DNA from: Candidatus Micrarchaeia archaeon
Lineage (GTDB): Archaea; Micrarchaeota; Micrarchaeia; Burarchaeales; JAVZCV01
Reading direction: 5' to 3'
Assembly (NCBI GenBank): GCA_038874215.1
Contig: JAVZCV010000014.1
Location: 1 to 28,917 of the forward strand
Length of the DNA stretch: 28,917 bases
Part shown: positions 1 to 28,917 of the stretch, in pieces
Layout of the letters: each line of letters starts with the position of its first letter
How positions within the stretch are numbered: the first letter of the stretch is position 1
Position numbers and translations under genes: made by a program
The notes under the pieces: generated by a model
Told to the model about the DNA's origin: nothing
The model's input: the letters and a program-made list of their open reading frames with translations, nothing else
The model's database searches: none

Positions 1-59
1 ATGTTTTTATAGTCCAAAGTTTATAATATAAGCACTTCAGCTGGTTTTGGGGTGGTAAT

Positions 60-620
60 ATGGGGAAGACGACGCAACAGACTCCAAAGCGTCAAGGGCA
101 TGCAATAGGCGGGCCTTTAGTCCCTATGCCTACGAAGAATCGATTTAACGCATTCAAAAGGCTATTTGGAACACCATATGTGCCTGCCCTGAATGCTTTC
201 AAGAGGGTCTTAGAAGATAGGGATAGGGATGCAAGTTGGGAGATTAAGGCAATGCTCCGTGGAATGGCAGAGGCGTATAGCCGTATTTTAGACAGGTATA
301 TTGCAAACAATCCGATTGTGCTGGATGTGGGAACGAGAAATGTTTACGATGAAAAGGGTGAAATTGATTTTAGCAGATGGAGGCTTGAAATCCCGAACCT
401 TCGGGAAAATGATGGGTGGCTTCGCTATGTTTTTACCCGCGATCCTCGCCGCTCTGTGATGGAGCAGGAGAGGGGAATTCCAAAAACATGGATTCGCACG
501 CCCGTTGTTGTTGCGTCTTCTTCAATAGAAAAAATGCTTGCAGAGGCGAGGATTCCTAATGCTGCCAGTTTAAGCAGGGAGGCGCCGTTCATCTTTATCT
601 TTCGCAGATGGATGGAGTGA
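60..620 (+). CDS. hypothetical protein
   Basis: 186-aa ORF with GGGGTGGT RBS-like sequence and TTTATAAT TATA-like box upstream; no recognised motif. Confidence 0.6.
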   Translation: MGKTTQQTPKRQGHAIGGPLVPMPTKNRFNAFKRLFGTPYVPALNAFKRVLEDRDRDASWEIKAMLRGMAEAYSRILDRYIANNPIVLDVGTRNVYDEKGEIDFSRWRLEIPNLRENDGWLRYVFTRDPRRSVMEQERGIPKTWIRTPVVVASSSIEKMLAEARIPNAASLSREAPFIFIFRRWME

Positions 621-838
621 GCGTCTATTACAACGGAATTGTCGGCGATTATAGAATTAGAATAAAAGGGCCGCTTTCAACGTCCGATGCGGTGAGAGCT
701 TTTGAATACATATCCGGTGCGAGCAGAGGCCGTATTGTTTTTAATAGAGGGCAGGAGGAGACAGTATCAGACAAGTATTTGGGCGATTTTGAGATTAGGG
801 ATTTAAGCGGGATAGAGATAAGTGTGAGAAGACGTTGA
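608..838 (+). CDS. small hypothetical protein
   Basis: 76-aa ORF overlapping the end of the previous ORF, operon-like arrangement. Confidence 0.5.
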   Translation: MDGVSVYYNGIVGDYRIRIKGPLSTSDAVRAFEYISGASRGRIVFNRGQEETVSDKYLGDFEIRDLSGIEISVRRR

Positions 839-894
839 TCTGTCATAAAAGGCGCATGTGATACTGTTTTTAACCTTGTATGAGATATTAACGC

Positions 895-1995
895 ATGCGT
901 GCGGGTAATGTTTTCAGCAGGCTTGGGAATGAGGAAACAGAGATATTCAAAGACGAACGGGTTTTGATGCCCGACTATCTGCCCGAAGTCCTCCCGCACA
1001 GAGAAAAGGAGATAGAAGGCATAGCGCTAGCGCTTAAGCCAGCGGCACGAGGGAAGAGAACAGAGGGGCTTTTTATTCACGGTCCTCCAGGAAGCGGTAA
1101 AACTGCGTGCGTCAGGTATGTTTTGGAACACCTGAAGGAATACACGCAGAGAGCAGTCCCGATATACATAAACTGCTGGGAAACATCAACAAGGCACGGT
1201 ATACTGAGCACAATAGCAACCGCGTTGGGCGAGATTCTGCCGAGGAGAGGAATTGCAACCGATGAAATAACGGAACGGATTGTTGGGGCGATTAGGAGGG
1301 AGGGAAAACTTCCGGTTGTTGCTCTTGATGAAGCGGACAGGCTTTTTGCAAGCCAGTATGAAGAAGAGAGGATAGTGTACGATTTAGTCAGGGCGTGTGA
1401 AGTCTTTTCGGTAAATTTCGGCACGATAATAATAACGAATAAGAAAGAGATTTTGATTAAGCTTGATGAGAGGATAAGGAGCTCGCTTGCGCAGAGGCAG
1501 GTAGAGTTCAAGCGTTACGGGCCTGATGAACTGAAGGACATATTGCGAGAACGTGCTCGCATGGCCTTTCATCCGAACACCGTGGACGATGAATCTATTG
1601 CTCTCTGTGCAGCGTATGCAGCAAAGAATGGCGGGGACGCACGCCTTGCGATAAACTGCCTTTGGAAGGCTGGCAGGATAGCAGAAGCGGGAACAAGTGG
1701 GAAGGTTCGTATTGAAGACGTGAGAAAGGCTTTTCTTGACGTTTCTGCAGAGCTTGAAAAAAGGAAAAACGGCATGCTTGATGAAACCTCAAAGAGGATA
1801 ATTGAAGTTTTGCGTGAGCGTGGGGAGATAAAAAGCGGCGAGCTTTATTCACTAATAAAAGAAAACGACAGGACAATAAGAAACCATCTGAAAAAATTGG
1901 AGAGGCTTGGAATGATAGAAACAGTTCTTGTGAAAGAAGGAAGGGGAAAGACAAGGATAATACGAATCAAACGAACGCTTTTTTCTCAGGTGTAG
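895..1995 (+). CDS. cdc6: Cdc6/Orc1 replication initiation AAA+ ATPase
   Basis: IFKDERVLMPDYLP..LPHRE N-terminus, Walker A GPPGSGKT, Walker B VALDEAD, GDAR sensor motif, C-terminal winged helix. Confidence 0.95.
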   Translation: MRAGNVFSRLGNEETEIFKDERVLMPDYLPEVLPHREKEIEGIALALKPAARGKRTEGLFIHGPPGSGKTACVRYVLEHLKEYTQRAVPIYINCWETSTRHGILSTIATALGEILPRRGIATDEITERIVGAIRREGKLPVVALDEADRLFASQYEEERIVYDLVRACEVFSVNFGTIIITNKKEILIKLDERIRSSLAQRQVEFKRYGPDELKDILRERARMAFHPNTVDDESIALCAAYAAKNGGDARLAINCLWKAGRIAEAGTSGKVRIEDVRKAFLDVSAELEKRKNGMLDETSKRIIEVLRERGEIKSGELYSLIKENDRTIRNHLKKLERLGMIETVLVKEGRGKTRIIRIKRTLFSQV

Positions 1996-1997
1996 CG

Positions 1998-2525
1998 ATG
2001 CAGCAGGAAAGGAAAAATATGATACACGTGCTCCTAGCAATAGTTATAATCTTCGTAATAGTGGTTGTTTTCTTCATCCTGTCTGGTTTTGGAAGCCCGA
2101 AAAGAGTAGGCGATGCGAGAAACTTCGCTGTCGTAAGGCCTATAACATGGGCGTTCTTTGCTGATGAGAGTGGCGATGTAAGCGAGGCGAGGGCCGAGAT
2201 AGTTCTTGTGAATGTTTGGAGGACGAACTTAACGCTGTATGTAGCGGATAGCCTTGTTGAATCCGTTAGTTTGAAGAAAGGAAACATGCTTTGCATGCTT
2301 AAAAATGTTGAGGCAGAGAATGAAACGGCGTACAAGACATTGGTAAGCAAGAGGACAATTATTTTCCCAAGAGAAGTTGTCAAGATAACTGGTGTTTTGA
2401 GCGGTCGGGGAAATTGTAGCGGCAAAAAGGGAGAGGAATATGAGTACATAATGCATGTCGTCAGTGCTGAGCCGAATGGGATATTGCATGCGGAAACGGG
2501 CCTCGTTTATGGCACATATAAATGA
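1998..2525 (+). CDS. membrane-anchored or secreted hypothetical protein
   Basis: Short basic N-terminus followed by one long hydrophobic helix (VLLAIVIIFVIVVVFFIL) and a beta-rich domain. Confidence 0.7.
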   Translation: MQQERKNMIHVLLAIVIIFVIVVVFFILSGFGSPKRVGDARNFAVVRPITWAFFADESGDVSEARAEIVLVNVWRTNLTLYVADSLVESVSLKKGNMLCMLKNVEAENETAYKTLVSKRTIIFPREVVKITGVLSGRGNCSGKKGEEYEYIMHVVSAEPNGILHAETGLVYGTYK

Positions 2526-2540
2526 ATGCGGCCGCCGGGA

Positions 2541-2582
2541 TTTCCAGAAGTTTTTTTGGCGCAGCTCTTCCAAAAAAGCTGC
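2541..2582 (-). other. tRNA-Gly intron at 59/60 (42 nt)
   Basis: Central helix UUCA/UGGA with AA|G and AA|U bulges; intron-side helix imperfect. Confidence 0.8.
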
Positions 2583-2588
2583 TTTGAA

Positions 2589-2639
2589 TTCCCTGACCCA
2601 TCCGGTAAGGTTTTTCTTTCTTTGAGAAAGAAAGGGCCA
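2589..2639 (-). other. tRNA-Gly intron at 53/54 (51 nt)
   Basis: Relaxed BHB: CCCG/AGGG helix, GG|U and AA|U bulges, intron helix GGCCC/GGGUC. Confidence 0.82.
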
Positions 2640-2678
2640 CCCGGGTTGTGGGCTTGGAAGGCCCAAGTCCTAACCAGG

Positions 2679-2732
2679 TTGTCCAAACTCTTCTTTCTTT
2701 TTATGAAACTTTTCTTTTGAAAGAAAAGTTCC
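2679..2732 (-). other. tRNA-Gly D-loop intron at 15/16 (54 nt)
   Basis: BHB-like: GUCU/GGAC helix, AG|G and AA|C bulges, intron helix GAACUUUUC/GAAGAGUUU. Confidence 0.85.
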
Positions 2733-2816
2733 CTAGACTACGGCCGCATCGGCATTATATTGGCGGGATAAAAATAAAAATGGATAGATGGGAAAATGGG
2801 GGGACCGAGATTTGAA

Positions 2817-2894
2817 TTCCCGTGCCCTTTCTGTTCTTTCGGAATCGCTTTTTATTTGGGGTTGAGCACTTTCTTTTCCGAAAAAGAAAGGGCT
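2817..2894 (-). other. tRNA-Pro intron at 53/54 (78 nt)
   Basis: CCCG/CGGG central helix, AG|A and AA|U bulges, GCCCUUUC/GAAAGGGC intron helix. Confidence 0.83.
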
Positions 2895-2909
2895 CTCGGG
2901 TCTCAGGGT

Positions 2910-2973
2910 TTTCCGCAGCCTTCTGCTTTCTTTTTACGATGCAGCGCTTTTTCTTAAAAAGAAAAAGGGCTGC
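2910..2973 (-). other. tRNA-Pro canonical intron at 37/38 (64 nt)
   Basis: BHB: UUUG/CGGA helix, GG|G and AA|A bulges, CAGCC/GGCUG intron helix. Confidence 0.87.
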
Positions 2974-3065
2974 CCCAAACCCCGAAGCATTGCCAGGCTA
3001 GCCCATCCCCCCATGAAGTTATGGATTAGGTAGGAAAGGCATTTAAGTATTCGGCATGTGCGCTG

Positions 3066-3485
3066 TCAGTTGTTCTCGTTCCTCTCCATCAACTCTACAA
3101 TATTTCCGTTTTTTAAGGAGATTGAAACCGTGAAAAAGCCTGCACGGGTGTATAATCTCTTCGCTGGATTCGCATGGGCTACGTTGAGCTTGATTTTTGT
3201 TTTCCCCATATTACGCATAAGCATTATGGCACTGTTGAGGAGCGCTGTCCCTATTCCGCGATGCGAGAAGCTTTTCTCAACGGCTATGCCTACTATTGCG
3301 CAGTCTGAAACATCAACGCGTACAAAACCGACTGTGCGCCTACCAACCTGCGCAATGAGAACTATACTGTTTGGGTTATAAAATTCTTTTACATCGGTGT
3401 TTTCTTTGCCGAACCTTTCTTTAACGATATGCGATATTTTCGGTATGTCTGAAAGCTTCGCATTCCGTATAACAAATTCTACCAT
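3066..3485 (-). CDS. GNAT family N-acetyltransferase (RimI-like)
   Basis: Motif A (IAVEKSFSHRGIGTALL) and motif B (NPAKRLYTRAGF); start placed at MVEFVIR because the longer ORF runs into 23S rRNA. Confidence 0.88.
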   Translation of the reverse strand: MVEFVIRNAKLSDIPKISHIVKERFGKENTDVKEFYNPNSIVLIAQVGRRTVGFVRVDVSDCAIVGIAVEKSFSHRGIGTALLNSAIMLMRNMGKTKIKLNVAHANPAKRLYTRAGFFTVSISLKNGNIVELMERNENN

Positions 3486-3695
3486 ATCATGTGAATTTGC
3501 ATAAGGAGAATAAAATGATTTCTGCGAATGAGAAAATAAGAATCGGATGAAGAGAGCAATGCATGAGGATGCAAGGGCTTTAGTAACGGCAGGCTCGCAG
3601 ATCGCGTAAGCTCTCTGCATACACCCCCGTCCTATCAATGCCGTCTGCTACGGCCGCCCATCGCCACCTCGTTTTGAGGATGGCTTCGTCCTTAG

Positions 3696-3739
3696 TTAAG
3701 CCTCCGATAACCATCCTACCAAAAACTGGTTATCGGAGT
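3696..3739 (-). other. 23S intron (~E. coli 2754/2755, 44 nt)
   Basis: Interrupts GAAAGCAU|CUAAG; strict BHB AAGC/GCUU with AU|A and AA|C bulges; 12-bp intron stem CUCCGAUAACCA. Confidence 0.9.
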
Positions 3740-3953
3740 ATGCTTTCAGGACTTATCCATAAGCGCGTAGCTGCCCGGCAGTGCCAAAGACAACCGGTAG
3801 ACCAGAGGCGCCGATCCCCAGTTCCTCTCGTACTTAGGGGACCTTCCTCTCAGGTGGCGAGCACTCCCAGTAGATACTACCGAACTGTCTCGCGACGTTC
3901 TGAACCCAGCTCATGTAGGTCTTTAATGGATGAACAACCCAACCATTGGCGGC

Positions 3954-3996
3954 TTACAGCCTCGCAAACCGTCTGCTGAAAAATGGTTTGCAAGGT
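3954..3996 (-). other. 23S intron (~E. coli 2533, H91 loop, 43 nt)
   Basis: GCAG/CUGU helix, GA|A and AA|G bulges, 11-bp intron stem CCUUGCAAACC/GGUUUGCGAGG. Confidence 0.88.
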
Positions 3997-4053
3997 TCCT
4001 GCACCGCCAGGATGACCTAAGCCGACAGCGATGTACCAAACCGCGGGGTCGAT

Positions 4054-4112
4054 TCGTACAAACTTTCTTTCCTTTCTTTTGATGAAACTTTTCTTTAGGA
4101 AAGAAAAGCTTT
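4054..4112 (-). other. 23S intron (~E. coli 2477/2478, H89, 59 nt)
   Basis: Strict BHB: GUAC/GUAC helix, CC|A and GA|A bulges, both flanking helices paired. Confidence 0.9.
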
Positions 4113-4609
4113 GGGTACTCTCGCCCGCGACGAGCCTGTTACCCCCGGGGTAGCTTTTCTGACAGCTTGGGCCCCCATTAAAAGGGACACCAAGGTTCGT
4201 TAGGCCCTGCTTTCGCACCTGCGTGCCCTGCTGTGCGGCACACAGTCAGTCCTGCATTTGTCCTTAACCCTTAACGGCGGATTTCTGACCCGCCTAAGCA
4301 GAACTTTGGGCGCCCTTGTTTCCCTATCGAGGGCGTACCGCCCCAGCCAAACTATCCACCTGCCGCTGTCCCCTTCCGGGTGAGAGGCACGGTCCTCGTT
4401 GAGTGGTGTTACACTTTCGCCTCCGCATCCCCCGAGAGGAATGCCTCTGCGGCTCCCACTTACGCTCCGCAACAAAAACCATGCCCCAACAACAGGCTAT
4501 AGTAAAGCTCCACGGGGTCTTCGTTTCCCACTGGGAGTCCTCCGCATATTCACGGAGAAGTGAGTTCACCAGGTCCCGGGTAGGGACAGTGGGAGAGTCG
4601 TTATGCCCT

Positions 4610-4648
4610 TTCCACCGGCATCAATATATAAAAATGGATTGATGCCGT
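4610..4648 (-). other. 23S intron (~E. coli 1969/1970, 39 nt)
   Basis: 10-bp hairpin CGGCAUCAAU/AUUGAUGCCG inserted in GCAUGA..GGCAUAACG; relaxed BHB with 3 of 4 central pairs; register uncertain. Confidence 0.78.
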
Positions 4649-4748
4649 TCATGCAAGCCGCCAATTAAGCGGCGAGGTACTACGCTACCTTAAGAGGGTC
4701 AGAGTTACCCCCGCTCTTTACCGGCGCTTTGCTCCGTTGGAACGGAGT

Positions 4749-4781
4749 TTCGCCGAACCATTCTATATAAAGAAAGGTTCT
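4749..4781 (-). other. 23S intron (~E. coli 1854, H68, 33 nt)
   Basis: CGUC/GGCG helix, AA|A bulges on both strands, GAACC/GGUUC intron helix. Confidence 0.85.
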
Positions 4782-5724
4782 TTGACGTACCGGCAGTGAG
4801 CAGGCATCGGCCGCTATACTAAGCCTTACGGCTTTGCAGCGACCTGTGTTTTTGGTAAACAGTCGCTCTCCCCTTGTCACTGCGACCTGCGATTCCACTT
4901 GCGCAGAAACGCAGGCATGGCTTCTCCCGAAGTTACGCCACTAATTTGCCGAATTCCCTTACCCGAGTTCTCCTGACACGCCTGAGCCTTTTCAGCCAGC
5001 AACACCTGTACTGGTTCTAGGTACGGTCATGCGGAATCGTATTGGCTCCCTTTTCACGGGCTCAAGGAATTGACCGAACTGGCTTGCGCCAGCCATTCCC
5101 AAGATTAGGCTGCTTCTCCTCATAACGAGTCTCCACAGCCTTGCCTTGGTTAGACAGCCGAAGCTGCTCGGCCTATCCCCAAGCGTCAGGAACCAATATT
5201 GCGTTGCCGCGTCTATCCGCATGGCACGGGAATTTTAACCCGTTTCCCTTTCGCCACCGAGTAATTGGCTGGTGGCTTAGGACCGGCTTACTCTTGGCTG
5301 ACGAACGTTGCCAAGAAAACCGTGTGCTTTCGGCGTCCAGGATTCTCGCCTGGATTTGCTGTTACTAACACCAGGATGTTCATTCCTAATCGGTCCATCG
5401 GACCTCACGGCCCGACTTCTACCCGATCAGGACGCCCCCCTACCAGCACTTTGCTATGCAAAGTGCTCCGAGGTATCGGCACCAGACTTAGCCCCGAGCA
5501 TCTTCGGAACCTGCAATCTCGGCTGGTCCGCTATTACGCGTTGTTTAAAGGATGGCTGCTTCTAAGCCTACCTCCCAGCTGTTTTAGATTGGAGATTCCT
5601 TGTGGATTCGCACTTAGTCTGGATTTAGGGGCCTTAACCCCGGTCTCGGTCGTTCCCGTTCAGGCATGCTAGCTTACCCAGCATGCCCAACTCCTGCCTT
5701 CTACGGCGACGATGGATTCGGAGT

Positions 5725-5759
5725 TTTGTCGACCTTTTCTTTTTAAAAGAAAAGGTTCT
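5725..5759 (-). other. 23S intron (~E. coli 910, H38, 35 nt)
   Basis: UGUC/GACA helix, AA|A bulges, ACCUUUUCUUUU/AAAAGAAAAGGU hairpin. Confidence 0.87.
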
Positions 5760-5921
5760 TTGACAAAGTGGTAGAGCCTTTCGGCTCCGTGCCACTTAAT
5801 CAGTGCTCTACCCCATCGTCTGCCTCTAGCAGGGCTATTCTGAGGAATACTTTGGGGGGAACCCGCTATCGCCGAGTTCGATAGGACTTTCACCCCTACA
5901 CGCAGGTCACCTAAGCAGATA

Positions 5922-5984
5922 TTCCAGACAGCGATGGCAATTTAGAAAAACAGCCATCGCCGCTTACTAGCACTAGATGCGGGC
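5922..5984 (-). other. 23S intron (~E. coli 745-750, H35 loop, 63 nt)
   Basis: CUAG/CUGG helix, UA|A and AA|U bulges, 11-bp intron stem GCGGCGAUGGC/GCCAUCGCUGU; exon is divergent so the boundary rests on the BHB register. Confidence 0.78.
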
Positions 5985-6595
5985 CTCCACCGTCTTGGAA
6001 GACGGCTTCGCCCTGCCCACGTGTAGCTCACATCGGCTTCGGGTCTCATGAGAGTGATTAACCGCACTTTCATACGGCGGGCCTCCCTTTCGGTGCGCCC
6101 TATCGCTTTCGCTACGCCTTTCAGCTCACCACTCCCATGAACTCCCTGGCTCTTGCTTCGAGAAGAACGATGCAACCCTGTTTGGCGTTGGCTCGCTCAT
6201 CGCATCTCTGCGAATTGCTTCGCCACGCTACATTCCTTTCGGGCAGCATCGACCTGTAGTCTCTCAGTTTCAGGCTCTTTTCACTCCCCTTCCGGGGTAC
6301 TTTTCAGCTTTTGCTCGCGCTACTAGTGCGCTATCGGTCTCGGGTTATATTTAGGGTTGGATGTTAATACACCCATATTCACGCCCCATACCCGAGGGGC
6401 GCTACTCACCGCTCATCCTTCCCCATGCCTACGCCTACGGGGCTATCACCCTCTATGGCAGAGCTTTCCAGCTCTCTTCGGCTCGGCAGAAGGGATAGTT
6501 GATGAGCACCACATCTCCCACACATTACTGTGCAGGATTCAGGTTGCCCTGTGCGGCTTTCAGTCGCCCTTACTAACCGCATCCCTTTTGGTTTC

Positions 6596-6637
6596 TTAGA
6601 ATTTTGCCAACCTCATTCAAAAACGGGTTGGCAAAAT
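6596..6637 (-). other. 23S intron (~E. coli 219/220, 42 nt)
   Basis: Interrupts conserved AGGAAAA|GAAA; GGAA/UUCU helix, AA|A and AA|G bulges, UUUUGCCAACC/GGUUGGCAAAA stem. Confidence 0.87.
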
Positions 6638-6939
6638 TTTTCCTGCGGGTACTAAGATGTTTCAATTCCCCGCGTAATTACCCATTACTGGGTTATGGGC
6701 AATCCTGGGTTCAAGGGCTGCCTGCGCCTACCCCAGGCTTATCGCAGCTTGCCACGGCCCACAACTACCCGAGCCTAGCCATCCCCTGAGAGACAGCAAC
6801 AGCATCCGTGAACATGCATCGCCTCTCTTCATCCTCATGACTCTCAAGCATGAGAGCTGCCTTTCGGCGCATTCCCAACAGCGTTGGGACATGCTACTCG
6901 TGAAATGAGTAGTATGAATGTGATATGGACTCGGCGAGA

Positions 6940-6991
6940 AGTTCAGAGGGCAACCCATCTTGAACACAGATGTTTATGGGGAAGCCCTTCT
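6940..6991 (-). other. tRNA-Ala intron at 59/60 (52 nt)
   Basis: Strict BHB: UUCA/UGAA helix, AA|A and CU|U bulges. Confidence 0.88.
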
Positions 6992-7013
6992 TTTGAACTC
7001 GCGGCCTCCTCCT

Positions 7014-7045
7014 TATTTGAAACTTTTCTTTTTAAGAAAAGTTCA
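7014..7045 (-). other. tRNA-Ala canonical intron at 37/38 (32 nt)
   Basis: Strict BHB: UUUG/CAAA helix, CG|U and UA|A bulges, GAACUUUUCUU/AAGAAAAGUUU stem. Confidence 0.9.
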
Positions 7046-7596
7046 CGCAAAGGAGGCGCTCTACCACTGAGCTACGAGCCCAACCTTTCAACTGTGTTTC
7101 AAAAGAAACACAGCACAACCCCAAGAACCGAATCCACGCTCTCGCGCCTTGCACGTAAACTAAAGGAGGTGATCTATCCGCAGGTTCCCCTACGGATACC
7201 TTGTTACGACTTAGCCCCCCTCATAAAGCTCTAGTTCGACGCTACCACGAGGATAACGCCTCACTAGAACCTTACTTGGGTGACTTGACGGGCGGTGTGT
7301 GCAAGGAGCGGGGACGTATTCACCGCGCGATGTTGACACGCGATTACTAGGGATTCCAGCTTCATGAGGGCGAGTTTCAGCCCTCAATCCGAACTCAGGC
7401 TAGGTTTGGGGATTAGCTTCTCCTCTCGGAGTCGCAACCCATTGTCCTAGCCATTGTAGGCCACGTGTAGCCCGGGAGATTCAGGGCATACTGACCTACC
7501 GTCGCCCTCTCCTTCCTCCTGCTTAACGCAGGCAGTCTCTACAGAGTGCCCGTTTCAAAAGAAACGGTAGCAACTGTAGACGAGGGTCTCGCTCGT

Positions 7597-8114
7597 TTCC
7601 GGGCCTGCGGGCATCAAACTTTCAAAAATTTAAGATGAGTTTTTACAAAACCAAGAAAATCTGATGAGATGTAAAGAGCACTGCCTATGCGCTTTGTCCT
7701 AAAATTGAGTCTTTCAAGCATGTGCTCGTCTGCTTCGTCGGCTCTTGCTAGGAAGGGCAAGCCTTTGCGGATACCACCACAACCATCAAAAAAGCCTGCG
7801 AGGTATTCTGCGCTCTTTTCGTTCCTTTCTCTGAAAATATTCAAGCGCTCATTGACAACCTTCTGAAAAAACTTTTTGTAAGCGGAGTGATAGAAGTATG
7901 CCTCGTTCTCTTTTATCGTTATCTTATCCCCACGCGTTAGCCCGTTTCTGATGCACTCTGAGACGAATATTCCAACTATTTTTTTGTTTCCTGTTATCCC
8001 TATTCCGTGCTCTCCCCCTCTCGCCTTCCATAGGCCAACTACATATGCGATATTTGGAGTTAGTTTCAGCTTCATTCAATCACTCTTCAATCAACATGAG
8101 GCTGCCCACAGGCA
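7597..8114 (-). mobile_element. 16S rRNA BHB intron (~E. coli 1101/1102, 518 nt) carrying a homing-endonuclease ORF
   Basis: Removal restores AAGUCCGGUA|ACGAGCG; CCGG/CCGG helix, UA|U and AA|A bulges, 11-bp stem GCCUGUGGGCA/UGCCCGCAGGC. Confidence 0.93.
7614..8075 (-). CDS. intron-encoded LAGLIDADG-family protein
   Basis: Two LAGLIDADG-like helices, IAYVVGLWKARGG (degenerate) and EYLAGFFDGCGGI; sense to the rRNA and inside the intron loop. Confidence 0.85.
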   Translation of the reverse strand: MKLKLTPNIAYVVGLWKARGGEHGIGITGNKKIVGIFVSECIRNGLTRGDKITIKENEAYFYHSAYKKFFQKVVNERLNIFRERNEKSAEYLAGFFDGCGGIRKGLPFLARADEADEHMLERLNFRTKRIGSALYISSDFLGFVKTHLKFLKV

Positions 8115-8262
8115 TACCGGACTTAACCGGACAGCTCACACCACGAGCTGACGATGGCCATGCACCACCTCTCGGCTCGTCTGGCAAGATCTTCAGTCTG
8201 GCCTTCATACTGCCGTCTCTCCCGGTAATATTCCCGGCGTTGAATCCAATTGAACCGCAGCC

Positions 8263-8305
<43 letters not shown>

Positions 8306-8518
8306 ACCTTGCGGCCGTACTCCCCAGGCGGCAGACTTAACACCTACGCTACGGCACTGCAACAGCTCTAAGCTGTTGCAACACCACAGTCTGCATAATT
8401 TACTGCTAGGGCTACTCGGGTATCTAATCCGATTCGTTCTCCTAGCCTTCGTCCCTCACCGTCAGACGTGTTTTGGCCAAGCGCCTTCGCCACCGGGAGT
8501 CCTCACAGGATTACAGGA

Positions 8519-8575
8519 TTGTAAGACCCTTCTTTGGTGAAGCTTTCTTTGATTGCTTAATAGGAAGAAAGGTTC
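8519..8575 (-). other. 16S intron (~E. coli 694-697, h23 loop, 57 nt)
   Basis: Interrupts GGGGUAAAA|UCC; GUAA/UUAC helix, AA|G and AA|U bulges. Confidence 0.85.
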
Positions 8576-8861
8576 TTTTACCCCTACCCTGTGAGTACTC
8601 TTGGCCTCCCCCACTCTCAAGCTCCGCAGTATTTCCTGCGCGCCCCCGGGTTAAGCTCGGGGATTTCACAAGAAACTTACAGAGCCGGCTACGGACTCTT
8701 TAGGCCCAATATTCGTGGGCACCACTTGGGCTGCCAGTGTTACCGCGGCGGCTGGCACTGGTCTTACCCAGCCCTTATTCCCCAAGCGGGTTAGACTTGG
8801 GAAAAGGTGCTCCCGTAGAGCACCACTCAGAGTCCCCCCGTCACGCTTTCGCGCATTGCGG

Positions 8862-8892
<31 letters not shown>

Positions 8893-8900
8893 AGGGCCCT

Positions 8901-8945
8901 TGGACACGGTTCTGACCACCCTACTAAAACTCGTCAGAGCCATGT
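8901..8945 (-). other. 16S insertion or intron (~E. coli 329/330, 45 nt)
   Basis: Interrupts CUGAGACA|AGGGCCC; hairpin CAUGGCUCUGAC/GUCAGAACCGUG; central helix only about 2 bp. Confidence 0.75.
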
Positions 8946-9459
8946 TGTCTCAGTGCCCTTCTGGGGGCTCCAACTCCCATTGCCCCCACTGATTATCGGC
9001 TTGGTGGGCCGTTACCCCACCAACAACCTAATCAGCCGCAGTCCTTTCCTCAGGCGGGCTGGCTGCATTTCGCCAGTCCTTTTAGACCATCAAGCATTCC
9101 AGCATAGATGGCCTATCGGGTATTAGCCTCAGTTTCCCGAGGTTATCCCCGTCCTGAGGGTAAGTTGACTACGTGCTACTCAGCCGTTCGCCGCCCTCGG
9201 AAGCCCGAGAGCAGACTTGCATGGCTTAGTCGGACTCTGATAGCAGTGCCCTCCAGCAGGATCAACTGGAGTTTTCACGAATAGAGTACGCCACAAAGCG
9301 GATCAGCAGTGGAACACACTTGTTTCGTGTCGGTTCTTGAGGTCTCAGTCTAACCCAAGAGTCTTGGGTTACCATCGGTCATGTAGGCTGTAGTGGATAG
9401 AATGTTCATTGCACGAAAAAAATCGCGCTCTATTCGGCCAGGACTACAGCCGAATCGGG

Positions 9460-9495
9460 TAAATATTATATATCGTTATCTTTTTATATATATCT
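9460..9495. promoter_or_regulatory. AT-rich TATA-like region between the divergent rRNA operon and ccdA-like gene
   Basis: TTATATAT and TTTTTATATATAT runs upstream of the GC-rich rRNA leader. Confidence 0.55.
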
Positions 9496-9538
9496 TCCGC
9501 TCCACCGAGCAATAAAATAAAAAATAGCGGATGGTCAG

Positions 9539-10618
9539 ATGCCAAGAAGATTTAGCTGGCTTACTTTTTTATTCTTATATTTATTTCTATGCAACATAAC
9601 GCAGGCTTACACGGTGAACGCATACTACTTCTACAGCCAGGGGTGTATTCACTGCGCGGAGGTTGAGAAATACCTCATATCTATGGAGAGAAAATATGCA
9701 GACCTGAATTTAACAAAACTTGAGATATCACATAACAAAAATAACATAGAACTTTCAAGAAAATTCTGCACGGCATATTCTTTGAACTGCTCTCTTTCAA
9801 TCCCAACACCCATTATTTTTATAGGCAATAGGACGATAAGTGGCGATAAACCAATACTATCTGAATTTGAAACCGAATTCCTTAAATGCAGAGAATTCGA
9901 TTGTGAGGATCCGCTTGAAAAAGCAAGCGCATCCTTGGCTTCTGAAAACATAGAGCCAGCTTTATCGCTTATAGTGGTTGCAGCACTCGTTGATAGCATA
10001 AATCCGTGCGCTTTTGCTGTTCTGATATTTTTGCTCACGTACCTTATGGCAATAGGAGAGAGGAGTAGGATGCTGAAAATAGGAATGGTGTATATATGCG
10101 TTATATATGTTGTTTATTTCGTTGCAGGTCTTGGGCTTTTGGCTTTTGTGCAGTCTTTGGCGATCAGCATGCTCGTTTATAAGTTCGCCGCTATTGTGGC
10201 AATCTTTGGCGGTATAGTCAATATAAAGGACTTTTTCTTCTATGGAAAGTGGTTTTCTTTAGAAATACCAAAGTCAAAAAAAGAGGTTATAGAAAAATAT
10301 GTGCACCTTGCTACCTTGCCCGCCGTGATCGCCCTAGCGATATTGGTGGCGGGTTTTGAGCTTCCCTGCACTGGCGGGGTATATTTTGCAATTCTCGCCA
10401 TGCTTGCAAGAGGAACTTTTGAGAGAGCAGTCGCATATTTGCTTATATATAGTTTGTTTTTCGTTCTCCCCCTCATCGTCATATTGATTCTTTTCTACCA
10501 AGGGTACAGCGGAGAAAAGCTTGAATCCCTTCGCATTGAAAAAAGGAGACTTATGCGTTTAATAATTGGTGTAGTCATGATTTTCTTGGGGGCCGGGATG
10601 CTCCTTGGTTGGTTCTGA
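9539..10618 (+). CDS. thioredoxin-domain plus CcdA/DsbD-like transmembrane disulfide reductase
   Basis: Signal peptide, N-terminal CIHC, then several TM helices with DSINPCAF and ELPCTGG cysteine motifs. Confidence 0.85.
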   Translation: MPRRFSWLTFLFLYLFLCNITQAYTVNAYYFYSQGCIHCAEVEKYLISMERKYADLNLTKLEISHNKNNIELSRKFCTAYSLNCSLSIPTPIIFIGNRTISGDKPILSEFETEFLKCREFDCEDPLEKASASLASENIEPALSLIVVAALVDSINPCAFAVLIFLLTYLMAIGERSRMLKIGMVYICVIYVVYFVAGLGLLAFVQSLAISMLVYKFAAIVAIFGGIVNIKDFFFYGKWFSLEIPKSKKEVIEKYVHLATLPAVIALAILVAGFELPCTGGVYFAILAMLARGTFERAVAYLLIYSLFFVLPLIVILILFYQGYSGEKLESLRIEKRRLMRLIIGVVMIFLGAGMLLGWF

Positions 10619-11361
10619 TGTTTGAGCTCATAGACAAAATCATATCTACGCTCGGAAGGAACACGCTTTACTATCCGGGCTGTCTGATGAAATTTGCAGC
10701 GCCAGAAATGAGCGAAGCATACAGAAAACTGCTTGCAAGATGCCACGAGGATTTCATAGTTCTAAGCGAGCAGGAGCTGTGCTGCGGCTCGCCCGTTGAG
10801 AGCCTTGGCTATCGCGCTGATTTTGAAAAACTAATAAGAAAAAATGCGGGTATATTTGCGAAACATGGTGTAGGTAGGATTGTCACGCCCTGTCCTGCAT
10901 GCTACCGGGTTTTTTTAAAAGAATATCCTACCGTATTGGGTGATTGGCGCATTAAGGTTGAGCATTTCTCGCAAACCCTCCTACATGCAATAAAGGATGG
11001 AAGGCTTAGGATAAAGAATAAGCAGGAAGGAACAGCAGTCTTTCATGACCCGTGCCATCTCGGCAGATATTGCGGCGTATATGAAGAACCTCGCGAGATA
11101 ATAAAAATGATGGGCTTTGAACTCATTGAACTTCCACGTTCAAGAGAGCGTGCCCTGTGCTGTGGTGGTGGAGGAAGTTTCAGGGTTAATTTTAGGGGGA
11201 TGGCTGATAGGATAGCGAAAGAGTTTGCGAGCGTTGCAAAGAAAAACGGGGCTGATAGGATAATAACAATGTGTCCGCTGTGCTATCTGCACCTGAAACA
11301 AAATTCAGAGATACCTGTTGAGGAGATGGGGATGATTTTGCTAAAAGCGGTTGGTGATTAG
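10618..11361 (+). CDS. CCG-domain Fe-S protein (GlcF/HdrB-like)
   Basis: YYPGC, ELCCG, TPCPAC, FHDPCHLGR, LCCGGGG and CPLC motifs form two CCG domains. Confidence 0.9.
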   Translation: MFELIDKIISTLGRNTLYYPGCLMKFAAPEMSEAYRKLLARCHEDFIVLSEQELCCGSPVESLGYRADFEKLIRKNAGIFAKHGVGRIVTPCPACYRVFLKEYPTVLGDWRIKVEHFSQTLLHAIKDGRLRIKNKQEGTAVFHDPCHLGRYCGVYEEPREIIKMMGFELIELPRSRERALCCGGGGSFRVNFRGMADRIAKEFASVAKKNGADRIITMCPLCYLHLKQNSEIPVEEMGMILLKAVGD

Positions 11362-12576
11362 ATGTATGATAAGCTCGTAGATTTATTCGGAAGCGATAAG
11401 GTTGGTACAGAGCTTGACAATATCGTTTATGCTCTTGATGCTTCCCGTGTTGAGGGCAAAAGTATCGGCGTTGTTATGGCAGAAACGGTTGAGGATATAA
11501 AACGGGTTGTAAAATATGCGAATAAAAATGACTTAGCGGTTGTTGCAAGAGGCGGTGGGACGAGCGTGACGGGTAGCGTTATACCGCAAAATGCTATGGT
11601 TATTGATTTAACGAGAATGAATAGGATAGTTGAGATAAAGGAGGACAGCGCTATTGTTGAGCCTGGGATAACGATAAGGAGATTAAACGAAGAATGCGAG
11701 AAAAATGGCGTGTTTTTTCCCGTAGTCCCTGCAAGCGAGGAATGTTGTACTGTTGGAGGGGCGATATCCACAAATGCGCTTGGTTTAAGAGGGATAAAAT
11801 ACGGTAAGGCCGAAAACTGGGTTAAAAAGCTTGAGGTAGTAGACGGAGGTGGGAACATAATTAATGTAGAAGGGGAAGAAGCAAGAGCATTTTGTGGCGC
11901 AGAGGGGCTTTTGGGTATAATAGTAAAGGCAGAGCTGAAGCTTGCAAAGATGCCTGAAAAGAGAACGCTTAGTTTTCATATTTTTGCAAGAAGCGACTAT
12001 GCGCGGATGATGCGCATGGTAAAAACATATAAGAAAAACAAAAATGTAAGCGCAATAGAGTTCATAAATGCGGTTGCACGTGGCCTTATGGGTAAAGAAG
12101 AGAAAGGAATGCTGATAGTTGAATTTGAAAGCGATGAAGGCGAGATATCAGACAAAAAAGACATAGAGGAGATATTGAAATTTAGAGAGGACGCATACCC
12201 AGCAGTTGCGAAGGAGGGGTATGTTTGGATGGAAGATCCTTATGTAGATGAGGAGCATATGTACCACCTGCTCGTATGGCTGCGCGATAGAAAAATACCT
12301 GCATTCGGGCATATAGGAGCAGGAGTTATGCATCCGTGTTTTAGAATGGGCGACGAGAAGCTCATTGATGCAATGTATGAATTCGTGATTGGATTGGGTG
12401 GGGACATCAACGGGGAGCATGGAATAGGGATAACTAAAAGGAAATTTGCAACCACAGAGTATATTAGGAGGATTGTTGAGCTTAAGAAAAAATACGACGT
12501 TAAAGGTATAATGAATAGGGGCAAGGTTGGTGGAGTTGGTGGCTTTATCTTTGGTGGTGTGGCCTGTGAGAGATGA
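11362..12576 (+). CDS. FAD-binding 2-hydroxyacid oxidoreductase (GlcD/D-lactate dehydrogenase-like)
   Basis: RGGGTS, TVGGAISTNA, GAEGLLGII, GHIGAGVMH and GEHGIG motifs. Confidence 0.9.
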   Translation: MYDKLVDLFGSDKVGTELDNIVYALDASRVEGKSIGVVMAETVEDIKRVVKYANKNDLAVVARGGGTSVTGSVIPQNAMVIDLTRMNRIVEIKEDSAIVEPGITIRRLNEECEKNGVFFPVVPASEECCTVGGAISTNALGLRGIKYGKAENWVKKLEVVDGGGNIINVEGEEARAFCGAEGLLGIIVKAELKLAKMPEKRTLSFHIFARSDYARMMRMVKTYKKNKNVSAIEFINAVARGLMGKEEKGMLIVEFESDEGEISDKKDIEEILKFREDAYPAVAKEGYVWMEDPYVDEEHMYHLLVWLRDRKIPAFGHIGAGVMHPCFRMGDEKLIDAMYEFVIGLGGDINGEHGIGITKRKFATTEYIRRIVELKKKYDVKGIMNRGKVGGVGGFIFGGVACER

Positions 12577-12931
12577 TGAAATCATCAGGATGATTAAAAA
12601 ATGCTCACGATGTGGCATGTGCAAGTCGGCATGCCCTGTGTATTCCGTTGTATTGAAAGAAACAGTATCGCCACGAGGCTTGGTTATTCTTGCGAACAAA
12701 AACCAGATTAACAATATTTTTCTCATGTGTACTCTCTGCAAAGCATGCGATTTCAGATGCCCTGCGGGTGTAAAGCCAAGTGAAATCGTTCTATGGATGC
12801 GTGAAAAGCTTGTTAATGTTGGGGATGAAAGCAAGGGGGCAAAAAAGATGATGGAGAATATAAGAAAATATGGGAACCCGTATGGGGAAGTAAAAAAAGG
12901 AAGCGTTCCAGACGAATTGTATTGCTGTTAG
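12566..12931 (+). CDS. 4Fe-4S dicluster protein (GlcF N-terminal-like domain)
   Basis: CSRCGMCKSACP..SPRG and CTLCKACDFRCP, ending ENIRKYGNPYG; GTG start inferred from the upstream GGTGGTG. Confidence 0.85.
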   Translation: MRDDEIIRMIKKCSRCGMCKSACPVYSVVLKETVSPRGLVILANKNQINNIFLMCTLCKACDFRCPAGVKPSEIVLWMREKLVNVGDESKGAKKMMENIRKYGNPYGEVKKGSVPDELYCC

Positions 12932-12948
12932 CGTGCCGTTGCGCCTGC

Positions 12949-13362
12949 TTATTCTTCCTGAACGGGTATCTCCTCTTTCTGCAGTATCTCTATCTGCATT
13001 ATCGTTTCTTCAAGCTCTGCTCTTTCCTTTTCAAGTAGTTTTTTAATTCTCTCTATACGCTTGCTTTGCAGGTCTATTGTACGGTATTTTCGTGCAGCGC
13101 TATTGAAGTGCTCTATTGAAAGCGTGAAAACTTCTTCTTCGTCCATCGTCCTTGCTATATCTGCGAGTATTTCTCCAAGGAGTATGTTTGCCGCTATTTT
13201 CACTTCTTTTCTTACCTGGTGCGGCTTCTTCAGATTTTCCTTTATTATGCGCACAACACGCGCATTTGGAAACGGAAGCTTTTCTTCTAATTCTTGTTCA
13301 ATCTGCTCATCCTCATCAACTGGCTCTTCTTTTTTTTCTTTTATACCCTGCTCTTCGTCCAT
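12949..13362 (-). CDS. histone-fold protein with acidic N-terminus and C-terminal coiled coil
   Basis: LPFPNARVVRIIK...VRKEVK...TLSIEHF resembles the histone/NF-Y fold pattern. Confidence 0.7.
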   Translation of the reverse strand: MDEEQGIKEKKEEPVDEDEQIEQELEEKLPFPNARVVRIIKENLKKPHQVRKEVKIAANILLGEILADIARTMDEEEVFTLSIEHFNSAARKYRTIDLQSKRIERIKKLLEKERAELEETIMQIEILQKEEIPVQEE

Positions 13363-13465
13363 AAAAACCACCGTATGTTATACTGCTGCAATTTTTAAAG
13401 TTTGATTGGTGCGCCAGTTTTTATTAATTGGGACATAAAACATAAGCAGAGCACTGGTGGGCTCA

Positions 13466-14182
13466 ATGATCTATTGTAATGTTTGTGGGATTGAATTGAG
13501 AGACTGGGAACCCATTTTTGGGCGCGGAAGGGCGCTATGCCATAACTGCTACACACAGGATTTGGATAGATATTACAACAAGCCTTACATGTGTGGTGTT
13601 TGTGGAGCAAGAATAGGAATGGGGGAAGCAGTGCAGTTTAAAGGCAGAGTGATGTGCGGGGATTGTTATAAGGAAGAGGAAAAGAAGTTGAAGGAGAATT
13701 CGTGCAGCATATGTGGAAAGGAAGTGAGTTTTACAAGGTATGTAAAAGATGGGGAACTTGTATGCAAAGAGTGCTATGAGAAGGAGACAAAACACCACAA
13801 AGTTACTGTTATGGTGTGTAGTTTATGCCATAAAAATGTTGGGATTGATGAGACACGGATTGTTGATGGGCATCACCTCTGCCAGGCATGCTACGGTGAT
13901 TTCATTGTTAAAGTATGTGGGATATGCGGGAGGAGGATAACTGGGATAACGCCGAAGTTAGGCAGTAGGGTGGTTTGTCATGAATGTTACATAAAGAAAA
14001 GCTCCAGAAGCACTTGTGCAGTATGTGGAAAACCGCTTCTTACGATGTATATAACTGATGATGGGAAGACGCTTTGTGTGGAATGCTCGCTTGAACAACG
14101 GAAAAAACCCGAGATGGGCGGTATAAGAACTGCTAACGCTGTTTTAAACGTACGAAAAATTGTAAATAAACTTCTTGGCTAG
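13466..14182 (+). CDS. multi-zinc-finger protein (six tandem C4 repeats, LIM-like)
   Basis: 12 CxxC pairs arranged as CxxC-x13..16-CxxC repeats. Confidence 0.8.
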   Translation: MIYCNVCGIELRDWEPIFGRGRALCHNCYTQDLDRYYNKPYMCGVCGARIGMGEAVQFKGRVMCGDCYKEEEKKLKENSCSICGKEVSFTRYVKDGELVCKECYEKETKHHKVTVMVCSLCHKNVGIDETRIVDGHHLCQACYGDFIVKVCGICGRRITGITPKLGSRVVCHECYIKKSSRSTCAVCGKPLLTMYITDDGKTLCVECSLEQRKKPEMGGIRTANAVLNVRKIVNKLLG

Positions 14183-14185
14183 CAT

Positions 14186-14494
14186 CTATATCGATTCTGC
14201 TGTTTTTTTCAGTATATCCTTTCCAATTTCAAGAGTTTTCAGCCCTTCTGTTGTTATTTTGTAGTATTTTCTTCTTCCATCGTATTCGGAGCGAATAAGC
14301 CCTTCCCGTTCAAGCATGTAAAGAACGATGTATGTTGTTATGAGGCTTGGCTTCCAGCCAAAGTTATTTTCTATCTCATTTTGCATCCCGTATGCGTAGC
14401 ATCTCCCACGCTTTTTTAGCAAGGAAAGGACATATAGCCACTCGTTCTCTTTTGTAAGCGTTCTCTTCAATCTTACAATTGGCCTTTTTTCCAT
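14186..14494 (-). CDS. PadR-family transcriptional regulator
   Basis: LYVLSLL..YAYGM..TYIVLYMLEREGLI..RRKYYKITTEG; start uncertain (alternative near 14512). Confidence 0.88.
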   Translation of the reverse strand: MEKRPIVRLKRTLTKENEWLYVLSLLKKRGRCYAYGMQNEIENNFGWKPSLITTYIVLYMLEREGLIRSEYDGRRKYYKITTEGLKTLEIGKDILKKTAESI

Positions 14495-14565
14495 AGAAAG
14501 ACGATCGTGCAAAAAATTTATATTTATTCATATAAAATATTTTATTAAAATAAAATAGTGGTGCC

Positions 14566-15651
14566 ATGGGGAAGATAAAAATCGCAATAGCCGGTATAGG
14601 GAATTGCGCATCCTCTCTGATTCAAGGCATAAACTACTATAGGAAAATAGATGGGAATTCGCCTCCAACTCCAGGTATAATGCACAACGTTCTTGGGGGA
14701 TATCGGATAGGGGATATAGAAGTTGTGGCCGCTTTTGATATTGATAAGCGAAAAGTTGGGAAAGATGTTGCTGATGCGATATTCACACCGCCCAATTGCA
14801 CCGTTAAGTTTTCAGATGTTGAGAAGACTGGTGTAGTTGTGATGAAAGGTCCTGTTCTTGACGGGGTTGCAGAAACTACGAAAGATGAGTTCAAAGTGGA
14901 CTCCTCCCAGAGCCCCTGCAATGTGGGTGAAGTTCTCAAAAAGGCGGGCGCAGAAATCCTGATAAACTACCTCCCAGTCGGCTCAGAGAAGGCAACTCGC
15001 TACTATGCGGAGGAGTGCATAAAGGCTGGCTGCGCTTTCATAAATGCGATGCCCGTTTTCATAGTTTCTGACAGCGGATGGGCTAAAAAATTTGAGGAAA
15101 ACGGCCTGCCCGCCATAGGCGATGACGTGAAAAGCCAGGTTGGGGCAACTATACTACATAGAACGCTTGCTAAACTTTTTGTAGATAGGGGTGTTATGCT
15201 TGAGAGAACGTACCAACTCAACGTTGGGGGTAATACTGATTTTCTGAACATGATGGAGCGTGGGCGCCTTGTTTCAAAAAAGATAAGCAAAACTGAAGCA
15301 GTCCAGTCGCAACTTCCGACAAGACTTGTTGATAGCAGCATTCATATAGGACCAAGCGATTACGTGAAATGGCTTGGGGACAAAAAAATAGCCTTCATAA
15401 GGCTTGAAGGTAGAAAATTCGGCAATGTGCCCATAACGGTGGAGGTTAGGCTTGAGGTTGAAGATTCCCCTAACTCTGCAGGGATAATGGTTGATGCTAT
15501 AAGATGCTGCAAAATTGCACTGGACAGGAATATTGGCGGGTCGCTTATATCGGCATCTGCATACTTTATGAAACACCCACCACAACAGCATTCTGATGAT
15601 ATTGCACGCATAATGGTTGAGGAATTTATATCTGGTAAGAGGGAAAGATGA
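14566..15651 (+). CDS. ino1: myo-inositol-1-phosphate synthase
   Basis: GIGNCASSL, NYLPVGS, GDDVKSQVGAT, QLNVGGNTDF, DSPNSAG and YFMKHPP motifs. Confidence 0.97.
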   Translation: MGKIKIAIAGIGNCASSLIQGINYYRKIDGNSPPTPGIMHNVLGGYRIGDIEVVAAFDIDKRKVGKDVADAIFTPPNCTVKFSDVEKTGVVVMKGPVLDGVAETTKDEFKVDSSQSPCNVGEVLKKAGAEILINYLPVGSEKATRYYAEECIKAGCAFINAMPVFIVSDSGWAKKFEENGLPAIGDDVKSQVGATILHRTLAKLFVDRGVMLERTYQLNVGGNTDFLNMMERGRLVSKKISKTEAVQSQLPTRLVDSSIHIGPSDYVKWLGDKKIAFIRLEGRKFGNVPITVEVRLEVEDSPNSAGIMVDAIRCCKIALDRNIGGSLISASAYFMKHPPQQHSDDIARIMVEEFISGKRER

Positions 15652-16271
15652 TGATAAAAGGTATGGAATTTGCGGAAAACGCTTCTGTACGCGTCGGTAT
15701 AATTTTCTCAAAATTACCGATTTCACCAAACATGTGGACTATTCTATCACTCATTCCAGCTCTCCTTGGATTATTTGCACTTCGTGCTGGTTCTATGTTT
15801 GGTGGCTTCGTTTTTTTTGCTTGTGCTGGCTTGATAGATGTGATAGATGGAGCCGTTGCGCGTGTTACTGGGAGGGCAACTGCCTTGGGCGCATTCCTTG
15901 ACGGTGTGGTTGATAGGGTGGTTGAGGCAATGCTTCTTCTTGGGCTTCTACTATACGGTCTGCCCGATGCAGGTGAGGTGGTTTACATAAATCCAACCAC
16001 AACTATTTTCTCAGTTCTCTTTTTCGGAACATGTATGACGAGCTTTGTAAAGGCCTACGCTCACCATAGGGGGGCAATAGGAGATGCCGAGGTAAAGAAG
16101 ATGGGGGGGATTCTTGAAAGACCAGAAAGGCTTTTCCTACTGTTGGTTTCTCTTATTGCAGGAATTTTTAGTCCTTTATGGACTATGTACGTTCTTTTGG
16201 CAACGGCATTATTATCTGCTTTAACAGTTTTGGAACGCATGTTTTTCGTGCTTAAAAGACAGAACTCATGA
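15648..16271 (+). CDS. CDP-alcohol phosphatidyltransferase (probable archaetidylinositol phosphate synthase)
   Basis: SPNxxT, DVIDGAVAR...GAFLDGVVDR signature, GGILERPER; ATGA-coupled to ino1. Confidence 0.9.
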   Translation: MMIKGMEFAENASVRVGIIFSKLPISPNMWTILSLIPALLGLFALRAGSMFGGFVFFACAGLIDVIDGAVARVTGRATALGAFLDGVVDRVVEAMLLLGLLLYGLPDAGEVVYINPTTTIFSVLFFGTCMTSFVKAYAHHRGAIGDAEVKKMGGILERPERLFLLLVSLIAGIFSPLWTMYVLLATALLSALTVLERMFFVLKRQNS

Positions 16272-18731
16272 GTTCGCCATCTGCTCTCTGCCTTTTTTTG
16301 TAAGTCTATAGAAAACGAATTTTTTACCTTCCTCTTCAACTTTTTCAACCAAGCCAGCCTCCTCCAATTTCTCAAGATGTTCAACTATTGTGGATTTGCT
16401 TTTGCCAAATTTTTGACTTAGGTATGTTGGTGTTTTTTCGCCTTCTTTCAGCTCTTTCAAGAGGTCAAAGCGCGTCTCAGATGAGAGCGCTTTGTGTAAT
16501 TCTATATCGCTTGCCTGAACCTGCCGCGAACGCATCATTATTGAAAGAATTAAGAATGCAAGCAGAACGATAAATATTAAGGCGGCGGGTAGAAATGCCT
16601 TAACTTTACCCACAAAATCGCCAAGCCGCCCTGCTATATAATTGCTGATTTCGCTTGTATATGCCGGCTGGTCGGTTTTTTCCCCAATATCAAAAATCTC
16701 TATGCCTTTTCCATCAACACAAAATACGACATTCGTACCCGCTGAGAGATATTTCGCAGTCCTCTCATCGCCCGCAAGCTCTATGTACCTTTTTGAACCG
16801 AACTCTACCCTTTCATAAGCCTGCGAATCACTGCACGCCGTATCCTTCCAAACGTTGCCAAGTAGTACGAAGGATTTTTCGCCTATGTTTTTTATACCGC
16901 TTGTGTGCGAAGCCAAAGATGAATCTGCGCTTTCATACTGCGCTGCTGTTACAGATGTTGCGCCGAAAGTCCATGGAGCTACCGACTGCGGAACGGCAAA
17001 AGTTTTTTCCTGCTTTATTTCACCAGCAACAACATAGGAGGTATACGGGGAAGGTATTCCATATCTCTTTGCAAGTTGTTTTATTTCATTTACGAGCTCG
17101 GGCCTCTCCCCTTCTGTTGCGATCGTGGAGAGCAGATAACCGACTTTTCTAGTTGCCCATGTTCTCTCAACAAACGGATTGCGTGCATGGGATGGAAAAA
17201 CGACAGAGTATTCCAAACTCTTAGGACCGCTACTTGTGTTTCCCGTTATTATTACTTTTGCACTCCCGGAGCCGTTGTATCTTCCGGCAAAAACAACCTG
17301 CGTACCAGAGAAAATGTCGGGTTGTCTTTTTGGGTATATTTCATAAACAAATAAATTGGAATCGCTGGGGATTATTGCCATTTTTGGATTTACTATTAGC
17401 GGCGAGGATATGCGCTTGTAGAAAGAGGTGAGCACGGACTCCAGCTCGGCGTCAGTCCTAACATAGATGGGTATACCATCCCCATACTCGTTTGATAATT
17501 TGTCAAGAAGTTCAAAGTCTATATCTTCCCCAACTCCGAATGTGAATACCTTTGCATGAGTTCCTTCAATAGATCGTAATATTTCGTTATGCTTATGACC
17601 TACTGTATCTCTACCATCTGTCAGTAAAACGATTATCCCAAACCTTTTATTTTCCTCTCCTTGAATAAGTGTATCTGCCTTTTTTAGAGCATCGTATATG
17701 TTGGTAGATCCTGAGGGCTCAAGTGAATTCACAAAATCAACACCAAGGCTTATGTTTTCTTCCGATGCGAAAAGCAGGGTCTTTGAAAAAACTTGCGTAT
17801 AGCTTGAAAACGCGACTATGCTGAATCTATCTTTTTCAGATAAGTTCCTAAGGATGTATTTGAGTGCCTTTTTTGCATTCTCAATCTTATTCCCCAGCAT
17901 GCTGCCAGATGTGTCAATGACGAAAACGAAGTCTTTTGGCATAGTTTCCTTTTCTTCTATAGTAGGGTATATGAAAAGCATGAAATAATTCCCATTCTCA
18001 CCCGTGTTTGAAAGAAGATTAACGTCATAATCCCGTTTTTCCACTCCATAGAAAAGCTCAAAATCCGTATTTGGTATTTCTTTTGCATAATAACTGACAG
18101 TTGCAGTATTGCCTTCCCGGATTACGCTGATATTGTGGGTTGGTGAGAAAACAAAACCTATCTTTCCATCTCCGCTAATGGATATCATCATACTAACAGG
18201 ATCTATGGGCTCGGTAGTGTATCTCTCAGGGCTTAATGGATAGGAATAGTGGTATATACCACTGCTTACATCTAGTATCTGCTCATACTCTATCTGTACC
18301 CGTATATTTTTATTTCGCGGTAGGATTAGTCTGGCAGCAAAAGTCTCCGTACCTACATATTCAAGGAGTGATGCTTCTTTTCTTGCGATTGCGTATTTTT
18401 GGTATATGGCTTTAGCCTCCTCGCTTCCAAGCATTTTGCCTTCATAAACCACCCCATCAACAACAAGGTTAAAATTGCGTATCCCTCCCTTAGGAACAGG
18501 GAAAACGTATGTGCCCTCAATATCCCTAAAACCTCTGTTCTCAAAAGCCTGATCAACTTTCGTAAGCGCATATGAACCGTTTATTGTAACGGTAACATTA
18601 TGATTTAGTATTAATGGAAACGGATCTGAAGGTCTATCTGGTAGTATCATTCCATCTGAAAAAACCAAACCTAAAAAAATCATCAAGATGGAGAATTCAA
18701 AAAAGCGCTTGGTCTTGTAATGACCACACAT
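16266..18731 (-). CDS. VIT + vWA domain membrane protein with C-terminal ArsR-type winged HTH
   Basis: N-terminal hydrophobic segment; VIT (DQAFEN..IEGTYVFPVP); vWA MIDAS FVIDTSGSM, GSTN, LLTDG; TM helix; KALSSETRFDLLKEL..STIVEHLEKLEEAGLV. Confidence 0.88.
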   Translation of the reverse strand: MCGHYKTKRFFEFSILMIFLGLVFSDGMILPDRPSDPFPLILNHNVTVTINGSYALTKVDQAFENRGFRDIEGTYVFPVPKGGIRNFNLVVDGVVYEGKMLGSEEAKAIYQKYAIARKEASLLEYVGTETFAARLILPRNKNIRVQIEYEQILDVSSGIYHYSYPLSPERYTTEPIDPVSMMISISGDGKIGFVFSPTHNISVIREGNTATVSYYAKEIPNTDFELFYGVEKRDYDVNLLSNTGENGNYFMLFIYPTIEEKETMPKDFVFVIDTSGSMLGNKIENAKKALKYILRNLSEKDRFSIVAFSSYTQVFSKTLLFASEENISLGVDFVNSLEPSGSTNIYDALKKADTLIQGEENKRFGIIVLLTDGRDTVGHKHNEILRSIEGTHAKVFTFGVGEDIDFELLDKLSNEYGDGIPIYVRTDAELESVLTSFYKRISSPLIVNPKMAIIPSDSNLFVYEIYPKRQPDIFSGTQVVFAGRYNGSGSAKVIITGNTSSGPKSLEYSVVFPSHARNPFVERTWATRKVGYLLSTIATEGERPELVNEIKQLAKRYGIPSPYTSYVVAGEIKQEKTFAVPQSVAPWTFGATSVTAAQYESADSSLASHTSGIKNIGEKSFVLLGNVWKDTACSDSQAYERVEFGSKRYIELAGDERTAKYLSAGTNVVFCVDGKGIEIFDIGEKTDQPAYTSEISNYIAGRLGDFVGKVKAFLPAALIFIVLLAFLILSIMMRSRQVQASDIELHKALSSETRFDLLKELKEGEKTPTYLSQKFGKSKSTIVEHLEKLEEAGLVEKVEEEGKKFVFYRLTKKGREQMANS

Positions 18732-18784
18732 AGCATCACCAAGAAATAATTCTTTTTTAGACTATATATTGGTTTTTAGTTTTG

Positions 18785-18801
18785 TTCGGTTAAAACCGAA
18801 C
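18785..18801. terminator. hairpin immediately after the histone stop codon
   Basis: Inverted repeat gttcggtt/aaccgaac directly 3' of the stop; function is inferred. Confidence 0.3.
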
Positions 18802-18803
18802 TA

Positions 18804-19004
18804 TTATTTGCTGGCAAGCCTTATATCTTCTGCTGTAACTGTTTTTCTGCCAGCGTGTTTTGATAGGACGATTGCCTTTGCGGCTATTTCTTTTGCCTTT
18901 GCCTCAAGAATTTGGGCAAGTTCGACAGCTGCGCTTTCGCTAACTCTTTCCGCCCCAGCCTGCCTTATAAGCCTTTCTACGGTTGCTGTTGGCAATTCGG
19001 GCAT
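18804..19004 (-). CDS. archaeal histone (HMf family)
   Basis: ELPTATVERLIRQAGAERVS...HAGRKTVTAEDIRLA is a canonical HMfA/B-type sequence. Confidence 0.96.
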   Translation of the reverse strand: MPELPTATVERLIRQAGAERVSESAAVELAQILEAKAKEIAAKAIVLSKHAGRKTVTAEDIRLASK

Positions 19005-19106
19005 TAATACCACCGTGTTTAATTAGAAAAAGCCCTTATATATACTTTTCTATTTTTTTGATTTTTTAATGCAGTAAAAAAATAAATTAGGGTTCTATCT
19101 TTTTTT

Positions 19107-20600
19107 ATGGCTGAAATAGGTTTTGGCAAATTAAATCCCAGGAAGTATCAGCTGGATATATATAGAAGCATAGTGAAAAGAGGGAACACGCTCGTAGTCC
19201 TGCCAACGGGGCTCGGAAAGACTATGATTGCATTACTGGTGATGAGGGATTTTCTGGCACGTGGAGAGAAGATCCTGTTTCTCGCTCCTACGAAGCCGCT
19301 CGTTGAGCAGCATGCAAAAACCATTAAAGAGAACCTTGGTGTTGATGAAGGAAGGATTGCGGTTATAACGGGCGAGATAAAACGTGATGAGAGGGTTGCG
19401 CTTTGGGGAAAGGAAGTGATTGTAGCAACACCCCAAACAGTGAGAAATGATTTGGAAAGAGGGGTGGCTATAAAGCCAGCGCTAATAATTTTTGATGAAG
19501 CACATAGAGTGGTAGGGAATTATGCTTACACATACATTGCGTCTGCATTCAAAGACGCGCTGATGGTAGGTCTTACGGCATCACCAGGAAGCGATAGAAA
19601 AAAGATAGAGGGGATAATGAAGGCGCTTGGCATAAAAAATGTAGAAATAAGAGGGAGGGAGGACGAAGATGTTAGGGAATACGTAAAGGAATTGAAAATA
19701 AGGTGGGTTAGCGTTGAATTGCCTCAGGAGTTTCGTGAAGTAAAGCATATTATTGAATCCATAGTTGACGAGAAGATAGGGAAGCTGCGTGAGGCTGGCT
19801 TCACTAGAATTCATGGGCATGCTGGAATATCAAAAAAGAGGTTGATTGAGATAGGCGAGAGGATAAGAAGGGATGGGAGGAAACCAACTGTTTTCTATGC
19901 CGCCCAACTTTACTCTTCGCTTATGGCTCTTATGCACGCACTTGAACTGCTTGAAACGCAAGGTAGAAGCACATTCTTGGAGTTTTTTGATAGGCTGGAA
20001 AGGAGGGATAAGAAAAGCAGAGGTATAAAAAGCGTTCTAAATGATTGGCGGATTAAACAGATAAGAGAGCGCATGAAGGGAATAAACATGGAGCATCCGA
20101 AGCTCACAGAACTTAAAAAACTGGTTGAAGAAAGAAAGAACCAGAGCATCATAGTTTTCGTGCATTATAGGGATCAGGTTAGGAAGGTTGTTGAGGAGCT
20201 TTCGGGAATCGTGAAGGTTCGTAGGTTTGTTGGTAAGGCTGAAATAACGCAAAAGGAGCAGGCTCGCATAATAGAGGAGTTTAGGAGGGGGGAATTCAAC
20301 ATTCTCGTTGCAAGTTCAATAGGAGAAGAAGGGCTTGACATACCCTCTGTTGATTGCGTTATATTCTATGAACCCGTCCCAAGCGCTATAAGGTCGATAC
20401 AACGAAGAGGTAGGGCTGGAAGAAGCAAATCGGGCGAGGTTATAGTTCTGGTAACAAGGAATACAAGGGATGAGGCGTATTACTGGGTTGCAAAAGCGAA
20501 GGAGAAGAAAATGGAGAGGATAATACAGGGTATCGCTTCTGGGAAAGACGCAGGGAAAAAAGTAGTGATTGGGCAAACAAAAATAAGCGATTTCTTGTAA
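19107..20600 (+). CDS. Hef/FANCM-like DEAH helicase (helicase part only)
   Basis: LPTGLGKT, LAPTKPLVEQH, DEAH, TASPG, EEGLDIP, QRRGRAGR; C-terminal PIP-box QTKISDFL. Confidence 0.93.
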   Translation: MAEIGFGKLNPRKYQLDIYRSIVKRGNTLVVLPTGLGKTMIALLVMRDFLARGEKILFLAPTKPLVEQHAKTIKENLGVDEGRIAVITGEIKRDERVALWGKEVIVATPQTVRNDLERGVAIKPALIIFDEAHRVVGNYAYTYIASAFKDALMVGLTASPGSDRKKIEGIMKALGIKNVEIRGREDEDVREYVKELKIRWVSVELPQEFREVKHIIESIVDEKIGKLREAGFTRIHGHAGISKKRLIEIGERIRRDGRKPTVFYAAQLYSSLMALMHALELLETQGRSTFLEFFDRLERRDKKSRGIKSVLNDWRIKQIRERMKGINMEHPKLTELKKLVEERKNQSIIVFVHYRDQVRKVVEELSGIVKVRRFVGKAEITQKEQARIIEEFRRGEFNILVASSIGEEGLDIPSVDCVIFYEPVPSAIRSIQRRGRAGRSKSGEVIVLVTRNTRDEAYYWVAKAKEKKMERIIQGIASGKDAGKKVVIGQTKISDFL

Positions 20601-20602
20601 TT

Positions 20603-20941
20603 TCAGCGGATATATGCAGGTTGGACCGGATGCTTTGACTGCTGTTCTTTTCTTATTTTTTCGTAGTATTCAGTGTAGCGATCCCATAGGAGTTTTGCTT
20701 TTTCACCATGTACAACTTTTGTAACTACCATAGTTGGAGCAGGCCCCTTCTTATCCAAGGGCCTATAATCAACGAGAACTATGTCATTCTCTTTCATTTT
20801 GTCGGCTATTTTGCTGTCAACCAGAAGCGTAAGTAGTTTTTCGTCCCACATTTGCAAAAGAGCCTGTGTTGTTGAATCGGCAGCCACTATGTTTTTATCT
20901 TTAGCAGAAAATAACAAAAGGACCTTTCCTGGGTGGTACAT
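20603..20941 (-). CDS. hypothetical protein
   Basis: ORF from MYHPGKV; the longer track ORF extends antisense into RNase P RNA so the start was trimmed. Confidence 0.75.
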   Translation of the reverse strand: MYHPGKVLLLFSAKDKNIVAADSTTQALLQMWDEKLLTLLVDSKIADKMKENDIVLVDYRPLDKKGPAPTMVVTKVVHGEKAKLLWDRYTEYYEKIRKEQQSKHPVQPAYIR

Positions 20942-20962
20942 GAAAGAAGTTTGAAGCGTGCA

Positions 20963-20972
20963 TTTATATAAA
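20963..20972. promoter_or_regulatory. palindromic TATA box shared by divergent RNase P RNA and hypothetical gene
   Basis: TTTATATAAA is self-complementary and lies about 20-25 nt from both starts. Confidence 0.6.
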
Positions 20973-20990
20973 TTCTGCGCAGATATATTT

Positions 20991-21272
20991 GTGAGTGGCT
21001 GGTCGGCAGCTATCCGGCTTGCACGGAGGAAGTTCTGCCCATCGCGAAAGCCCCACGAAAGCCTAAGGCTTGGGACAGGAACAGAAACGAAACTGCCCGC
21101 AAAGGATGAGAATGAAGAGATGAGACGATGGGGCAAGATGAAACGTGCCTGTCTGAGGGGTGCCGTGTGCGATGCAAGGTTTTATACCGCTAAGTCGAAT
21201 GCTGCATAAAACAGAAGGCAGAGGGTTTTCTTCTATAGAGAAAACTTGCCCAAACTATGGCCGGCCACTCAT
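20991..21272 (+). ncRNA. rnpB: RNase P RNA with a 32-nt insertion in CR-V/P4
   Basis: P1 helix GUGAGUGGCUGGUC/GGCCGGCCACUCAU; CR-I GAGGAAGUUCUGCC; CR-II ACAGAAA; CR-III UGAAAC; CR-V ACAGAAGGCAG...ACUAU. Confidence 0.92.
21222..21253 (+). other. candidate BHB intron in RNase P RNA (32 nt)
   Basis: AGGC/GCCC helix (3 of 4 pairs), AG|A and AA|A bulges, GGGUUUUCU/AGAAAACUU stem; removal gives ACAGAAGGCAG|ACUAU and restores P4. Confidence 0.8.
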
Positions 21273-21297
21273 AAAAAATGCCAAGGGCGGGATTTGA

Positions 21298-21329
21298 TTG
21301 CGGGACCATTCGGCTTTTCCGAACGACCT
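21298..21329 (-). other. tRNA-Met intron at 54/55 (32 nt)
   Basis: GCGG/CCGC helix, GU|A and AA|U bulges, GGUCGUUCGG/CCGAAUGGUC stem. Confidence 0.88.
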
Positions 21330-21346
21330 ACCCGCGACATCCAGAT

Positions 21347-21398
21347 ATCCCGCGAGCGCTTTTGATTTCATTGCACATGGCTCATAACTCATACGCCG
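21347..21398 (-). other. tRNA-Met intron at 37/38 (52 nt, possibly two stacked introns)
   Basis: Insertion at the canonical site containing tandem UAUGAG copies complementary to the anticodon loop. Confidence 0.85.
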
Positions 21399-21473
21399 TA
21401 TGAGTCTGGCGCTCTAACCAGGCTGAGCTACCTTGGCATAAAATTTTTCCAGGAGATATTTTTATACTCTACC

Positions 21474-22229
21474 CTAACCTGCATCAAGAACCACAAGAAA
21501 CCCCGAGTTATTAGTGCAGTAAAGATTACAGTAGTATACAAAAGTTCCACTTCTATTCGCAAAAAATTCTATCTCTTTGCCCCTTCCCTGCGGGAAGGTC
21601 TCGTTTATACCAAAATCTTCCAAAACAAAATTATGAGGGCCGTCTATACCTACCAATCTGAGACGAACCAGCTCTTCTTTCTTGATAAAAATCGTGGAAG
21701 GGAATATTGAAAAAGAAGAAACCTCAACTACTTTTTCAATAAAGCTCGTCCCATTTAGAGTGCAGCCAGAAAAACGTGAAAGTGTTTCTATTTCTTGGTA
21801 TCCTAACTTCTTTTCATCGTTTATTATCCATGTGGGATAATGGTTGACGCCTTTCTCGTAACAATCGTTCGGGTTTTTATCGCAATCAACGTAATAAACA
21901 AACATGAAAGATGGTCCGAAAGCCTCTTTTTGCTTCTGGCAAAAATGACACCAATCGGCACCATACATCTTCACGCCTTTCCTTGTTAGGCATTTTGCAA
22001 ATTCATCCAGTTCTGATGATTGCACTTTGGGGTTCTGTTGTTTCGAATCGGTTGTCACATTTGCCTCTATATCGTTGGAGTTTGAGAGAGGAGCATGCGT
22101 TGCGTTGGCAGTCTGGTTAGCATAACCACCATTGTAAGAGCTTTTGATATCGGATTTTATTACTACTGTTTCCTCAAAACAGCCAAAAAGAAAGAGTGAG
22201 AACATAAGGAAGGGAAGAAACCTTCGCAT
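21474..22229 (-). CDS. putative lipoprotein with thioredoxin-like and cupredoxin-like domains
   Basis: Lipobox-like LFGC; KMYGADWCHFCQKQK..YPTW thioredoxin fold; C-terminal HNF...GTFVYYCNLYC cupredoxin-like segment. Confidence 0.8.
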   Translation of the reverse strand: MRRFLPFLMFSLFLFGCFEETVVIKSDIKSSYNGGYANQTANATHAPLSNSNDIEANVTTDSKQQNPKVQSSELDEFAKCLTRKGVKMYGADWCHFCQKQKEAFGPSFMFVYYVDCDKNPNDCYEKGVNHYPTWIINDEKKLGYQEIETLSRFSGCTLNGTSFIEKVVEVSSFSIFPSTIFIKKEELVRLRLVGIDGPHNFVLEDFGINETFPQGRGKEIEFFANRSGTFVYYCNLYCTNNSGFLVVLDAG

Positions 22230-22250
22230 GGCTACCGTTTGTCATTAGTA

Positions 22251-22544
22251 TTAAATAAATCTTGCCCCGCACGAAGGGCACTCAACCATGTATGCTTCCG
22301 AGATATAACCACAGATGGGGCATCTGTATTTCTTTTTTTCAAAATCAAGGTAGCACTTTGGGCATATTTTATCTTTTGGGGATAATTCTGCGCCGCAGCG
22401 GGGGCATTTCAATCGTATATGGTTTGGTAGATATAGACCACATTCAGGGCACTCGCCATCAAGAATAGAGTATGGCACTTTTGCGCCGCAGCGGGGGCAT
22501 TTTACTCCTTCTGGATTCTTGAGAAACCAGTCCAGCAGGCCCAT
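22251..22544 (-). CDS. zinc-ribbon repeat protein
   Basis: Six CPxC pairs forming three zinc ribbons. Confidence 0.8.
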   Translation of the reverse strand: MGLLDWFLKNPEGVKCPRCGAKVPYSILDGECPECGLYLPNHIRLKCPRCGAELSPKDKICPKCYLDFEKKKYRCPICGYISEAYMVECPSCGARFI

Positions 22545-23392
22545 AGAAACACGCATGCAAAAAAGATCAGAGATGACAAACAGGGCAGTGTGCTGCTCTT
22601 AGAACCGATGTCTTTTCCTTTTTCTTCTTCAGCAGCGGAACCTGGCAAGTCCTCAGTCGTATTAGTCACTGTTTGGTTTGAGATGCTCACATTCTGCTCT
22701 GGTTGCATACCTTCCTCTTCTGTTTTTTCTGTAAGTGTTGCCATGCAGTTATCGTATTTACTTCGTGCTGATGAAGCCAATTTAAGAGCGTTGTTCGCTT
22801 CTGCTAAGGCCGATTGGATGTTGCAGAAGCGCAAATATTCTCGCGCATCGGAAATTCTTGAAAAAATCTCTCTGAAATCATTCTCGTTTTGTGCATAACA
22901 TTCGGTGTTGTTGTCAATACCTGCGAGTAATGATTCAGCCTGGGCTATTTTTCCCAATATTGTCTTTTCTTCGTCTGTCTCAAAGTGAACAAGAGTAAAA
23001 GCGGTTTTGTTGTGGATGTACAACTTCATGGGATCAGTAGGGTCTTGGAGCATCAGCGTTAGCATAACCGTAGATATCGTCCCATTGCCCGAGCCGCCAA
23101 GCGAAACGTTAAAATCAAAACTGCAACTGCCAAAAGCGTTGGGCATAAGCGTGCAGTATTTTCCGCCTTCAACATACTGAGAAGTTGGGAAATCGTATGC
23201 AAGATATGTCACTCTTGCACTACGCGAGGAGGGGTTCTGGATGGTAAAAGAGGCAGATATTTTTGTTGACCCGCCATGCAACCTGCAATTTGGAACATCT
23301 ATCTTTGATTCTGTTGAGAGAACGGCGTTCAGGGGGTATGTTGCAGCAAATGCAAGGCTGCAAAAAACCAGGAGGAATATTGCTTTTCTCAT
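22502..23392 (-). CDS. secreted or surface hypothetical protein
   Basis: Signal peptide MRKAIFLLVFCSLAFA, beta-rich then helical region, acidic linker and C-terminal hydrophobic anchor. Confidence 0.75.
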   Translation of the reverse strand: MRKAIFLLVFCSLAFAATYPLNAVLSTESKIDVPNCRLHGGSTKISASFTIQNPSSRSARVTYLAYDFPTSQYVEGGKYCTLMPNAFGSCSFDFNVSLGGSGNGTISTVMLTLMLQDPTDPMKLYIHNKTAFTLVHFETDEEKTILGKIAQAESLLAGIDNNTECYAQNENDFREIFSRISDAREYLRFCNIQSALAEANNALKLASSARSKYDNCMATLTEKTEEEGMQPEQNVSISNQTVTNTTEDLPGSAAEEEKGKDIGSKSSTLPCLSSLIFFACVFLWACWTGFSRIQKE

Positions 23393-23451
23393 GCTACAAA
23401 TTCCCAAGTTAGGATTAAAAAACTAACATAAAAAGAAAGAAAGGTGATGAT

Positions 23452-24537
23452 ATGTGGGATGACATAGGACCAGAAAAAGTCTTAGAGATGTACGATCCAA
23501 AGTTAGGGGTGCACTATTTTCTCGCCATAGATAGTACTGCACTCGGTGTTGGAAAAGGCGGAGTCAGGATGACGCCAACAGTGACGAAGGAGGAAGTGAT
23601 GCGGCTTGCAAGGGGGATGACGTACAAGAACGCAATAGCTGAATTGCCTTTTGGTGGGGCAAAAAGCGGCATAGTTGCAGATGGTAGGAACCTTGATTGG
23701 AATACAAAGAAGAAGATTGTAGTATCTTTTGCAAATGCGATAAAGCCCCTTTGCCCAAGTCTGTATGTTGCAGGACCTGATATGTATATGACAGAGCGTG
23801 AAATGGCTATAATAGCAGAGGTACTTGGGAAAAAAGCAGCAACAGGAAAACCGAAGAGCATGGGAGGGATACCGCACGAGCTTGGTTCAACTGGTTTCGG
23901 AGTTTTCCATACGATAAAAGTTGCTTGCGAATATATGAAGAGGGATATGTCAGATATCACGGTTGCGATAGAGGGATTTGGGAACGTTGGAACCTTCGCA
24001 ATGAAATTTCTAACTGAGGCTGGTGCAAAAGTAGTTGCAGTTTCTGATTCTACTGGCGCTATCTACTCAAAGGAAGGGCTAGATTACAATGAATTAATGA
24101 AGGTGAAAACAGAAAGGAGGACGGTTACCGCATACGAAAGTGCTGAGAAATTGTCGAAGGAAACCATAGCTGGCATAAAAGCTGATGTGTTTATACCCGC
24201 CGCGATTCCTGATGTGATAAACGAGTCCAACATAAAGGATGTCAAATTCAAACTGATAGTTGAAGGCTCTAACCTGTCCATGAAGCCAGAATTGGAGGAA
24301 GTGCTAAATAAAAAAGGTGTTCTAGTTATACCAGATATCGTCGCAAGCGCAGGTGGTGTGATATCCTCTTATGTTGAGTGGATCGGAGGTAGCGAAAAGG
24401 AGATGTTTGAGACTGTCGAGAAGAAGATAAAGAAAGACGTCAGAATGGTTATAGAGGAACATGAAGAGAAGAAGGTTAGCCCGAGAAAAGCGGCGATGGA
24501 AATAGCGAGGGGGAGGATTTTCAAAAAGAAGGGTTGA
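23452..24537 (+). CDS. gdhA: Glu/Leu/Phe/Val dehydrogenase (glutamate dehydrogenase-like)
   Basis: GKGGVR, MTYKNA, LPFGGAKSGI, ATGKP..GG, STGFG, EGFGNVG, IPDIVASAGGV motifs; GGTGA RBS. Confidence 0.9.
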   Translation: MWDDIGPEKVLEMYDPKLGVHYFLAIDSTALGVGKGGVRMTPTVTKEEVMRLARGMTYKNAIAELPFGGAKSGIVADGRNLDWNTKKKIVVSFANAIKPLCPSLYVAGPDMYMTEREMAIIAEVLGKKAATGKPKSMGGIPHELGSTGFGVFHTIKVACEYMKRDMSDITVAIEGFGNVGTFAMKFLTEAGAKVVAVSDSTGAIYSKEGLDYNELMKVKTERRTVTAYESAEKLSKETIAGIKADVFIPAAIPDVINESNIKDVKFKLIVEGSNLSMKPELEEVLNKKGVLVIPDIVASAGGVISSYVEWIGGSEKEMFETVEKKIKKDVRMVIEEHEEKKVSPRKAAMEIARGRIFKKKG

Positions 24538-25537
24538 AGCCGGACCCATGGACTCGTATCAGACCTTCTTCTTCTACAATTTCTATTTTTGAATCAAGGA
24601 ATAGCCCTATTACCCATGCATTTGTGCGCGTATGTAATGTTATCTCTGAAACTTTAAACTCAGAAATCCCTTTTGAAAGCGCAGCGTAAGGGAGTATCTG
24701 ATCAGCGAGATGCTTATCAACCGTTGCACCAGAATCTATTTGTTTGCACAGCTCTTTTGCCGCATCTATGCCGACGGCCTCTGCGCTTTTTCCAATTTTG
24801 CCAAGAGAGGAAGAACCAATAAACCCACACCATAAGGTAATCGCAGTGCCTGGGGAGCTTGCGTCTCCTTGCTCGCACGCTATCCTGCATTCAACACCAA
24901 GCCTATCCCATATTTCCTTTCGTGCCGATTTAGCCTGCCTCTCAGCTATGCTGATGGGCAAATTTGAGACGCACGATATGCCATAAACCATGGTGTCTGC
25001 GGGCTTTGGTGAGAATGCTACAAGGCTTGCAGTATTCGTCTCTATACTTACCTCGCCACCCCCGCGAGGATACCACCCGTATCGCAAAAGCTCACACGTA
25101 ACAGCGTATCCCATTTTCCCGAGAAATGGCAGTAGGACATTTTGCACGTAGTGGATCGTAGGGGAGAGGGGGACATGCGTGCCTCCGCGTATCCGCACTT
25201 TTGATTTATCGGAAAAAGCAAAAACAGGCAATATTGATTGAAGTACGAGTGAAACCGAGCCTGCCGTTCCAACATCAAAAGAGTACGGACCACCCTGTAT
25301 TTTTTTCGGTTCAAATTCTATTTCCAGTGCTCCGACATCAGAGCCTATAACCTTTGCGCCACATATTTGTGAGAGCGCTTTTACACAAATGATGTGTTGT
25401 GGCCTAAGGCCAGGATTTTCTCTTTTCGCCCTTATCCTAACTACCCTTATCCTCTTTTTAGTTATACAGGATAAAGCGAGTGCGGTTCTGAGTATCTGCC
25501 CACCGCCCTCTAGGAAAGAACCGTCTATCTCCAGCAT
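24521..25537 (-). CDS. rtcA: RNA 3'-terminal phosphate cyclase
   Basis: [49 protein letters not shown] and catalytic-His HTRTN motifs. Confidence 0.95.
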
Positions 25538-25569
25538 AGATATATAAAAACTGCCAAGTAATTTAAAGC

Positions 25570-25752
25570 ATGACAGAAATGCTAAGATACTTGCTCCTAT
25601 TACCAATAGCGGCATGTCTCGGAGTTGCAGTGTTGTCTGAGGACATTAAAGTGAGAATAACCGGTATTTTTCTTGCAGTTATAATGGAGTCTGCAAGAGA
25701 CAGGATAATGATGTTGCACCTTGCATCTATTGCTCGAAGAGTTAGTAAATGA
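25570..25752 (+). CDS. possible small membrane protein
   Basis: 60-aa ORF with two hydrophobic stretches; no recognised motif. Confidence 0.35.
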   Translation: MTEMLRYLLLLPIAACLGVAVLSEDIKVRITGIFLAVIMESARDRIMMLHLASIARRVSK

Positions 25753-25757
25753 AAATT

Positions 25758-25823
25758 AGGCCAGCGCTGAGCGCTGGCAAGGCGACCAGTTTCCCTTTCC
25801 TGCCTTTCGGCAGCAGAACTCGC
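25758..25823 (-). ncRNA. candidate small structured RNA
   Basis: GC-rich 66-nt island with UGCC-GAAA-GGCA and GCCAGCGC-UCA-GCGCUGGC hairpins, TTTATA about 25 nt upstream and a U-rich tail. Confidence 0.45.
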
Positions 25824-25833
25824 AAATATACTT

Positions 25834-26454
25834 GTGTATGTTGCCCAATATAAAGCTTTCGATGAGAGGGTTTTTTTGAGAGAAATTAAGAAAAAATTGG
25901 AAAAGCTTATGGATAGAAAAAGCGAAGTTATAAAAGAAAAAAACAGTATTGAAAGGTGTATATTTGAGAAAAAACGGGAATTAAATGAGAAGAAGGCCCT
26001 AATGCCAAAAGATAGTGATATACGTCCTTTAGATGTAGTTGAGAGGGAGCTTCGTATTATTGAGACTAAGATAGAAACAGAAGCCTACACTATAAGGCAA
26101 GAAAGGGAATTAATGAGGAAAATTGAGCAAAAAAAAGAGGAGATAACGAAATTAAGGAATATAGAGCAAAGAAAATGCGAGATAGAGCTATTAGAAGAAA
26201 AAATTTTTGAGCTTGAGGAAAAAGAGGTTGCATGCGAGACTCTTCTGTACTTTATTGAAAAGTGGATAGGGAAATTTAAGAGGGATTTGGCCAAAATCGC
26301 TGAAAAGGAGAGAATTGCGAGGATGAGGAGAATAAAGAAGATGAAGGAGAGGGAGCTAGTTAAGAGATATTCAAAAAAATACGACGATTATGTTGCCCTT
26401 GGGGATATAGCAATAGTAAGAAAAGGGGGGGATGAAGAGAAAAATGGTGCCTAA
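25834..26454 (+). CDS. coiled-coil hypothetical protein
   Basis: Highly E/K/R-rich helical ORF directly upstream of polB; start uncertain. Confidence 0.7.
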   Translation: MYVAQYKAFDERVFLREIKKKLEKLMDRKSEVIKEKNSIERCIFEKKRELNEKKALMPKDSDIRPLDVVERELRIIETKIETEAYTIRQERELMRKIEQKKEEITKLRNIEQRKCEIELLEEKIFELEEKEVACETLLYFIEKWIGKFKRDLAKIAEKERIARMRRIKKMKERELVKRYSKKYDDYVALGDIAIVRKGGDEEKNGA

Positions 26455-26455
26455 T

Positions 26456-28879
26456 ATGGGAAAGATAAAAGCAGTTTTTATAGATGCGGCATATTTGCGG
26501 GCGAGGGATGGCAGCGTGGTGGTTCGGCTCGTTTTCAAGAGAAATAGGTTTTTTAGGCTGTATGATCGCTCGCTTAAGCCGTACATATATCTTCTCCCCA
26601 AAAATTTTGAAGAAGCGGAAAGGTTGATACCAAAAATATCAATAGGAGAACGGGAAAAGATATCGGTAGAATCGTTGGAAAGGGTAAAGAAGCGACTTGG
26701 AGTGCAAGAAAGAGAGCTGATTAAGGTGAATTTTCGGTATCCGAGTGATGTTCGTATTCTGCGTGGCAAAATAGCTGAGTTTGGCGATATATACGAATAC
26801 GATATACCGTTTGTGCGGCGCTATATGATAGATAGGGGGCTTGCGCCCTTCAATGGATATGTTCTGTGGGTGGATGGAAGGGAGCTGAAAGGCATAGTTG
26901 GGAGTTTTGAAACCGACATTAAATTGCGAACGCTATCGTTTGATATAGAGATATATAACCCTACGGGTATGCCGAGAGATGAGGACCCCATAGTTATGAT
27001 AAGCTGGGTTTACGAGAGCGGCGGGACAGAAACTCCGGATGGGCAAACGCGCAAAAGCTGTGTTCTAACATGGAAAAAAATAGACAGGGATTTCGTAAGT
27101 TCGCTTGAAGGCGAGAAAGATATGATAGAGTCATTTTGCGGACTATTGAAAAAACTTGATGTAGAGGTTCTGTTTGGTTATAATTCATCAATGTTTGACT
27201 TGCCCTACTTGAAAAAACGCGCCGATGCTTTAGGGACTCGTCTCGCCCTTGGTAGGGATGGTTCGCCATTTCATGCAAAATCCCGAGGCATGTATCATGA
27301 CATAAAAATTAAGGGAAGGCTACACGTAGACCTCTATCCTGTTGTTAGGTTTCTGAGCAACATAGGAGCTATAAAAATAACAAGGCACACACTTGGTGAT
27401 GCATACGCAGAGATGACTGGTAAAGAAAAGCTATCTGTTGACAAAGAGAGTATATGGAGGCTCTGGGACGAAAGCCCAGAAATTCTGGCGGATTACTCAA
27501 TGCAGGATGCGCTCGCCACAAATGAAATAGCGAACCTTGTGATGCCAACAGAATATGAGATGGCTAGAACGGTTTACATGCCACTTGACGATGTCTGCAA
27601 CTCTGCGAGTAGTAGACTTGTTGAGAACCTTCTGATGAAAGCAGCACATGACGAAGGTATAATTATACCGAACAAGCCTTCAGAAGCAGAGATAAGGAGA
27701 AGGCTTGCAATGCCAATAAAAGGCGCTTATGTGAAATTGCCGCAGGCAGGCATATACAATAATATAGTGGTTCTTGATTTCAGGGGCCTTTATCCATCTA
27801 TAATATGCTCCCACAACGTTGACCCATATACCCTCAACTGCGACTGCTGCAAAGAAGATGCATACGTATCGCCTCTTGGGCATAGGTTCTGCAAGAAAAG
27901 GAGGGGTCTTGTGCCAAAAGTACTTGAAAGACTTATAACACTTAGAGAGAGCATAAAGAGAAAGCTGGCAGGTGTTGACAAAGAAAGCAGTGAATACAAG
28001 AGGTTGTACGCAAAGCAGCAAGCTCTTAAAATACTCTCAAACAGTTATTATGGGTATCTGCTCTACGCACGCTCGCGCTGGTATTCACGGGAATGTGGCG
28101 AGAGCATAACTGCATGGGGCAGGTATTATATAACAGCAACTGCGGAAAAAGCTGAGAGGGAAGGCTTCCGCGTGCTGTATATAGATACGGATAGCCTTTT
28201 TCTGGAATTGAGGGATGGAAAGACGAAGGAAGACGCGATTGCTTTTATGCAAAGGGTAAATGGAGAATTGCCAGGCAACATGGAGCTTGAATTTGAGGGC
28301 TTTTATCCACGCGCGGTTTTTGTTTCAAAAAAATCAGAGGCTGTTGGTGCAAAGAAGAAATACGCCCTTCTGGGTGAGGATGGGAGAATTAAAATACGGG
28401 GTTTTGAGCTTGTTAGGAGGGATTGGGCGAAAATAGCAAAGGAAACGCAGAGGCGTGTTCTTGAGACGATATTGAGGGAGGGAAGCAAGGAGAAGGCTGC
28501 GGAGATAGTTCGGGAGGTTTTGGAGAAATTAAGGGAAGGGCGGGTTGGGATGGACGAGCTCGTAATCTATACTCAGATTAAGAAAGGGCTCGGTAGCTAT
28601 GATGTGACATCGCCAGAGGTAGCTGCTGCGCAGAAGGCAGAAAAAAGGGGTAGGAAAATAGAGCCAGGTTCGCTTATAGGCTATGTGATAACACGGCGGG
28701 GAAAGAGTATATCTGAAAAAGCAGAGATGCTGGAATTCGCGCAGGACTATGACCCGAACTATTACATAAATAATCAAGTAATACCTGCTGTTTTGAAAAT
28801 AATGAAGGAGCTCGGGTATGATGAGGAGGACCTTAAAATGGCGGGAAGGCAACAGACGCTTTCGGATTTCATGCGCTGA
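26456..28879 (+). CDS. polB: family B DNA polymerase
   Basis: Exo motifs SFDIE and GYNSSMFDLPY; polymerase motifs DFRGLYPSII, KILSNSYYG, YIDTDS, KKKYA; PIP-box QQTLSDF; no intein. Confidence 0.97.
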   Translation: MGKIKAVFIDAAYLRARDGSVVVRLVFKRNRFFRLYDRSLKPYIYLLPKNFEEAERLIPKISIGEREKISVESLERVKKRLGVQERELIKVNFRYPSDVRILRGKIAEFGDIYEYDIPFVRRYMIDRGLAPFNGYVLWVDGRELKGIVGSFETDIKLRTLSFDIEIYNPTGMPRDEDPIVMISWVYESGGTETPDGQTRKSCVLTWKKIDRDFVSSLEGEKDMIESFCGLLKKLDVEVLFGYNSSMFDLPYLKKRADALGTRLALGRDGSPFHAKSRGMYHDIKIKGRLHVDLYPVVRFLSNIGAIKITRHTLGDAYAEMTGKEKLSVDKESIWRLWDESPEILADYSMQDALATNEIANLVMPTEYEMARTVYMPLDDVCNSASSRLVENLLMKAAHDEGIIIPNKPSEAEIRRRLAMPIKGAYVKLPQAGIYNNIVVLDFRGLYPSIICSHNVDPYTLNCDCCKEDAYVSPLGHRFCKKRRGLVPKVLERLITLRESIKRKLAGVDKESSEYKRLYAKQQALKILSNSYYGYLLYARSRWYSRECGESITAWGRYYITATAEKAEREGFRVLYIDTDSLFLELRDGKTKEDAIAFMQRVNGELPGNMELEFEGFYPRAVFVSKKSEAVGAKKKYALLGEDGRIKIRGFELVRRDWAKIAKETQRRVLETILREGSKEKAAEIVREVLEKLREGRVGMDELVIYTQIKKGLGSYDVTSPEVAAAQKAEKRGRKIEPGSLIGYVITRRGKSISEKAEMLEFAQDYDPNYYINNQVIPAVLKIMKELGYDEEDLKMAGRQQTLSDFMR

Positions 28880-28917
28880 TTTATTTAATATATTATATAA
28901 CAACCTATTATGGATTA

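Follow-up and report, generated by a model that had tools for sequence, protein, structure and literature searches.

BHB-type insertions predicted to be introns in the rRNA, tRNA and RNase P RNA genes of a Micrarchaeota-like archaeon

The window (the whole stretch of 28,917 nucleotides that was analysed) belongs to a tiny Micrarchaeota-like DPANN archaeon, whose metagenome-assembled genome is 91% complete in 38 contigs. It contains seven stable RNA genes: four tRNA genes, the 16S and 23S rRNA genes and the RNase P RNA gene (Table 1). Comparison with intron-free relatives and Rfam models showed 21 insertions and all seven genes are interrupted: three insertions are in tRNA-Gly, two in each of tRNA-Pro, tRNA-Ala and tRNA-Met, eight in 23S, three in 16S and one in RNase P RNA, which is the count proposed in the initial annotation, made from the sequence alone. 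Twenty of them are gene-free, as had been claimed, and range between 30 and 78 nt; the upper end of the earlier range (32-78 nt) is maintained, but the smallest insertion is 30 nt by the BHB rule. The exception is a 518-nt insertion in 16S. The statement that every stable RNA gene is interrupted holds within the window but not genome-wide, and a spread through "any RNA" is too broad: elsewhere in the genome, 5S rRNA (114 nt) and SRP RNA (298 nt) show no length excess and look uninterrupted, as do four tRNAs found by ARAGORN outside the window. The assembly contains one SSU and one LSU match and a single rRNA operon.

In the window, ARAGORN called no tRNAs and Rfam called two. The limits of the tRNA genes and their introns were read from the sequence, and the exons were joined to a cloverleaf; the joined exons are cloverleaf sequences of 72-75 nt with the expected anticodons, and tRNA-Ala(UGC) carries G3:U70. 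The rRNA genes exceed their Rfam models (2109 nt observed versus 1478 positions in SSU, and 3249 nt versus 2987 positions in LSU), and their three and eight insertions, respectively, were mapped with MAFFT against intron-free rRNAs of the same class.

Table 1. Stable RNA genes of the window and their predicted introns. Positions in rRNA are approximate E. coli positions. Helix, base pairs formed in the four-pair central helix.
Feature	Coordinates	Strand	Length (nt)	Position and features	Helix
tRNA-Gly(UCC) gene	2527..2747	-	221 (74 without introns)	3 introns (15/16, 53/54, 59/60)	
tRNA-Gly intron 1	2679..2732	-	54	D-loop 15/16; family-B module	4/4
tRNA-Gly intron 2	2589..2639	-	51	53/54	3/4
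tRNA-Gly intron 3	2541..2582	-	42	T-loop 59/60	4/4
tRNA-Pro(UGG) gene	2797..3012	-	216 (74 without introns)	2 introns (37/38, 53/54)	
tRNA-Pro intron 1	2910..2973	-	64	canonical 37/38	4/4
tRNA-Pro intron 2	2817..2894	-	78	53/54; fold also supports	4/4
23S rRNA gene	3563..6811	-	3249 (about 2911 without introns)	8 introns	
23S intron 1	6596..6637	-	42	near 217; family A	4/4
23S intron 2	5922..5964	-	43	near 748; family A architecture; 11-bp stem	4/4
23S intron 3	5725..5759	-	35	near 908; family B	4/4
23S intron 4	4749..4781	-	33	near 1854; family B	4/4
23S intron 5	4610..4648	-	39	near 1969	3/4
23S intron 6	4054..4112	-	59	near 2472; family-B module	4/4
23S intron 7	3954..3996	-	43	near 2533; family A	4/4
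23S intron 8	3696..3739	-	44	near 2754; family A	4/4
Spacer tRNA-Ala(UGC) gene	6926..7081	-	156 (72 without introns)	2 introns (37/38, 59/60)	
tRNA-Ala intron 1	7014..7045	-	32	37/38; family-B module	4/4
tRNA-Ala intron 2	6940..6991	-	52	T-loop 59/60	4/4
16S rRNA gene	7164..9272	-	2109 (about 1491 without introns)	3 introns	
16S intron 1	8901..8943	-	43 by BHB rule (45 by alignment)	near 327; family A	4/4
16S intron 2	8519..8575	-	57	near 694	4/4
16S intron 3	7597..8114	-	518	BHB ends; 11-bp intron stem	4/4
ORF within 16S intron 3	7614..8075	-		153 aa	
RNase P RNA gene	20990..21275 (approximate ends)	+		P1 closed by 21254-21272	
RNase P RNA intron	21223..21252	+	30 by BHB rule		4/4 (Watson-Crick)
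tRNA-Met(CAU) gene	21279..21437	-	159 (75 without introns)	2 introns (37/38, 54/55)	
tRNA-Met intron 1	21347..21398	-	52	37/38	3/4
tRNA-Met intron 2	21298..21329	-	32	T-loop 54/55	4/4

In the proposed splice motif, the four exon bases directly upstream of the 5' splice site would pair with four bases near the intron 3' end, and this helix would lie between two 3-nt bulges, stacked on the intron's own hairpin; most of the motifs would be of the relaxed "HBh" kind, in which the exons form no helix with each other. The central helix has four perfect pairs in 18 of the 21 insertions and three pairs in the other three, which agrees with the earlier observation that in most cases the intron 3' end pairs with the four exon nucleotides before a 3-nt bulge. 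A strict test from an earlier pass of the analysis (all four helix pairs, and 3 bp or more in the intron stem) was passed by 15 of the 21, while length-matched random pseudo-introns gave a mean of 0.13 per 21 and a maximum of two in 2000 trials. For 16S intron 1 and 23S intron 2 the limits were picked by the motif itself, which inflates the count of motifs at these two sites. The weakest motif of the set is that of tRNA-Met intron 1, with an incomplete helix and a poor intron stem (2). Unconstrained folding of the local precursor recovered helix, 3-nt bulge and intron stem in eight of the 20 short introns, tRNA-Pro intron 1 and the RNase P RNA intron included. Furthermore, 14 introns end in AA at the 3' side. 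Read by eye, a cut by the BHB rule yields the sequence of the intron-free relatives in 18 of the 21 cases; in 16S intron 1 and RNase P RNA the product is 2 nt longer than in every relative aligned, so the rule or the chosen limits are slightly off at these two sites. When the motif is searched for by itself, with a 7-bp stem, many matches fall within protein genes too, and it is therefore not diagnostic without alignment evidence.

The RNase P RNA gene was detected with Rfam at a permissive threshold (RNaseP_arch, 20994-21234, plus strand, 73 bits versus a gathering score of 84). The P1 3' strand lies about 38 nt past the end of this match and forms a duplex of -30.8 kcal/mol. The intron is placed after the 3' strand of P4 and before that of P1, and would have to measure 32 nt for the product to match the relatives. 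None of the 16 aligned relatives carries the insertion, and a literature search for introns in RNase P RNA genes of archaea found no earlier report.

Among the 16S insertions, intron 1 has a homologous intron in one relative (G004), which also shows a 29-nt intron at the site of 23S intron 7, and the site of intron 2 is occupied in three relatives of the same class. Intron 3 occupies the site that is numbered E. coli 1093 in a report on other Micrarchaeota; of 17 relatives mapped there, 13 show an insertion of 484-628 nt and one more an insertion of 95 nt. Its ORF shows no Pfam match, and the predicted fold is I-DmoI-like (pLDDT 95.7, TM 0.62-0.69 to I-DmoI chains), with 13-18% sequence identity to I-DmoI. 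Read by eye, the usual catalytic acidic position is non-acidic in both motifs. Structure prediction suggests that intron 3 is a classical intron with a homing-endonuclease-like gene of the two-motif LAGLIDADG fold.

The introns comprise at least two recognisable sequence families, several introns resembling nothing else and the classical one with the endonuclease-like gene. Family A has nine members at nine different rRNA sites in four genomes, and its consensus fold is a half-BHB with compensatory changes in 14 of 15 pairs. The family-B module is common to tRNA-Gly intron 1, tRNA-Ala intron 1 and 23S intron 6 (24 of 25 nt are identical between the first and the last), and recurs on other contigs, where three tRNA genes have it in their introns. 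In addition, 23S introns 3 and 4 share the same target sequence, with a junction identity of 12/16. Related introns are thus found across RNA classes and at different sites, which bears out part of the initial proposal that an ORF-less family has spread; the members do not form one family. In the families of the twenty gene-free introns, a conserved distal hairpin is kept while the stem base and the 4-nt pairing strand vary by host site, and on this account the introns would behave as small mobile modules. They would persist where the host RNA offers four pairing bases and a broad-specificity enzyme still cuts. This mobility is suggested by the sequence relationships.

The relatives show a comparable picture. 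Of 61 rRNA mini-insertions in their genes, 43 pass a relaxed BHB test (control mean 7.7, maximum 15), and one relative has 12+12 rRNA insertions. Homologous introns occupy the same sites in independent genomes at 16S reference coordinates 325, 653 and 1057 and 23S reference coordinates 1889 and 2541. As judged from these alignments, the rRNA mini-intron phenomenon is class-wide.

The EndA encoded in the genome is a full-length protein of the three-unit epsilon2 type. It is homologous to that of ARMAN-2 (PDB 4fz2; E 1.3e-138 over residues 5-385), and its catalytic Tyr/His/Lys, as well as the Lys of the specificity loop, align with the residues named in PMC3488258. This typing is in line with the broad-specificity EndA postulated in the initial annotation. 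RtcB is also encoded. We infer that the dimeric EndA would cleave both bulges of each of the 21 introns and that RtcB would ligate the exons, the released intron probably circularising.

We consider it highly probable, from the sequence evidence, that the 21 insertions, in the sole rRNA operon, the four tRNA genes and the gene for RNase P RNA, are archaeal BHB introns. An improbable alternative reads the short insertions in the rRNA and RNase P RNA genes as expansion segments or intervening sequences, which would be retained or be cut without re-joining to give a fragmented rRNA. In its favour, each insertion folds into a hairpin of its own, which might stick out of the ribosome surface, splicing in this organism is deduced rather than seen, and Sakai et al. 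2022 (PMC8784108, available text) call it uncertain that a cultivated Micrarchaeon loses its 16S insertion by splicing. However, the same motif, 3-nt bulges and frequent AA end flank the tRNA introns, which are unretainable, insertion sites vary among relatives while the flanking rRNA is conserved, and the enzymes to cut and to re-join are both encoded. Several introns lie in functional cores (the T-loops of tRNAs, and 23S rRNA around E. coli 2472-2533), where retention would be hard to tolerate with one SSU and one LSU match in the assembly; the single operon makes excision very likely. Furthermore, the only RNA-library contigs close to this organism, 98% identical to its genes, lack the insertions at three predicted junctions, exactly where their matching stops. 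One contig of run X2 matches 21007-21222 with four differences in 216 nt, ends its match at the predicted 5' splice site of RNase P RNA and continues for 13 further letters; another shows three differences in 163 nt and matches between 5759 and 5921, where the edges of 23S introns 3 and 2 are predicted. An equally possible source of these contigs is a close relative whose genes lack these introns.

An origin of the insertions in faulty assembly or binning (chimeric contigs, or a dead, pseudogenised copy of the rRNA operon) is very improbable. The window comes from a metagenome-assembled genome, and rRNA operons are notoriously mis-assembled, but Logan contigs of DNA run X1, a separate assembly that may be of the source sample, match the window with 0-7 differences per piece and are identical across 13 of the 21 introns; homologous introns at the same sites in independent genomes and the single SSU and LSU matches in the assembly also stand against it. 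Equally remote is the possibility that the insertions are group I or II introns, whole or as remnants, that splice themselves with no need of EndA: group I introns are known in Micrarchaeota rRNA genes beside BHB introns (Nawrocki et al. 2018, available text), but twenty of the insertions are far below ribozyme size, Rfam matched neither group I nor group II models in the window, with E values of up to 5 admitted, and the 518-nt intron has clean BHB ends and a long stem.

The BHB introns favoured here have several known counterparts. The 23S rRNA of Desulfurococcus mobilis contains a BHB intron encoding I-DmoI, a monomeric two-motif LAGLIDADG protein and the best structural match to the ORF of 16S intron 3. 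Thermoproteus has a permuted SRP RNA with BHB processing. The Cbf5 pre-mRNA intron of Crenarchaeota is also processed in this way, outside tRNA and rRNA (PMC2738675, available text). Both cases extend EndA substrates beyond tRNA and rRNA, and neither is RNase P RNA.

For Thermoproteales, Jay and Inskeep 2015 (PMC4496867, available text) list 13 loci of 16S rRNA introns, and some of these BHB introns are short (<50 nt) and form hairpins. As in the window, ORF-less hairpin introns occur in rRNA beside introns with LAGLIDADG genes, and E. coli 1093 is shared; the sites near 327 and 694 match no locus number given there, the numbering of the window being approximate. Thermoproteales differ in phylum and EndA type, and in the window 23S carries eight introns and modules are shared with tRNA introns. 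A 16S insertion at E. coli 1093 is also described in ARM-1, a cultivated Micrarchaeon, and in ARMAN-2, at the corresponding place and with a protein of similar size without database annotation; the available text of that paper (PMC8784108) left protein function and splicing open, whereas the intron of the window shows BHB ends and its protein has a predicted I-DmoI-like fold.

The closest system is ARMAN-2 (Candidatus Micrarchaeum acidiphilum), with disrupted tRNA genes (Fujishima et al. 2011, PMC3239211) and an epsilon2 EndA that cuts strict and relaxed motifs in vitro (Hirata et al. 2012, PMC3488258). As far as the available text of these papers goes, the window shares with it the phylum-level lineage, the EndA architecture and tRNA intron positions, including 53/54 and 59/60 in one T-loop; rRNA appears there only for phylogeny and the term "RNase P" is absent. 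Earlier work has described short hairpin introns in rRNA as well as tRNAs with several introns, and the kind of intron is known; its density is unusual, the same kind of intron filling 16S, 23S and RNase P RNA here.

Rfam places an archaeal 23S gene, a 16S gene, an RNase P RNA gene and two tRNAs in the window, which is contig 14 of 38 in a genome of 1.13 Mb (91% complete). Standard tools miss most of its stable RNA genes: ARAGORN found none of the four tRNAs of the window, and the RNase P RNA falls below the curated Rfam cut-off. MAFFT alignment with normal-length genes of the same class (1486-1528 nt for 16S and 2851-2917 nt for 23S) shows three private insertions of 45, 57 and 518 nt in the 16S gene and eight in the 23S gene, one of which, 59 nt long, had been split by MAFFT. 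Extra sequence in relation to intron-free homologues was found at 11 sites in rRNA and one in RNase P RNA, and at nine in the tRNAs, these last in relation to the tRNA model and the cloverleaf. The 21 insertions counted in the initial annotation (three in tRNA-Gly, two in each of tRNA-Pro, tRNA-Ala and tRNA-Met, eight in 23S, three in 16S and one in RNase P RNA) are matched exactly by the rRNA and RNase P alignments and the reading of the tRNAs; this observation is right, and the splice motif at the insertions is well above chance. A search with the T-loop consensus gave nothing tRNA-like in the window outside the known genes, nor was anything tRNA-like seen by eye in the gap 18732-19106. The whole assembly has one SSU and one LSU match, so the interrupted genes must supply the ribosomes of the cell. 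Between the 23S gene and tRNA-Pro, and in the same orientation, a small ORF (approximately 3066-3500, minus strand) shows by eye a motif like that of GNAT-type acetyltransferases.

Stable RNA genes of the window, with two of the introns and the intron-encoded ORF
Feature	Position	Strand	Intron positions	Exon sum (nt)	Basis or remark
23S gene (archaeal)	3563-6811	-			Rfam; 262 nt over model length
16S gene	7164-9272	-			Rfam; 631 nt over model length
16S intron 3	7597-8114	-			518 nt
ORF in 16S intron 3	7614-8075	-			153 aa
RNase P RNA	20994-21234	+			Rfam, permissive threshold; 73 bits vs curated cut-off of 84
RNase P RNA intron	21223-21252	+			
tRNA-Gly(UCC)		-	15/16, 53/54, 59/60	74	minus strand read
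tRNA-Pro(UGG)		-	37/38, 53/54	74	minus strand read
tRNA-Ala(UGC), spacer		-	37/38, 59/60	72	minus strand read
tRNA-Met(CAU)		-	37/38, 54/55	75	minus strand read

The bulge-helix-bulge (BHB) motif was scored as the pairing of exon positions -6 to -3 with intron positions n-5 to n-2, plus an intron stem after a 3-nt bulge. With the final coordinates, the central helix between the two 3-nt bulges shows four of four pairs in 18 of the 21 introns and three of four in tRNA-Gly intron 2, tRNA-Met intron 1 and 23S intron 5. Fourteen of the 21 introns end in AA. In most of the 21 the outer helix is present on the intron side only, which is the relaxed form of the motif. A complete helix together with an intron stem of 3 bp or more was found in 15 of 21 introns, using earlier coordinates, compared to 0.13 per 21 (maximum of 2 in 2000 trials) in length-matched random pseudo-introns. 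Unconstrained folding of local precursors recovered the helix, 3-nt bulge and stem in eight of the 20 short introns. Excision at the bulges gives the conserved mature sequence exactly in 18 of 21 cases, read by eye against the relatives; the strict BHB cut leaves two extra nucleotides in 16S (intron 1) and in RNase P RNA in relation to all relatives, and 23S intron 2 falls within a length-variable region. For 16S intron 1 and 23S intron 2, the motif itself guided the choice of limits. In a scan of the window, the motif with a 7-bp stem alone also has many matches in coding DNA; therefore the insertions are counted as introns because of the alignment evidence, and the scan was discarded as too unspecific a probe of uninterrupted protein genes.

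The genome encodes, on contig 2, an EndA of 385 aa with an N-terminal domain and two stretches of catalytic domain, which aligns end-to-end with PDB 4fz2 (residues 5-385 against 7-387, E 1.3e-138). This structure is the epsilon2 EndA of ARMAN-2, whose key residues, according to the available text of its report, are the catalytic Tyr236, His251 and Lys282 and a Lys161 in the loop giving broad specificity (PMC3488258). All four are identical in the EndA of the genome, by alignment to 4fz2 with positions counted by hand. The enzyme, which the initial annotation had singled out for typing, thus belongs to the three-unit epsilon2 type by its length and these four residues, and its match to the ARMAN-2 enzyme fits the placement in Micrarchaeota. 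The ARMAN-2 EndA is described, in the text available, as cutting the strict motif at 37/38 and the relaxed one at 59/60 (Fujishima et al., PMC3239211). RtcB is encoded on contig 11. A search of the genome, which is 91% complete, for reverse transcriptase domains gave none. The proposed cutting by EndA and joining by RtcB is backed by the genes for both enzymes and by the geometry of the motif, on sequence grounds, and EndA/RtcB-spliced BHB introns are very probably the best explanation of the insertions.

Sequencing reads were compared as Logan contigs. For 13 of the 21 introns, the sequence of the window is recovered in contigs of X1, a DNA run from a hot-spring metagenome that may be the source sample, each piece showing 0-7 differences. 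The RNA run X2 gave close matches, including mRNA pieces of approximately 95% identity and an RNase P RNA contig with four differences in 216 nt. This contig matches 21007-21222 and continues with 13 further letters, 21222 being the final base of the exon upstream of the predicted intron; in a second X2 contig, the middle matches 5759-5921, the edges of 23S introns 3 and 2. These contigs, which are 98% identical to the window and break at three predicted junctions, are compatible with splicing and equally with transcripts of an intron-free close relative. A previous placing of 23S intron 2 at 5928-5958, which left 12 extra nucleotides, was dropped, and the intron was re-placed to 5922-5964 (43 nt) because the X2 contig breaks at 5921; the new limits also suit the architecture of its family. 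Contigs of two further RNA runs, X3 and X5, jump several intron sites, such as 3953 to 3997 and 4052 to 4112, and were set aside as evidence of splicing since, at 88-95% likeness, they represent rRNA of other organisms. Stretches without RNA cover were taken as evidence neither way.

One ORF of 251 aa (21474-22229, minus strand) contains two BHB-like hairpins, each with a 12-bp stem, at 21554-21623 (minus strand) and 22008-22088 (plus strand). The first, which is on the coding strand, has a length of 70 nt, not divisible by three, and the reading frame continues through it, so that an mRNA intron is unlikely. As for self-splicing introns of group I or group II, these were rejected because no ribozyme model of Rfam matched the window, either at the gathering score or with E values up to 5.

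The longest insertion, 16S intron 3, contains an ORF which has no Pfam family even at an E value of 10, and a word-index protein search retrieved three relatives only; homologues were therefore drawn from the 16S introns of relatives at the same site. Of these 13 ORFs, 12 show 29-46% identity to the 153-aa protein and one shows 15%. The predicted structure (pLDDT 95.7) has two alpha-beta-beta-alpha-beta-beta-alpha halves packed via the motif helices, and structural matches ranked 1-11 are all chains of I-DmoI, with TM scores of 0.62-0.69 and E values down to 1.3e-5. No acidic residue was seen by eye at either motif end in the sequences aligned. At the corresponding positions, the motif-end ones which we take to be catalytic, motif 1 is rich in Lys/Arg and motif 2 shows Cys, Met, Lys, Arg or Ser. 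Because neither LAGLIDADG-like motif keeps the expected acidic residue, the protein may be an inactive or maturase-like descendant. The site is occupied in 14 of the 17 relatives mapped, 13 with 484-628 nt and one with 95 nt, and corresponds to the insertion at E. coli position 1093 in ARM-1 and ARMAN-2, for which the accessible part of the report leaves a 'hypothetical protein' open, on which this result bears (PMC8784108).

For the 3' strand of P1 in the RNase P RNA, the Rfam assignment is wrong; the true strand, at approximately 21254-21272, forms a duplex of -30.8 kcal/mol with the 5' end. The hairpin between the conserved P4 3' strand and P1 is present in none of the 16 aligned relatives (12 of the same order and four of the same class), and this copy is an apparent recent gain in the lineage. 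A scan of 38 RNase P RNA genes of the class for other introns gave no clear case, the differences in length being ambiguous and located for the most part in the 5' region.

At least two sequence families were distinguished among the introns, several of which resemble no other. Family A contains 23S introns 1, 2, 5, 7 and 8 and 16S intron 1, which share a plan of one A, a stem of 8-15 bp leading to a conserved core, a loop run of T4-T5, the 4-nt pairing strand and, usually, AA. Adding three introns of relatives from other rRNA sites gives nine sequences at nine rRNA sites in four genomes, whose consensus fold is a half-BHB. Compensatory changes occur at 14 of its 15 pairs, and similarity is kept in the distal stem and loop. 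In the 23S introns at 6596-6637, 5922-5964, 4610-4648, 3954-3996 and 3696-3739 (minus strand), each loop has a run of five T on the transcribed strand; T runs of such kind resemble archaeal termination signals, and transcription of the rRNA operon would have to pass five of them. Family B, with T/C-rich against A/G-rich sequence, contains 23S introns 3, 4 and 6, 16S intron 2 and several tRNA introns; 23S intron 6 and tRNA-Gly intron 1 have 24 of 25 nt in common, and the module is also found, on other contigs, in introns of tRNA-Leu(CAA), tRNA-Glu(UUC) and tRNA-Gly(GCC). Two members of this family, 23S introns 3 (5725-5759) and 4 (4749-4781), are approximately 950 nt apart in the mature RNA. 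Their targets agree in the 5 nt before and the 6 nt after the insertion point (12 of 16 positions in all), and the single difference in the upstream exon is matched by a change in the pairing strand. Elsewhere in the genome, contig C1 shows at approximately 23050-23250 (plus strand) a family-B-like hairpin between two pairs of sequences resembling C/D-box motifs. Strings like box C recur in this region and its end is like box D, so it may encode a C/D-box small RNA into which a hairpin or intron has been inserted.

The apparently recent RNase P RNA copy, the identical 11-nt targets of 23S introns 3 and 4 and the presence of family A at nine sites in four genomes suggest, tentatively, that the ORF-less mini-introns are small mobile RNA modules in an active population and not decayed remnants, although we consider this rather doubtful. 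The evidence points towards a conserved distal hairpin that would move between tRNA, rRNA and RNase P RNA genes and would survive where four upstream exon bases pair with its 3' tail. Insertion of such modules could be guided by sequence or RNA pairing, for example by EndA/RtcB reversal or short-homology recombination, and would need no homing endonuclease. If mobile modules were confirmed, the lineage would be a natural system to watch the gain of protein-spliced introns. The way in which BHB introns without a mobility gene spread touches on how disrupted RNA genes and splicing endonucleases of broad specificity have evolved together, and the lineage offers many young-looking copies of recognisable families, in three RNA classes and with site differences between relatives. 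Two leads are the most useful: the intron of the RNase P RNA, and what the families and target sites indicate on the spread of ORF-less BHB introns.

The genome is not very special within its class, in which mini-insertions are common, mostly at sites other than those of the window. One relative of the same order (G009, loci L007 and L055) has more than the window, with 12 in a 16S gene of 3943 nt and 12 in a 23S gene of 3476 nt, most of them with BHB-like ends, and another (G019) has no mini-insertions in 23S. Among insertions of 24-80 nt in the relatives, 43 of 61 show a relaxed BHB, compared to a control mean of 7.7. Outside the window, the 5S rRNA and SRP RNA of the genome have no excess length. 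ARAGORN called 16 tRNA genes in the whole genome, 12 with an intron and four uninterrupted, some of them dubious (one with a 'stop' anticodon and one with a 436-nt intron); only 16 tRNAs in a 91%-complete genome indicates that most tRNA genes are invisible here to standard finders. Since these finders miss interrupted genes, errors easily arise in the gene content and taxonomy stated for such genomes, and 16S primers and classifiers would be disturbed by the three insertions.

The literature searched, which covered few subscription journals and no supplements, gave no account of a comparable mini-intron density in Micrarchaeota rRNA, of intron modules shared between tRNA and rRNA, or of an intron in any RNase P RNA gene. 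As far as the accessible parts of the reports go, multi-intron tRNAs and the epsilon2 enzyme have already been described in ARMAN-2 (PMC3239211, PMC3488258), short hairpin BHB introns in the 16S genes of Thermoproteales (PMC4496867), and BHB and group I introns together in rRNA genes of Micrarchaeota (Nawrocki et al.). In relation to these systems, the window is a dense and instructive further example of an already known intron type.

Follow-up and report, generated by a model that had tools for sequence, protein, structure and literature searches.

Related introns in tRNA genes and the 23S rRNA gene of a Micrarchaeia archaeon: a sequence probably copied between different kinds of RNA gene

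A 14-nucleotide sequence recurring in three RNA genes of one archaeal locus raises the question of whether intron sequence can pass from one kind of RNA gene to another. The locus is a stretch of 28,917 nucleotides (the window; GCA_038874215.1, contig JAVZCV010000014.1, positions 1 to 28,917) from Candidatus Micrarchaeia archaeon, a tiny DPANN archaeon, of which 1,134,811 bases, a 91% complete genome, were analysed. An earlier, sequence-only reading had placed the 14-mer at 2704, 4083 and 7018 of the + strand, each time followed by AAGAAAAG(T/C)T. Exact matches were found at all three positions (full coordinates in Table 1), and the continuation holds for every copy. The rRNA operon and the tRNA genes are encoded on the minus strand, so the transcripts carry the reverse complement of these letters.

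Table 1. RNA genes of the window and their introns.
Feature	Position	Strand	Evidence
tRNA-Gly(UCC) gene, three introns	2527..2747	-	ARAGORN: 74-nt cloverleaf tRNA-Gly(tcc) after in-silico removal of 2679-2732, 2589-2639, 2541-2582
tRNA-Gly intron 59/60 (T-loop), 42 nt	2541..2582	-	ARAGORN-validated splice; UUCA:UGGA central helix
tRNA-Gly intron 53/54 (T-arm), 51 nt	2589..2639	-	Borders from ARAGORN-validated splice
tRNA-Gly intron 15/16 (D-loop), 54 nt, long form	2679..2732	-	14-mer at 2704-2717; nhmmer E 1e-12
tRNA-Pro(UGG) gene, two introns	2797..3011	-	ARAGORN tRNA-Pro(tgg) after in-silico splicing
tRNA-Pro intron 53/54, 78 nt	2817-2894	-	In-silico splice, ARAGORN
tRNA-Pro intron 37/38, 64 nt	2910-2973	-	Hairpin + tail, mirror 8/9
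23S rRNA gene, eight mini-introns	3563..6811	-	Rfam LSU_rRNA_archaea 2397.9 bits; insertions vs four intron-less relatives
23S mini-intron no. 8, 44 nt	3696..3739	-	Insertion vs relatives; strict BHB, 12-bp inner helix
23S mini-intron no. 7, 43 nt	3954..3996	-	Strict BHB; other runs' contigs skip 43 nt
23S intron at E. coli 2477/2478 (H89 loop), 59 nt, long form	4054..4112	-	14-mer at 4083-4096; nhmmer E 1.2e-14
23S mini-intron no. 5, 39 nt, borders approximate	4611..4649	-	Insertion vs relatives; other runs' contigs skip 39 nt
23S mini-intron no. 4, 33 nt	4749..4781	-	Insertion vs relatives; strict BHB CGUC [AA|A] ... GGCG [AA|A]
23S mini-intron no. 3, 35 nt, hairpin-only family relative	5727..5761	-	Insertion vs relatives; R1 E 4.3e-4
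23S mini-intron no. 2, 43 nt	5922..5964	-	Insertion vs relatives; strict BHB
23S mini-intron no. 1, 42 nt	6596..6637	-	Insertion vs relatives; strict BHB, 11-bp inner helix
tRNA-Ala(UGC) gene, 16S-23S spacer, two introns	6926..7081	-	ARAGORN: 72-nt tRNA-Ala(tgc) after removing 7014-7045, 6940-6991
tRNA-Ala intron 59/60 (T-loop), 52 nt, unrelated sequence	6940..6991	-	In-silico splice, ARAGORN
tRNA-Ala intron 37/38, 32 nt, short hairpin-only member	7014..7045	-	14-mer at 7018-7031; nhmmer E 0.0026; R1 E 8.2e-5
16S rRNA mini-intron, ~57 nt	8519..8575	-	Other runs' contigs skip 57 nt; weak nhmmer match E 2.5

The motif is more frequent than background, as the test named in the earlier reading shows: the window contains six sites with at most two mismatches against 0.62 expected, and none of 100 shuffles reaches six. 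A search of all 1.13 Mb found only four exact copies, every one of them inside an intron, namely the three of the window and one at C2:75608, likewise in a tRNA D-loop intron.

At borders derived from alignments, a strict 3-4-3 bulge-helix-bulge (BHB) motif is found in the 23S H89 intron, the Ala intron, the three 15/16 introns and six of the eight 23S mini-introns; the Leu intron and several rRNA introns have a relaxed BHB only. The exon-pairing tetramers are those originally proposed, GGAC:GUCU in the D stem, GUAC:GUAC in 23S and CAAA:UUUG at anticodon-loop positions 32-35, each with 3-nt bulges. The Gly 15/16 structure consists of GUCU [AG|G], a 13-bp inner helix and GGAC [AA|C]; that of 23S, of GUAC [CC|A], an 8-bp inner helix, GUAC [GA|A] and a 2-bp outer helix; and that of Ala 37/38, of UUUG [CG|U], an 11-bp inner helix, CAAA [UA|A] and a 5-bp outer helix. 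The BHB is also present in the MFE structures of both the 23S and the Gly precursor. The 23S site falls between nucleotides 2476 and 2477 of the 2903-nt E. coli record, which we take to be 2477/2478 in conventional numbering if the peptidyl-transferase adenine is A2451, and presumably belongs to H89.

With the three 14-mer introns removed in silico, the tRNAs are normal and the 23S sequence is exactly that of intron-less relatives. The 23S exon junction is identical to that of the intron-less G004 and G003, contigs from other runs skip exactly the 59 nt, and the spliced tRNA-Gly D-loop equals the uninterrupted one of G017:C59 and G018:C40. Before splicing, ARAGORN called nothing in the window, and the Rfam match to tRNA-Ala spanned only 6994-7081. 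The genome encodes an EndA matching PDB 4fz2 over its full length (E 3.3e-137) and an RtcB (E 4.3e-177). A three-unit EndA (epsilon2, ARMAN-2-type) would excise the BHB introns and RtcB would join the exons; splicing in vivo is predicted on this basis. As excision is predicted from sequence, the insertions might instead persist in the mature RNAs as expansion segments, or mark sites of rRNA fragmentation. This is extremely improbable: all copies tested lie in a BHB at which cutting gives back the conserved sequence exactly; the genome encodes a broad-specificity EndA; and an insert of 54 nt in a D-loop, or of 59 nt in the H89 loop beside the peptidyl-transferase centre, would probably impair function.

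The Gly 15/16 and 23S introns had been said to align over most of their length, which is borne out: 45 of 48 aligned positions match, a score that none of 2000 dinucleotide shuffles attained. The long form exists in five copies (Gly-UCC, Gly-GCC, Glu-UUC, Leu-CAA and 23S); for each of the ten pairs among them, the observed score was again unmatched by any of 2000 dinucleotide shuffles, and the 23S and Glu-UUC introns are identical at 50 of 53 positions. An nhmmer profile gives the five E values from 1.5e-15 to 6.4e-10, with the Ala intron next. When the 23S gene was compared by BLAST with 31 genomes, its intron parts gave four matches in its own genome (E 2.8e-10 to 9.4e-7) and a best foreign match in G009 (E 5.9e-6); the 23S copy has its closest relatives among the tRNA introns of that genome. 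The sequence comparisons support a single family that spans unrelated host sites and two RNA classes, and by the same measure the three 14-mer introns are homologous BHB introns.

The shared unit, a point absent from the earlier reading, is a hairpin with a mirror-image purine tail. In RNA sense this module of ~40 nt consists of a pyrimidine arm (CUUUUCUUU), a short loop, a complementary purine arm (AAAGAAAAG), a turn (GUUU-C/A-AUC) and a purine tail (AAAAGAAAG) mirroring the purine arm. The order of parts matches the class II intrastrand-triplex motif, and the module may form a triplex. Among 37 informative hairpins, the tail fits better as a mirror in 22 and as a direct match in 4, with 11 ties, a test that is partly biased because R1 was built from sequences already carrying the tail; variant arms have perfect mirrors reaching 13/13. 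Around the module the ends are host-specific: a closing strand that base-pairs with the pyrimidine arm, and the tetramer, whose pairing with the last exon bases gives the BHB. In the Ala copy, as was also not noted earlier, truncation has left only the hairpin, and the mirror tail is absent (5/8); the Gly 53/54 intron has a pyrimidine/purine hairpin without the tail (mirror 5/9).

For 23S mini-intron no. 3, no strict BHB was found, and a BHB drawn by eye needs a bulged inner helix; G009 has the same hairpin at the same site. Mini-introns no. 3 and no. 4 have a common exon context, GUCAA|..|ACUCCG, and a common intron start, which that of the 16S mini-intron resembles. No strict BHB was found at mini-intron no. 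5 or at the 16S mini-intron. A further 16S intron of the window, ~510 nt long, contains an ORF.

A miniature DNA element (REP-, RPE- or MITE-like) that inserts anywhere and survives at neutral places could have entered pre-existing introns, the introns themselves being immobile. A common interior between host-specific ends would fit such an element, as would the intron of G001 and G009 at the same 23S site, which has similar ends (AAA... ...GUUGUACGU) and a different interior. In other organisms the sequence is also widely dispersed outside introns: copies immediately follow tRNA-like 3' ends in other archaea, and further ones are on bacterial contigs, on a Stenotrophomonas contig in what looks like intergenic DNA, and in a spacer (G009:C43). 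The comparison of RNA genes with coding sequence suggested in the sequence-only reading argues the other way: eight of the ten loci found with R1 in this genome lie in tRNA or rRNA genes, two are ORF-free, none is in coding sequence and all are sense-oriented; ~94% of the genome is in open frames of at least 120 codons. Similarly, 19 of the 23 inspected matches in relatives are in tRNA genes, all sense-oriented. The tRNA-Gly D-loops of G017 and G018 are uninterrupted and lack any 15/16 intron, so the whole intron would be new at this site. In this genome, neither Y1 nor TnpB-type transposases gave a match, and no target-site duplication was found at the copies. Such an element is therefore unlikely, if still worth reckoning with.

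If nothing was copied, the introns would be old at each site and their interiors would have converged on, or kept, a triplex-type module for some RNA or DNA function. Comparison with relatives, none of them from the same family or genus as this archaeon, lends this some weight. The core, present in tRNA introns of 18 of 29 genomes across the order, has been conserved in seemingly orthologous tRNA-Gly(CCC) introns at 37/38 from three families (G009, G013 and G012), where stem extension and turn co-vary. The exact pattern of 26 specified bases is also present in other archaea and many bacterial lineages, the mirror relation is also true of variant arms, and 23S 2477/2478 is an old intron site. 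Because the core is found in the tRNA-Gly(CCC) introns of three families and in bacteria, selection could explain part of the similarity without recent copying. However, the identity of 90-94% among long copies extends to parts that no rule of structure would hold constant, namely the unpaired linker, the bases next to the loop and the closing strand, and the nearest kin of the 23S copy are in its own genome. Presence and absence among relatives, a check also named in the earlier reading, point the same way. Besides the missing 15/16 introns of G017 and G018, nine of 15 assessable relatives are intron-less at 23S 2477/2478 and six have introns of other interiors; 12 metagenome contigs carry introns of 42-49 nt there, and the module is absent from all 18 other occupied instances. 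Independent persistence at each site is accordingly rather improbable.

The account we lean towards is copying of the intron core at the DNA level between RNA genes, with persistence where a broad-specificity EndA can excise it. Copying between RNA classes is the simplest reading, because the family spans both classes, the 23S copy is closest to tRNA introns of its own genome, and other lineages differ at the site. The module or the whole intron would have been copied in this lineage, probably by host recombination or template switching and with no element-encoded enzyme. It may have spread among tRNA genes sharing one D-arm (Gly-UCC, Gly-GCC, Glu-UUC) and entered anticodon-loop introns (Leu, Ala, Trp) as well as the 23S H89 loop, a site that would already have had a BHB intron or readily accepted one. 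The 23S exon tetramer GUAC resembles GUCU of the D stem, so that three of the four central pairs would already be in place when a D-loop copy arrived, and one G-to-U change (GGAC to GUAC) would complete the 23S central helix. Copies would remain where the ARMAN-2-type endonuclease can excise them. The direction and time of copying, like its DNA-level route, are what we infer from these comparisons. Against this account, neither a mobility enzyme nor a target duplication was found, and the BHB of the Leu and several rRNA introns is a relaxed one; the sense-only orientation also counts against it, because random DNA insertion does not predict such a bias.

That introns move between RNA classes, by reverse splicing or as MITE-like hairpins, had already been suggested; the single family across tRNA and 23S is supported, either route being at most a candidate. 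At the RNA level, an intron circularised by RtcB would reverse-splice where its tetramer pairs, followed by reverse transcription and recombination into the gene. The tetramers of the D-loop and 23S copies do differ by exactly the compensating base, all intronic copies in this genome and its relatives are in sense orientation, and both EndA and RtcB are encoded. Reverse splicing of circles is nevertheless disfavoured, because it needs reverse transcription and RVT_1 had no match in the 91% complete genome. The module is also present behind tRNA 3' ends and in bacteria, which to our knowledge have no BHB-type splicing system, and we know of no precedent for a reversal of the EndA and RtcB reaction; this route is very unlikely. 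That intron sequence was probably copied from one kind of RNA gene to another bears on the origin of archaeal introns.

REP/REPIN elements with RAYT transposases, Rickettsia palindromic elements and MITEs are short, dispersed palindromic units present in many copies. The module is also short, palindromic and multicopy, but it has no terminal inverted repeats around its body, no target duplication and no Y1 match, and all copies here lie in RNA genes except for two at ORF-free loci. Homing endonuclease genes occur in archaeal rRNA introns such as the 23S introns of Desulfurococcus and Pyrobaculum. The 16S introns of Thermoproteales also carry such genes, according to the available text of PMC4496867. 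The present 16S and 23S genes likewise contain BHB-bounded introns, whereas members of this family are 32-59 nt long, ORF-less and share their sequence with tRNA introns.

Prokaryotic intrastrand triplex motifs were reportedly described by Hoyne et al. in 2000. In the available parts of Holder et al. 2015 (PMC4666352), whose motifs include PIT elements, BoxC and TM_ECO, the class II motif has the same succession of pyrimidine arm, loop, purine arm, short loop and mirroring purine strand; as here, stems are conserved, loops variable, and copies dispersed with no associated mobility gene. There, TM_ECO is G/C-rich, always intergenic and without strand bias, whereas the present module is A/U-rich, lies inside transcribed RNA genes within BHB introns and is always in sense orientation, its triplex being predicted from sequence layout. 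The word tRNA does not occur in that paper (PMC4666352).

Candidatus Micrarchaeum acidiphilum ARMAN-2 is similar in its EndA, the epsilon2 enzyme 4fz2 matched here over its full length (available text of PMC3239211 and PMC3488258), in its 53/54 and 59/60 T-arm introns and in having several introns per tRNA (PMC3239211). The tRNA-Pro D-arm, unusually weak here by eye, is another ARMAN-2 trait in that source, whose available text does not mention rRNA introns, shared intron sequence or a 15/16 intron. Transposed tRNA intron families are described for Thermoproteales (Fujishima et al. 2010, Mol Biol Evol, as cited in the available parts of PMC4090602, PMC3239211 and bioRxiv 10.64898/2026.10.13.758758), where a review suggests action at the DNA level with the mechanism not established. 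No report of tRNA and rRNA introns sharing one family was found in the literature searched. Both organisms have a broad-specificity endonuclease, (alpha-beta)2 in the crenarchaeon and epsilon2 in this Micrarchaeota-like DPANN archaeon. As far as the available sources describe the Thermoproteales families, the present one differs in also occupying a 23S site, with weaker relatives in 23S and 16S, and in that its shared part is a defined hairpin with a mirror tail, conserved across the order.

The 14-mer that the sequence-only reading had placed at 2704, 4083 and 7018 on the + strand occurs at all three positions and belongs to an intron family that spans tRNA and rRNA genes. It exceeds background: with up to two mismatches, the window holds six sites against 0.62 expected, and none of 100 shuffled sequences reaches six. 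The genome, a 1.13-Mb assembly of a Candidatus Micrarchaeia archaeon (G000; 38 contigs, designated C1, C2 and so on, 91% complete), contains four exact copies, the fourth of which (C2:75608) also lies inside a tRNA D-loop intron. The window corresponds to contig C14. Because its rRNA genes lie on the minus strand, the finding is read as the reverse complement.

Three interrupted tRNA genes of the window were rebuilt by coordinates, spliced in silico and submitted to ARAGORN; the spliced tRNA-Gly, tRNA-Pro and tRNA-Ala each form a normal cloverleaf. The same program finds no tRNA in the unspliced window. For the whole genome, standard finders call only 16-19 tRNAs (ARAGORN 16; Rfam 15 above threshold), so few that most tRNA genes must be concealed by introns. 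Rfam, run on 20 loci in E-value mode, misses the multi-intron tRNAs. A further Rfam tRNA call in the window spans 159 nt and must therefore contain introns. Apart from rRNA and tRNA, no Rfam family, and hence no group I/II ribozyme core, scores above threshold in the window; the introns of the family measure 32-59 nt. Between tRNA-Gly(UCC) and a C1 tRNA gene, a tRNA-Glu by eye, the two T-arm introns are alike at their ends (...GGGAA/UUCAAA/GCAG...), a likeness suggestive of another intron pair in common.

Features of the window and of other contigs of the same genome (positions without a contig name refer to the window)
Feature	Position	Strand	Introns or contents	Source
tRNA-Gly(UCC)	2527-2747	minus	15/16, 2679-2732; 53/54, 2589-2639; 59/60, 2541-2582	
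tRNA-Pro(UGG)	2797-3011	minus	two introns	
Archaeal 23S gene	3563-6811	minus		Rfam
23S insertion, 59 nt	4054-4112			
23S mini-intron	4749-4781	minus		
23S mini-intron	5727-5761	minus		
tRNA-Ala(UGC)	6926-7081	minus	37/38, 7014-7045; 59/60, 6940-6991	
16S gene	7164-9272	minus		Rfam
16S intron, about 510 nt	7603-8113	minus	153-aa ORF, 7617-8075	
16S intron	8519-8575			
tRNA call, 159 nt	21279-21437	minus		Rfam
tRNA-Glu by eye	C1:68850-69110			
ORF-free locus	C1:23070-23230		module, C1:23116-23158	
ORF-free locus	C38:170-360		module, C38:244-283	
Five long family members			Gly-UCC 15/16; Glu-UUC 15/16 (C2); Gly-GCC 15/16 (C4); Leu-CAA 37/38 (C1); 23S intron	nhmmer

All three introns that carry the 14-mer have strict (3-4-3) bulge-helix-bulge (BHB) borders, with the exon-pairing tetramers that had been named from the sequence (GGAC, GUAC and CAAA). 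Strict motifs are found at the 23S H89 site, the Ala 37/38 intron, the three 15/16 introns and six of the eight mini-introns (33-59 nt) of the 23S gene, most 3' bulges of which read AA/N. MFE folding of the 23S and Gly precursors reproduces this BHB. A strict motif is absent from the Leu 37/38 intron, 23S mini-introns no. 3 and no. 5 and two small 16S introns; the Leu and 16S introns have relaxed forms only. Removal of the 59-nt 23S insertion gives the exact sequence of two intron-less relatives (G004 and G003). The same 59 nt are skipped by contigs from other sequencing runs, which stem mostly from other organisms and serve as border markers only; a search for runs gave one probable source DNA run and RNA runs in which the shares are small. 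The insertion lies between nt 2476 and 2477 of an E. coli 23S record, which we take to be the conventional 2477/2478 in the H89 loop.

Splicing at these borders is predicted, and the genome encodes both enzymes. The splicing endonuclease (375 residues, on C2) was found by a profile search with PF01974, aligns over its full length with PDB 4fz2 (E 3.3e-137) and contains the N-terminal and catalytic EndA domains. An RtcB ligase is also encoded (E 4.3e-177). According to the accessible text of PMC3239211 and PMC3488258, ARMAN-2 (Candidatus Micrarchaeum acidiphilum) has a three-unit epsilon2 endonuclease that cleaves strict and relaxed BHB motifs, and its tRNAs are heavily interrupted, with 53/54 and 59/60 among the sites.

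An nhmmer profile search of the genome returned the five long members with E-values of 1.5e-15 to 6.4e-10, followed by the Ala intron at 0.0026. All 10 pairs of long copies are 90-95% identical over 39-53 aligned nt (23S against Glu-UUC, 50 of 53), and for each pair none of 2000 dinucleotide shuffles equals the observed local score; the likeness first noticed between the Gly and 23S introns thus withstood shuffling. Pure convergence of the introns on one module is difficult to reconcile with two observations. The identity reaches unconstrained positions, running on through the unpaired linker GUUU-C/A-AUCAAAAG, which no helix requires. Moreover, the nearest neighbours of the 23S copy reside in the same genome, the four best BLAST matches of its intron part being tRNA introns of G000 itself. 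Selection on the module may nevertheless explain part of the similarity, because the core is conserved in apparently orthologous introns and is also present in bacteria.

A profile model of the module, R1, was built from 13 sequences. It scores sequence only, since the arms are out of register in the MAFFT alignment and RNAalifold therefore detected no pairs in it. In G000, R1 has 15 matches at 10 distinct loci. Eight of the 10 loci are in tRNA or rRNA genes, two are ORF-free and none is coding, although long open frames cover about 94% of this genome. To the long members and the Ala intron, R1 adds a tRNA-Trp intron and 23S mini-intron no. 3. The Ala intron and no. 3 are short forms, hairpins without the tail. 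Among other hairpins considered as copies, C19:7357 falls within the reading frame of a long ORF and was rejected as a chance palindrome, and C24:3898, C2:60174 and C12:28512 were set aside as coding-looking by eye.

The two ORF-free loci bear C, D', C' and D box-like motifs, and in both the D'-C' spacer is occupied by a hairpin-plus-tail module. No BHB that would cleanly excise the module was found at either copy. Judged by these motifs, the loci may be C/D box sRNA genes containing the module.

In RNA sense, the module consists of a pyrimidine arm, a loop of 2-5 nt, a complementary purine arm, a turn and a purine tail, the tail mirroring the purine arm rather than repeating it. Among 37 asymmetric-arm hairpins from G000 and its relatives, the mirror match was better in 22 and the direct match in 4, with 11 ties; this test is partly biased, as R1 was built from tail-bearing sequences, and the informative part is the variant arms of other genomes, which have perfect mirrored tails (8/8 up to 13/13). 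The signal is weak in G000 alone, where the mirror wins five times, loses twice and ties eight times among 18 hairpins scored, three having symmetric arms. In a small viral control, 11 stretches fitted the mirror pattern and five the direct-tail pattern, all five at the same loci. The mirror tail is missing from the short Ala intron and 23S intron no. 3. The long copies at 15/16 and in 23S contain an extra purine strand that closes the BHB by pairing with the pyrimidine arm, which thus has two alternative pairings. The turn of many relatives (G011, G015, G021, G023) is CCUUGG or CG-loop-CGG, itself a tiny hairpin, unlike the GUUU-C/A-AUC turn of G000.

R1 matches (E 0.01 or better) occur in 18 of 29 genomes of the order. 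Of 23 matches in relatives inspected by eye, 19 fall within tRNA genes on the sense strand, in the D-loop, at 37/38 or in the T-loop; the other four comprise two hairpin-only matches of unclear context, one probable chance match and one (G009:C43) in a spacer that follows a tRNA and is rich in hairpins. Matches to a 2-mismatch pattern in relatives were discarded, being no more frequent than those of a reversed-pattern control. The core is retained in the tRNA-Gly(CCC) 37/38 introns of G009, G013 and G012, with variation in the stem extension and turn. By eye, the Leu copy of G000 and the Gly(CCC) copy of G009, a genome from another family, are near-identical over about 40 nt.

Exact arms plus tail occur in at least 120 stretches among 185,579 species genomes. 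Among the 80 matches listed, titles mark 11 as archaeal (Pace-, Micr-, Aenigmat- and Nanoarchaeia, Methanophagaceae and unnamed archaea), the others being bacterial. By eye, the listed archaeal copies include a 15/16 D-loop intron on an Aenigmatarchaeota contig and copies that immediately follow tRNA-like 3' ends. At 15 of the bacterial and archaeal loci, the module falls under no Rfam family. Contigs titled Cupriavidus (L137, L134) and Stenotrophomonas (L103, L123) hold several A/T-rich module copies. Around the three Cupriavidus copies, the 25 nt to either side agree fully or but for a single base; the module there is therefore part of a longer repeat.

At the 23S site 2477/2478, nine of 15 assessable relatives, all from other families, lack an intron. 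In G001 and G009 the site is occupied by one of ~53 nt with similar ends and a different interior, and in G006, G021, G012 and G016 by a small one with a G/C hairpin (33 nt in G006). Twelve metagenome contigs carry introns of 42-49 nt at this site, 11 of which fall into a single family that ends with GUAC and two further bases; none contains the module, which among the relatives and metagenome contigs compared is found at this site in G000 only. Judging from these alignments, 2477/2478 is an old or recurrent intron site with a constant BHB-forming tetramer and a lineage-dependent interior. The 23S genes of several relatives (records L002, L006, L008, L009, L014 and L022, from G006, G021, G008, G012, G002 and G016, respectively) have large insertions of ~190-250 nt that follow GAGAG at about 2472/2473, a few bases 5' of the mini-intron site.

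Two other 23S mini-introns of G000 (4749-4781 and 5727-5761), located at different sites, have the exon context GUCAA/../ACUCCG in common and are identical over their first 15 or so bases; the shorter of the tabulated 16S introns begins likewise. The pair looks like a second intron family at look-alike target sites. The ORF within the longer 16S intron has no Pfam match and may encode a diverged homing endonuclease, among other possibilities.

In tRNA-Gly of G017 and G018, relatives of other families, the D-loop is uninterrupted and identical to the predicted spliced product, which makes the 15/16 introns, seated in three tRNAs with a common D-arm sequence, look like possible gains in the G000 lineage. 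The sequence-only reading had proposed that introns move between RNA classes, by reverse splicing of excised circles or as a MITE-like DNA hairpin. The movement itself, across tRNAs and 23S, is the best reading of the family and somewhat more likely than not. A passage at the RNA level is at odds with the lack of any reverse transcriptase match in G000. For a classical miniature transposon (MITE or REP type), Y1_Tnp and TnpB zinc-ribbon matches are absent from the 91% complete genome, the five long copies have no flanking direct repeats, and every copy read in RNA genes is in the sense strand, with 0/10 G000 loci coding. We infer instead that the module or the entire intron would have been copied between RNA genes at the DNA level and that copies would survive where a BHB forms. 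The D-stem GUCU resembles the 23S GUAC, with which an arriving GGAC would form three of four pairs; one change would turn it into GUAC.

The module has the same order of parts as the class II intrastrand-triplex motif (PMC4666352), and it may form a triplex. In the accessible text of that paper, in which the word 'tRNA' does not occur, PIT, BoxC and TM_ECO motifs are described as abundant in prokaryotes, intergenic, free of mobility genes and tied to local genome variability. It is conceivable, if rather unlikely, that the core is a cross-domain self-propagating triplex-type element, an A/T-rich counterpart of bacterial PIT/TM, whose non-B structure would trigger its copying into RNA genes under heavy transcription and in this way seed new BHB introns. 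If true, such an element would be a concrete source of repeated intron gains in tRNA and rRNA.

The G000 case addresses an unsolved question, the way in which BHB introns of archaea reach new sites. The mechanism of intron transposition was called unknown in a 2014 review (PMC4090602), and a 2026 preprint on Asgard tRNA introns, in its accessible text, leaves the manner of their arrival open. In the open-access literature, no report was found of tRNA and rRNA introns in one family, or of triplex-type motifs tied to archaeal introns. G000 offers a clean example outside Thermoproteales, with a single intron family across several tRNAs and an rRNA gene, a sharply defined common module with structural covariation, and a 23S site with a lineage-specific interior. 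The module provides a sequence that can be tracked in population data and a structure testable at the bench. In practical terms, at least eight rRNA mini-introns would distort alignments, and standard finders undercall the tRNAs. The closest known system is that of Thermoproteales, in which introns were copied between tRNA genes (Fujishima et al. 2010, as cited in the accessible text of PMC4090602, PMC3239211 and the 2026 preprint). The mark of that system, more than 70% identity between introns of distinct hosts in one genome, is also seen in the long copies of G000. Unlike the Thermoproteales introns, the G000 family belongs to a DPANN lineage with an epsilon2 enzyme, includes rRNA sites and has a defined triplex-type core.

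Follow-up and report, generated by a model that had tools for sequence, protein, structure and literature searches.

Eight ORF-less mini-introns with BHB geometry in the single 23S rRNA gene of a Micrarchaeia archaeon, and their kinship with tRNA introns of the same genome

The window analysed here, a stretch of 28,917 nt from the assembly of a Candidatus Micrarchaeia archaeon, carries a 23S rRNA gene (Table 1) that is 3249 nt long with its introns and 2911 nt long when spliced in silico; the corresponding genes of intron-less relatives measure 2909–2935 nt. It is the only LSU match in the host genome (G000), which is 91% complete and about 1.1 Mb in size. A MAFFT alignment with 13 23S genes of the same order and that of E. 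coli revealed eight insertions of 33–59 nt each, 338 nt in total. Their boundaries were refined by BHB geometry, those of intron 5 being set by hand, and the outermost ends of intron 8 and intron 1 delimit exactly the span 3696–6637. All eight insertions lack room for an ORF of 20 aa, and their G+C content is 38% as against 56% in the exons.

Table 1. Coordinates of the 23S rRNA gene and its eight introns in the window, with the predicted elements of each BHB motif. A caret marks the insertion point or, within a bulge, the predicted cut; T5 is a run of five T; sites marked (s) are in standard numbering.
Feature	Position	Strand	Length (nt)	E. coli site	Setting or match	Central helix	Bulges	Intron body
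23S rRNA gene	3563..6811	minus			Rfam RF02540 (LSU_rRNA_archaea), 2397.9 bits, model 1-2987			
Intron 1	6596..6637	minus	42	219^220	domain I junction strand	GGAA/TTCT	aa^a, aa^g	inner stem 11 bp, loop with T5
Intron 2	5922..5964	minus	43	751^752	hairpin loop	CTAG/CTGG	ta^a, aa^t	inner stem 11 bp, loop with T5
Intron 3	5725..5759	minus	35	910^911	internal loop	TGTC/GACA	aa^a, aa^a	module A hairpin CTTTTCTTTT..AAGAAAAG
Intron 4	4749..4781	minus	33	~1853	internal loop	CGTC/GGCG	aa^a, aa^a	
Intron 5	4610..4648	minus	39	1969^1970 (s)	junction strand right before closing helix	GCAT/GTGG (3/4 pairs)	ga^a, aa^a	inner stem 10 bp, loop with T5
Intron 6	4054..4112	minus	59	2477^2478 (s)	hairpin loop	GTAC/GTAC	cc^a, ga^a	module A (hairpin + tail)
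Intron 7	3954..3996	minus	43	2534^2535 (s)	hairpin loop	GCAG/CTGT	ga^a, aa^g	inner stem 11 bp, loop with T5
Intron 8	3696..3739	minus	44	2754^2755 (s)	hairpin loop	AAGC/GCTT	at^a, aa^c	inner stem 12 bp, core ACCAGTTTTTGGTAGGATGGT

After in silico splicing and realignment, the sites fall at 219^220, 751^752, 910^911, 1853^, 1970^1971, 2478^2479, 2535^2536, and 2755^2756 of the E. coli copy used. This copy is 2905 nt long and runs one position ahead (+1) of known landmarks, with the offset starting somewhere between 753 and 1906. The site numbers of the preliminary description (219, ~748, 910, 1854, 1969, 2477, 2533, and 2754) proved accurate to within 1–3 nt. The Rfam consensus structure lines assign four of the introns to hairpin loops; internal loops and junction strands hold two each. 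The helices concerned are presumably helix 35 (site 751), helix 38 (910), helix 68 (1853), helix 89 (2477), helix 91 (2534), and helix 97 (2754). The same description had placed every intron in a conserved functional loop, which stands in part: the 20-nt flanks share 0.82–0.97 identity with nine relatives, where the gene mean is 0.78 (percentiles 52–94), but flank identity to E. coli lies below the gene mean at sites 751 and 1853.

Analysis of the boundaries revealed BHB geometry in all eight introns. Each has 3-nt bulges, and the 4-bp central helix is perfect in all but intron 5, where three of the four pairs form. The first intron base is A without exception, and the final two bases are AA in seven of the eight. 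When each bulge is cut past its second base, the predicted splice products are identical to the sequence of intron-less relatives at every site (8/8). A strict BHB test was passed by six of the eight real introns, compared with 194 of 20000 random placements used as a control. A relaxed criterion (3/4 central-helix pairs, at least 2 inner-stem pairs, positional tolerance) was dropped, as it was estimated to find chance matches almost everywhere. MFE folding recovers all four central-helix pairs in six introns, three in one, and none in intron 1, whose MFE fold is a slipped stem. The inner helix spans 5–12 bp in seven introns and consists of 2 bp, a bulged A, and a further 9 bp in intron 3. The outer helix has 0–2 bp in seven introns and 4 bp in intron 5, giving relaxed HBh'-like forms in which the outer helix of the strict hBHBh' motif is weak or missing; the rRNA's own stem may act as the outer helix at the hairpin-loop sites. 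Exon and intron covary at site 2755, where AAGC/GCTT in the window is matched by AGGC/GCCT in L117.

The genome also encodes candidates for both enzymes that splicing of this type would involve. A 385-aa splicing endonuclease ORF lies on contig C2; it contains Pfam PF01974 (two stretches) and PF02778, and its residues 5–385 align with residues 7–387 of PDB 4fz2_A (E 1.3e-138, 465 bits). The latter is the epsilon2 endonuclease of ARMAN-2 (PMC12397907), and the full-length alignment of a single chain with that enzyme predicts that the C2 protein is an epsilon2-type (three-unit) endonuclease. The ARMAN-2 enzyme cuts strict as well as relaxed BHB motifs in vitro, the substrates in the available text being tRNAs (PMC3239211). 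An RtcB ligase is likewise encoded (E 4.3e-177). In the mechanism we propose, the four exon bases directly 5' of each insertion would pair in the pre-rRNA with four bases near the 3' end of the intron, leaving a 3-nt bulge after the central helix on both strands and folding the rest of the intron into a 10–12-bp hairpin. The epsilon2-type endonuclease would then cleave past the second base of each bulge, and RtcB would ligate the exons and probably circularise the excised intron, so that splicing would restore the loops of helices 35, 38, 68, 89, 91, and 97 and the two junction strands.

Evidence at the RNA level comes from the assembled contigs of a sediment community metatranscriptome (run X1). 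A contig of 375 nt, 99% identical to the window, covers positions 5628–5723, 5759–5921, and 5965–6079 with 0, 3, and 0 mismatches, respectively. It omits exactly intron 2 (5922–5964) and, at intron 3, positions 5724–5758, which is the same cut shifted by one A. The contig therefore joins the exons precisely at two of the eight introns, as a contig from a near-identical strain whose DNA lacks these two introns also would. Retention of the insertions in ribosome-derived RNA had been named at the outset as the outcome that would count against introns, and introns 2 and 3 are absent from this contig. Other X1 contigs match intron-free stretches of the gene with 0–1 mismatch over 96–291 nt. Apparent exon joints at introns 4–7 in runs X2–X4 were rejected: with sides of 20–37 nt and 90–95% likeness, they probably stem from intron-less rRNA of other organisms.

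Taken together, the BHB geometry, the precisely restored exons, the genes for an endonuclease and a ligase, and the RNA contig over two junctions lead us to conclude, with a probability of about 0.88, that the eight insertions are archaeal ORF-less BHB introns of a known kind, excised by the epsilon2-type endonuclease and joined by RtcB, in agreement with the preliminary description of eight ORF-less introns. That this particular endonuclease acts here, that introns 1 and 4–8 are excised, and that excised introns are circularised is what we infer from this combination. Because the 23S gene is single in the genome, every ribosome would need eight correct splicing events. The earlier proposal that splicing is obligatory for a working ribosome finds support, by the same kind of reasoning, in this single gene and in loops that are 82–97% identical in nine relatives.

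Three other readings bear on this conclusion. One is that the RNA contig derives from a sister strain that has neither intron 2 nor intron 3, in which case some of the insertions might be recent arrivals, spliced poorly and slightly harmful; three mismatches in 374 nt, a sediment community as the source of the run, and the variable presence of introns among related genomes would all allow this. We nevertheless regard it as quite improbable, as the 91%-complete genome has a single 23S gene, in which insertions left unspliced in helices 89 and 91 would affect all ribosomes, and the motifs of the other six introns are of as high a quality as those of introns 2 and 3. That the insertions are lineage-specific expansion hairpins retained in the mature 23S rRNA deserves very little credence. 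Each is indeed a stable hairpin in a loop or unpaired strand, where expansion segments also grow, and introns 1 and 4–8 have no RNA support from this organism. An expansion, however, needs neither the 4-bp helix to the upstream exon nor the two in-register 3-nt bulges that are always present. The sites are moreover empty in most relatives and filled with a different body where an insertion occurs, the A+T-rich composition departs from that of the exons, one insertion copies a tRNA intron (see below), and introns 2 and 3 are missing from the RNA contig.

Excision without ligation, as by an RNase III-like activity in some bacteria, would leave the 23S rRNA fragmented. Short hairpin intervening sequences of this kind are known in bacterial 23S genes and suspected in CPR (PMC11270868, available text). 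For the present gene this is the hardest of the three to credit: the X1 contig is continuous over both junctions with the exons at introns 2 and 3 joined, the motif is the archaeal BHB rather than a long RNase III duplex, RtcB is encoded, and a 23S rRNA in nine pieces would be unprecedented. Group I introns can be set aside, with no such family among the four Rfam matches of the window and insertions too short for one.

The BHB introns of this gene have kin within the genome. Intron 6 matches positions 75593–75628 of contig C2 (94% over 36 nt, E 7e-10) and 160531–160567 of contig C1 (92% over 37 nt), and this common hairpin-plus-tail sequence, module A, recurs in tRNA introns of the same genome, its copies lying within D-loop and anticodon-loop introns. 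At module A loci, ARAGORN called tRNA-Gly(TCC) and tRNA-Gly(GCC) once the insertions were removed, and it also called tRNA-Leu and tRNA-Trp. Longer module-bearing loci gave tRNA calls in two of three cases; loci cut shorter, with one or two BHB candidates removed, gave tRNA-Leu only. The locus at C2:75596 was judged by eye to be a tRNA, and Rfam at E<=0.1 returned no match on six module-bearing loci. Non-canonical and multiple tRNA introns are numerous in this genome, and several tRNAs were overlooked by Rfam and ARAGORN; the spacer tRNA was found by Rfam.

A second kinship links two introns of the 23S gene itself. Introns 3 and 4 are paralogs with identical first 9 nt and an identical 11-nt exon context, and the spliced gene contains just two copies of the 11-mer GTCAAACTCCG, one at the junction of each of these introns. 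The 16S intron has a 153-aa ORF in which a LAGLIDADG-like motif was recognised by eye; Pfam returned no match for this ORF.

Comparison of 38 23S genes of the class revealed 113 insertions in 41 site clusters, with up to 16 per gene. The window's sites are not uncommon in nature: the cluster at 2473–2477 is filled in 18 of the 38 genes, site 2534 in three, and sites 2755, ~750, and 1853 in two each, and sites 219, 910, and 1969 carry an insertion in the window gene only. Among the 13 genes of the same order, same-site insertions are found at 1853 in L011 and at 2534 in L010. L113 has an intron 2 nt upstream of the intron 7 site. Among 29 genomes of the order, two contain the 21-nt core of intron 8, ACCAGTTTTTGGTAGGATGGT; it stands there at different 23S sites, and the control gave no hits. 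The same hairpin core is present in different families, at 23S sites 2273, 2309, and 2755. In 18 of 35 mini-introns the loop contains a T5 run, and one module is conserved nearly base for base over several archaeal phyla.

The number of these introns, their positions, and their kinship with tRNA introns suggest that mini-introns move between genes. They belong to a few hairpin families, which recur in this genome's tRNA genes and at other 23S sites of related genomes, with the 4-nt pairing segment as the only part fitted to each site; the introns would therefore have been gained by copying existing introns. A bolder proposal, which we advance tentatively and consider somewhat doubtful, is that ORF-less hairpin mini-introns could themselves be small mobile elements, whose hairpin is copied into the unpaired loops of structured RNAs with high expression, both tRNA and rRNA. 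A copied hairpin would survive only where its adjoining 4-nt segment pairs with the four upstream exon bases, because this pairing would instantly make it a substrate of a broad-specificity endonuclease. Such mobility would explain why tRNA introns share one module with helix 89 of the 23S rRNA, why paralogous introns 3 and 4 lie in the gene's only repeated 11-mer, why one hairpin core appears at sites 2273, 2309, and 2755 in different families, and why a single 23S gene of the class can carry as many as 16 insertions. If it is true, the conserved T5 loops and the conserved module would be the part recognised by the copying machinery or a host factor. We also considered that module A might serve as a BRE/TATA-like promoter or as a terminator, and that a guide mechanism of the IS200/IS605 type might be at work. 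The 91%-complete genome gave no match to the reverse transcriptase PF00078 or the Y1 transposase PF01797 and thus offers no candidate enzyme for the copying step.

Ever since transposition of tRNA introns was put forward, it has been an open question how archaeal introns that lack a homing endonuclease are gained. The 23S gene of the window and its relatives serve as natural experiments, in which the same hairpin stands at different sites with its 4-nt segment changed and a module is common to tRNA and rRNA. There are practical sides as well: rRNA genes of these lineages are 10–130% longer than the mature RNA, sites of universal primers and probes may be interrupted, and gene finders for tRNA and rRNA fail in such cases. 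In this 1.1-Mb genome, the rRNA operon by itself would require ten correct splicing events for ribosome production.

The archaeal 23S introns described so far, the classical ones among them, are generally placed in domains IV and V, whereas the sites in the window include domains I, II, and VI. Our literature search, conducted outside the classical intron catalogues and supplements, found no paper listing BHB introns at these eight sites, several of which may be unreported, as the preliminary description had supposed. The sites printed in the available text of PMC11270868 for CPR 23S introns (1917, 1931, 1952, 2593, 2604, and 2657) and of PMC6125680 for archaeal group I introns (1923, 1931, 2500, and 2593) coincide with none of the eight. 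The classical 23S BHB introns of Desulfurococcus mobilis, Staphylothermus marinus, and Pyrobaculum share splicing chemistry, motif, and gene with those described here, but as presented in the accessible parts of PMC3608112 and PMC4496867 they are hundreds of bases long, often carry a LAGLIDADG ORF, and number one or two per gene, as opposed to eight of 33–59 nt. Group I introns of archaeal and CPR 23S genes (Nawrocki et al., 2018, PMC6125680; Tsurumaki et al., 2024, PMC11270868) resemble the present case in that many rRNA insertions occur in ultrasmall uncultured lineages, and the same genes also hold BHB introns next to their group I introns (PMC6125680, Figure 1 legend). In the text available for both papers, however, the group I introns are self-splicing, longer than 200 nt, and located at 1917–1952 and 2500–2657, unlike the window insertions, which match no group I model.

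A close likeness among rRNA introns is to the 16S BHB introns of <50 nt in Thermoproteales and Desulfurococcales (Jay and Inskeep, 2015, PMC4496867), which are also ORF-less single hairpins with a BHB at the junction, sit at conserved unpaired or near-bulge positions rather than in variable regions, and are removed by the tRNA splicing endonuclease. As far as the available text goes, those introns belong to hyperthermophilic Crenarchaeota with a heterotetrameric enzyme, occupy 7 of 13 loci, and usually number one or a few per gene, whereas the single 23S gene in the window, from a DPANN-type archaeon whose enzyme is of the epsilon2 type, holds eight introns that are A+T-rich and have relaxed outer helices. 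The spread of one 16S hairpin was there explained by co-conversion with an adjoining endonuclease-encoding intron (PMC4496867); the 23S gene in the window has no such neighbour.

Among tRNA introns, near-identical copies in different genes and positions of Thermoproteales were read as copying (Fujishima et al., 2010, as presented in PMC4090602 and PMC4033280), and the BHB requirement is thought to restrict their targets (PMC4090602, PMC4033280). That transposition is described, in the passages available, for tRNA genes, whereas the module in the window is found in tRNA and 23S introns, with paralogs across 23S sites and genomes. ARMAN-2 combines disrupted tRNA genes with an epsilon2 enzyme, as here (Fujishima et al., 2011, PMC3239211; 4FZ2 and 9W2K, PMC12397907); the substrates in the accessible text of this work are tRNAs, in contrast to the rRNA introns of the window. 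Endonuclease-spliced BHB mini-introns are an already known kind; new are the copy of a tRNA intron module in intron 6, the paralogy of introns 3 and 4, the core of intron 8 at other sites, and the class-wide counts.

The minus strand of the window holds an archaeal rRNA operon, whose genes were located with Rfam; the genome it belongs to, G000 (1.13 Mb, 38 contigs, 91% complete), yields a single 23S match. Alignment of the window 23S gene with 13 full or near-full 23S genes from the same order and with E. coli 23S (L021) revealed eight insertions of 33–59 nt each. Relatives L001–L003 (2909–2935 nt), which carry no insertion of 15 nt or more, served as intron-less references; the window gene measures 2911 nt after in-silico splicing. 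The preliminary description had enclosed the introns within 3696–6637, exactly the outermost intron ends, and realignment after in-silico splicing places its E. coli positions correctly to within 1–3 nt. From a point between 753 and 1906 onwards, our E. coli copy runs one base ahead of the standard numbering, so site numbers are uncertain by one.

Features of the rRNA operon and of tRNA genes in the window
Feature	Position	Strand	E. coli site	Source or type
23S rRNA	3563-6811	minus		Rfam, 2397.9 bits, full model covered
Intron 1	6637-6596	minus	219	23S insertion
Intron 2	5964-5922	minus	751	23S insertion
Intron 3	5759-5725	minus	910	23S insertion
Intron 4	4781-4749	minus	~1853	23S insertion
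Intron 5	4648-4610	minus	1969	23S insertion
Intron 6	4112-4054	minus	2477	23S insertion
Intron 7	3996-3954	minus	2534	23S insertion
Intron 8	3739-3696	minus	2754 (2755 in copy used)	23S insertion
16S rRNA	7164-9272	minus		Rfam
16S intron, 518 nt	7597-8114	minus	near 1093-1100	BHB
ORF, 153 aa	7614-8075	sense strand of intron		within 518-nt intron
16S intron, 57 nt	8519-8575	minus	near 695-700	BHB
Spacer tRNA	6994-7081	minus		Rfam
tRNA-Gly(TCC)	~2527-2749	minus		unannotated
3′ end of another tRNA	~2797-2830			
tRNA of 159 nt	21279-21437			Rfam

In the tRNA literature, each strand of the motif termed bulge-helix-bulge (BHB) reads, 5′ to 3′, four central-helix bases, a 3-nt bulge in which the cut follows the second base, and a flanking helix. 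The 3-4-3 description in PMC3239211 agrees with this geometry, which we used for the scan. A perfect 4-bp central helix was found in one placement for seven of the eight insertions, with inner stems of 5–12 bp except in intron 3, where 2 bp and a bulged A precede 9 bp. Intron 5, placed by hand so as to restore the sequence of the relatives and then checked, has three of four central-helix pairs and a 10-bp inner stem. Predicted splice products match the intron-less relatives at all eight sites; the first intron base is always A, and the final two are AA in seven introns. A strict test (four central-helix pairs, inner stem of at least 3 pairs, slide of 3) was passed by six of the eight real introns, compared with 194 of 20,000 randomly placed segments of matching length. 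When each intron was folded without constraints together with short flanks, the MFE structure contained the full central helix in six cases and three of its four pairs in intron 5, whereas in intron 1 the helix was absent and a slipped stem was favoured. The outer helix has 0–2 bp in seven introns and 4 bp in intron 5, and because of these short outer helices the motifs count as relaxed by the usual naming. We put the probability that the eight insertions are genuine introns of a known kind at about 0.88.

G000 has one splicing endonuclease gene. Its 385-aa product contains PF01974 in two stretches plus PF02778 (Pfam), and its alignment with PDB 4fz2_A (E 1.3e-138) spans the whole chain; it is closest to the ARMAN-2 enzyme, which gives limited support for assigning G000 to Micrarchaeota. 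A full-length RtcB ligase (E 4.3e-177) is also encoded. Entry 4FZ2 is named in PMC12397907 as the ARMAN-2 epsilon2 enzyme, for which PMC3239211 reports in vitro cleavage of one strict and one relaxed motif.

RNA evidence came from X1, a sediment metatranscriptome and the best RNA run among 24 listed (20% of sampled words). One 375-nt contig from this run (depth 72.7) maps to 5628–5723, 5759–5921 and 5965–6079 with 0, 3 and 0 mismatches, respectively; it omits 5922–5964, exactly intron 2, and 5724–5758, which is intron 3 shifted by one A (an equivalent cut). Further X1 contigs match intron-free parts over 96–291 nt with 0–1 mismatch, which places this organism, or a strain very close to it, in that sample. 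The 375-nt contig looks as rRNA spliced at introns 2 and 3 should, although it may derive from a sister strain whose DNA lacks both introns; unligated excision at these two sites is ruled out, since the contig runs across both junctions. Joints over introns 4–7 in three other runs (X2–X4) were discounted for their short sides and 90–95% likeness.

In the Rfam consensus structure, hairpin loops hold introns 2, 6, 7 and 8, internal loops introns 3 and 4, and junction strands introns 1 and 5; none of the eight falls in a variable region. We take the helices at the six loop sites to be 35, 38, 68, 89, 91 and 97. Intron flanks exceed the gene's median conservation among relatives (percentiles 52–94) and are not its most conserved stretches; compared with E. 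coli, sites 751 and 1853 are under average. The earlier wording "conserved functional loops" is therefore fair for most sites and overstated for these two.

For a survey of the class, all 37 full or near-full 23S genes of relatives from searches of 46 and 31 genomes were aligned with the window gene, leaving out five genomes with fragmentary matches (G008, G024, G050, G051 and G064). Of these 38 genes, 27 carry one or more insertions that reach 15 nt; the 113 insertions form 41 site clusters, and 59 pass the strict BHB test, versus 344 of 3000 random pseudo-insertions. Locus L117 has the most (16), followed by L011 (12), L113 (9) and the window (8), whose 23S gene is a striking case within a lineage rich in introns. 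The hot spot is the 2473–2477 cluster, where 18 genes have insertions, distributed over two sub-sites separated by 5 nt. Site 2534 is occupied in three of the 38 genes and 2755, ~750 and 1853 in two each; 219 and 910 are used by the window alone, as is 1969, since the other members of its 1964–1969 cluster lie 5–6 nt upstream. Introns at the same site in different genomes mostly share the pairing segment and have unrelated bodies. Among 35 strict-BHB mini-introns of 25–80 nt (L001–L014, L094–L117 and the window, here introns 1, 2, 5, 7 and 8), 18 contain a five-T run, in most cases on the 5′ side of the hairpin loop; 500 shuffles averaged 2.5 and never exceeded 8. Oligo-T is an archaeal termination signal and also a binding site for Sm-like proteins.

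Comparison of the introns with the rest of G000 revealed kinship across gene classes. Intron 6 matches C2:75593-75628 (94% over 36 nt, E 7e-10) and C1:160531-160567 (92% over 37 nt), with more matches at C4:38465-38496, C21:3822-3842 and window 2693-2717 and 7018-7035; the copies sit within tRNA genes. The common element, module A, is a hairpin (CTTTTCTTTC, loop, GAAAGAAAAG-like) with a tail, TTTCATCAAAAG, and its hairpin pattern gives 34 strand hits (17 loci) in G000 versus 3.6 in shuffles. Aragorn calls tRNA-Trp and tRNA-Leu at module-bearing loci, and tRNA-Gly(TCC) and tRNA-Gly(GCC) once two insertions are removed, the module-bearing one in the D-loop and another in the T-arm. Copies in tRNA D-loops have GTCT/GGAC as their central helix, and the copy in 23S helix 89 has GTAC/GTAC; judged by sequence, the body is constant between the two and the pairing segment is fitted to its site.

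Other introns repeat the pattern of likeness. Introns 3 and 4 have identical first nine bases and share their offset within the 11-mer GTCAAACTCCG, which the spliced gene contains at these two places only; just three distinct 11-mers are repeated in that gene. The 21-nt core of intron 8 occurs in two of 29 genomes of the order, with no control hits, at site 2755 in the window and 2309 in G009, and a close variant lies at site 2273 in L096 and L097. L011, from G009, carries almost the same 31-nt hairpin at sites 84, 2058 and 2728, with a different 4-nt pairing segment at each, and site 2755 shows a compensatory pair, AAGC/GCTT in the window versus AGGC/GCCT in L117. These likenesses are evidence that ORF-less mini-introns are copied from site to site and also across the divide between tRNA and rRNA genes, and this is what the case adds. 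Of the candidate copying enzymes, neither a reverse transcriptase nor a Y1 transposase was found in the 91%-complete G000.

The spacer tRNA, with anticodon TGC (Ala) by eye, is interrupted in the anticodon loop by an intron that consists of the module A hairpin and the start of the tail. At least three insertions interrupt the window's tRNA-Gly(TCC): one, which carries module A, lies in the D-loop, and two lie in the T-arm region; the gene is missed by Rfam and ARAGORN, and ARAGORN finds it after removal of two insertions. The 3′ end of another tRNA lies just upstream. A second shared intron sequence, GGGAATTCAAAGCAGCTTTTT.GGAA.AGCTGC.CCAAAA, recurs in the T-arm regions of two tRNA genes (G000:C14 ~2540-2600 and G000:C2 ~75710-75760). 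L117, a 6.7-kb 23S gene (G034:C12:13659-20365) whose insertions of 44–919 nt are the sample maximum in number, has in its helix 35 loop an intron with a module-A-like hairpin and the central helix GTCT/GGAC, as in the tRNA D-loop introns of G000.

A scan for the exact module A pattern, with each species represented by one genome, gave 60 loci, about 35 of them archaeal by record label (Methanosarcinales, Methanophagales, Aenigmatarchaeota, Woesearchaeota, Iainarchaeota, Micrarchaeota, Altiarchaeota and others). Most of these archaeal loci conserve the upstream hairpin arm nearly base for base, and they lie in tRNA introns, directly after tRNA 3′ ends or between genes; the remaining, bacterial loci lack the arm and so look like chance A-rich matches. 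None of the 60 falls within 23S exons, and one lies ~85 nt beyond a 16S end. The form seen in these loci (L034–L093), a hairpin AAACTTTTCTT..AAGAAAAGTTT with tail AATCAAAAG, is conserved nearly base for base across many archaeal phyla (MAGs), and it often directly follows a tRNA 3′ end. Five MAGs labelled Methanophagales, Halobacteria, Methanomicrobiales and Methanobacteriota have ~40 nt of flank in common on each side, which hints at a single mobile or viral element.

The 16S gene carries two BHB introns. The longer has the central helix CCGG/CCGG, bulges ta-t and aa-a (hyphen at the cut) and an inner stem of 11 bp; its ORF product shows a LAGLIDADG-like motif by eye and has no match in Pfam. 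The shorter, in what we take to be the helix 23 loop region, has the central helix GTAA/TTAC and bulges aa-g and aa-t, and starts with GAACCTTTCTT, as do 23S introns 3 and 4.

Among the papers searched outside the classical intron catalogues, none deals with several mini-introns within one DPANN 23S gene, with BHB introns at the window's 23S sites, or with a module common to tRNA and rRNA introns. BHB introns alongside group I introns are mentioned for DPANN 23S genes in text that gives no positions (PMC6125680), and the window's sites differ from the CPR insertion sites that the text of PMC11270868 gives. 16S introns are mentioned for Mia14 and two similar sequences, one being Ca. Micrarchaeum acidiphilum (PMC5498576). 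Short hairpin BHB introns are described for Thermoproteales 16S genes, where the 13 intron loci include 1093, near our 518-nt intron, and lack the site of the 57-nt intron (Table 1, PMC4496867). Transposition of tRNA introns is likewise described for Thermoproteales, as summarised in PMC4090602 and PMC4033280.

Follow-up and report, generated by a model that had tools for sequence, protein, structure and literature searches.

Two related BHB-like mini-introns at an identical 11-nt sequence in two domains of a micrarchaeal 23S rRNA gene

The window—by which we mean the whole stretch of DNA analyzed, 28,917 nt of contig JAVZCV010000014.1 from a Candidatus Micrarchaeia archaeon (assembly GCA_038874215.1) whose genome measures 1.13 Mb, those of its kin ranging from 0.5 to 1.8 Mb—carries an rRNA operon on the minus strand, in which the 23S rRNA gene extends from 6811 to 3563 and matches the full Rfam LSU_rRNA_archaea model with 2397.9 bits. 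Insertions in that gene were mapped against 29, and then against 129 other 23S sequences, the resulting survey of 130 sequences having been chosen among the best-matching rows of a longer list. Eight BHB-like mini-introns lie within the gene, all on the minus strand: the two that concern us here, of 35 nt at 5725..5759 and of 33 nt at 4749..4781; a 42-nt one at 6596..6637, located by insertion mapping and BHB register; one of 43 nt at 5922..5964, placed by its BHB register and belonging to another family (GUUUUU-loop type); one of 39 nt at 4610..4648; a 59-nt insert at 4054..4112, whose site is filled in many relatives and whose core resembles tRNA-intron hairpins; a 43-nt one at 3954..3996, again placed by BHB register; and one of 44 nt at 3696..3739, whose core has relatives among the introns that G009, L014, and L063, three of the genomes surveyed, carry at other sites. 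On the same strand the window also contains a tRNA with an intron at the canonical position (6994..7081; anticodon UGC by eye; Rfam tRNA, 30.3 bits), whose intron hairpin GAACUUUUCUUAAAAAGAAAAGUUUC is close to the core of the 35-nt intron in both a blastn-short search and the fold, and a 57-nt mini-intron in the 16S gene (8519..8575), a third member with the GAACCUUUCUU 5' end, whose target GGGGUAAAA/UCCUG is unrelated and whose site is likewise occupied in G010 (L049). A blastn-short search of the genome found the polypyrimidine/polypurine hairpin at many other loci.

The two mini-introns under study occupy what the first-pass annotation had labeled the H38 and H68 sites, which fall at positions ~1030 and ~1975 of the 2987 in the Rfam model and thus in different 23S domains, as had been claimed, the second site being immediately 5' of the H69 sequence. 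The H38 site reads ...UUUGUCAA / AGAACCUUUUCUUUUAAAAAGAAAAGGUCGACAA / ACUCCGAAU and the H68 site ...UACGUCAA / AGAACCUUUCUUUAUAUAGAAUGGUUCGGCGAA / ACUCCGUU; upon excision of the 35-nt and 33-nt inserts both become GUCAA/ACUCCG, where the slash marks the interrupted bond. This identity, the central observation of the first-pass annotation, held upon direct reading and upon alignment with 29 relatives, which alignment also fixed the exact insert positions. The 5' exon GUCAA accordingly lies at 5760..5764 (H38) and 4782..4786 (H68), and the 3' exon ACUCCG at 5719..5724, within the conserved AAACUCCGAAU, and at 4743..4748, where CUCCG constitutes the 5' arm of the native hairpin CUCCGUUCCAACGGAG.

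Since the intron-free relatives in that alignment share the sequence—GTC AAACTCCG at H38 and GTCAAACTCYG at H68—the 11-mer is older than the inserts. The H38-site intron was absent from all 29 relatives and the H68-site intron from 28, the remaining one, G009, having a 108-nt intron at the same bond; in the wider survey each site was filled in only 2 of 130 sequences. Among the 127 sequences intron-free at both sites, NTCAAACTCCG was present in 117, and the two sites were alike in at least 10 of 11 positions in seven (L002, L004, L010, L017, L026, L028, and L074); G009, with an intron at H68 only, is likewise a 10/11 twin. These comparisons show the twin target to be native to the rRNA. Within the computationally spliced 23S sequence (2,911 nt) the 11-mer occurs exactly twice and is one of two independent repeated 11-mers, where about one would be expected by chance in a sequence of 2.9 kb. 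Elsewhere in the 1.13-Mb genome we found no uninterrupted copy, some 0.47 being expected by chance, and 12 copies with one mismatch. When ~200,000 pairs of positions were drawn at random from the spliced 23S, none agreed in 11 of 11 letters; H38/H68 was the only 11/11 pair among the 695 pairs formed by 38 BHB-like 23S intron sites in 130 genomes; and of 2,000 column shuffles in which the A-rich composition of the sites was preserved, 0.2% produced an 11/11 site pair. The identity of the twin targets is thus unlikely by chance.

Both inserts have the borders of archaeal BHB introns: a 4-bp helix between two 3-nt bulges at the exon-intron junctions. At H38 the exon bases UGUC (5762-5765) pair with the 3' tetramer GACA, and at H68 CGUC (4784-4787) pairs with GGCG, in each instance with 4/4 pairs, with AAA bulges on either side, and with AA following the tetramer, so that the proposal that the 3' tetramers differ in step with the exon was borne out. 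The inner helices—an A-GAACCUUUUCUUUU/AAAAGAAAAGGUC hairpin at H38 and A-GAACC..GGUUC at H68—have 12 and 9 bp, respectively, and the outer helix 0 bp, which arrangement corresponds to the relaxed HBh' form. That structure is the MFE fold for both introns, the H38 fold comprising the exon-intron helix and the AAA bulge and the H68 fold attaining -13.2 kcal/mol (z = -2.6). The same geometry recurs in all eight 23S inserts of the window, with 3-nt A-rich bulges, inner helices of 9-16 bp, and a central helix of 4/4 pairs in seven and 3/4 in one (4610..4648); the letter pairs of the 5'-exon bulge are AA, UA, AA, AA, GA, CC, GA, and AU. Removal of the inserts restores conserved sequence precisely in the comparison with the 29 relatives and with the 129 other 23S sequences. 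At 33 and 35 nt both introns are too short for a homing-endonuclease ORF and far too short for a group I or II ribozyme core, of which no Rfam family reached the gathering score in the window.

The genome encodes the host machinery that BHB introns need: a splicing endonuclease EndA on contig C2, a single protein of 385 aa in which an N domain is combined with two domains of catalytic type (PF01974, 105 bits; PF02778), and an RtcB ligase on contig C11 (588 bits). In the pre-rRNA, as we model it, the four 5'-exon bases (UGUC or CGUC) would pair with the intron 3' tetramer (GACA or GGCG), placing the splice sites within an AAA bulge on each strand, to be cut AA/A, while the remainder of the intron would form the inner hairpin; the genome's one three-unit-like endonuclease would then cut and RtcB would join, yielding GUCAA-ACUCCG. 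We infer that the two introns are spliced in this manner. An RNA contig (X2, rec12), possibly from an intron-free close relative, joins 5921 to 5965, an exact skip of the neighboring 5922-5964 insert; over 278 nt this contig differs from the window at 3 positions, and it ceases to match at 5759, the edge of the H38 intron. A DNA contig from an independent assembly (X1) covers 5549-6456, both introns included, with 0 differences, thus reproducing the H38 region. Among the contigs listed, none from the window organism bridges the H68 junction; further contig joints, such as 5726 to 6267 and 4053 to 4115, were discarded as evidence of splicing in the window, as these came from conserved blocks of other organisms. 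Nor does the type of endonuclease appear to be the cause of the intron load, the same tandem-domain EndA being found in the intron-rich G009, G358, and G038 and also in G022 and G019, which genomes are without 23S insertions.

The two introns had been taken to be related, and the comparison upholds that reading: both begin AGAACCUUU, as reported, and have an exact 9-nt 5' end, the same layout, and a near-equal length in common. The two are ~71% alike end to end, and their Smith-Waterman local alignment scored 30 against 11.1 +/- 2.6 for shuffles, none of 500 shuffles reaching that score; blastn-short against the genome left them unpaired, so that the Smith-Waterman alignment alone pairs them. 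Closely similar introns therefore reside at different positions of one gene, as in transposing BHB introns. Moreover, the introns that relatives have at the two sites are not unrelated, a result that, had it been otherwise, the first-pass annotation would have taken as refuting its proposal: the 108-nt intron of G009 at H68 and the 107-nt intron of G358 at H38 are collinear homologues (score 57 vs 19.8 +/- 4.1), third in rank among 2,544 pairs of introns from different sites. The H38 mini-intron of the window matches the 5' part of one of those ~108-nt forms and the 3' part of the other; the H68 mini-intron bears no significant likeness to either (p = 0.31 and 0.07). G009's nearest neighbor, at a tree distance of 0.021, is without the H68 intron, and we count the recent gain of the H38 and H68 introns in support of the explanation preferred below. 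Family cores also occur at unrelated targets—sites 1151 and 2319 of G038 (2-5 of 11 positions matching), the 16S gene of the window, and tRNA-Ala—so that this family does not need an identical target. Another family, the GC-rich one of G009, behaves likewise, being spread among targets of which no more than 3-6 of 11 positions agree. Searches for close relatives in metagenomes with an exact 19-mer from beside the H38 site returned four matches, none of them rRNA, and a pattern of intron start plus target gave a single match among species-representative genomes, on a bacterial contig, which match we took as chance.

The best explanation as a whole, to which we assign a probability of about 0.6, is that both inserts are archaeal BHB mini-introns of the relaxed HBh' type, that they belong to one lineage, and that this lineage spread ectopically between two look-alike sites. 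Because the G009 H68 and G358 H38 introns are collinear homologues, the lineage has crossed between the sites at least once. A copy arriving at the twin site could rebuild a working BHB at once, since its 3' tetramer would again find a pairing partner in the 5' exon, together with identical A-rich letters for the bulge; the tetramer would then be tuned, or would already have been tuned, to full Watson-Crick pairing. Against this explanation weigh the unrelated targets of this and other families, the twin sites that mostly stand empty, the failure of blastn-short to pair the two mini-introns, the distance of the H68 mini-intron from the long forms, and the negative search for a reverse transcriptase domain described below. 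The first-pass annotation had invoked an ectopic jump within one gene followed by compensatory change. Of that scenario, the presence of one lineage at both look-alike sites stands; the within-genome event and its direction did not emerge from the comparison, and a need for compensatory change is not implied, since GGCG, given G-U wobble, can pair with either exon tetramer, CGUC or UGUC. We infer that the crossing took place within this genome; the wobble logic would favor the direction H68 to H38, and the likeness to the long forms would favor H38 as an intermediate.

How much of the target such an intron reads is a separate question. In the spliced 23S, YGYY followed by AAA occurs at three positions, two of which are the occupied sites, and in the spliced 16S at none; the third, at spliced position 582, holds no intron in the window. 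Since pairing with GGCG followed by AAA leaves only three candidate sites in 16S and 23S together, recognition of the 3'-exon half (CUCCG) is not implied. We consider it unlikely that BHB introns insert in a sequence-directed manner by reading ~11 nt across both exons, with GUCAA/ACUCCG-type sites as homing and ectopic-homing targets of this intron lineage throughout an archaeal class; such a reading might proceed through reversal of the endonuclease and ligase reactions on mature rRNA, or through a DNA endonuclease acting in trans with microhomology repair. A search of the 91%-complete genome found no reverse transcriptase domain, so that an RNA-level route would have no obvious return to DNA. 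Several other routes were set aside by eye: target-site duplication, as the flanks at H68 and at tRNA-Ala are not direct repeats; an IS200/IS605-like hairpin element, as the sequences 5' of the genome's other introns are unrelated; copying of the exon tetramer by fold-back, in which the bulge would be copied as well; and a BHB formed in trans by the circular intron and the mature rRNA, for which CUCCG would have to pair with the 3' arm of the intron, or GAACC with the exon upstream, and neither does.

Against ectopic spread into this gene it might be held that the H38 and H68 introns were acquired separately, each by same-site homing from other organisms, the cross-site event having occurred earlier and elsewhere and both copies having shrunk later. 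Conserved rRNA flanks ease recombination at the same site, and rDNA containing an intron could be taken up and then recombine homologously by way of those flanks; for each site, in addition, there is a distant genome with a long (~108-nt) form there, and the H38 mini-intron of the window resembles the ends of these forms. It is not obvious, however, how two independent internal deletions could have yielded the common 9-nt 5' end, layout, and near-equal length, and the H68 mini-intron, similar to its H38 partner, shows no such similarity to the long form at its own site (score 15, p = 0.31), so that we judge separate acquisition an unlikely account. Alternatively, insertion might occur almost anywhere, with only BHB-forming copies surviving in the single rRNA operon, in which circumstance the shared CUCCG would be an accident of rRNA sequence and, a GGCG-like tetramer with AAA bulges fitting three rRNA positions, the double filling would need no recognition of the 11-mer. 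The scarcity of YGYYAAA, the twin 11-mer in intron-free relatives, the expectation of about one repeated 11-mer against the two seen, and the frequent presence of related introns at unrelated targets all favor such a filter on splice competence. As the bulge letters vary among the eight introns, nevertheless, the real filter must be looser, YGYY.A. giving 19 + 8 sites; the twin motif was struck four times (twice in G000 and once each in G009 and G358); the strict candidate at position 582 is empty; and ACUCYG recurs as the 3' exon at a third intron site, GGGGGUA/ACUCUG, filled in seven genomes. This filter strikes us as quite improbable.

A more radical objection would be that the inserts are hairpin expansion segments retained in the mature rRNA, or else assembly artefacts. 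Small-genome lineages are known to carry unspliced rRNA insertions, and no listed stretch of an RNA contig bridges the joint at either focal site. But all eight inserts place the 4-bp helix and the 3-nt bulges at their exact borders and break highly conserved sequence, the RNA contig drops the neighboring insert at exactly the predicted bonds and departs from the window sequence at the H38 border, and the independent DNA contig agrees with the H38 region throughout, all of which renders this objection very improbable indeed.

Set beside known systems, the preferred reading—one lineage spread between look-alike sites—has a counterpart in group I introns, which transpose ectopically by reverse splicing into short complementary targets: in both, a few intron-exon pairing bases set where a new copy works, and look-alike rRNA sites become filled. 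BHB introns differ in being cut and joined by proteins, and the window has no ribozyme family by Rfam, nor the genome a detected reverse transcriptase domain. Also comparable are the transposing BHB introns described in Thermoproteales tRNA genes (Fujishima et al., 2010, Mol Biol Evol, as summarized in PMC4090602, PMC4390854, and PMC10714607), for which the BHB requirement may specify the targets (PMC4090602). To judge from those summaries, both cases involve near-identical ORF-less BHB introns at different positions of stable-RNA genes, gained after the species diverged. Here, in contrast, the hosts are not tRNA genes but the 23S and 16S rRNA genes—tRNA introns with a similar hairpin being also present in the window—of an archaeon that has a small genome and a three-unit-like endonuclease; and, relative to what the summaries describe, two copies share an identical 11-nt target, the lineage is found at each target in other genomes, and the exon-pairing tetramer can be traced base by base. 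The ORF-less rRNA introns of Thermoproteaceae and Aeropyrum, where I-PogI is reported to cut the insertion site of a neighboring ORF-less intron (Nakayama et al., 2003, as cited in PMC4496867), are likewise small BHB introns in rRNA genes; they recur at fixed sites in different lineages, and an endonuclease encoded elsewhere could mobilize them. Unlike those, the two focal introns have no endonuclease linked to their sites and, at 33-35 nt, consist of little beyond the BHB. The only intron ORF in the window, one of 153 aa in the large 16S intron, gave no Pfam hit, so that a LAGLIDADG-like reading made by eye has no support, and the site of that intron does not resemble the 11-mer. We read the finding as archaeal BHB-intron transposition, in a variant with an identical 11-nt twin target in rRNA.

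The rRNA genes of some small-genome archaea are rich in mini-introns, with eight in the 23S gene of the window and 12 BHB-like inserts in that of G009, which load is of relevance for rRNA-based surveys and for annotation. The present case also bears on the route by which archaeal BHB introns without an ORF come to occupy new sites: a two-site lineage in the same 11-nt context, with a 4-nt pairing element that differs where it matters and with independent occurrences at each site in other genomes, makes it testable whether pairing with the exon suffices to determine where BHB introns can live or whether both halves of the exon sequence must be recognized.

The genome to which the window belongs (1.13 Mb in 38 contigs, 45% G+C; the window being contig C14) has on the minus strand of that contig an rRNA operon comprising the 16S gene (9272..7164), a tRNA (7081..6994), and the 23S gene (6811..3563), within which last gene both focal introns are located. 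At the H38 site the RNA sense of the minus strand reads ...CACUUUGUCAA, followed by the 35-nt intron AGAACCUUUUCUUUUAAAAAGAAAAGGUCGACAA (5725-5759) and then ACUCCGAAUCC; at the H68 site, on the same strand, it reads ...CGGUACGUCAA, followed by the 33-nt intron AGAACCUUUCUUUAUAUAGAAUGGUUCGGCGAA (4749-4781) and then ACUCCGUUCCAACGGAG. As the first-pass annotation had claimed, the sequence GUCAA|ACUCCG is common to both sites, the two introns start alike with AGAACCUUU, and their 3' tetramers—GACA at H38 and GGCG at H68—differ in step with the exon, which pairing constitutes the central helix of a bulge-helix-bulge structure (BHB).

All eight 23S inserts of the window have a single architecture at their exact borders: a central helix between four 5'-exon bases, located two bases before the junction, and four intron bases two before the 3' junction (4/4 pairs in seven inserts, 3/4 in one); a 3-nt A-rich bulge holding the junction on each strand; a hairpin of 9-16 bp formed by the intron interior; and an outer exon-exon helix that is mostly missing (0-4 bp). 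This architecture is that of an archaeal BHB motif in its relaxed form, HBh'. The minimum-free-energy folds of the two focal introns are likewise BHBs, being (CGUC)AAA(GAACC..GGUUC)(GGCG)AAA at H68 and (UGUC)AAA(GA.CC...GGUC)(GACA)AAA at H38. The genome encodes RtcB along with one splicing endonuclease of 385 aa, in which an N-terminal domain is combined with two catalytic-type domains lying side by side, and which resembles, by domain order alone, the three-unit epsilon-2 endonuclease known to cleave relaxed motifs (PMC3239211). In all of five related genomes (G022, G019, G009, G358, and G038) the endonuclease is likewise encoded in a single frame and has its two catalytic-type domains next to each other; since that layout occurs in genomes with intron-free as well as with intron-rich 23S genes, the enzyme type does not explain the intron load, and we discarded it as a cause.

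A contig assembled from a DNA sequencing run corresponded to 5549-6456 with 0 differences, introns included. A contig from an RNA sequencing run, with 3 differences in 278 aligned letters, joined 5921 to 5965—the exact omission of the BHB-predicted neighboring intron 5922-5964—and its match stopped at 5759, the point where a spliced GUCAA-A junction would depart from the genomic sequence. That RNA contig could also have come from an intron-free near relative, and none of the contigs listed bridged the H68 junction. We consider splicing of the predicted introns at both focal sites to be likely.

Once spliced computationally, the 23S sequence (2,911 nt) has exactly two occurrences of the 11-mer, which is one of just two 11-mers repeated there independently, and no 11/11 match was obtained with ~200,000 randomly drawn position pairs; a genome-wide search found no copy of the uninterrupted 11-mer. 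Across the class the intron sites are biased in composition, with an enrichment of A at positions -2, -1, and +1 and of G from -6 through -3. Under a null that kept this bias, in which the columns were shuffled among 38 distinct BHB-like sites, an 11/11 site pair arose in 0.2% of 2,000 shuffles, and H38/H68 was the only such pair among the 695 real ones, the runner-up matching at 9/11. The shared target is not a product of chance, and the observation is confirmed.

We aligned the region with the 23S sequences of 29 related genomes. The H38 site had no insert in any of them, the reading there being ..(U/C)(U/G)UC AAACUCCGAAU; the H68 site was without insert in 28, with ACGUCAAACUCYG or variants, the sole occupied case being G009 (rRNA locus L008), where an unlike insert of 108 nt lies at the exact same bond. 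In a set of 130 23S sequences, made up of the first 30 plus 100 from the best-scoring matches listed in a search of 401 genomes of the class (237 further rows lay beyond that listing, and two genomes flagged as unpublished were left out), H38 and H68 were each occupied twice. Among the 127 sequences free of introns at both sites, the H38 site read GTCAAACTCCG in 67 and NTCAAACTCCG in 117, and in seven of the 127 the twin sites matched at 10 or 11 of the 11 positions, with 11/11 at the locus L017. The common 11-mer thus predates the introns, being an older property of the rRNA and not one imported by them. The H68 intron is missing from the closest relative of G009 (tree distance 0.021), and both introns are missing from the nearest neighbors of the window; the gains look recent and separate.

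Aligned over their full length, the two mini-introns are ~71% identical and need two 1-nt gaps, the score being 30 versus 11.1 +/- 2.6 for composition-matched shuffles (0/500 reaching 30); blastn-short gave no match between them. Both belong to a wider family with the polypyrimidine/polypurine hairpin GAAC(C)UUUUCUU...AAGAAAAG(G)UUC, to which the intron in the tRNA that separates the 16S and 23S genes, further loci, and a 57-nt 16S intron (8519-8575) with an identical 12-nt 5' end also belong. At the 16S position of this last intron, G010 (locus L049) has an intron with a similar hairpin. G358, from another family of the same class, has a 107-nt intron at the H38 site, with the exon GUUAUCAA|ACUCCG and the central helix UAUC:GGUG. 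Unrelated introns at the two sites in relatives would have counted against the jump proposed in the first-pass annotation, but we found the G009 H68 and the G358 H38 introns to be collinear homologues over their whole length (score 57 versus 19.8 +/- 4.1 for shuffles), a result that puts this pair third among the 2,544 inter-site comparisons of 74 mini-introns. The H38 mini-intron of the window matches these long forms too, one over its 5' part and the other over its 3' part (scores 31 and 32; 0/500 shuffles each). A single intron lineage is thus present at H68 in one genome, at H38 in another, and at both in the window, as the proposed jump predicts.

That the target matters beyond the tetramer is suggested, though not decided, by several features: the twin motif is occupied four times (twice in the window's own genome and once each in G009 and G358); the 3' exon ACUCYG recurs at a third site, GGGGGUA|ACUCUG, which has an intron in 7/130 sequences; G009 has a second intron pair at the look-alike targets UGAAAG|U.C.AU (9/11; sites 713 and 852) with the similar 3' tetramers GUCG and GUCA; and the column shuffles yielded at least two site pairs matching at 9/11 or better in 4.5% of cases. 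This intron family does not require identical targets: homologous cores occupy unrelated ones, both in G038 (sites 1151 and 2319, 2-5 of 11 target matches) and in the 16S of the window. A spread among unrelated targets is seen in other families as well, for example the GC-rich one of G009, each copy's tetramer fitting its own exon. For the 5' half of the 11-mer, moreover, a functional explanation suffices, namely pairing with GGCG plus AAA: GGCG can wobble-pair with YGYY, a motif that has AAA right behind it at only three places in the spliced 23S, two of them the occupied sites, and at none in the spliced 16S. With that strict filter a landing on the twin site would be roughly a one-in-two event, and the 3' half, CUCCG, would add little evidence; with the looser YGYY.A. 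(27 sites) the 3' half adds more, and this filter is suggested to be nearer the truth because the bulge letters vary in other introns.

As to direction, a move from H68 to H38 would not strictly need compensation, and one from H38 to H68 would begin with one C-A mismatch, giving a 3/4 helix of the kind present in one of the eight introns of the window. The wobble logic thus favors H68 to H38, but the resemblance to the long forms is limited to the H38 mini-intron, which favors H38 as the intermediate. No reverse-transcriptase domain was found in the genome, estimated as 91% complete. In its general form the target-directed ectopic jump that had been proposed has support, while its particulars (occurrence in this genome, direction, needed compensation, and the role of the 3' half) are unproven.

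The window contains other inserts as well. A second one in the 16S (~509 nt, 7606-8114, minus strand) has a 153-aa ORF (7614-8075) containing LAGFFDGCGG, LAGLIDADG-like by eye and without match in a Pfam search; part of that insert (query 1383-1502) matches G010. Several hairpin inserts, all of the same CUUUUCUUU/AAAGAAAAG type, interrupt the tRNA-like genes at 2560-2760 and 2800-3000 (minus strand) and at 21279-21437; ARAGORN reported no tRNA in the whole window, and Rfam no more than two, including one of 159 nt. A second intron design in the 23S, with a long stem and a ..GUUUUU.. loop, occurs at 3696-3739, 3954-3996, 4610-4648, 5922-5964, and 6596-6637, and the core of the first recurs at other 23S sites, at 2321 in G009 (L008) and at 2282 in the loci L014 and L063. 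The G009 23S has 12 BHB-like inserts, three of them GC-rich introns of almost identical sequence (GCGCGUCGCGU.UUUUUCAGCGCGCGC) at unrelated targets. The 23S sites 1937 and 2464 share GGGGGUA|AC (CGGGGGTA|ACTCTGAC and CGGGGGTA|ACAGGCTC) and have introns frequently, in 7 and in 10 of the 130 sequences, with inserts of 37 to 671 nt, the long ones possibly with endonuclease genes. A 59-nt 23S insert (4054-4112) and an insert of a tRNA-like gene (~2690-2740, minus strand) share by eye ..AAAGAAAAGUUUCAU.AAAAGAAAG..GUUUG, which likeness points to intron cores having been exchanged between genes for tRNA and genes for rRNA.

In a full-text search of main texts, with subscription journals mostly outside its scope, we found no account of such 23S mini-introns in small-genome (DPANN-type) archaea, nor of twin-target intron occupancy. 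The closest phenomenon described is that of BHB introns transposing on a large scale among the tRNA genes of Thermoproteales (PMC4090602, PMC4390854, PMC10714607), whose mechanism is given in a review as unknown, with the BHB requirement as a possible specifier of targets (PMC4090602). For Thermoproteaceae, ORF-less rRNA introns are described together with a homing endonuclease that cuts the site of a neighboring ORF-less intron (PMC4496867). The focal inserts are BHB mini-introns of one lineage using two look-alike rRNA sites, and such twin-site mini-introns offer a testable handle on BHB-intron mobility.

Follow-up and report, generated by a model that had tools for sequence, protein, structure and literature searches.

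Protein-spliced introns of the bulge-helix-bulge (BHB) type are described in archaeal tRNA, rRNA and cbf5 mRNA. The closest described systems to the locus analysed here are the non-canonical tRNA introns of Candidatus Micrarchaeum acidiphilum (ARMAN-2), which are cut by a three-unit epsilon2 splicing endonuclease, EndA (PMC3239211, PMC3488258, PMC12397907). These introns are short, their host genome is heavily interrupted, and the tested substrate has a relaxed motif in which one flanking helix is missing (hBH). Outside tRNA, BHB introns and processing sites were described in rRNA, in the cbf5 pre-mRNA and in the HVO_1309 5' UTR (PMC7714728, PMC2738675); in the parts of PMC7714728 that we consulted, RNase P is named only as the enzyme that removes tRNA 5' leaders. 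The permuted SRP RNA of Thermoproteus is an essential, universal non-coding RNA that is unusable as encoded, was missed by standard searches, and is restored by BHB cleavage and circularization (PMC4731332). Finally, circular segments of RNase P RNA, one of them a 34-nt segment, were found in Sulfolobus (PMC3326292), and circular RNase P RNA in Thermococcus barophilus (bioRxiv 10.64898/2026.03.23.713588). These are minor circular forms of an uninterrupted gene and their authors do not describe them as introns.

Here we examined an RNase P RNA gene (rnpB) in which the gene itself carries an extra 32 nt within helix P4, the catalytic centre of this universal ribozyme. The insert very probably is a spliced intron of the relaxed HBh' type. 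Unlike in ARMAN-2, the host RNA is the RNase P ribozyme and not a tRNA, and the central helix borrows bases of P4 and not of a tRNA arm; unlike in Thermoproteus, a plain intervening sequence would be removed by exon joining. No paper describing an intron in an RNase P RNA gene was found in the literature searched, which excluded subscription-only papers and supplements.

The interrupted RNase P RNA gene

The gene lies on the plus strand of the window (the whole stretch of DNA that was analysed, 28,917 nt), in a ~1.1-Mb DPANN genome (hereafter G000; 1.13 Mb in 38 contigs, 91% complete). Its features are as follows.

20963..20972 (+), TATA-like box TTTATATAAA, about 21-30 nt upstream of the first P1 base; that this is an archaeal promoter is inferred from spacing only
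20993..21221 (+), exon 1: P1 and P2 5' strands, P3, CR-I/P4 5' strand, S-domain, P2 3' strand and the first half of the P4 3' strand (ACAGAAGGCAG)
21025..21040 (+), CR-I, GGAGGAAGUUCUGCCC, the P4 5' strand, with the bulged U at 21033
21216..21219 (+), exon side of the central BHB helix H (AGGC); G21217-C21219 pair with G21248-C21250 in the precursor and with CR-I G21037-C21039 in the mature RNA
21220..21222 (+), 5' bulge AGA, with the predicted cut AG|A between 21221 and 21222 (the cut 21222|21223 paired with 21254|21255 gives the same product)
21222..21253 (+), the 32-nt intron
21223..21247 (+), inner helix h', in which 21223-21232 pairs with 21238-21247 (10 pairs, 3 of them G.U) around the loop CUAUA at 21233-21237; it holds the UUUUCU/AGAAAA core
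21248..21251 (+), intron side of helix H (GCCC); with the preceding bases (CUUGCCCA) it resembles the CR-I strand UCUGCCCA
21252..21254 (+), 3' bulge AAA, with the predicted cut AA|A between 21253 and 21254
21254..21272 (+), exon 2: the rest of the P4 3' strand (ACUAU) and the P1 3' strand; GGCCGGCCACUC at 21259-21270 pairs with 20993-21004

The archaeal RNase P model, Rfam RF00373, matches 20994-21234 at 73 bits (E 3e-20). This is below the gathering score of 84, and the 3' end of the model is forced into the insert. At the gathering threshold the gene is not reported at all, and only the two rRNAs and two tRNAs are seen in the window. The low score is not due to the intron alone, as 49 of 135 matches in intron-less relatives also fall below the cut-off. 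The P4 3' strand starts as ACAGAAGGCAG at 21211-21221, is broken by AGGGTTTTCTTCTATAGAGAAAACTTGCCCAA at 21222-21253, and resumes as ACTATGGCC at 21254-21262. The CR-I strand GGAGGAAGTTCTGCCC lies at 21025-21040, and after removal of the 32 nt, GGCAGACU pairs with AGUUCUGCC and leaves U21033 bulged. An earlier note, made from the sequence alone, had placed a candidate intron in the P4 3' strand, with cuts at AG|A and AA|A that restore the consensus strand and the bulged U, had pointed to a hairpin core shared with tRNA and rRNA introns, and had suggested that such genes could be scored as missing. Every checkable part of it held, although being scored as missing is shown only for this genome. 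In genomes without an RF00373 match no hidden rnpB was found: the CR-I pattern gave only what look like coding-sequence hits in three of them, and BLAST with exon 1 in 16 gave nothing, a search that had no positive control and so shows nothing either way.

In order to define the limits of the insert, we read the P4 3' strand in rnpB loci of relatives from the same order and class, with genomes of about 1 Mb. The strand was unbroken in 29 of 29 loci of a first set, all of which read ACA[AG]AAGGCAG[AG]CTATGG, in all 7 readable loci out of 8 fetched (one is cut by its contig end), in 19 of the 20 lowest scorers, in 60 of 60 and in 5 of 5 further loci, and in one metagenome contig, i.e. in 121 of 122. 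These all read ACA[AG]AAG, 5 nt complementary to CR-I, and CUA. One of the 60 is a bacterial-type RNA on a 1.4-kb contig of an archaeal genome bin, probably a contaminant. The metagenome contig, found with the last 21 nt of exon 1, is a more distant, intron-less relative. A sequence-only nhmmer profile of the 29 relatives scored the gene at 146.9 bits as encoded and at 164.3 bits after deletion of 32 nt starting at 21222 (or 21223, which gives the same product). This is the best of 241 sliding 32-nt deletions (median 110.5), and among the 26 lengths from 20 to 45 nt at that start, 32 is the single peak.

Splice-motif geometry and machinery

Splice geometry was tested using the rule that the first two anticodon bases lie in the 4-bp helix and that each cut falls after the second bulge base (PMC4090602). 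The tRNA-Ala(UGC) intron of this window, also 32 nt long, is a strict hBHBh' motif (H 4, h' 11, h 5 pairs). At the homology-defined frame the rnpB insert has the same 1+stem+loop+stem+4+2 layout, with 3-nt bulges and an h' of 10 pairs. However, H has only 3 of 4 pairs, contiguous next to the 5' bulge, with one A.C mismatch, and there is no outer helix (0 pairs). The insert therefore fails the strict form, but fits the relaxed HBh' form accepted by (alpha-beta)2 and epsilon2 enzymes (PMC3239211, PMC4090602). Only 39 of 100,000 shuffles of the intron reach at least 3 contiguous pairs in H and at least 5 in h'. Of 2,400 start/length frames around the site three fit (32, 30 and 28 nt), all slides of one hairpin, and the two slid registers fold at least as well. 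The minimum-free-energy fold takes the 30-nt register (H = GGCA/UGCC, 5' bulge GAG), which would leave two extra A in P4. The cut sites are thus fixed by homology and not by the fold, and the local fold is not unusually stable (z = -0.97; 33 of 200 shuffles fold as well). In the full-length fold P1 and P2 form and the insert stands as its own hairpin domain.

The hairpin core is shared with other inserts. TTTTCT-N3-15-AGAAAA occurs 6 times in the window against 0.14 expected, and none of 100 shuffles reached 6. Besides rnpB, the copies lie in the tRNA-Ala intron (7024), in two LSU rRNA inserts (4089 and 5735) and in two uncalled multi-intron tRNA genes (2710, 2949). The latter fall at 2600-3010 (-) of the window, where at least two tRNA-like genes are broken by several inserts with CUUUCUUU/AAAGAAAG-type hairpins. 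One begins GGGGGGATGGGCTAGCC near 3010 and another GCGGCCGTAGTCTAGGG near 2745, and neither is called by ARAGORN or by Rfam at the gathering threshold. ARAGORN found no tRNA in the window, as the tRNA genes here are too interrupted for it. The tRNA-Ala gene (6930-7081, -), in the 16S-23S spacer, has its strict intron at 37/38 and appears to have a second insert of about 50 nt in the T-loop; the Rfam match (6994-7081) stops short, and the true 3' end (CTCGCCGAGTCCA) lies near 6930. A tRNA with anticodon CAU (21279-21437, -), convergent with rnpB and ending about 7 nt from it, carries inserts of about 52 nt after position 37 and about 32 nt in the T-loop. Both rRNA genes (3563-6811 and 7164-9272, -) are longer than the Rfam models, 2,109 nt against 1,478 for SSU and 3,249 nt against 2,987 for LSU, and carry many short inserts, with the LSU inserts at about 4053-4114 and 5727-5801 holding the same core.

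The genome encodes a 385-aa EndA that matches PDB 4fz2_A, the three-unit epsilon2 enzyme, end to end (E 1.3e-138), with Pfam catalytic and N-terminal domains. The epsilon2 type cuts strict and relaxed motifs in vitro (PMC3239211). RtcB is also encoded (588 bits). A single rnpB match was found in the 91%-complete genome, and the four RNase P proteins Pop5, Rpp30, Rpp29 and Rpp21 are all present with open frames, over the Pfam cut-offs. No HARP was found: the only PIN_5 match is 17-18 bits against a cut-off of 27, in a protein that looks like a winged-helix regulator. The interrupted gene therefore has to supply the RNA subunit.

One RNA run contained part of the locus. A 229-nt contig (depth 10.3) of X2, a metatranscriptome of a sediment sample from another study, lies on 21007-21222 with four other letters out of 216 (98% identity). 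It then continues with CTATGGCCGGCCC, and twelve of those 13 letters equal 21255-21266, reading straight across the predicted exon-exon junction. X2 shows no cover of the intron or of either flank of rnpB, and the missing flanks fit a stable RNA rather than contaminating DNA. Since the gene of this relative could not be seen, the contig may derive from an intron-less strain, and proves only that a very close relative's RNase P RNA has the unbroken strand. Two other runs cover only a conserved tRNA piece. Neither this nor the lack of cover of the intron and flanks in X2 is evidence of absence.

Taken together, we propose that in the primary transcript the GCC of the intron's 3' segment pairs with exon bases GGC, which belong to P4 in the mature RNA, and that a 10-bp intron hairpin forms the inner helix. 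EndA would cut both bulges and RtcB would join the exons to give ACAGAAGGCAG-ACUAUGG; only then could the P4 3' strand pair with CR-I around the bulged U. Cleavage and rejoining in this organism, the register used, and inactivity of the unspliced RNA are inferred. If spliced, this RNA adds a ribozyme to the short list of non-tRNA substrates of the archaeal splicing endonuclease and makes one essential tRNA-processing step depend on another. It also shows that standard thresholds can fail to report rnpB in intron-rich genomes.

Recurrence of inserts in rnpB

A second genome, G150, belongs to the same class but to another family; neither G150 nor G000 has a sampled relative in its own family. 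Its rnpB has an 85-nt insert at the identical position (GGCAG|U...GCCGAA|ACUACGG). H is (A)GGC with GCC(G), again 3 of 4 pairs, the bulges are AG|U and AA|A, and h' is 6 bp of different sequence (AGCCUU/AAGGCU); 4 of 100,000 shuffles match. Deletion of exactly 85 nt at that site is the best of 263 deletions (52.6 to 68.7 bits), and the length scan peaks at 85. G150 also encodes the epsilon2 EndA (66% identity).

A third genome, G151, has a 178-nt insert elsewhere in rnpB, between GUUCAAU and GCUGCG of the conserved J15/2-P2 region, made of repeated AAAGAAAGAAC units. H is 4 of 4 at the homology frame, and exact deletion raises the score from 83.7 to 127.5 bits, the best of 625 frames. This is a candidate second kind of rnpB intron site. 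Interestingly, the G150 and G151 inserts begin with the same pyrimidine/purine hairpin module (AGCC-UUUCUUUCUU...AAGAAAGAAA...). The same-site recurrence in two families and this shared module give material for asking how protein-spliced introns spread.

In both P4 cases the intron's 3' end resembles the CR-I strand (CUUGCCCA against UCUGCCCA in G000; CUGCC in G150), as it must in order to pair with the same exon bases. A speculative and rather unlikely extension is that rnpB genes of this class are recurrent targets of a mobile pyrimidine/purine-hairpin intron family, which colonised the identical phosphodiester bond in two families because an intron whose 3' end copies CR-I can borrow the P4 bases to build its own splice motif. 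The intron would then act as a built-in decoy for the catalytic helix, and tRNA 5'-end processing would be gated by the cell's tRNA-splicing capacity.

Alternative explanations and other rnpB variation

The least improbable alternative, though unlikely, is that the hairpin is retained in the mature RNA as an extra arm branching from P4. Archaeal and DPANN RNase P RNAs do tolerate lineage-specific extra hairpins, and the hairpin is self-contained in the full-length fold. However, the insert sits inside the P4 strand, opposite the bulged U, where 121 of 122 relatives' loci have no extra base. Its 3' end pairs with the very exon bases that P4 needs, the junctions have splice-motif geometry in two unrelated inserts, and the 98%-identical RNA contig lacks it.

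It is also unlikely that EndA removes the insert without rejoining, leaving pieces of about 229 nt and about 19 nt. P1 (12 bp) and P4 could hold a short 3' piece, and split and permuted RNAs processed at BHB sites are known in archaea (PMC4731332), but RtcB is encoded and the X2 contig reads across the junction as one molecule. A decaying gene, replaced by a second rnpB or by a protein-only enzyme, is improbable. A second copy could be missing from the incomplete assembly, yet both exons keep every conserved block and the P1, P2 and P4 pairings, all four protein genes are intact, no HARP was found, and the same-site insert of G150 also lies in an otherwise intact gene. An assembly artefact caused by the repeated hairpin core is very unlikely, as a second assembler's 5,066-nt contig of DNA run X1 has the same sequence over 20900-21500 with one other letter, far from the insert (although X1 is probably the source sample, and thus gives no independent DNA support in this species), the flanks are unique and fit the BHB geometry, and G150 and G151 show analogous inserts.

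Extra elements of other kinds were seen among the relatives. The P3 region of rnpB is enlarged by about 60-100 nt in four genomes (G002, G013, G014 and G017), which explains their low Rfam scores, and in G017 a roughly 40-nt element inside P3 is repeated just upstream of a neighbouring tRNA gene. G013 also has a 57-nt two-hairpin insert in the P1 3' strand (UUGCCCG|...|CCGCUCC), in which no clear BHB was found in either arrangement; it may be an intron or a retained branch. Two families, f14 and f16, carry an extra hairpin between the P2 and P4 3' strands, and in one genome, G063, that place instead holds a longer insert starting UAGCCCUUUCUUUC, like the intron module. Downstream of rnpB in another genome, G053, there is a tandem array of an 18-nt unit (CCCCCGTTAGACCCAACT), with at least six copies.
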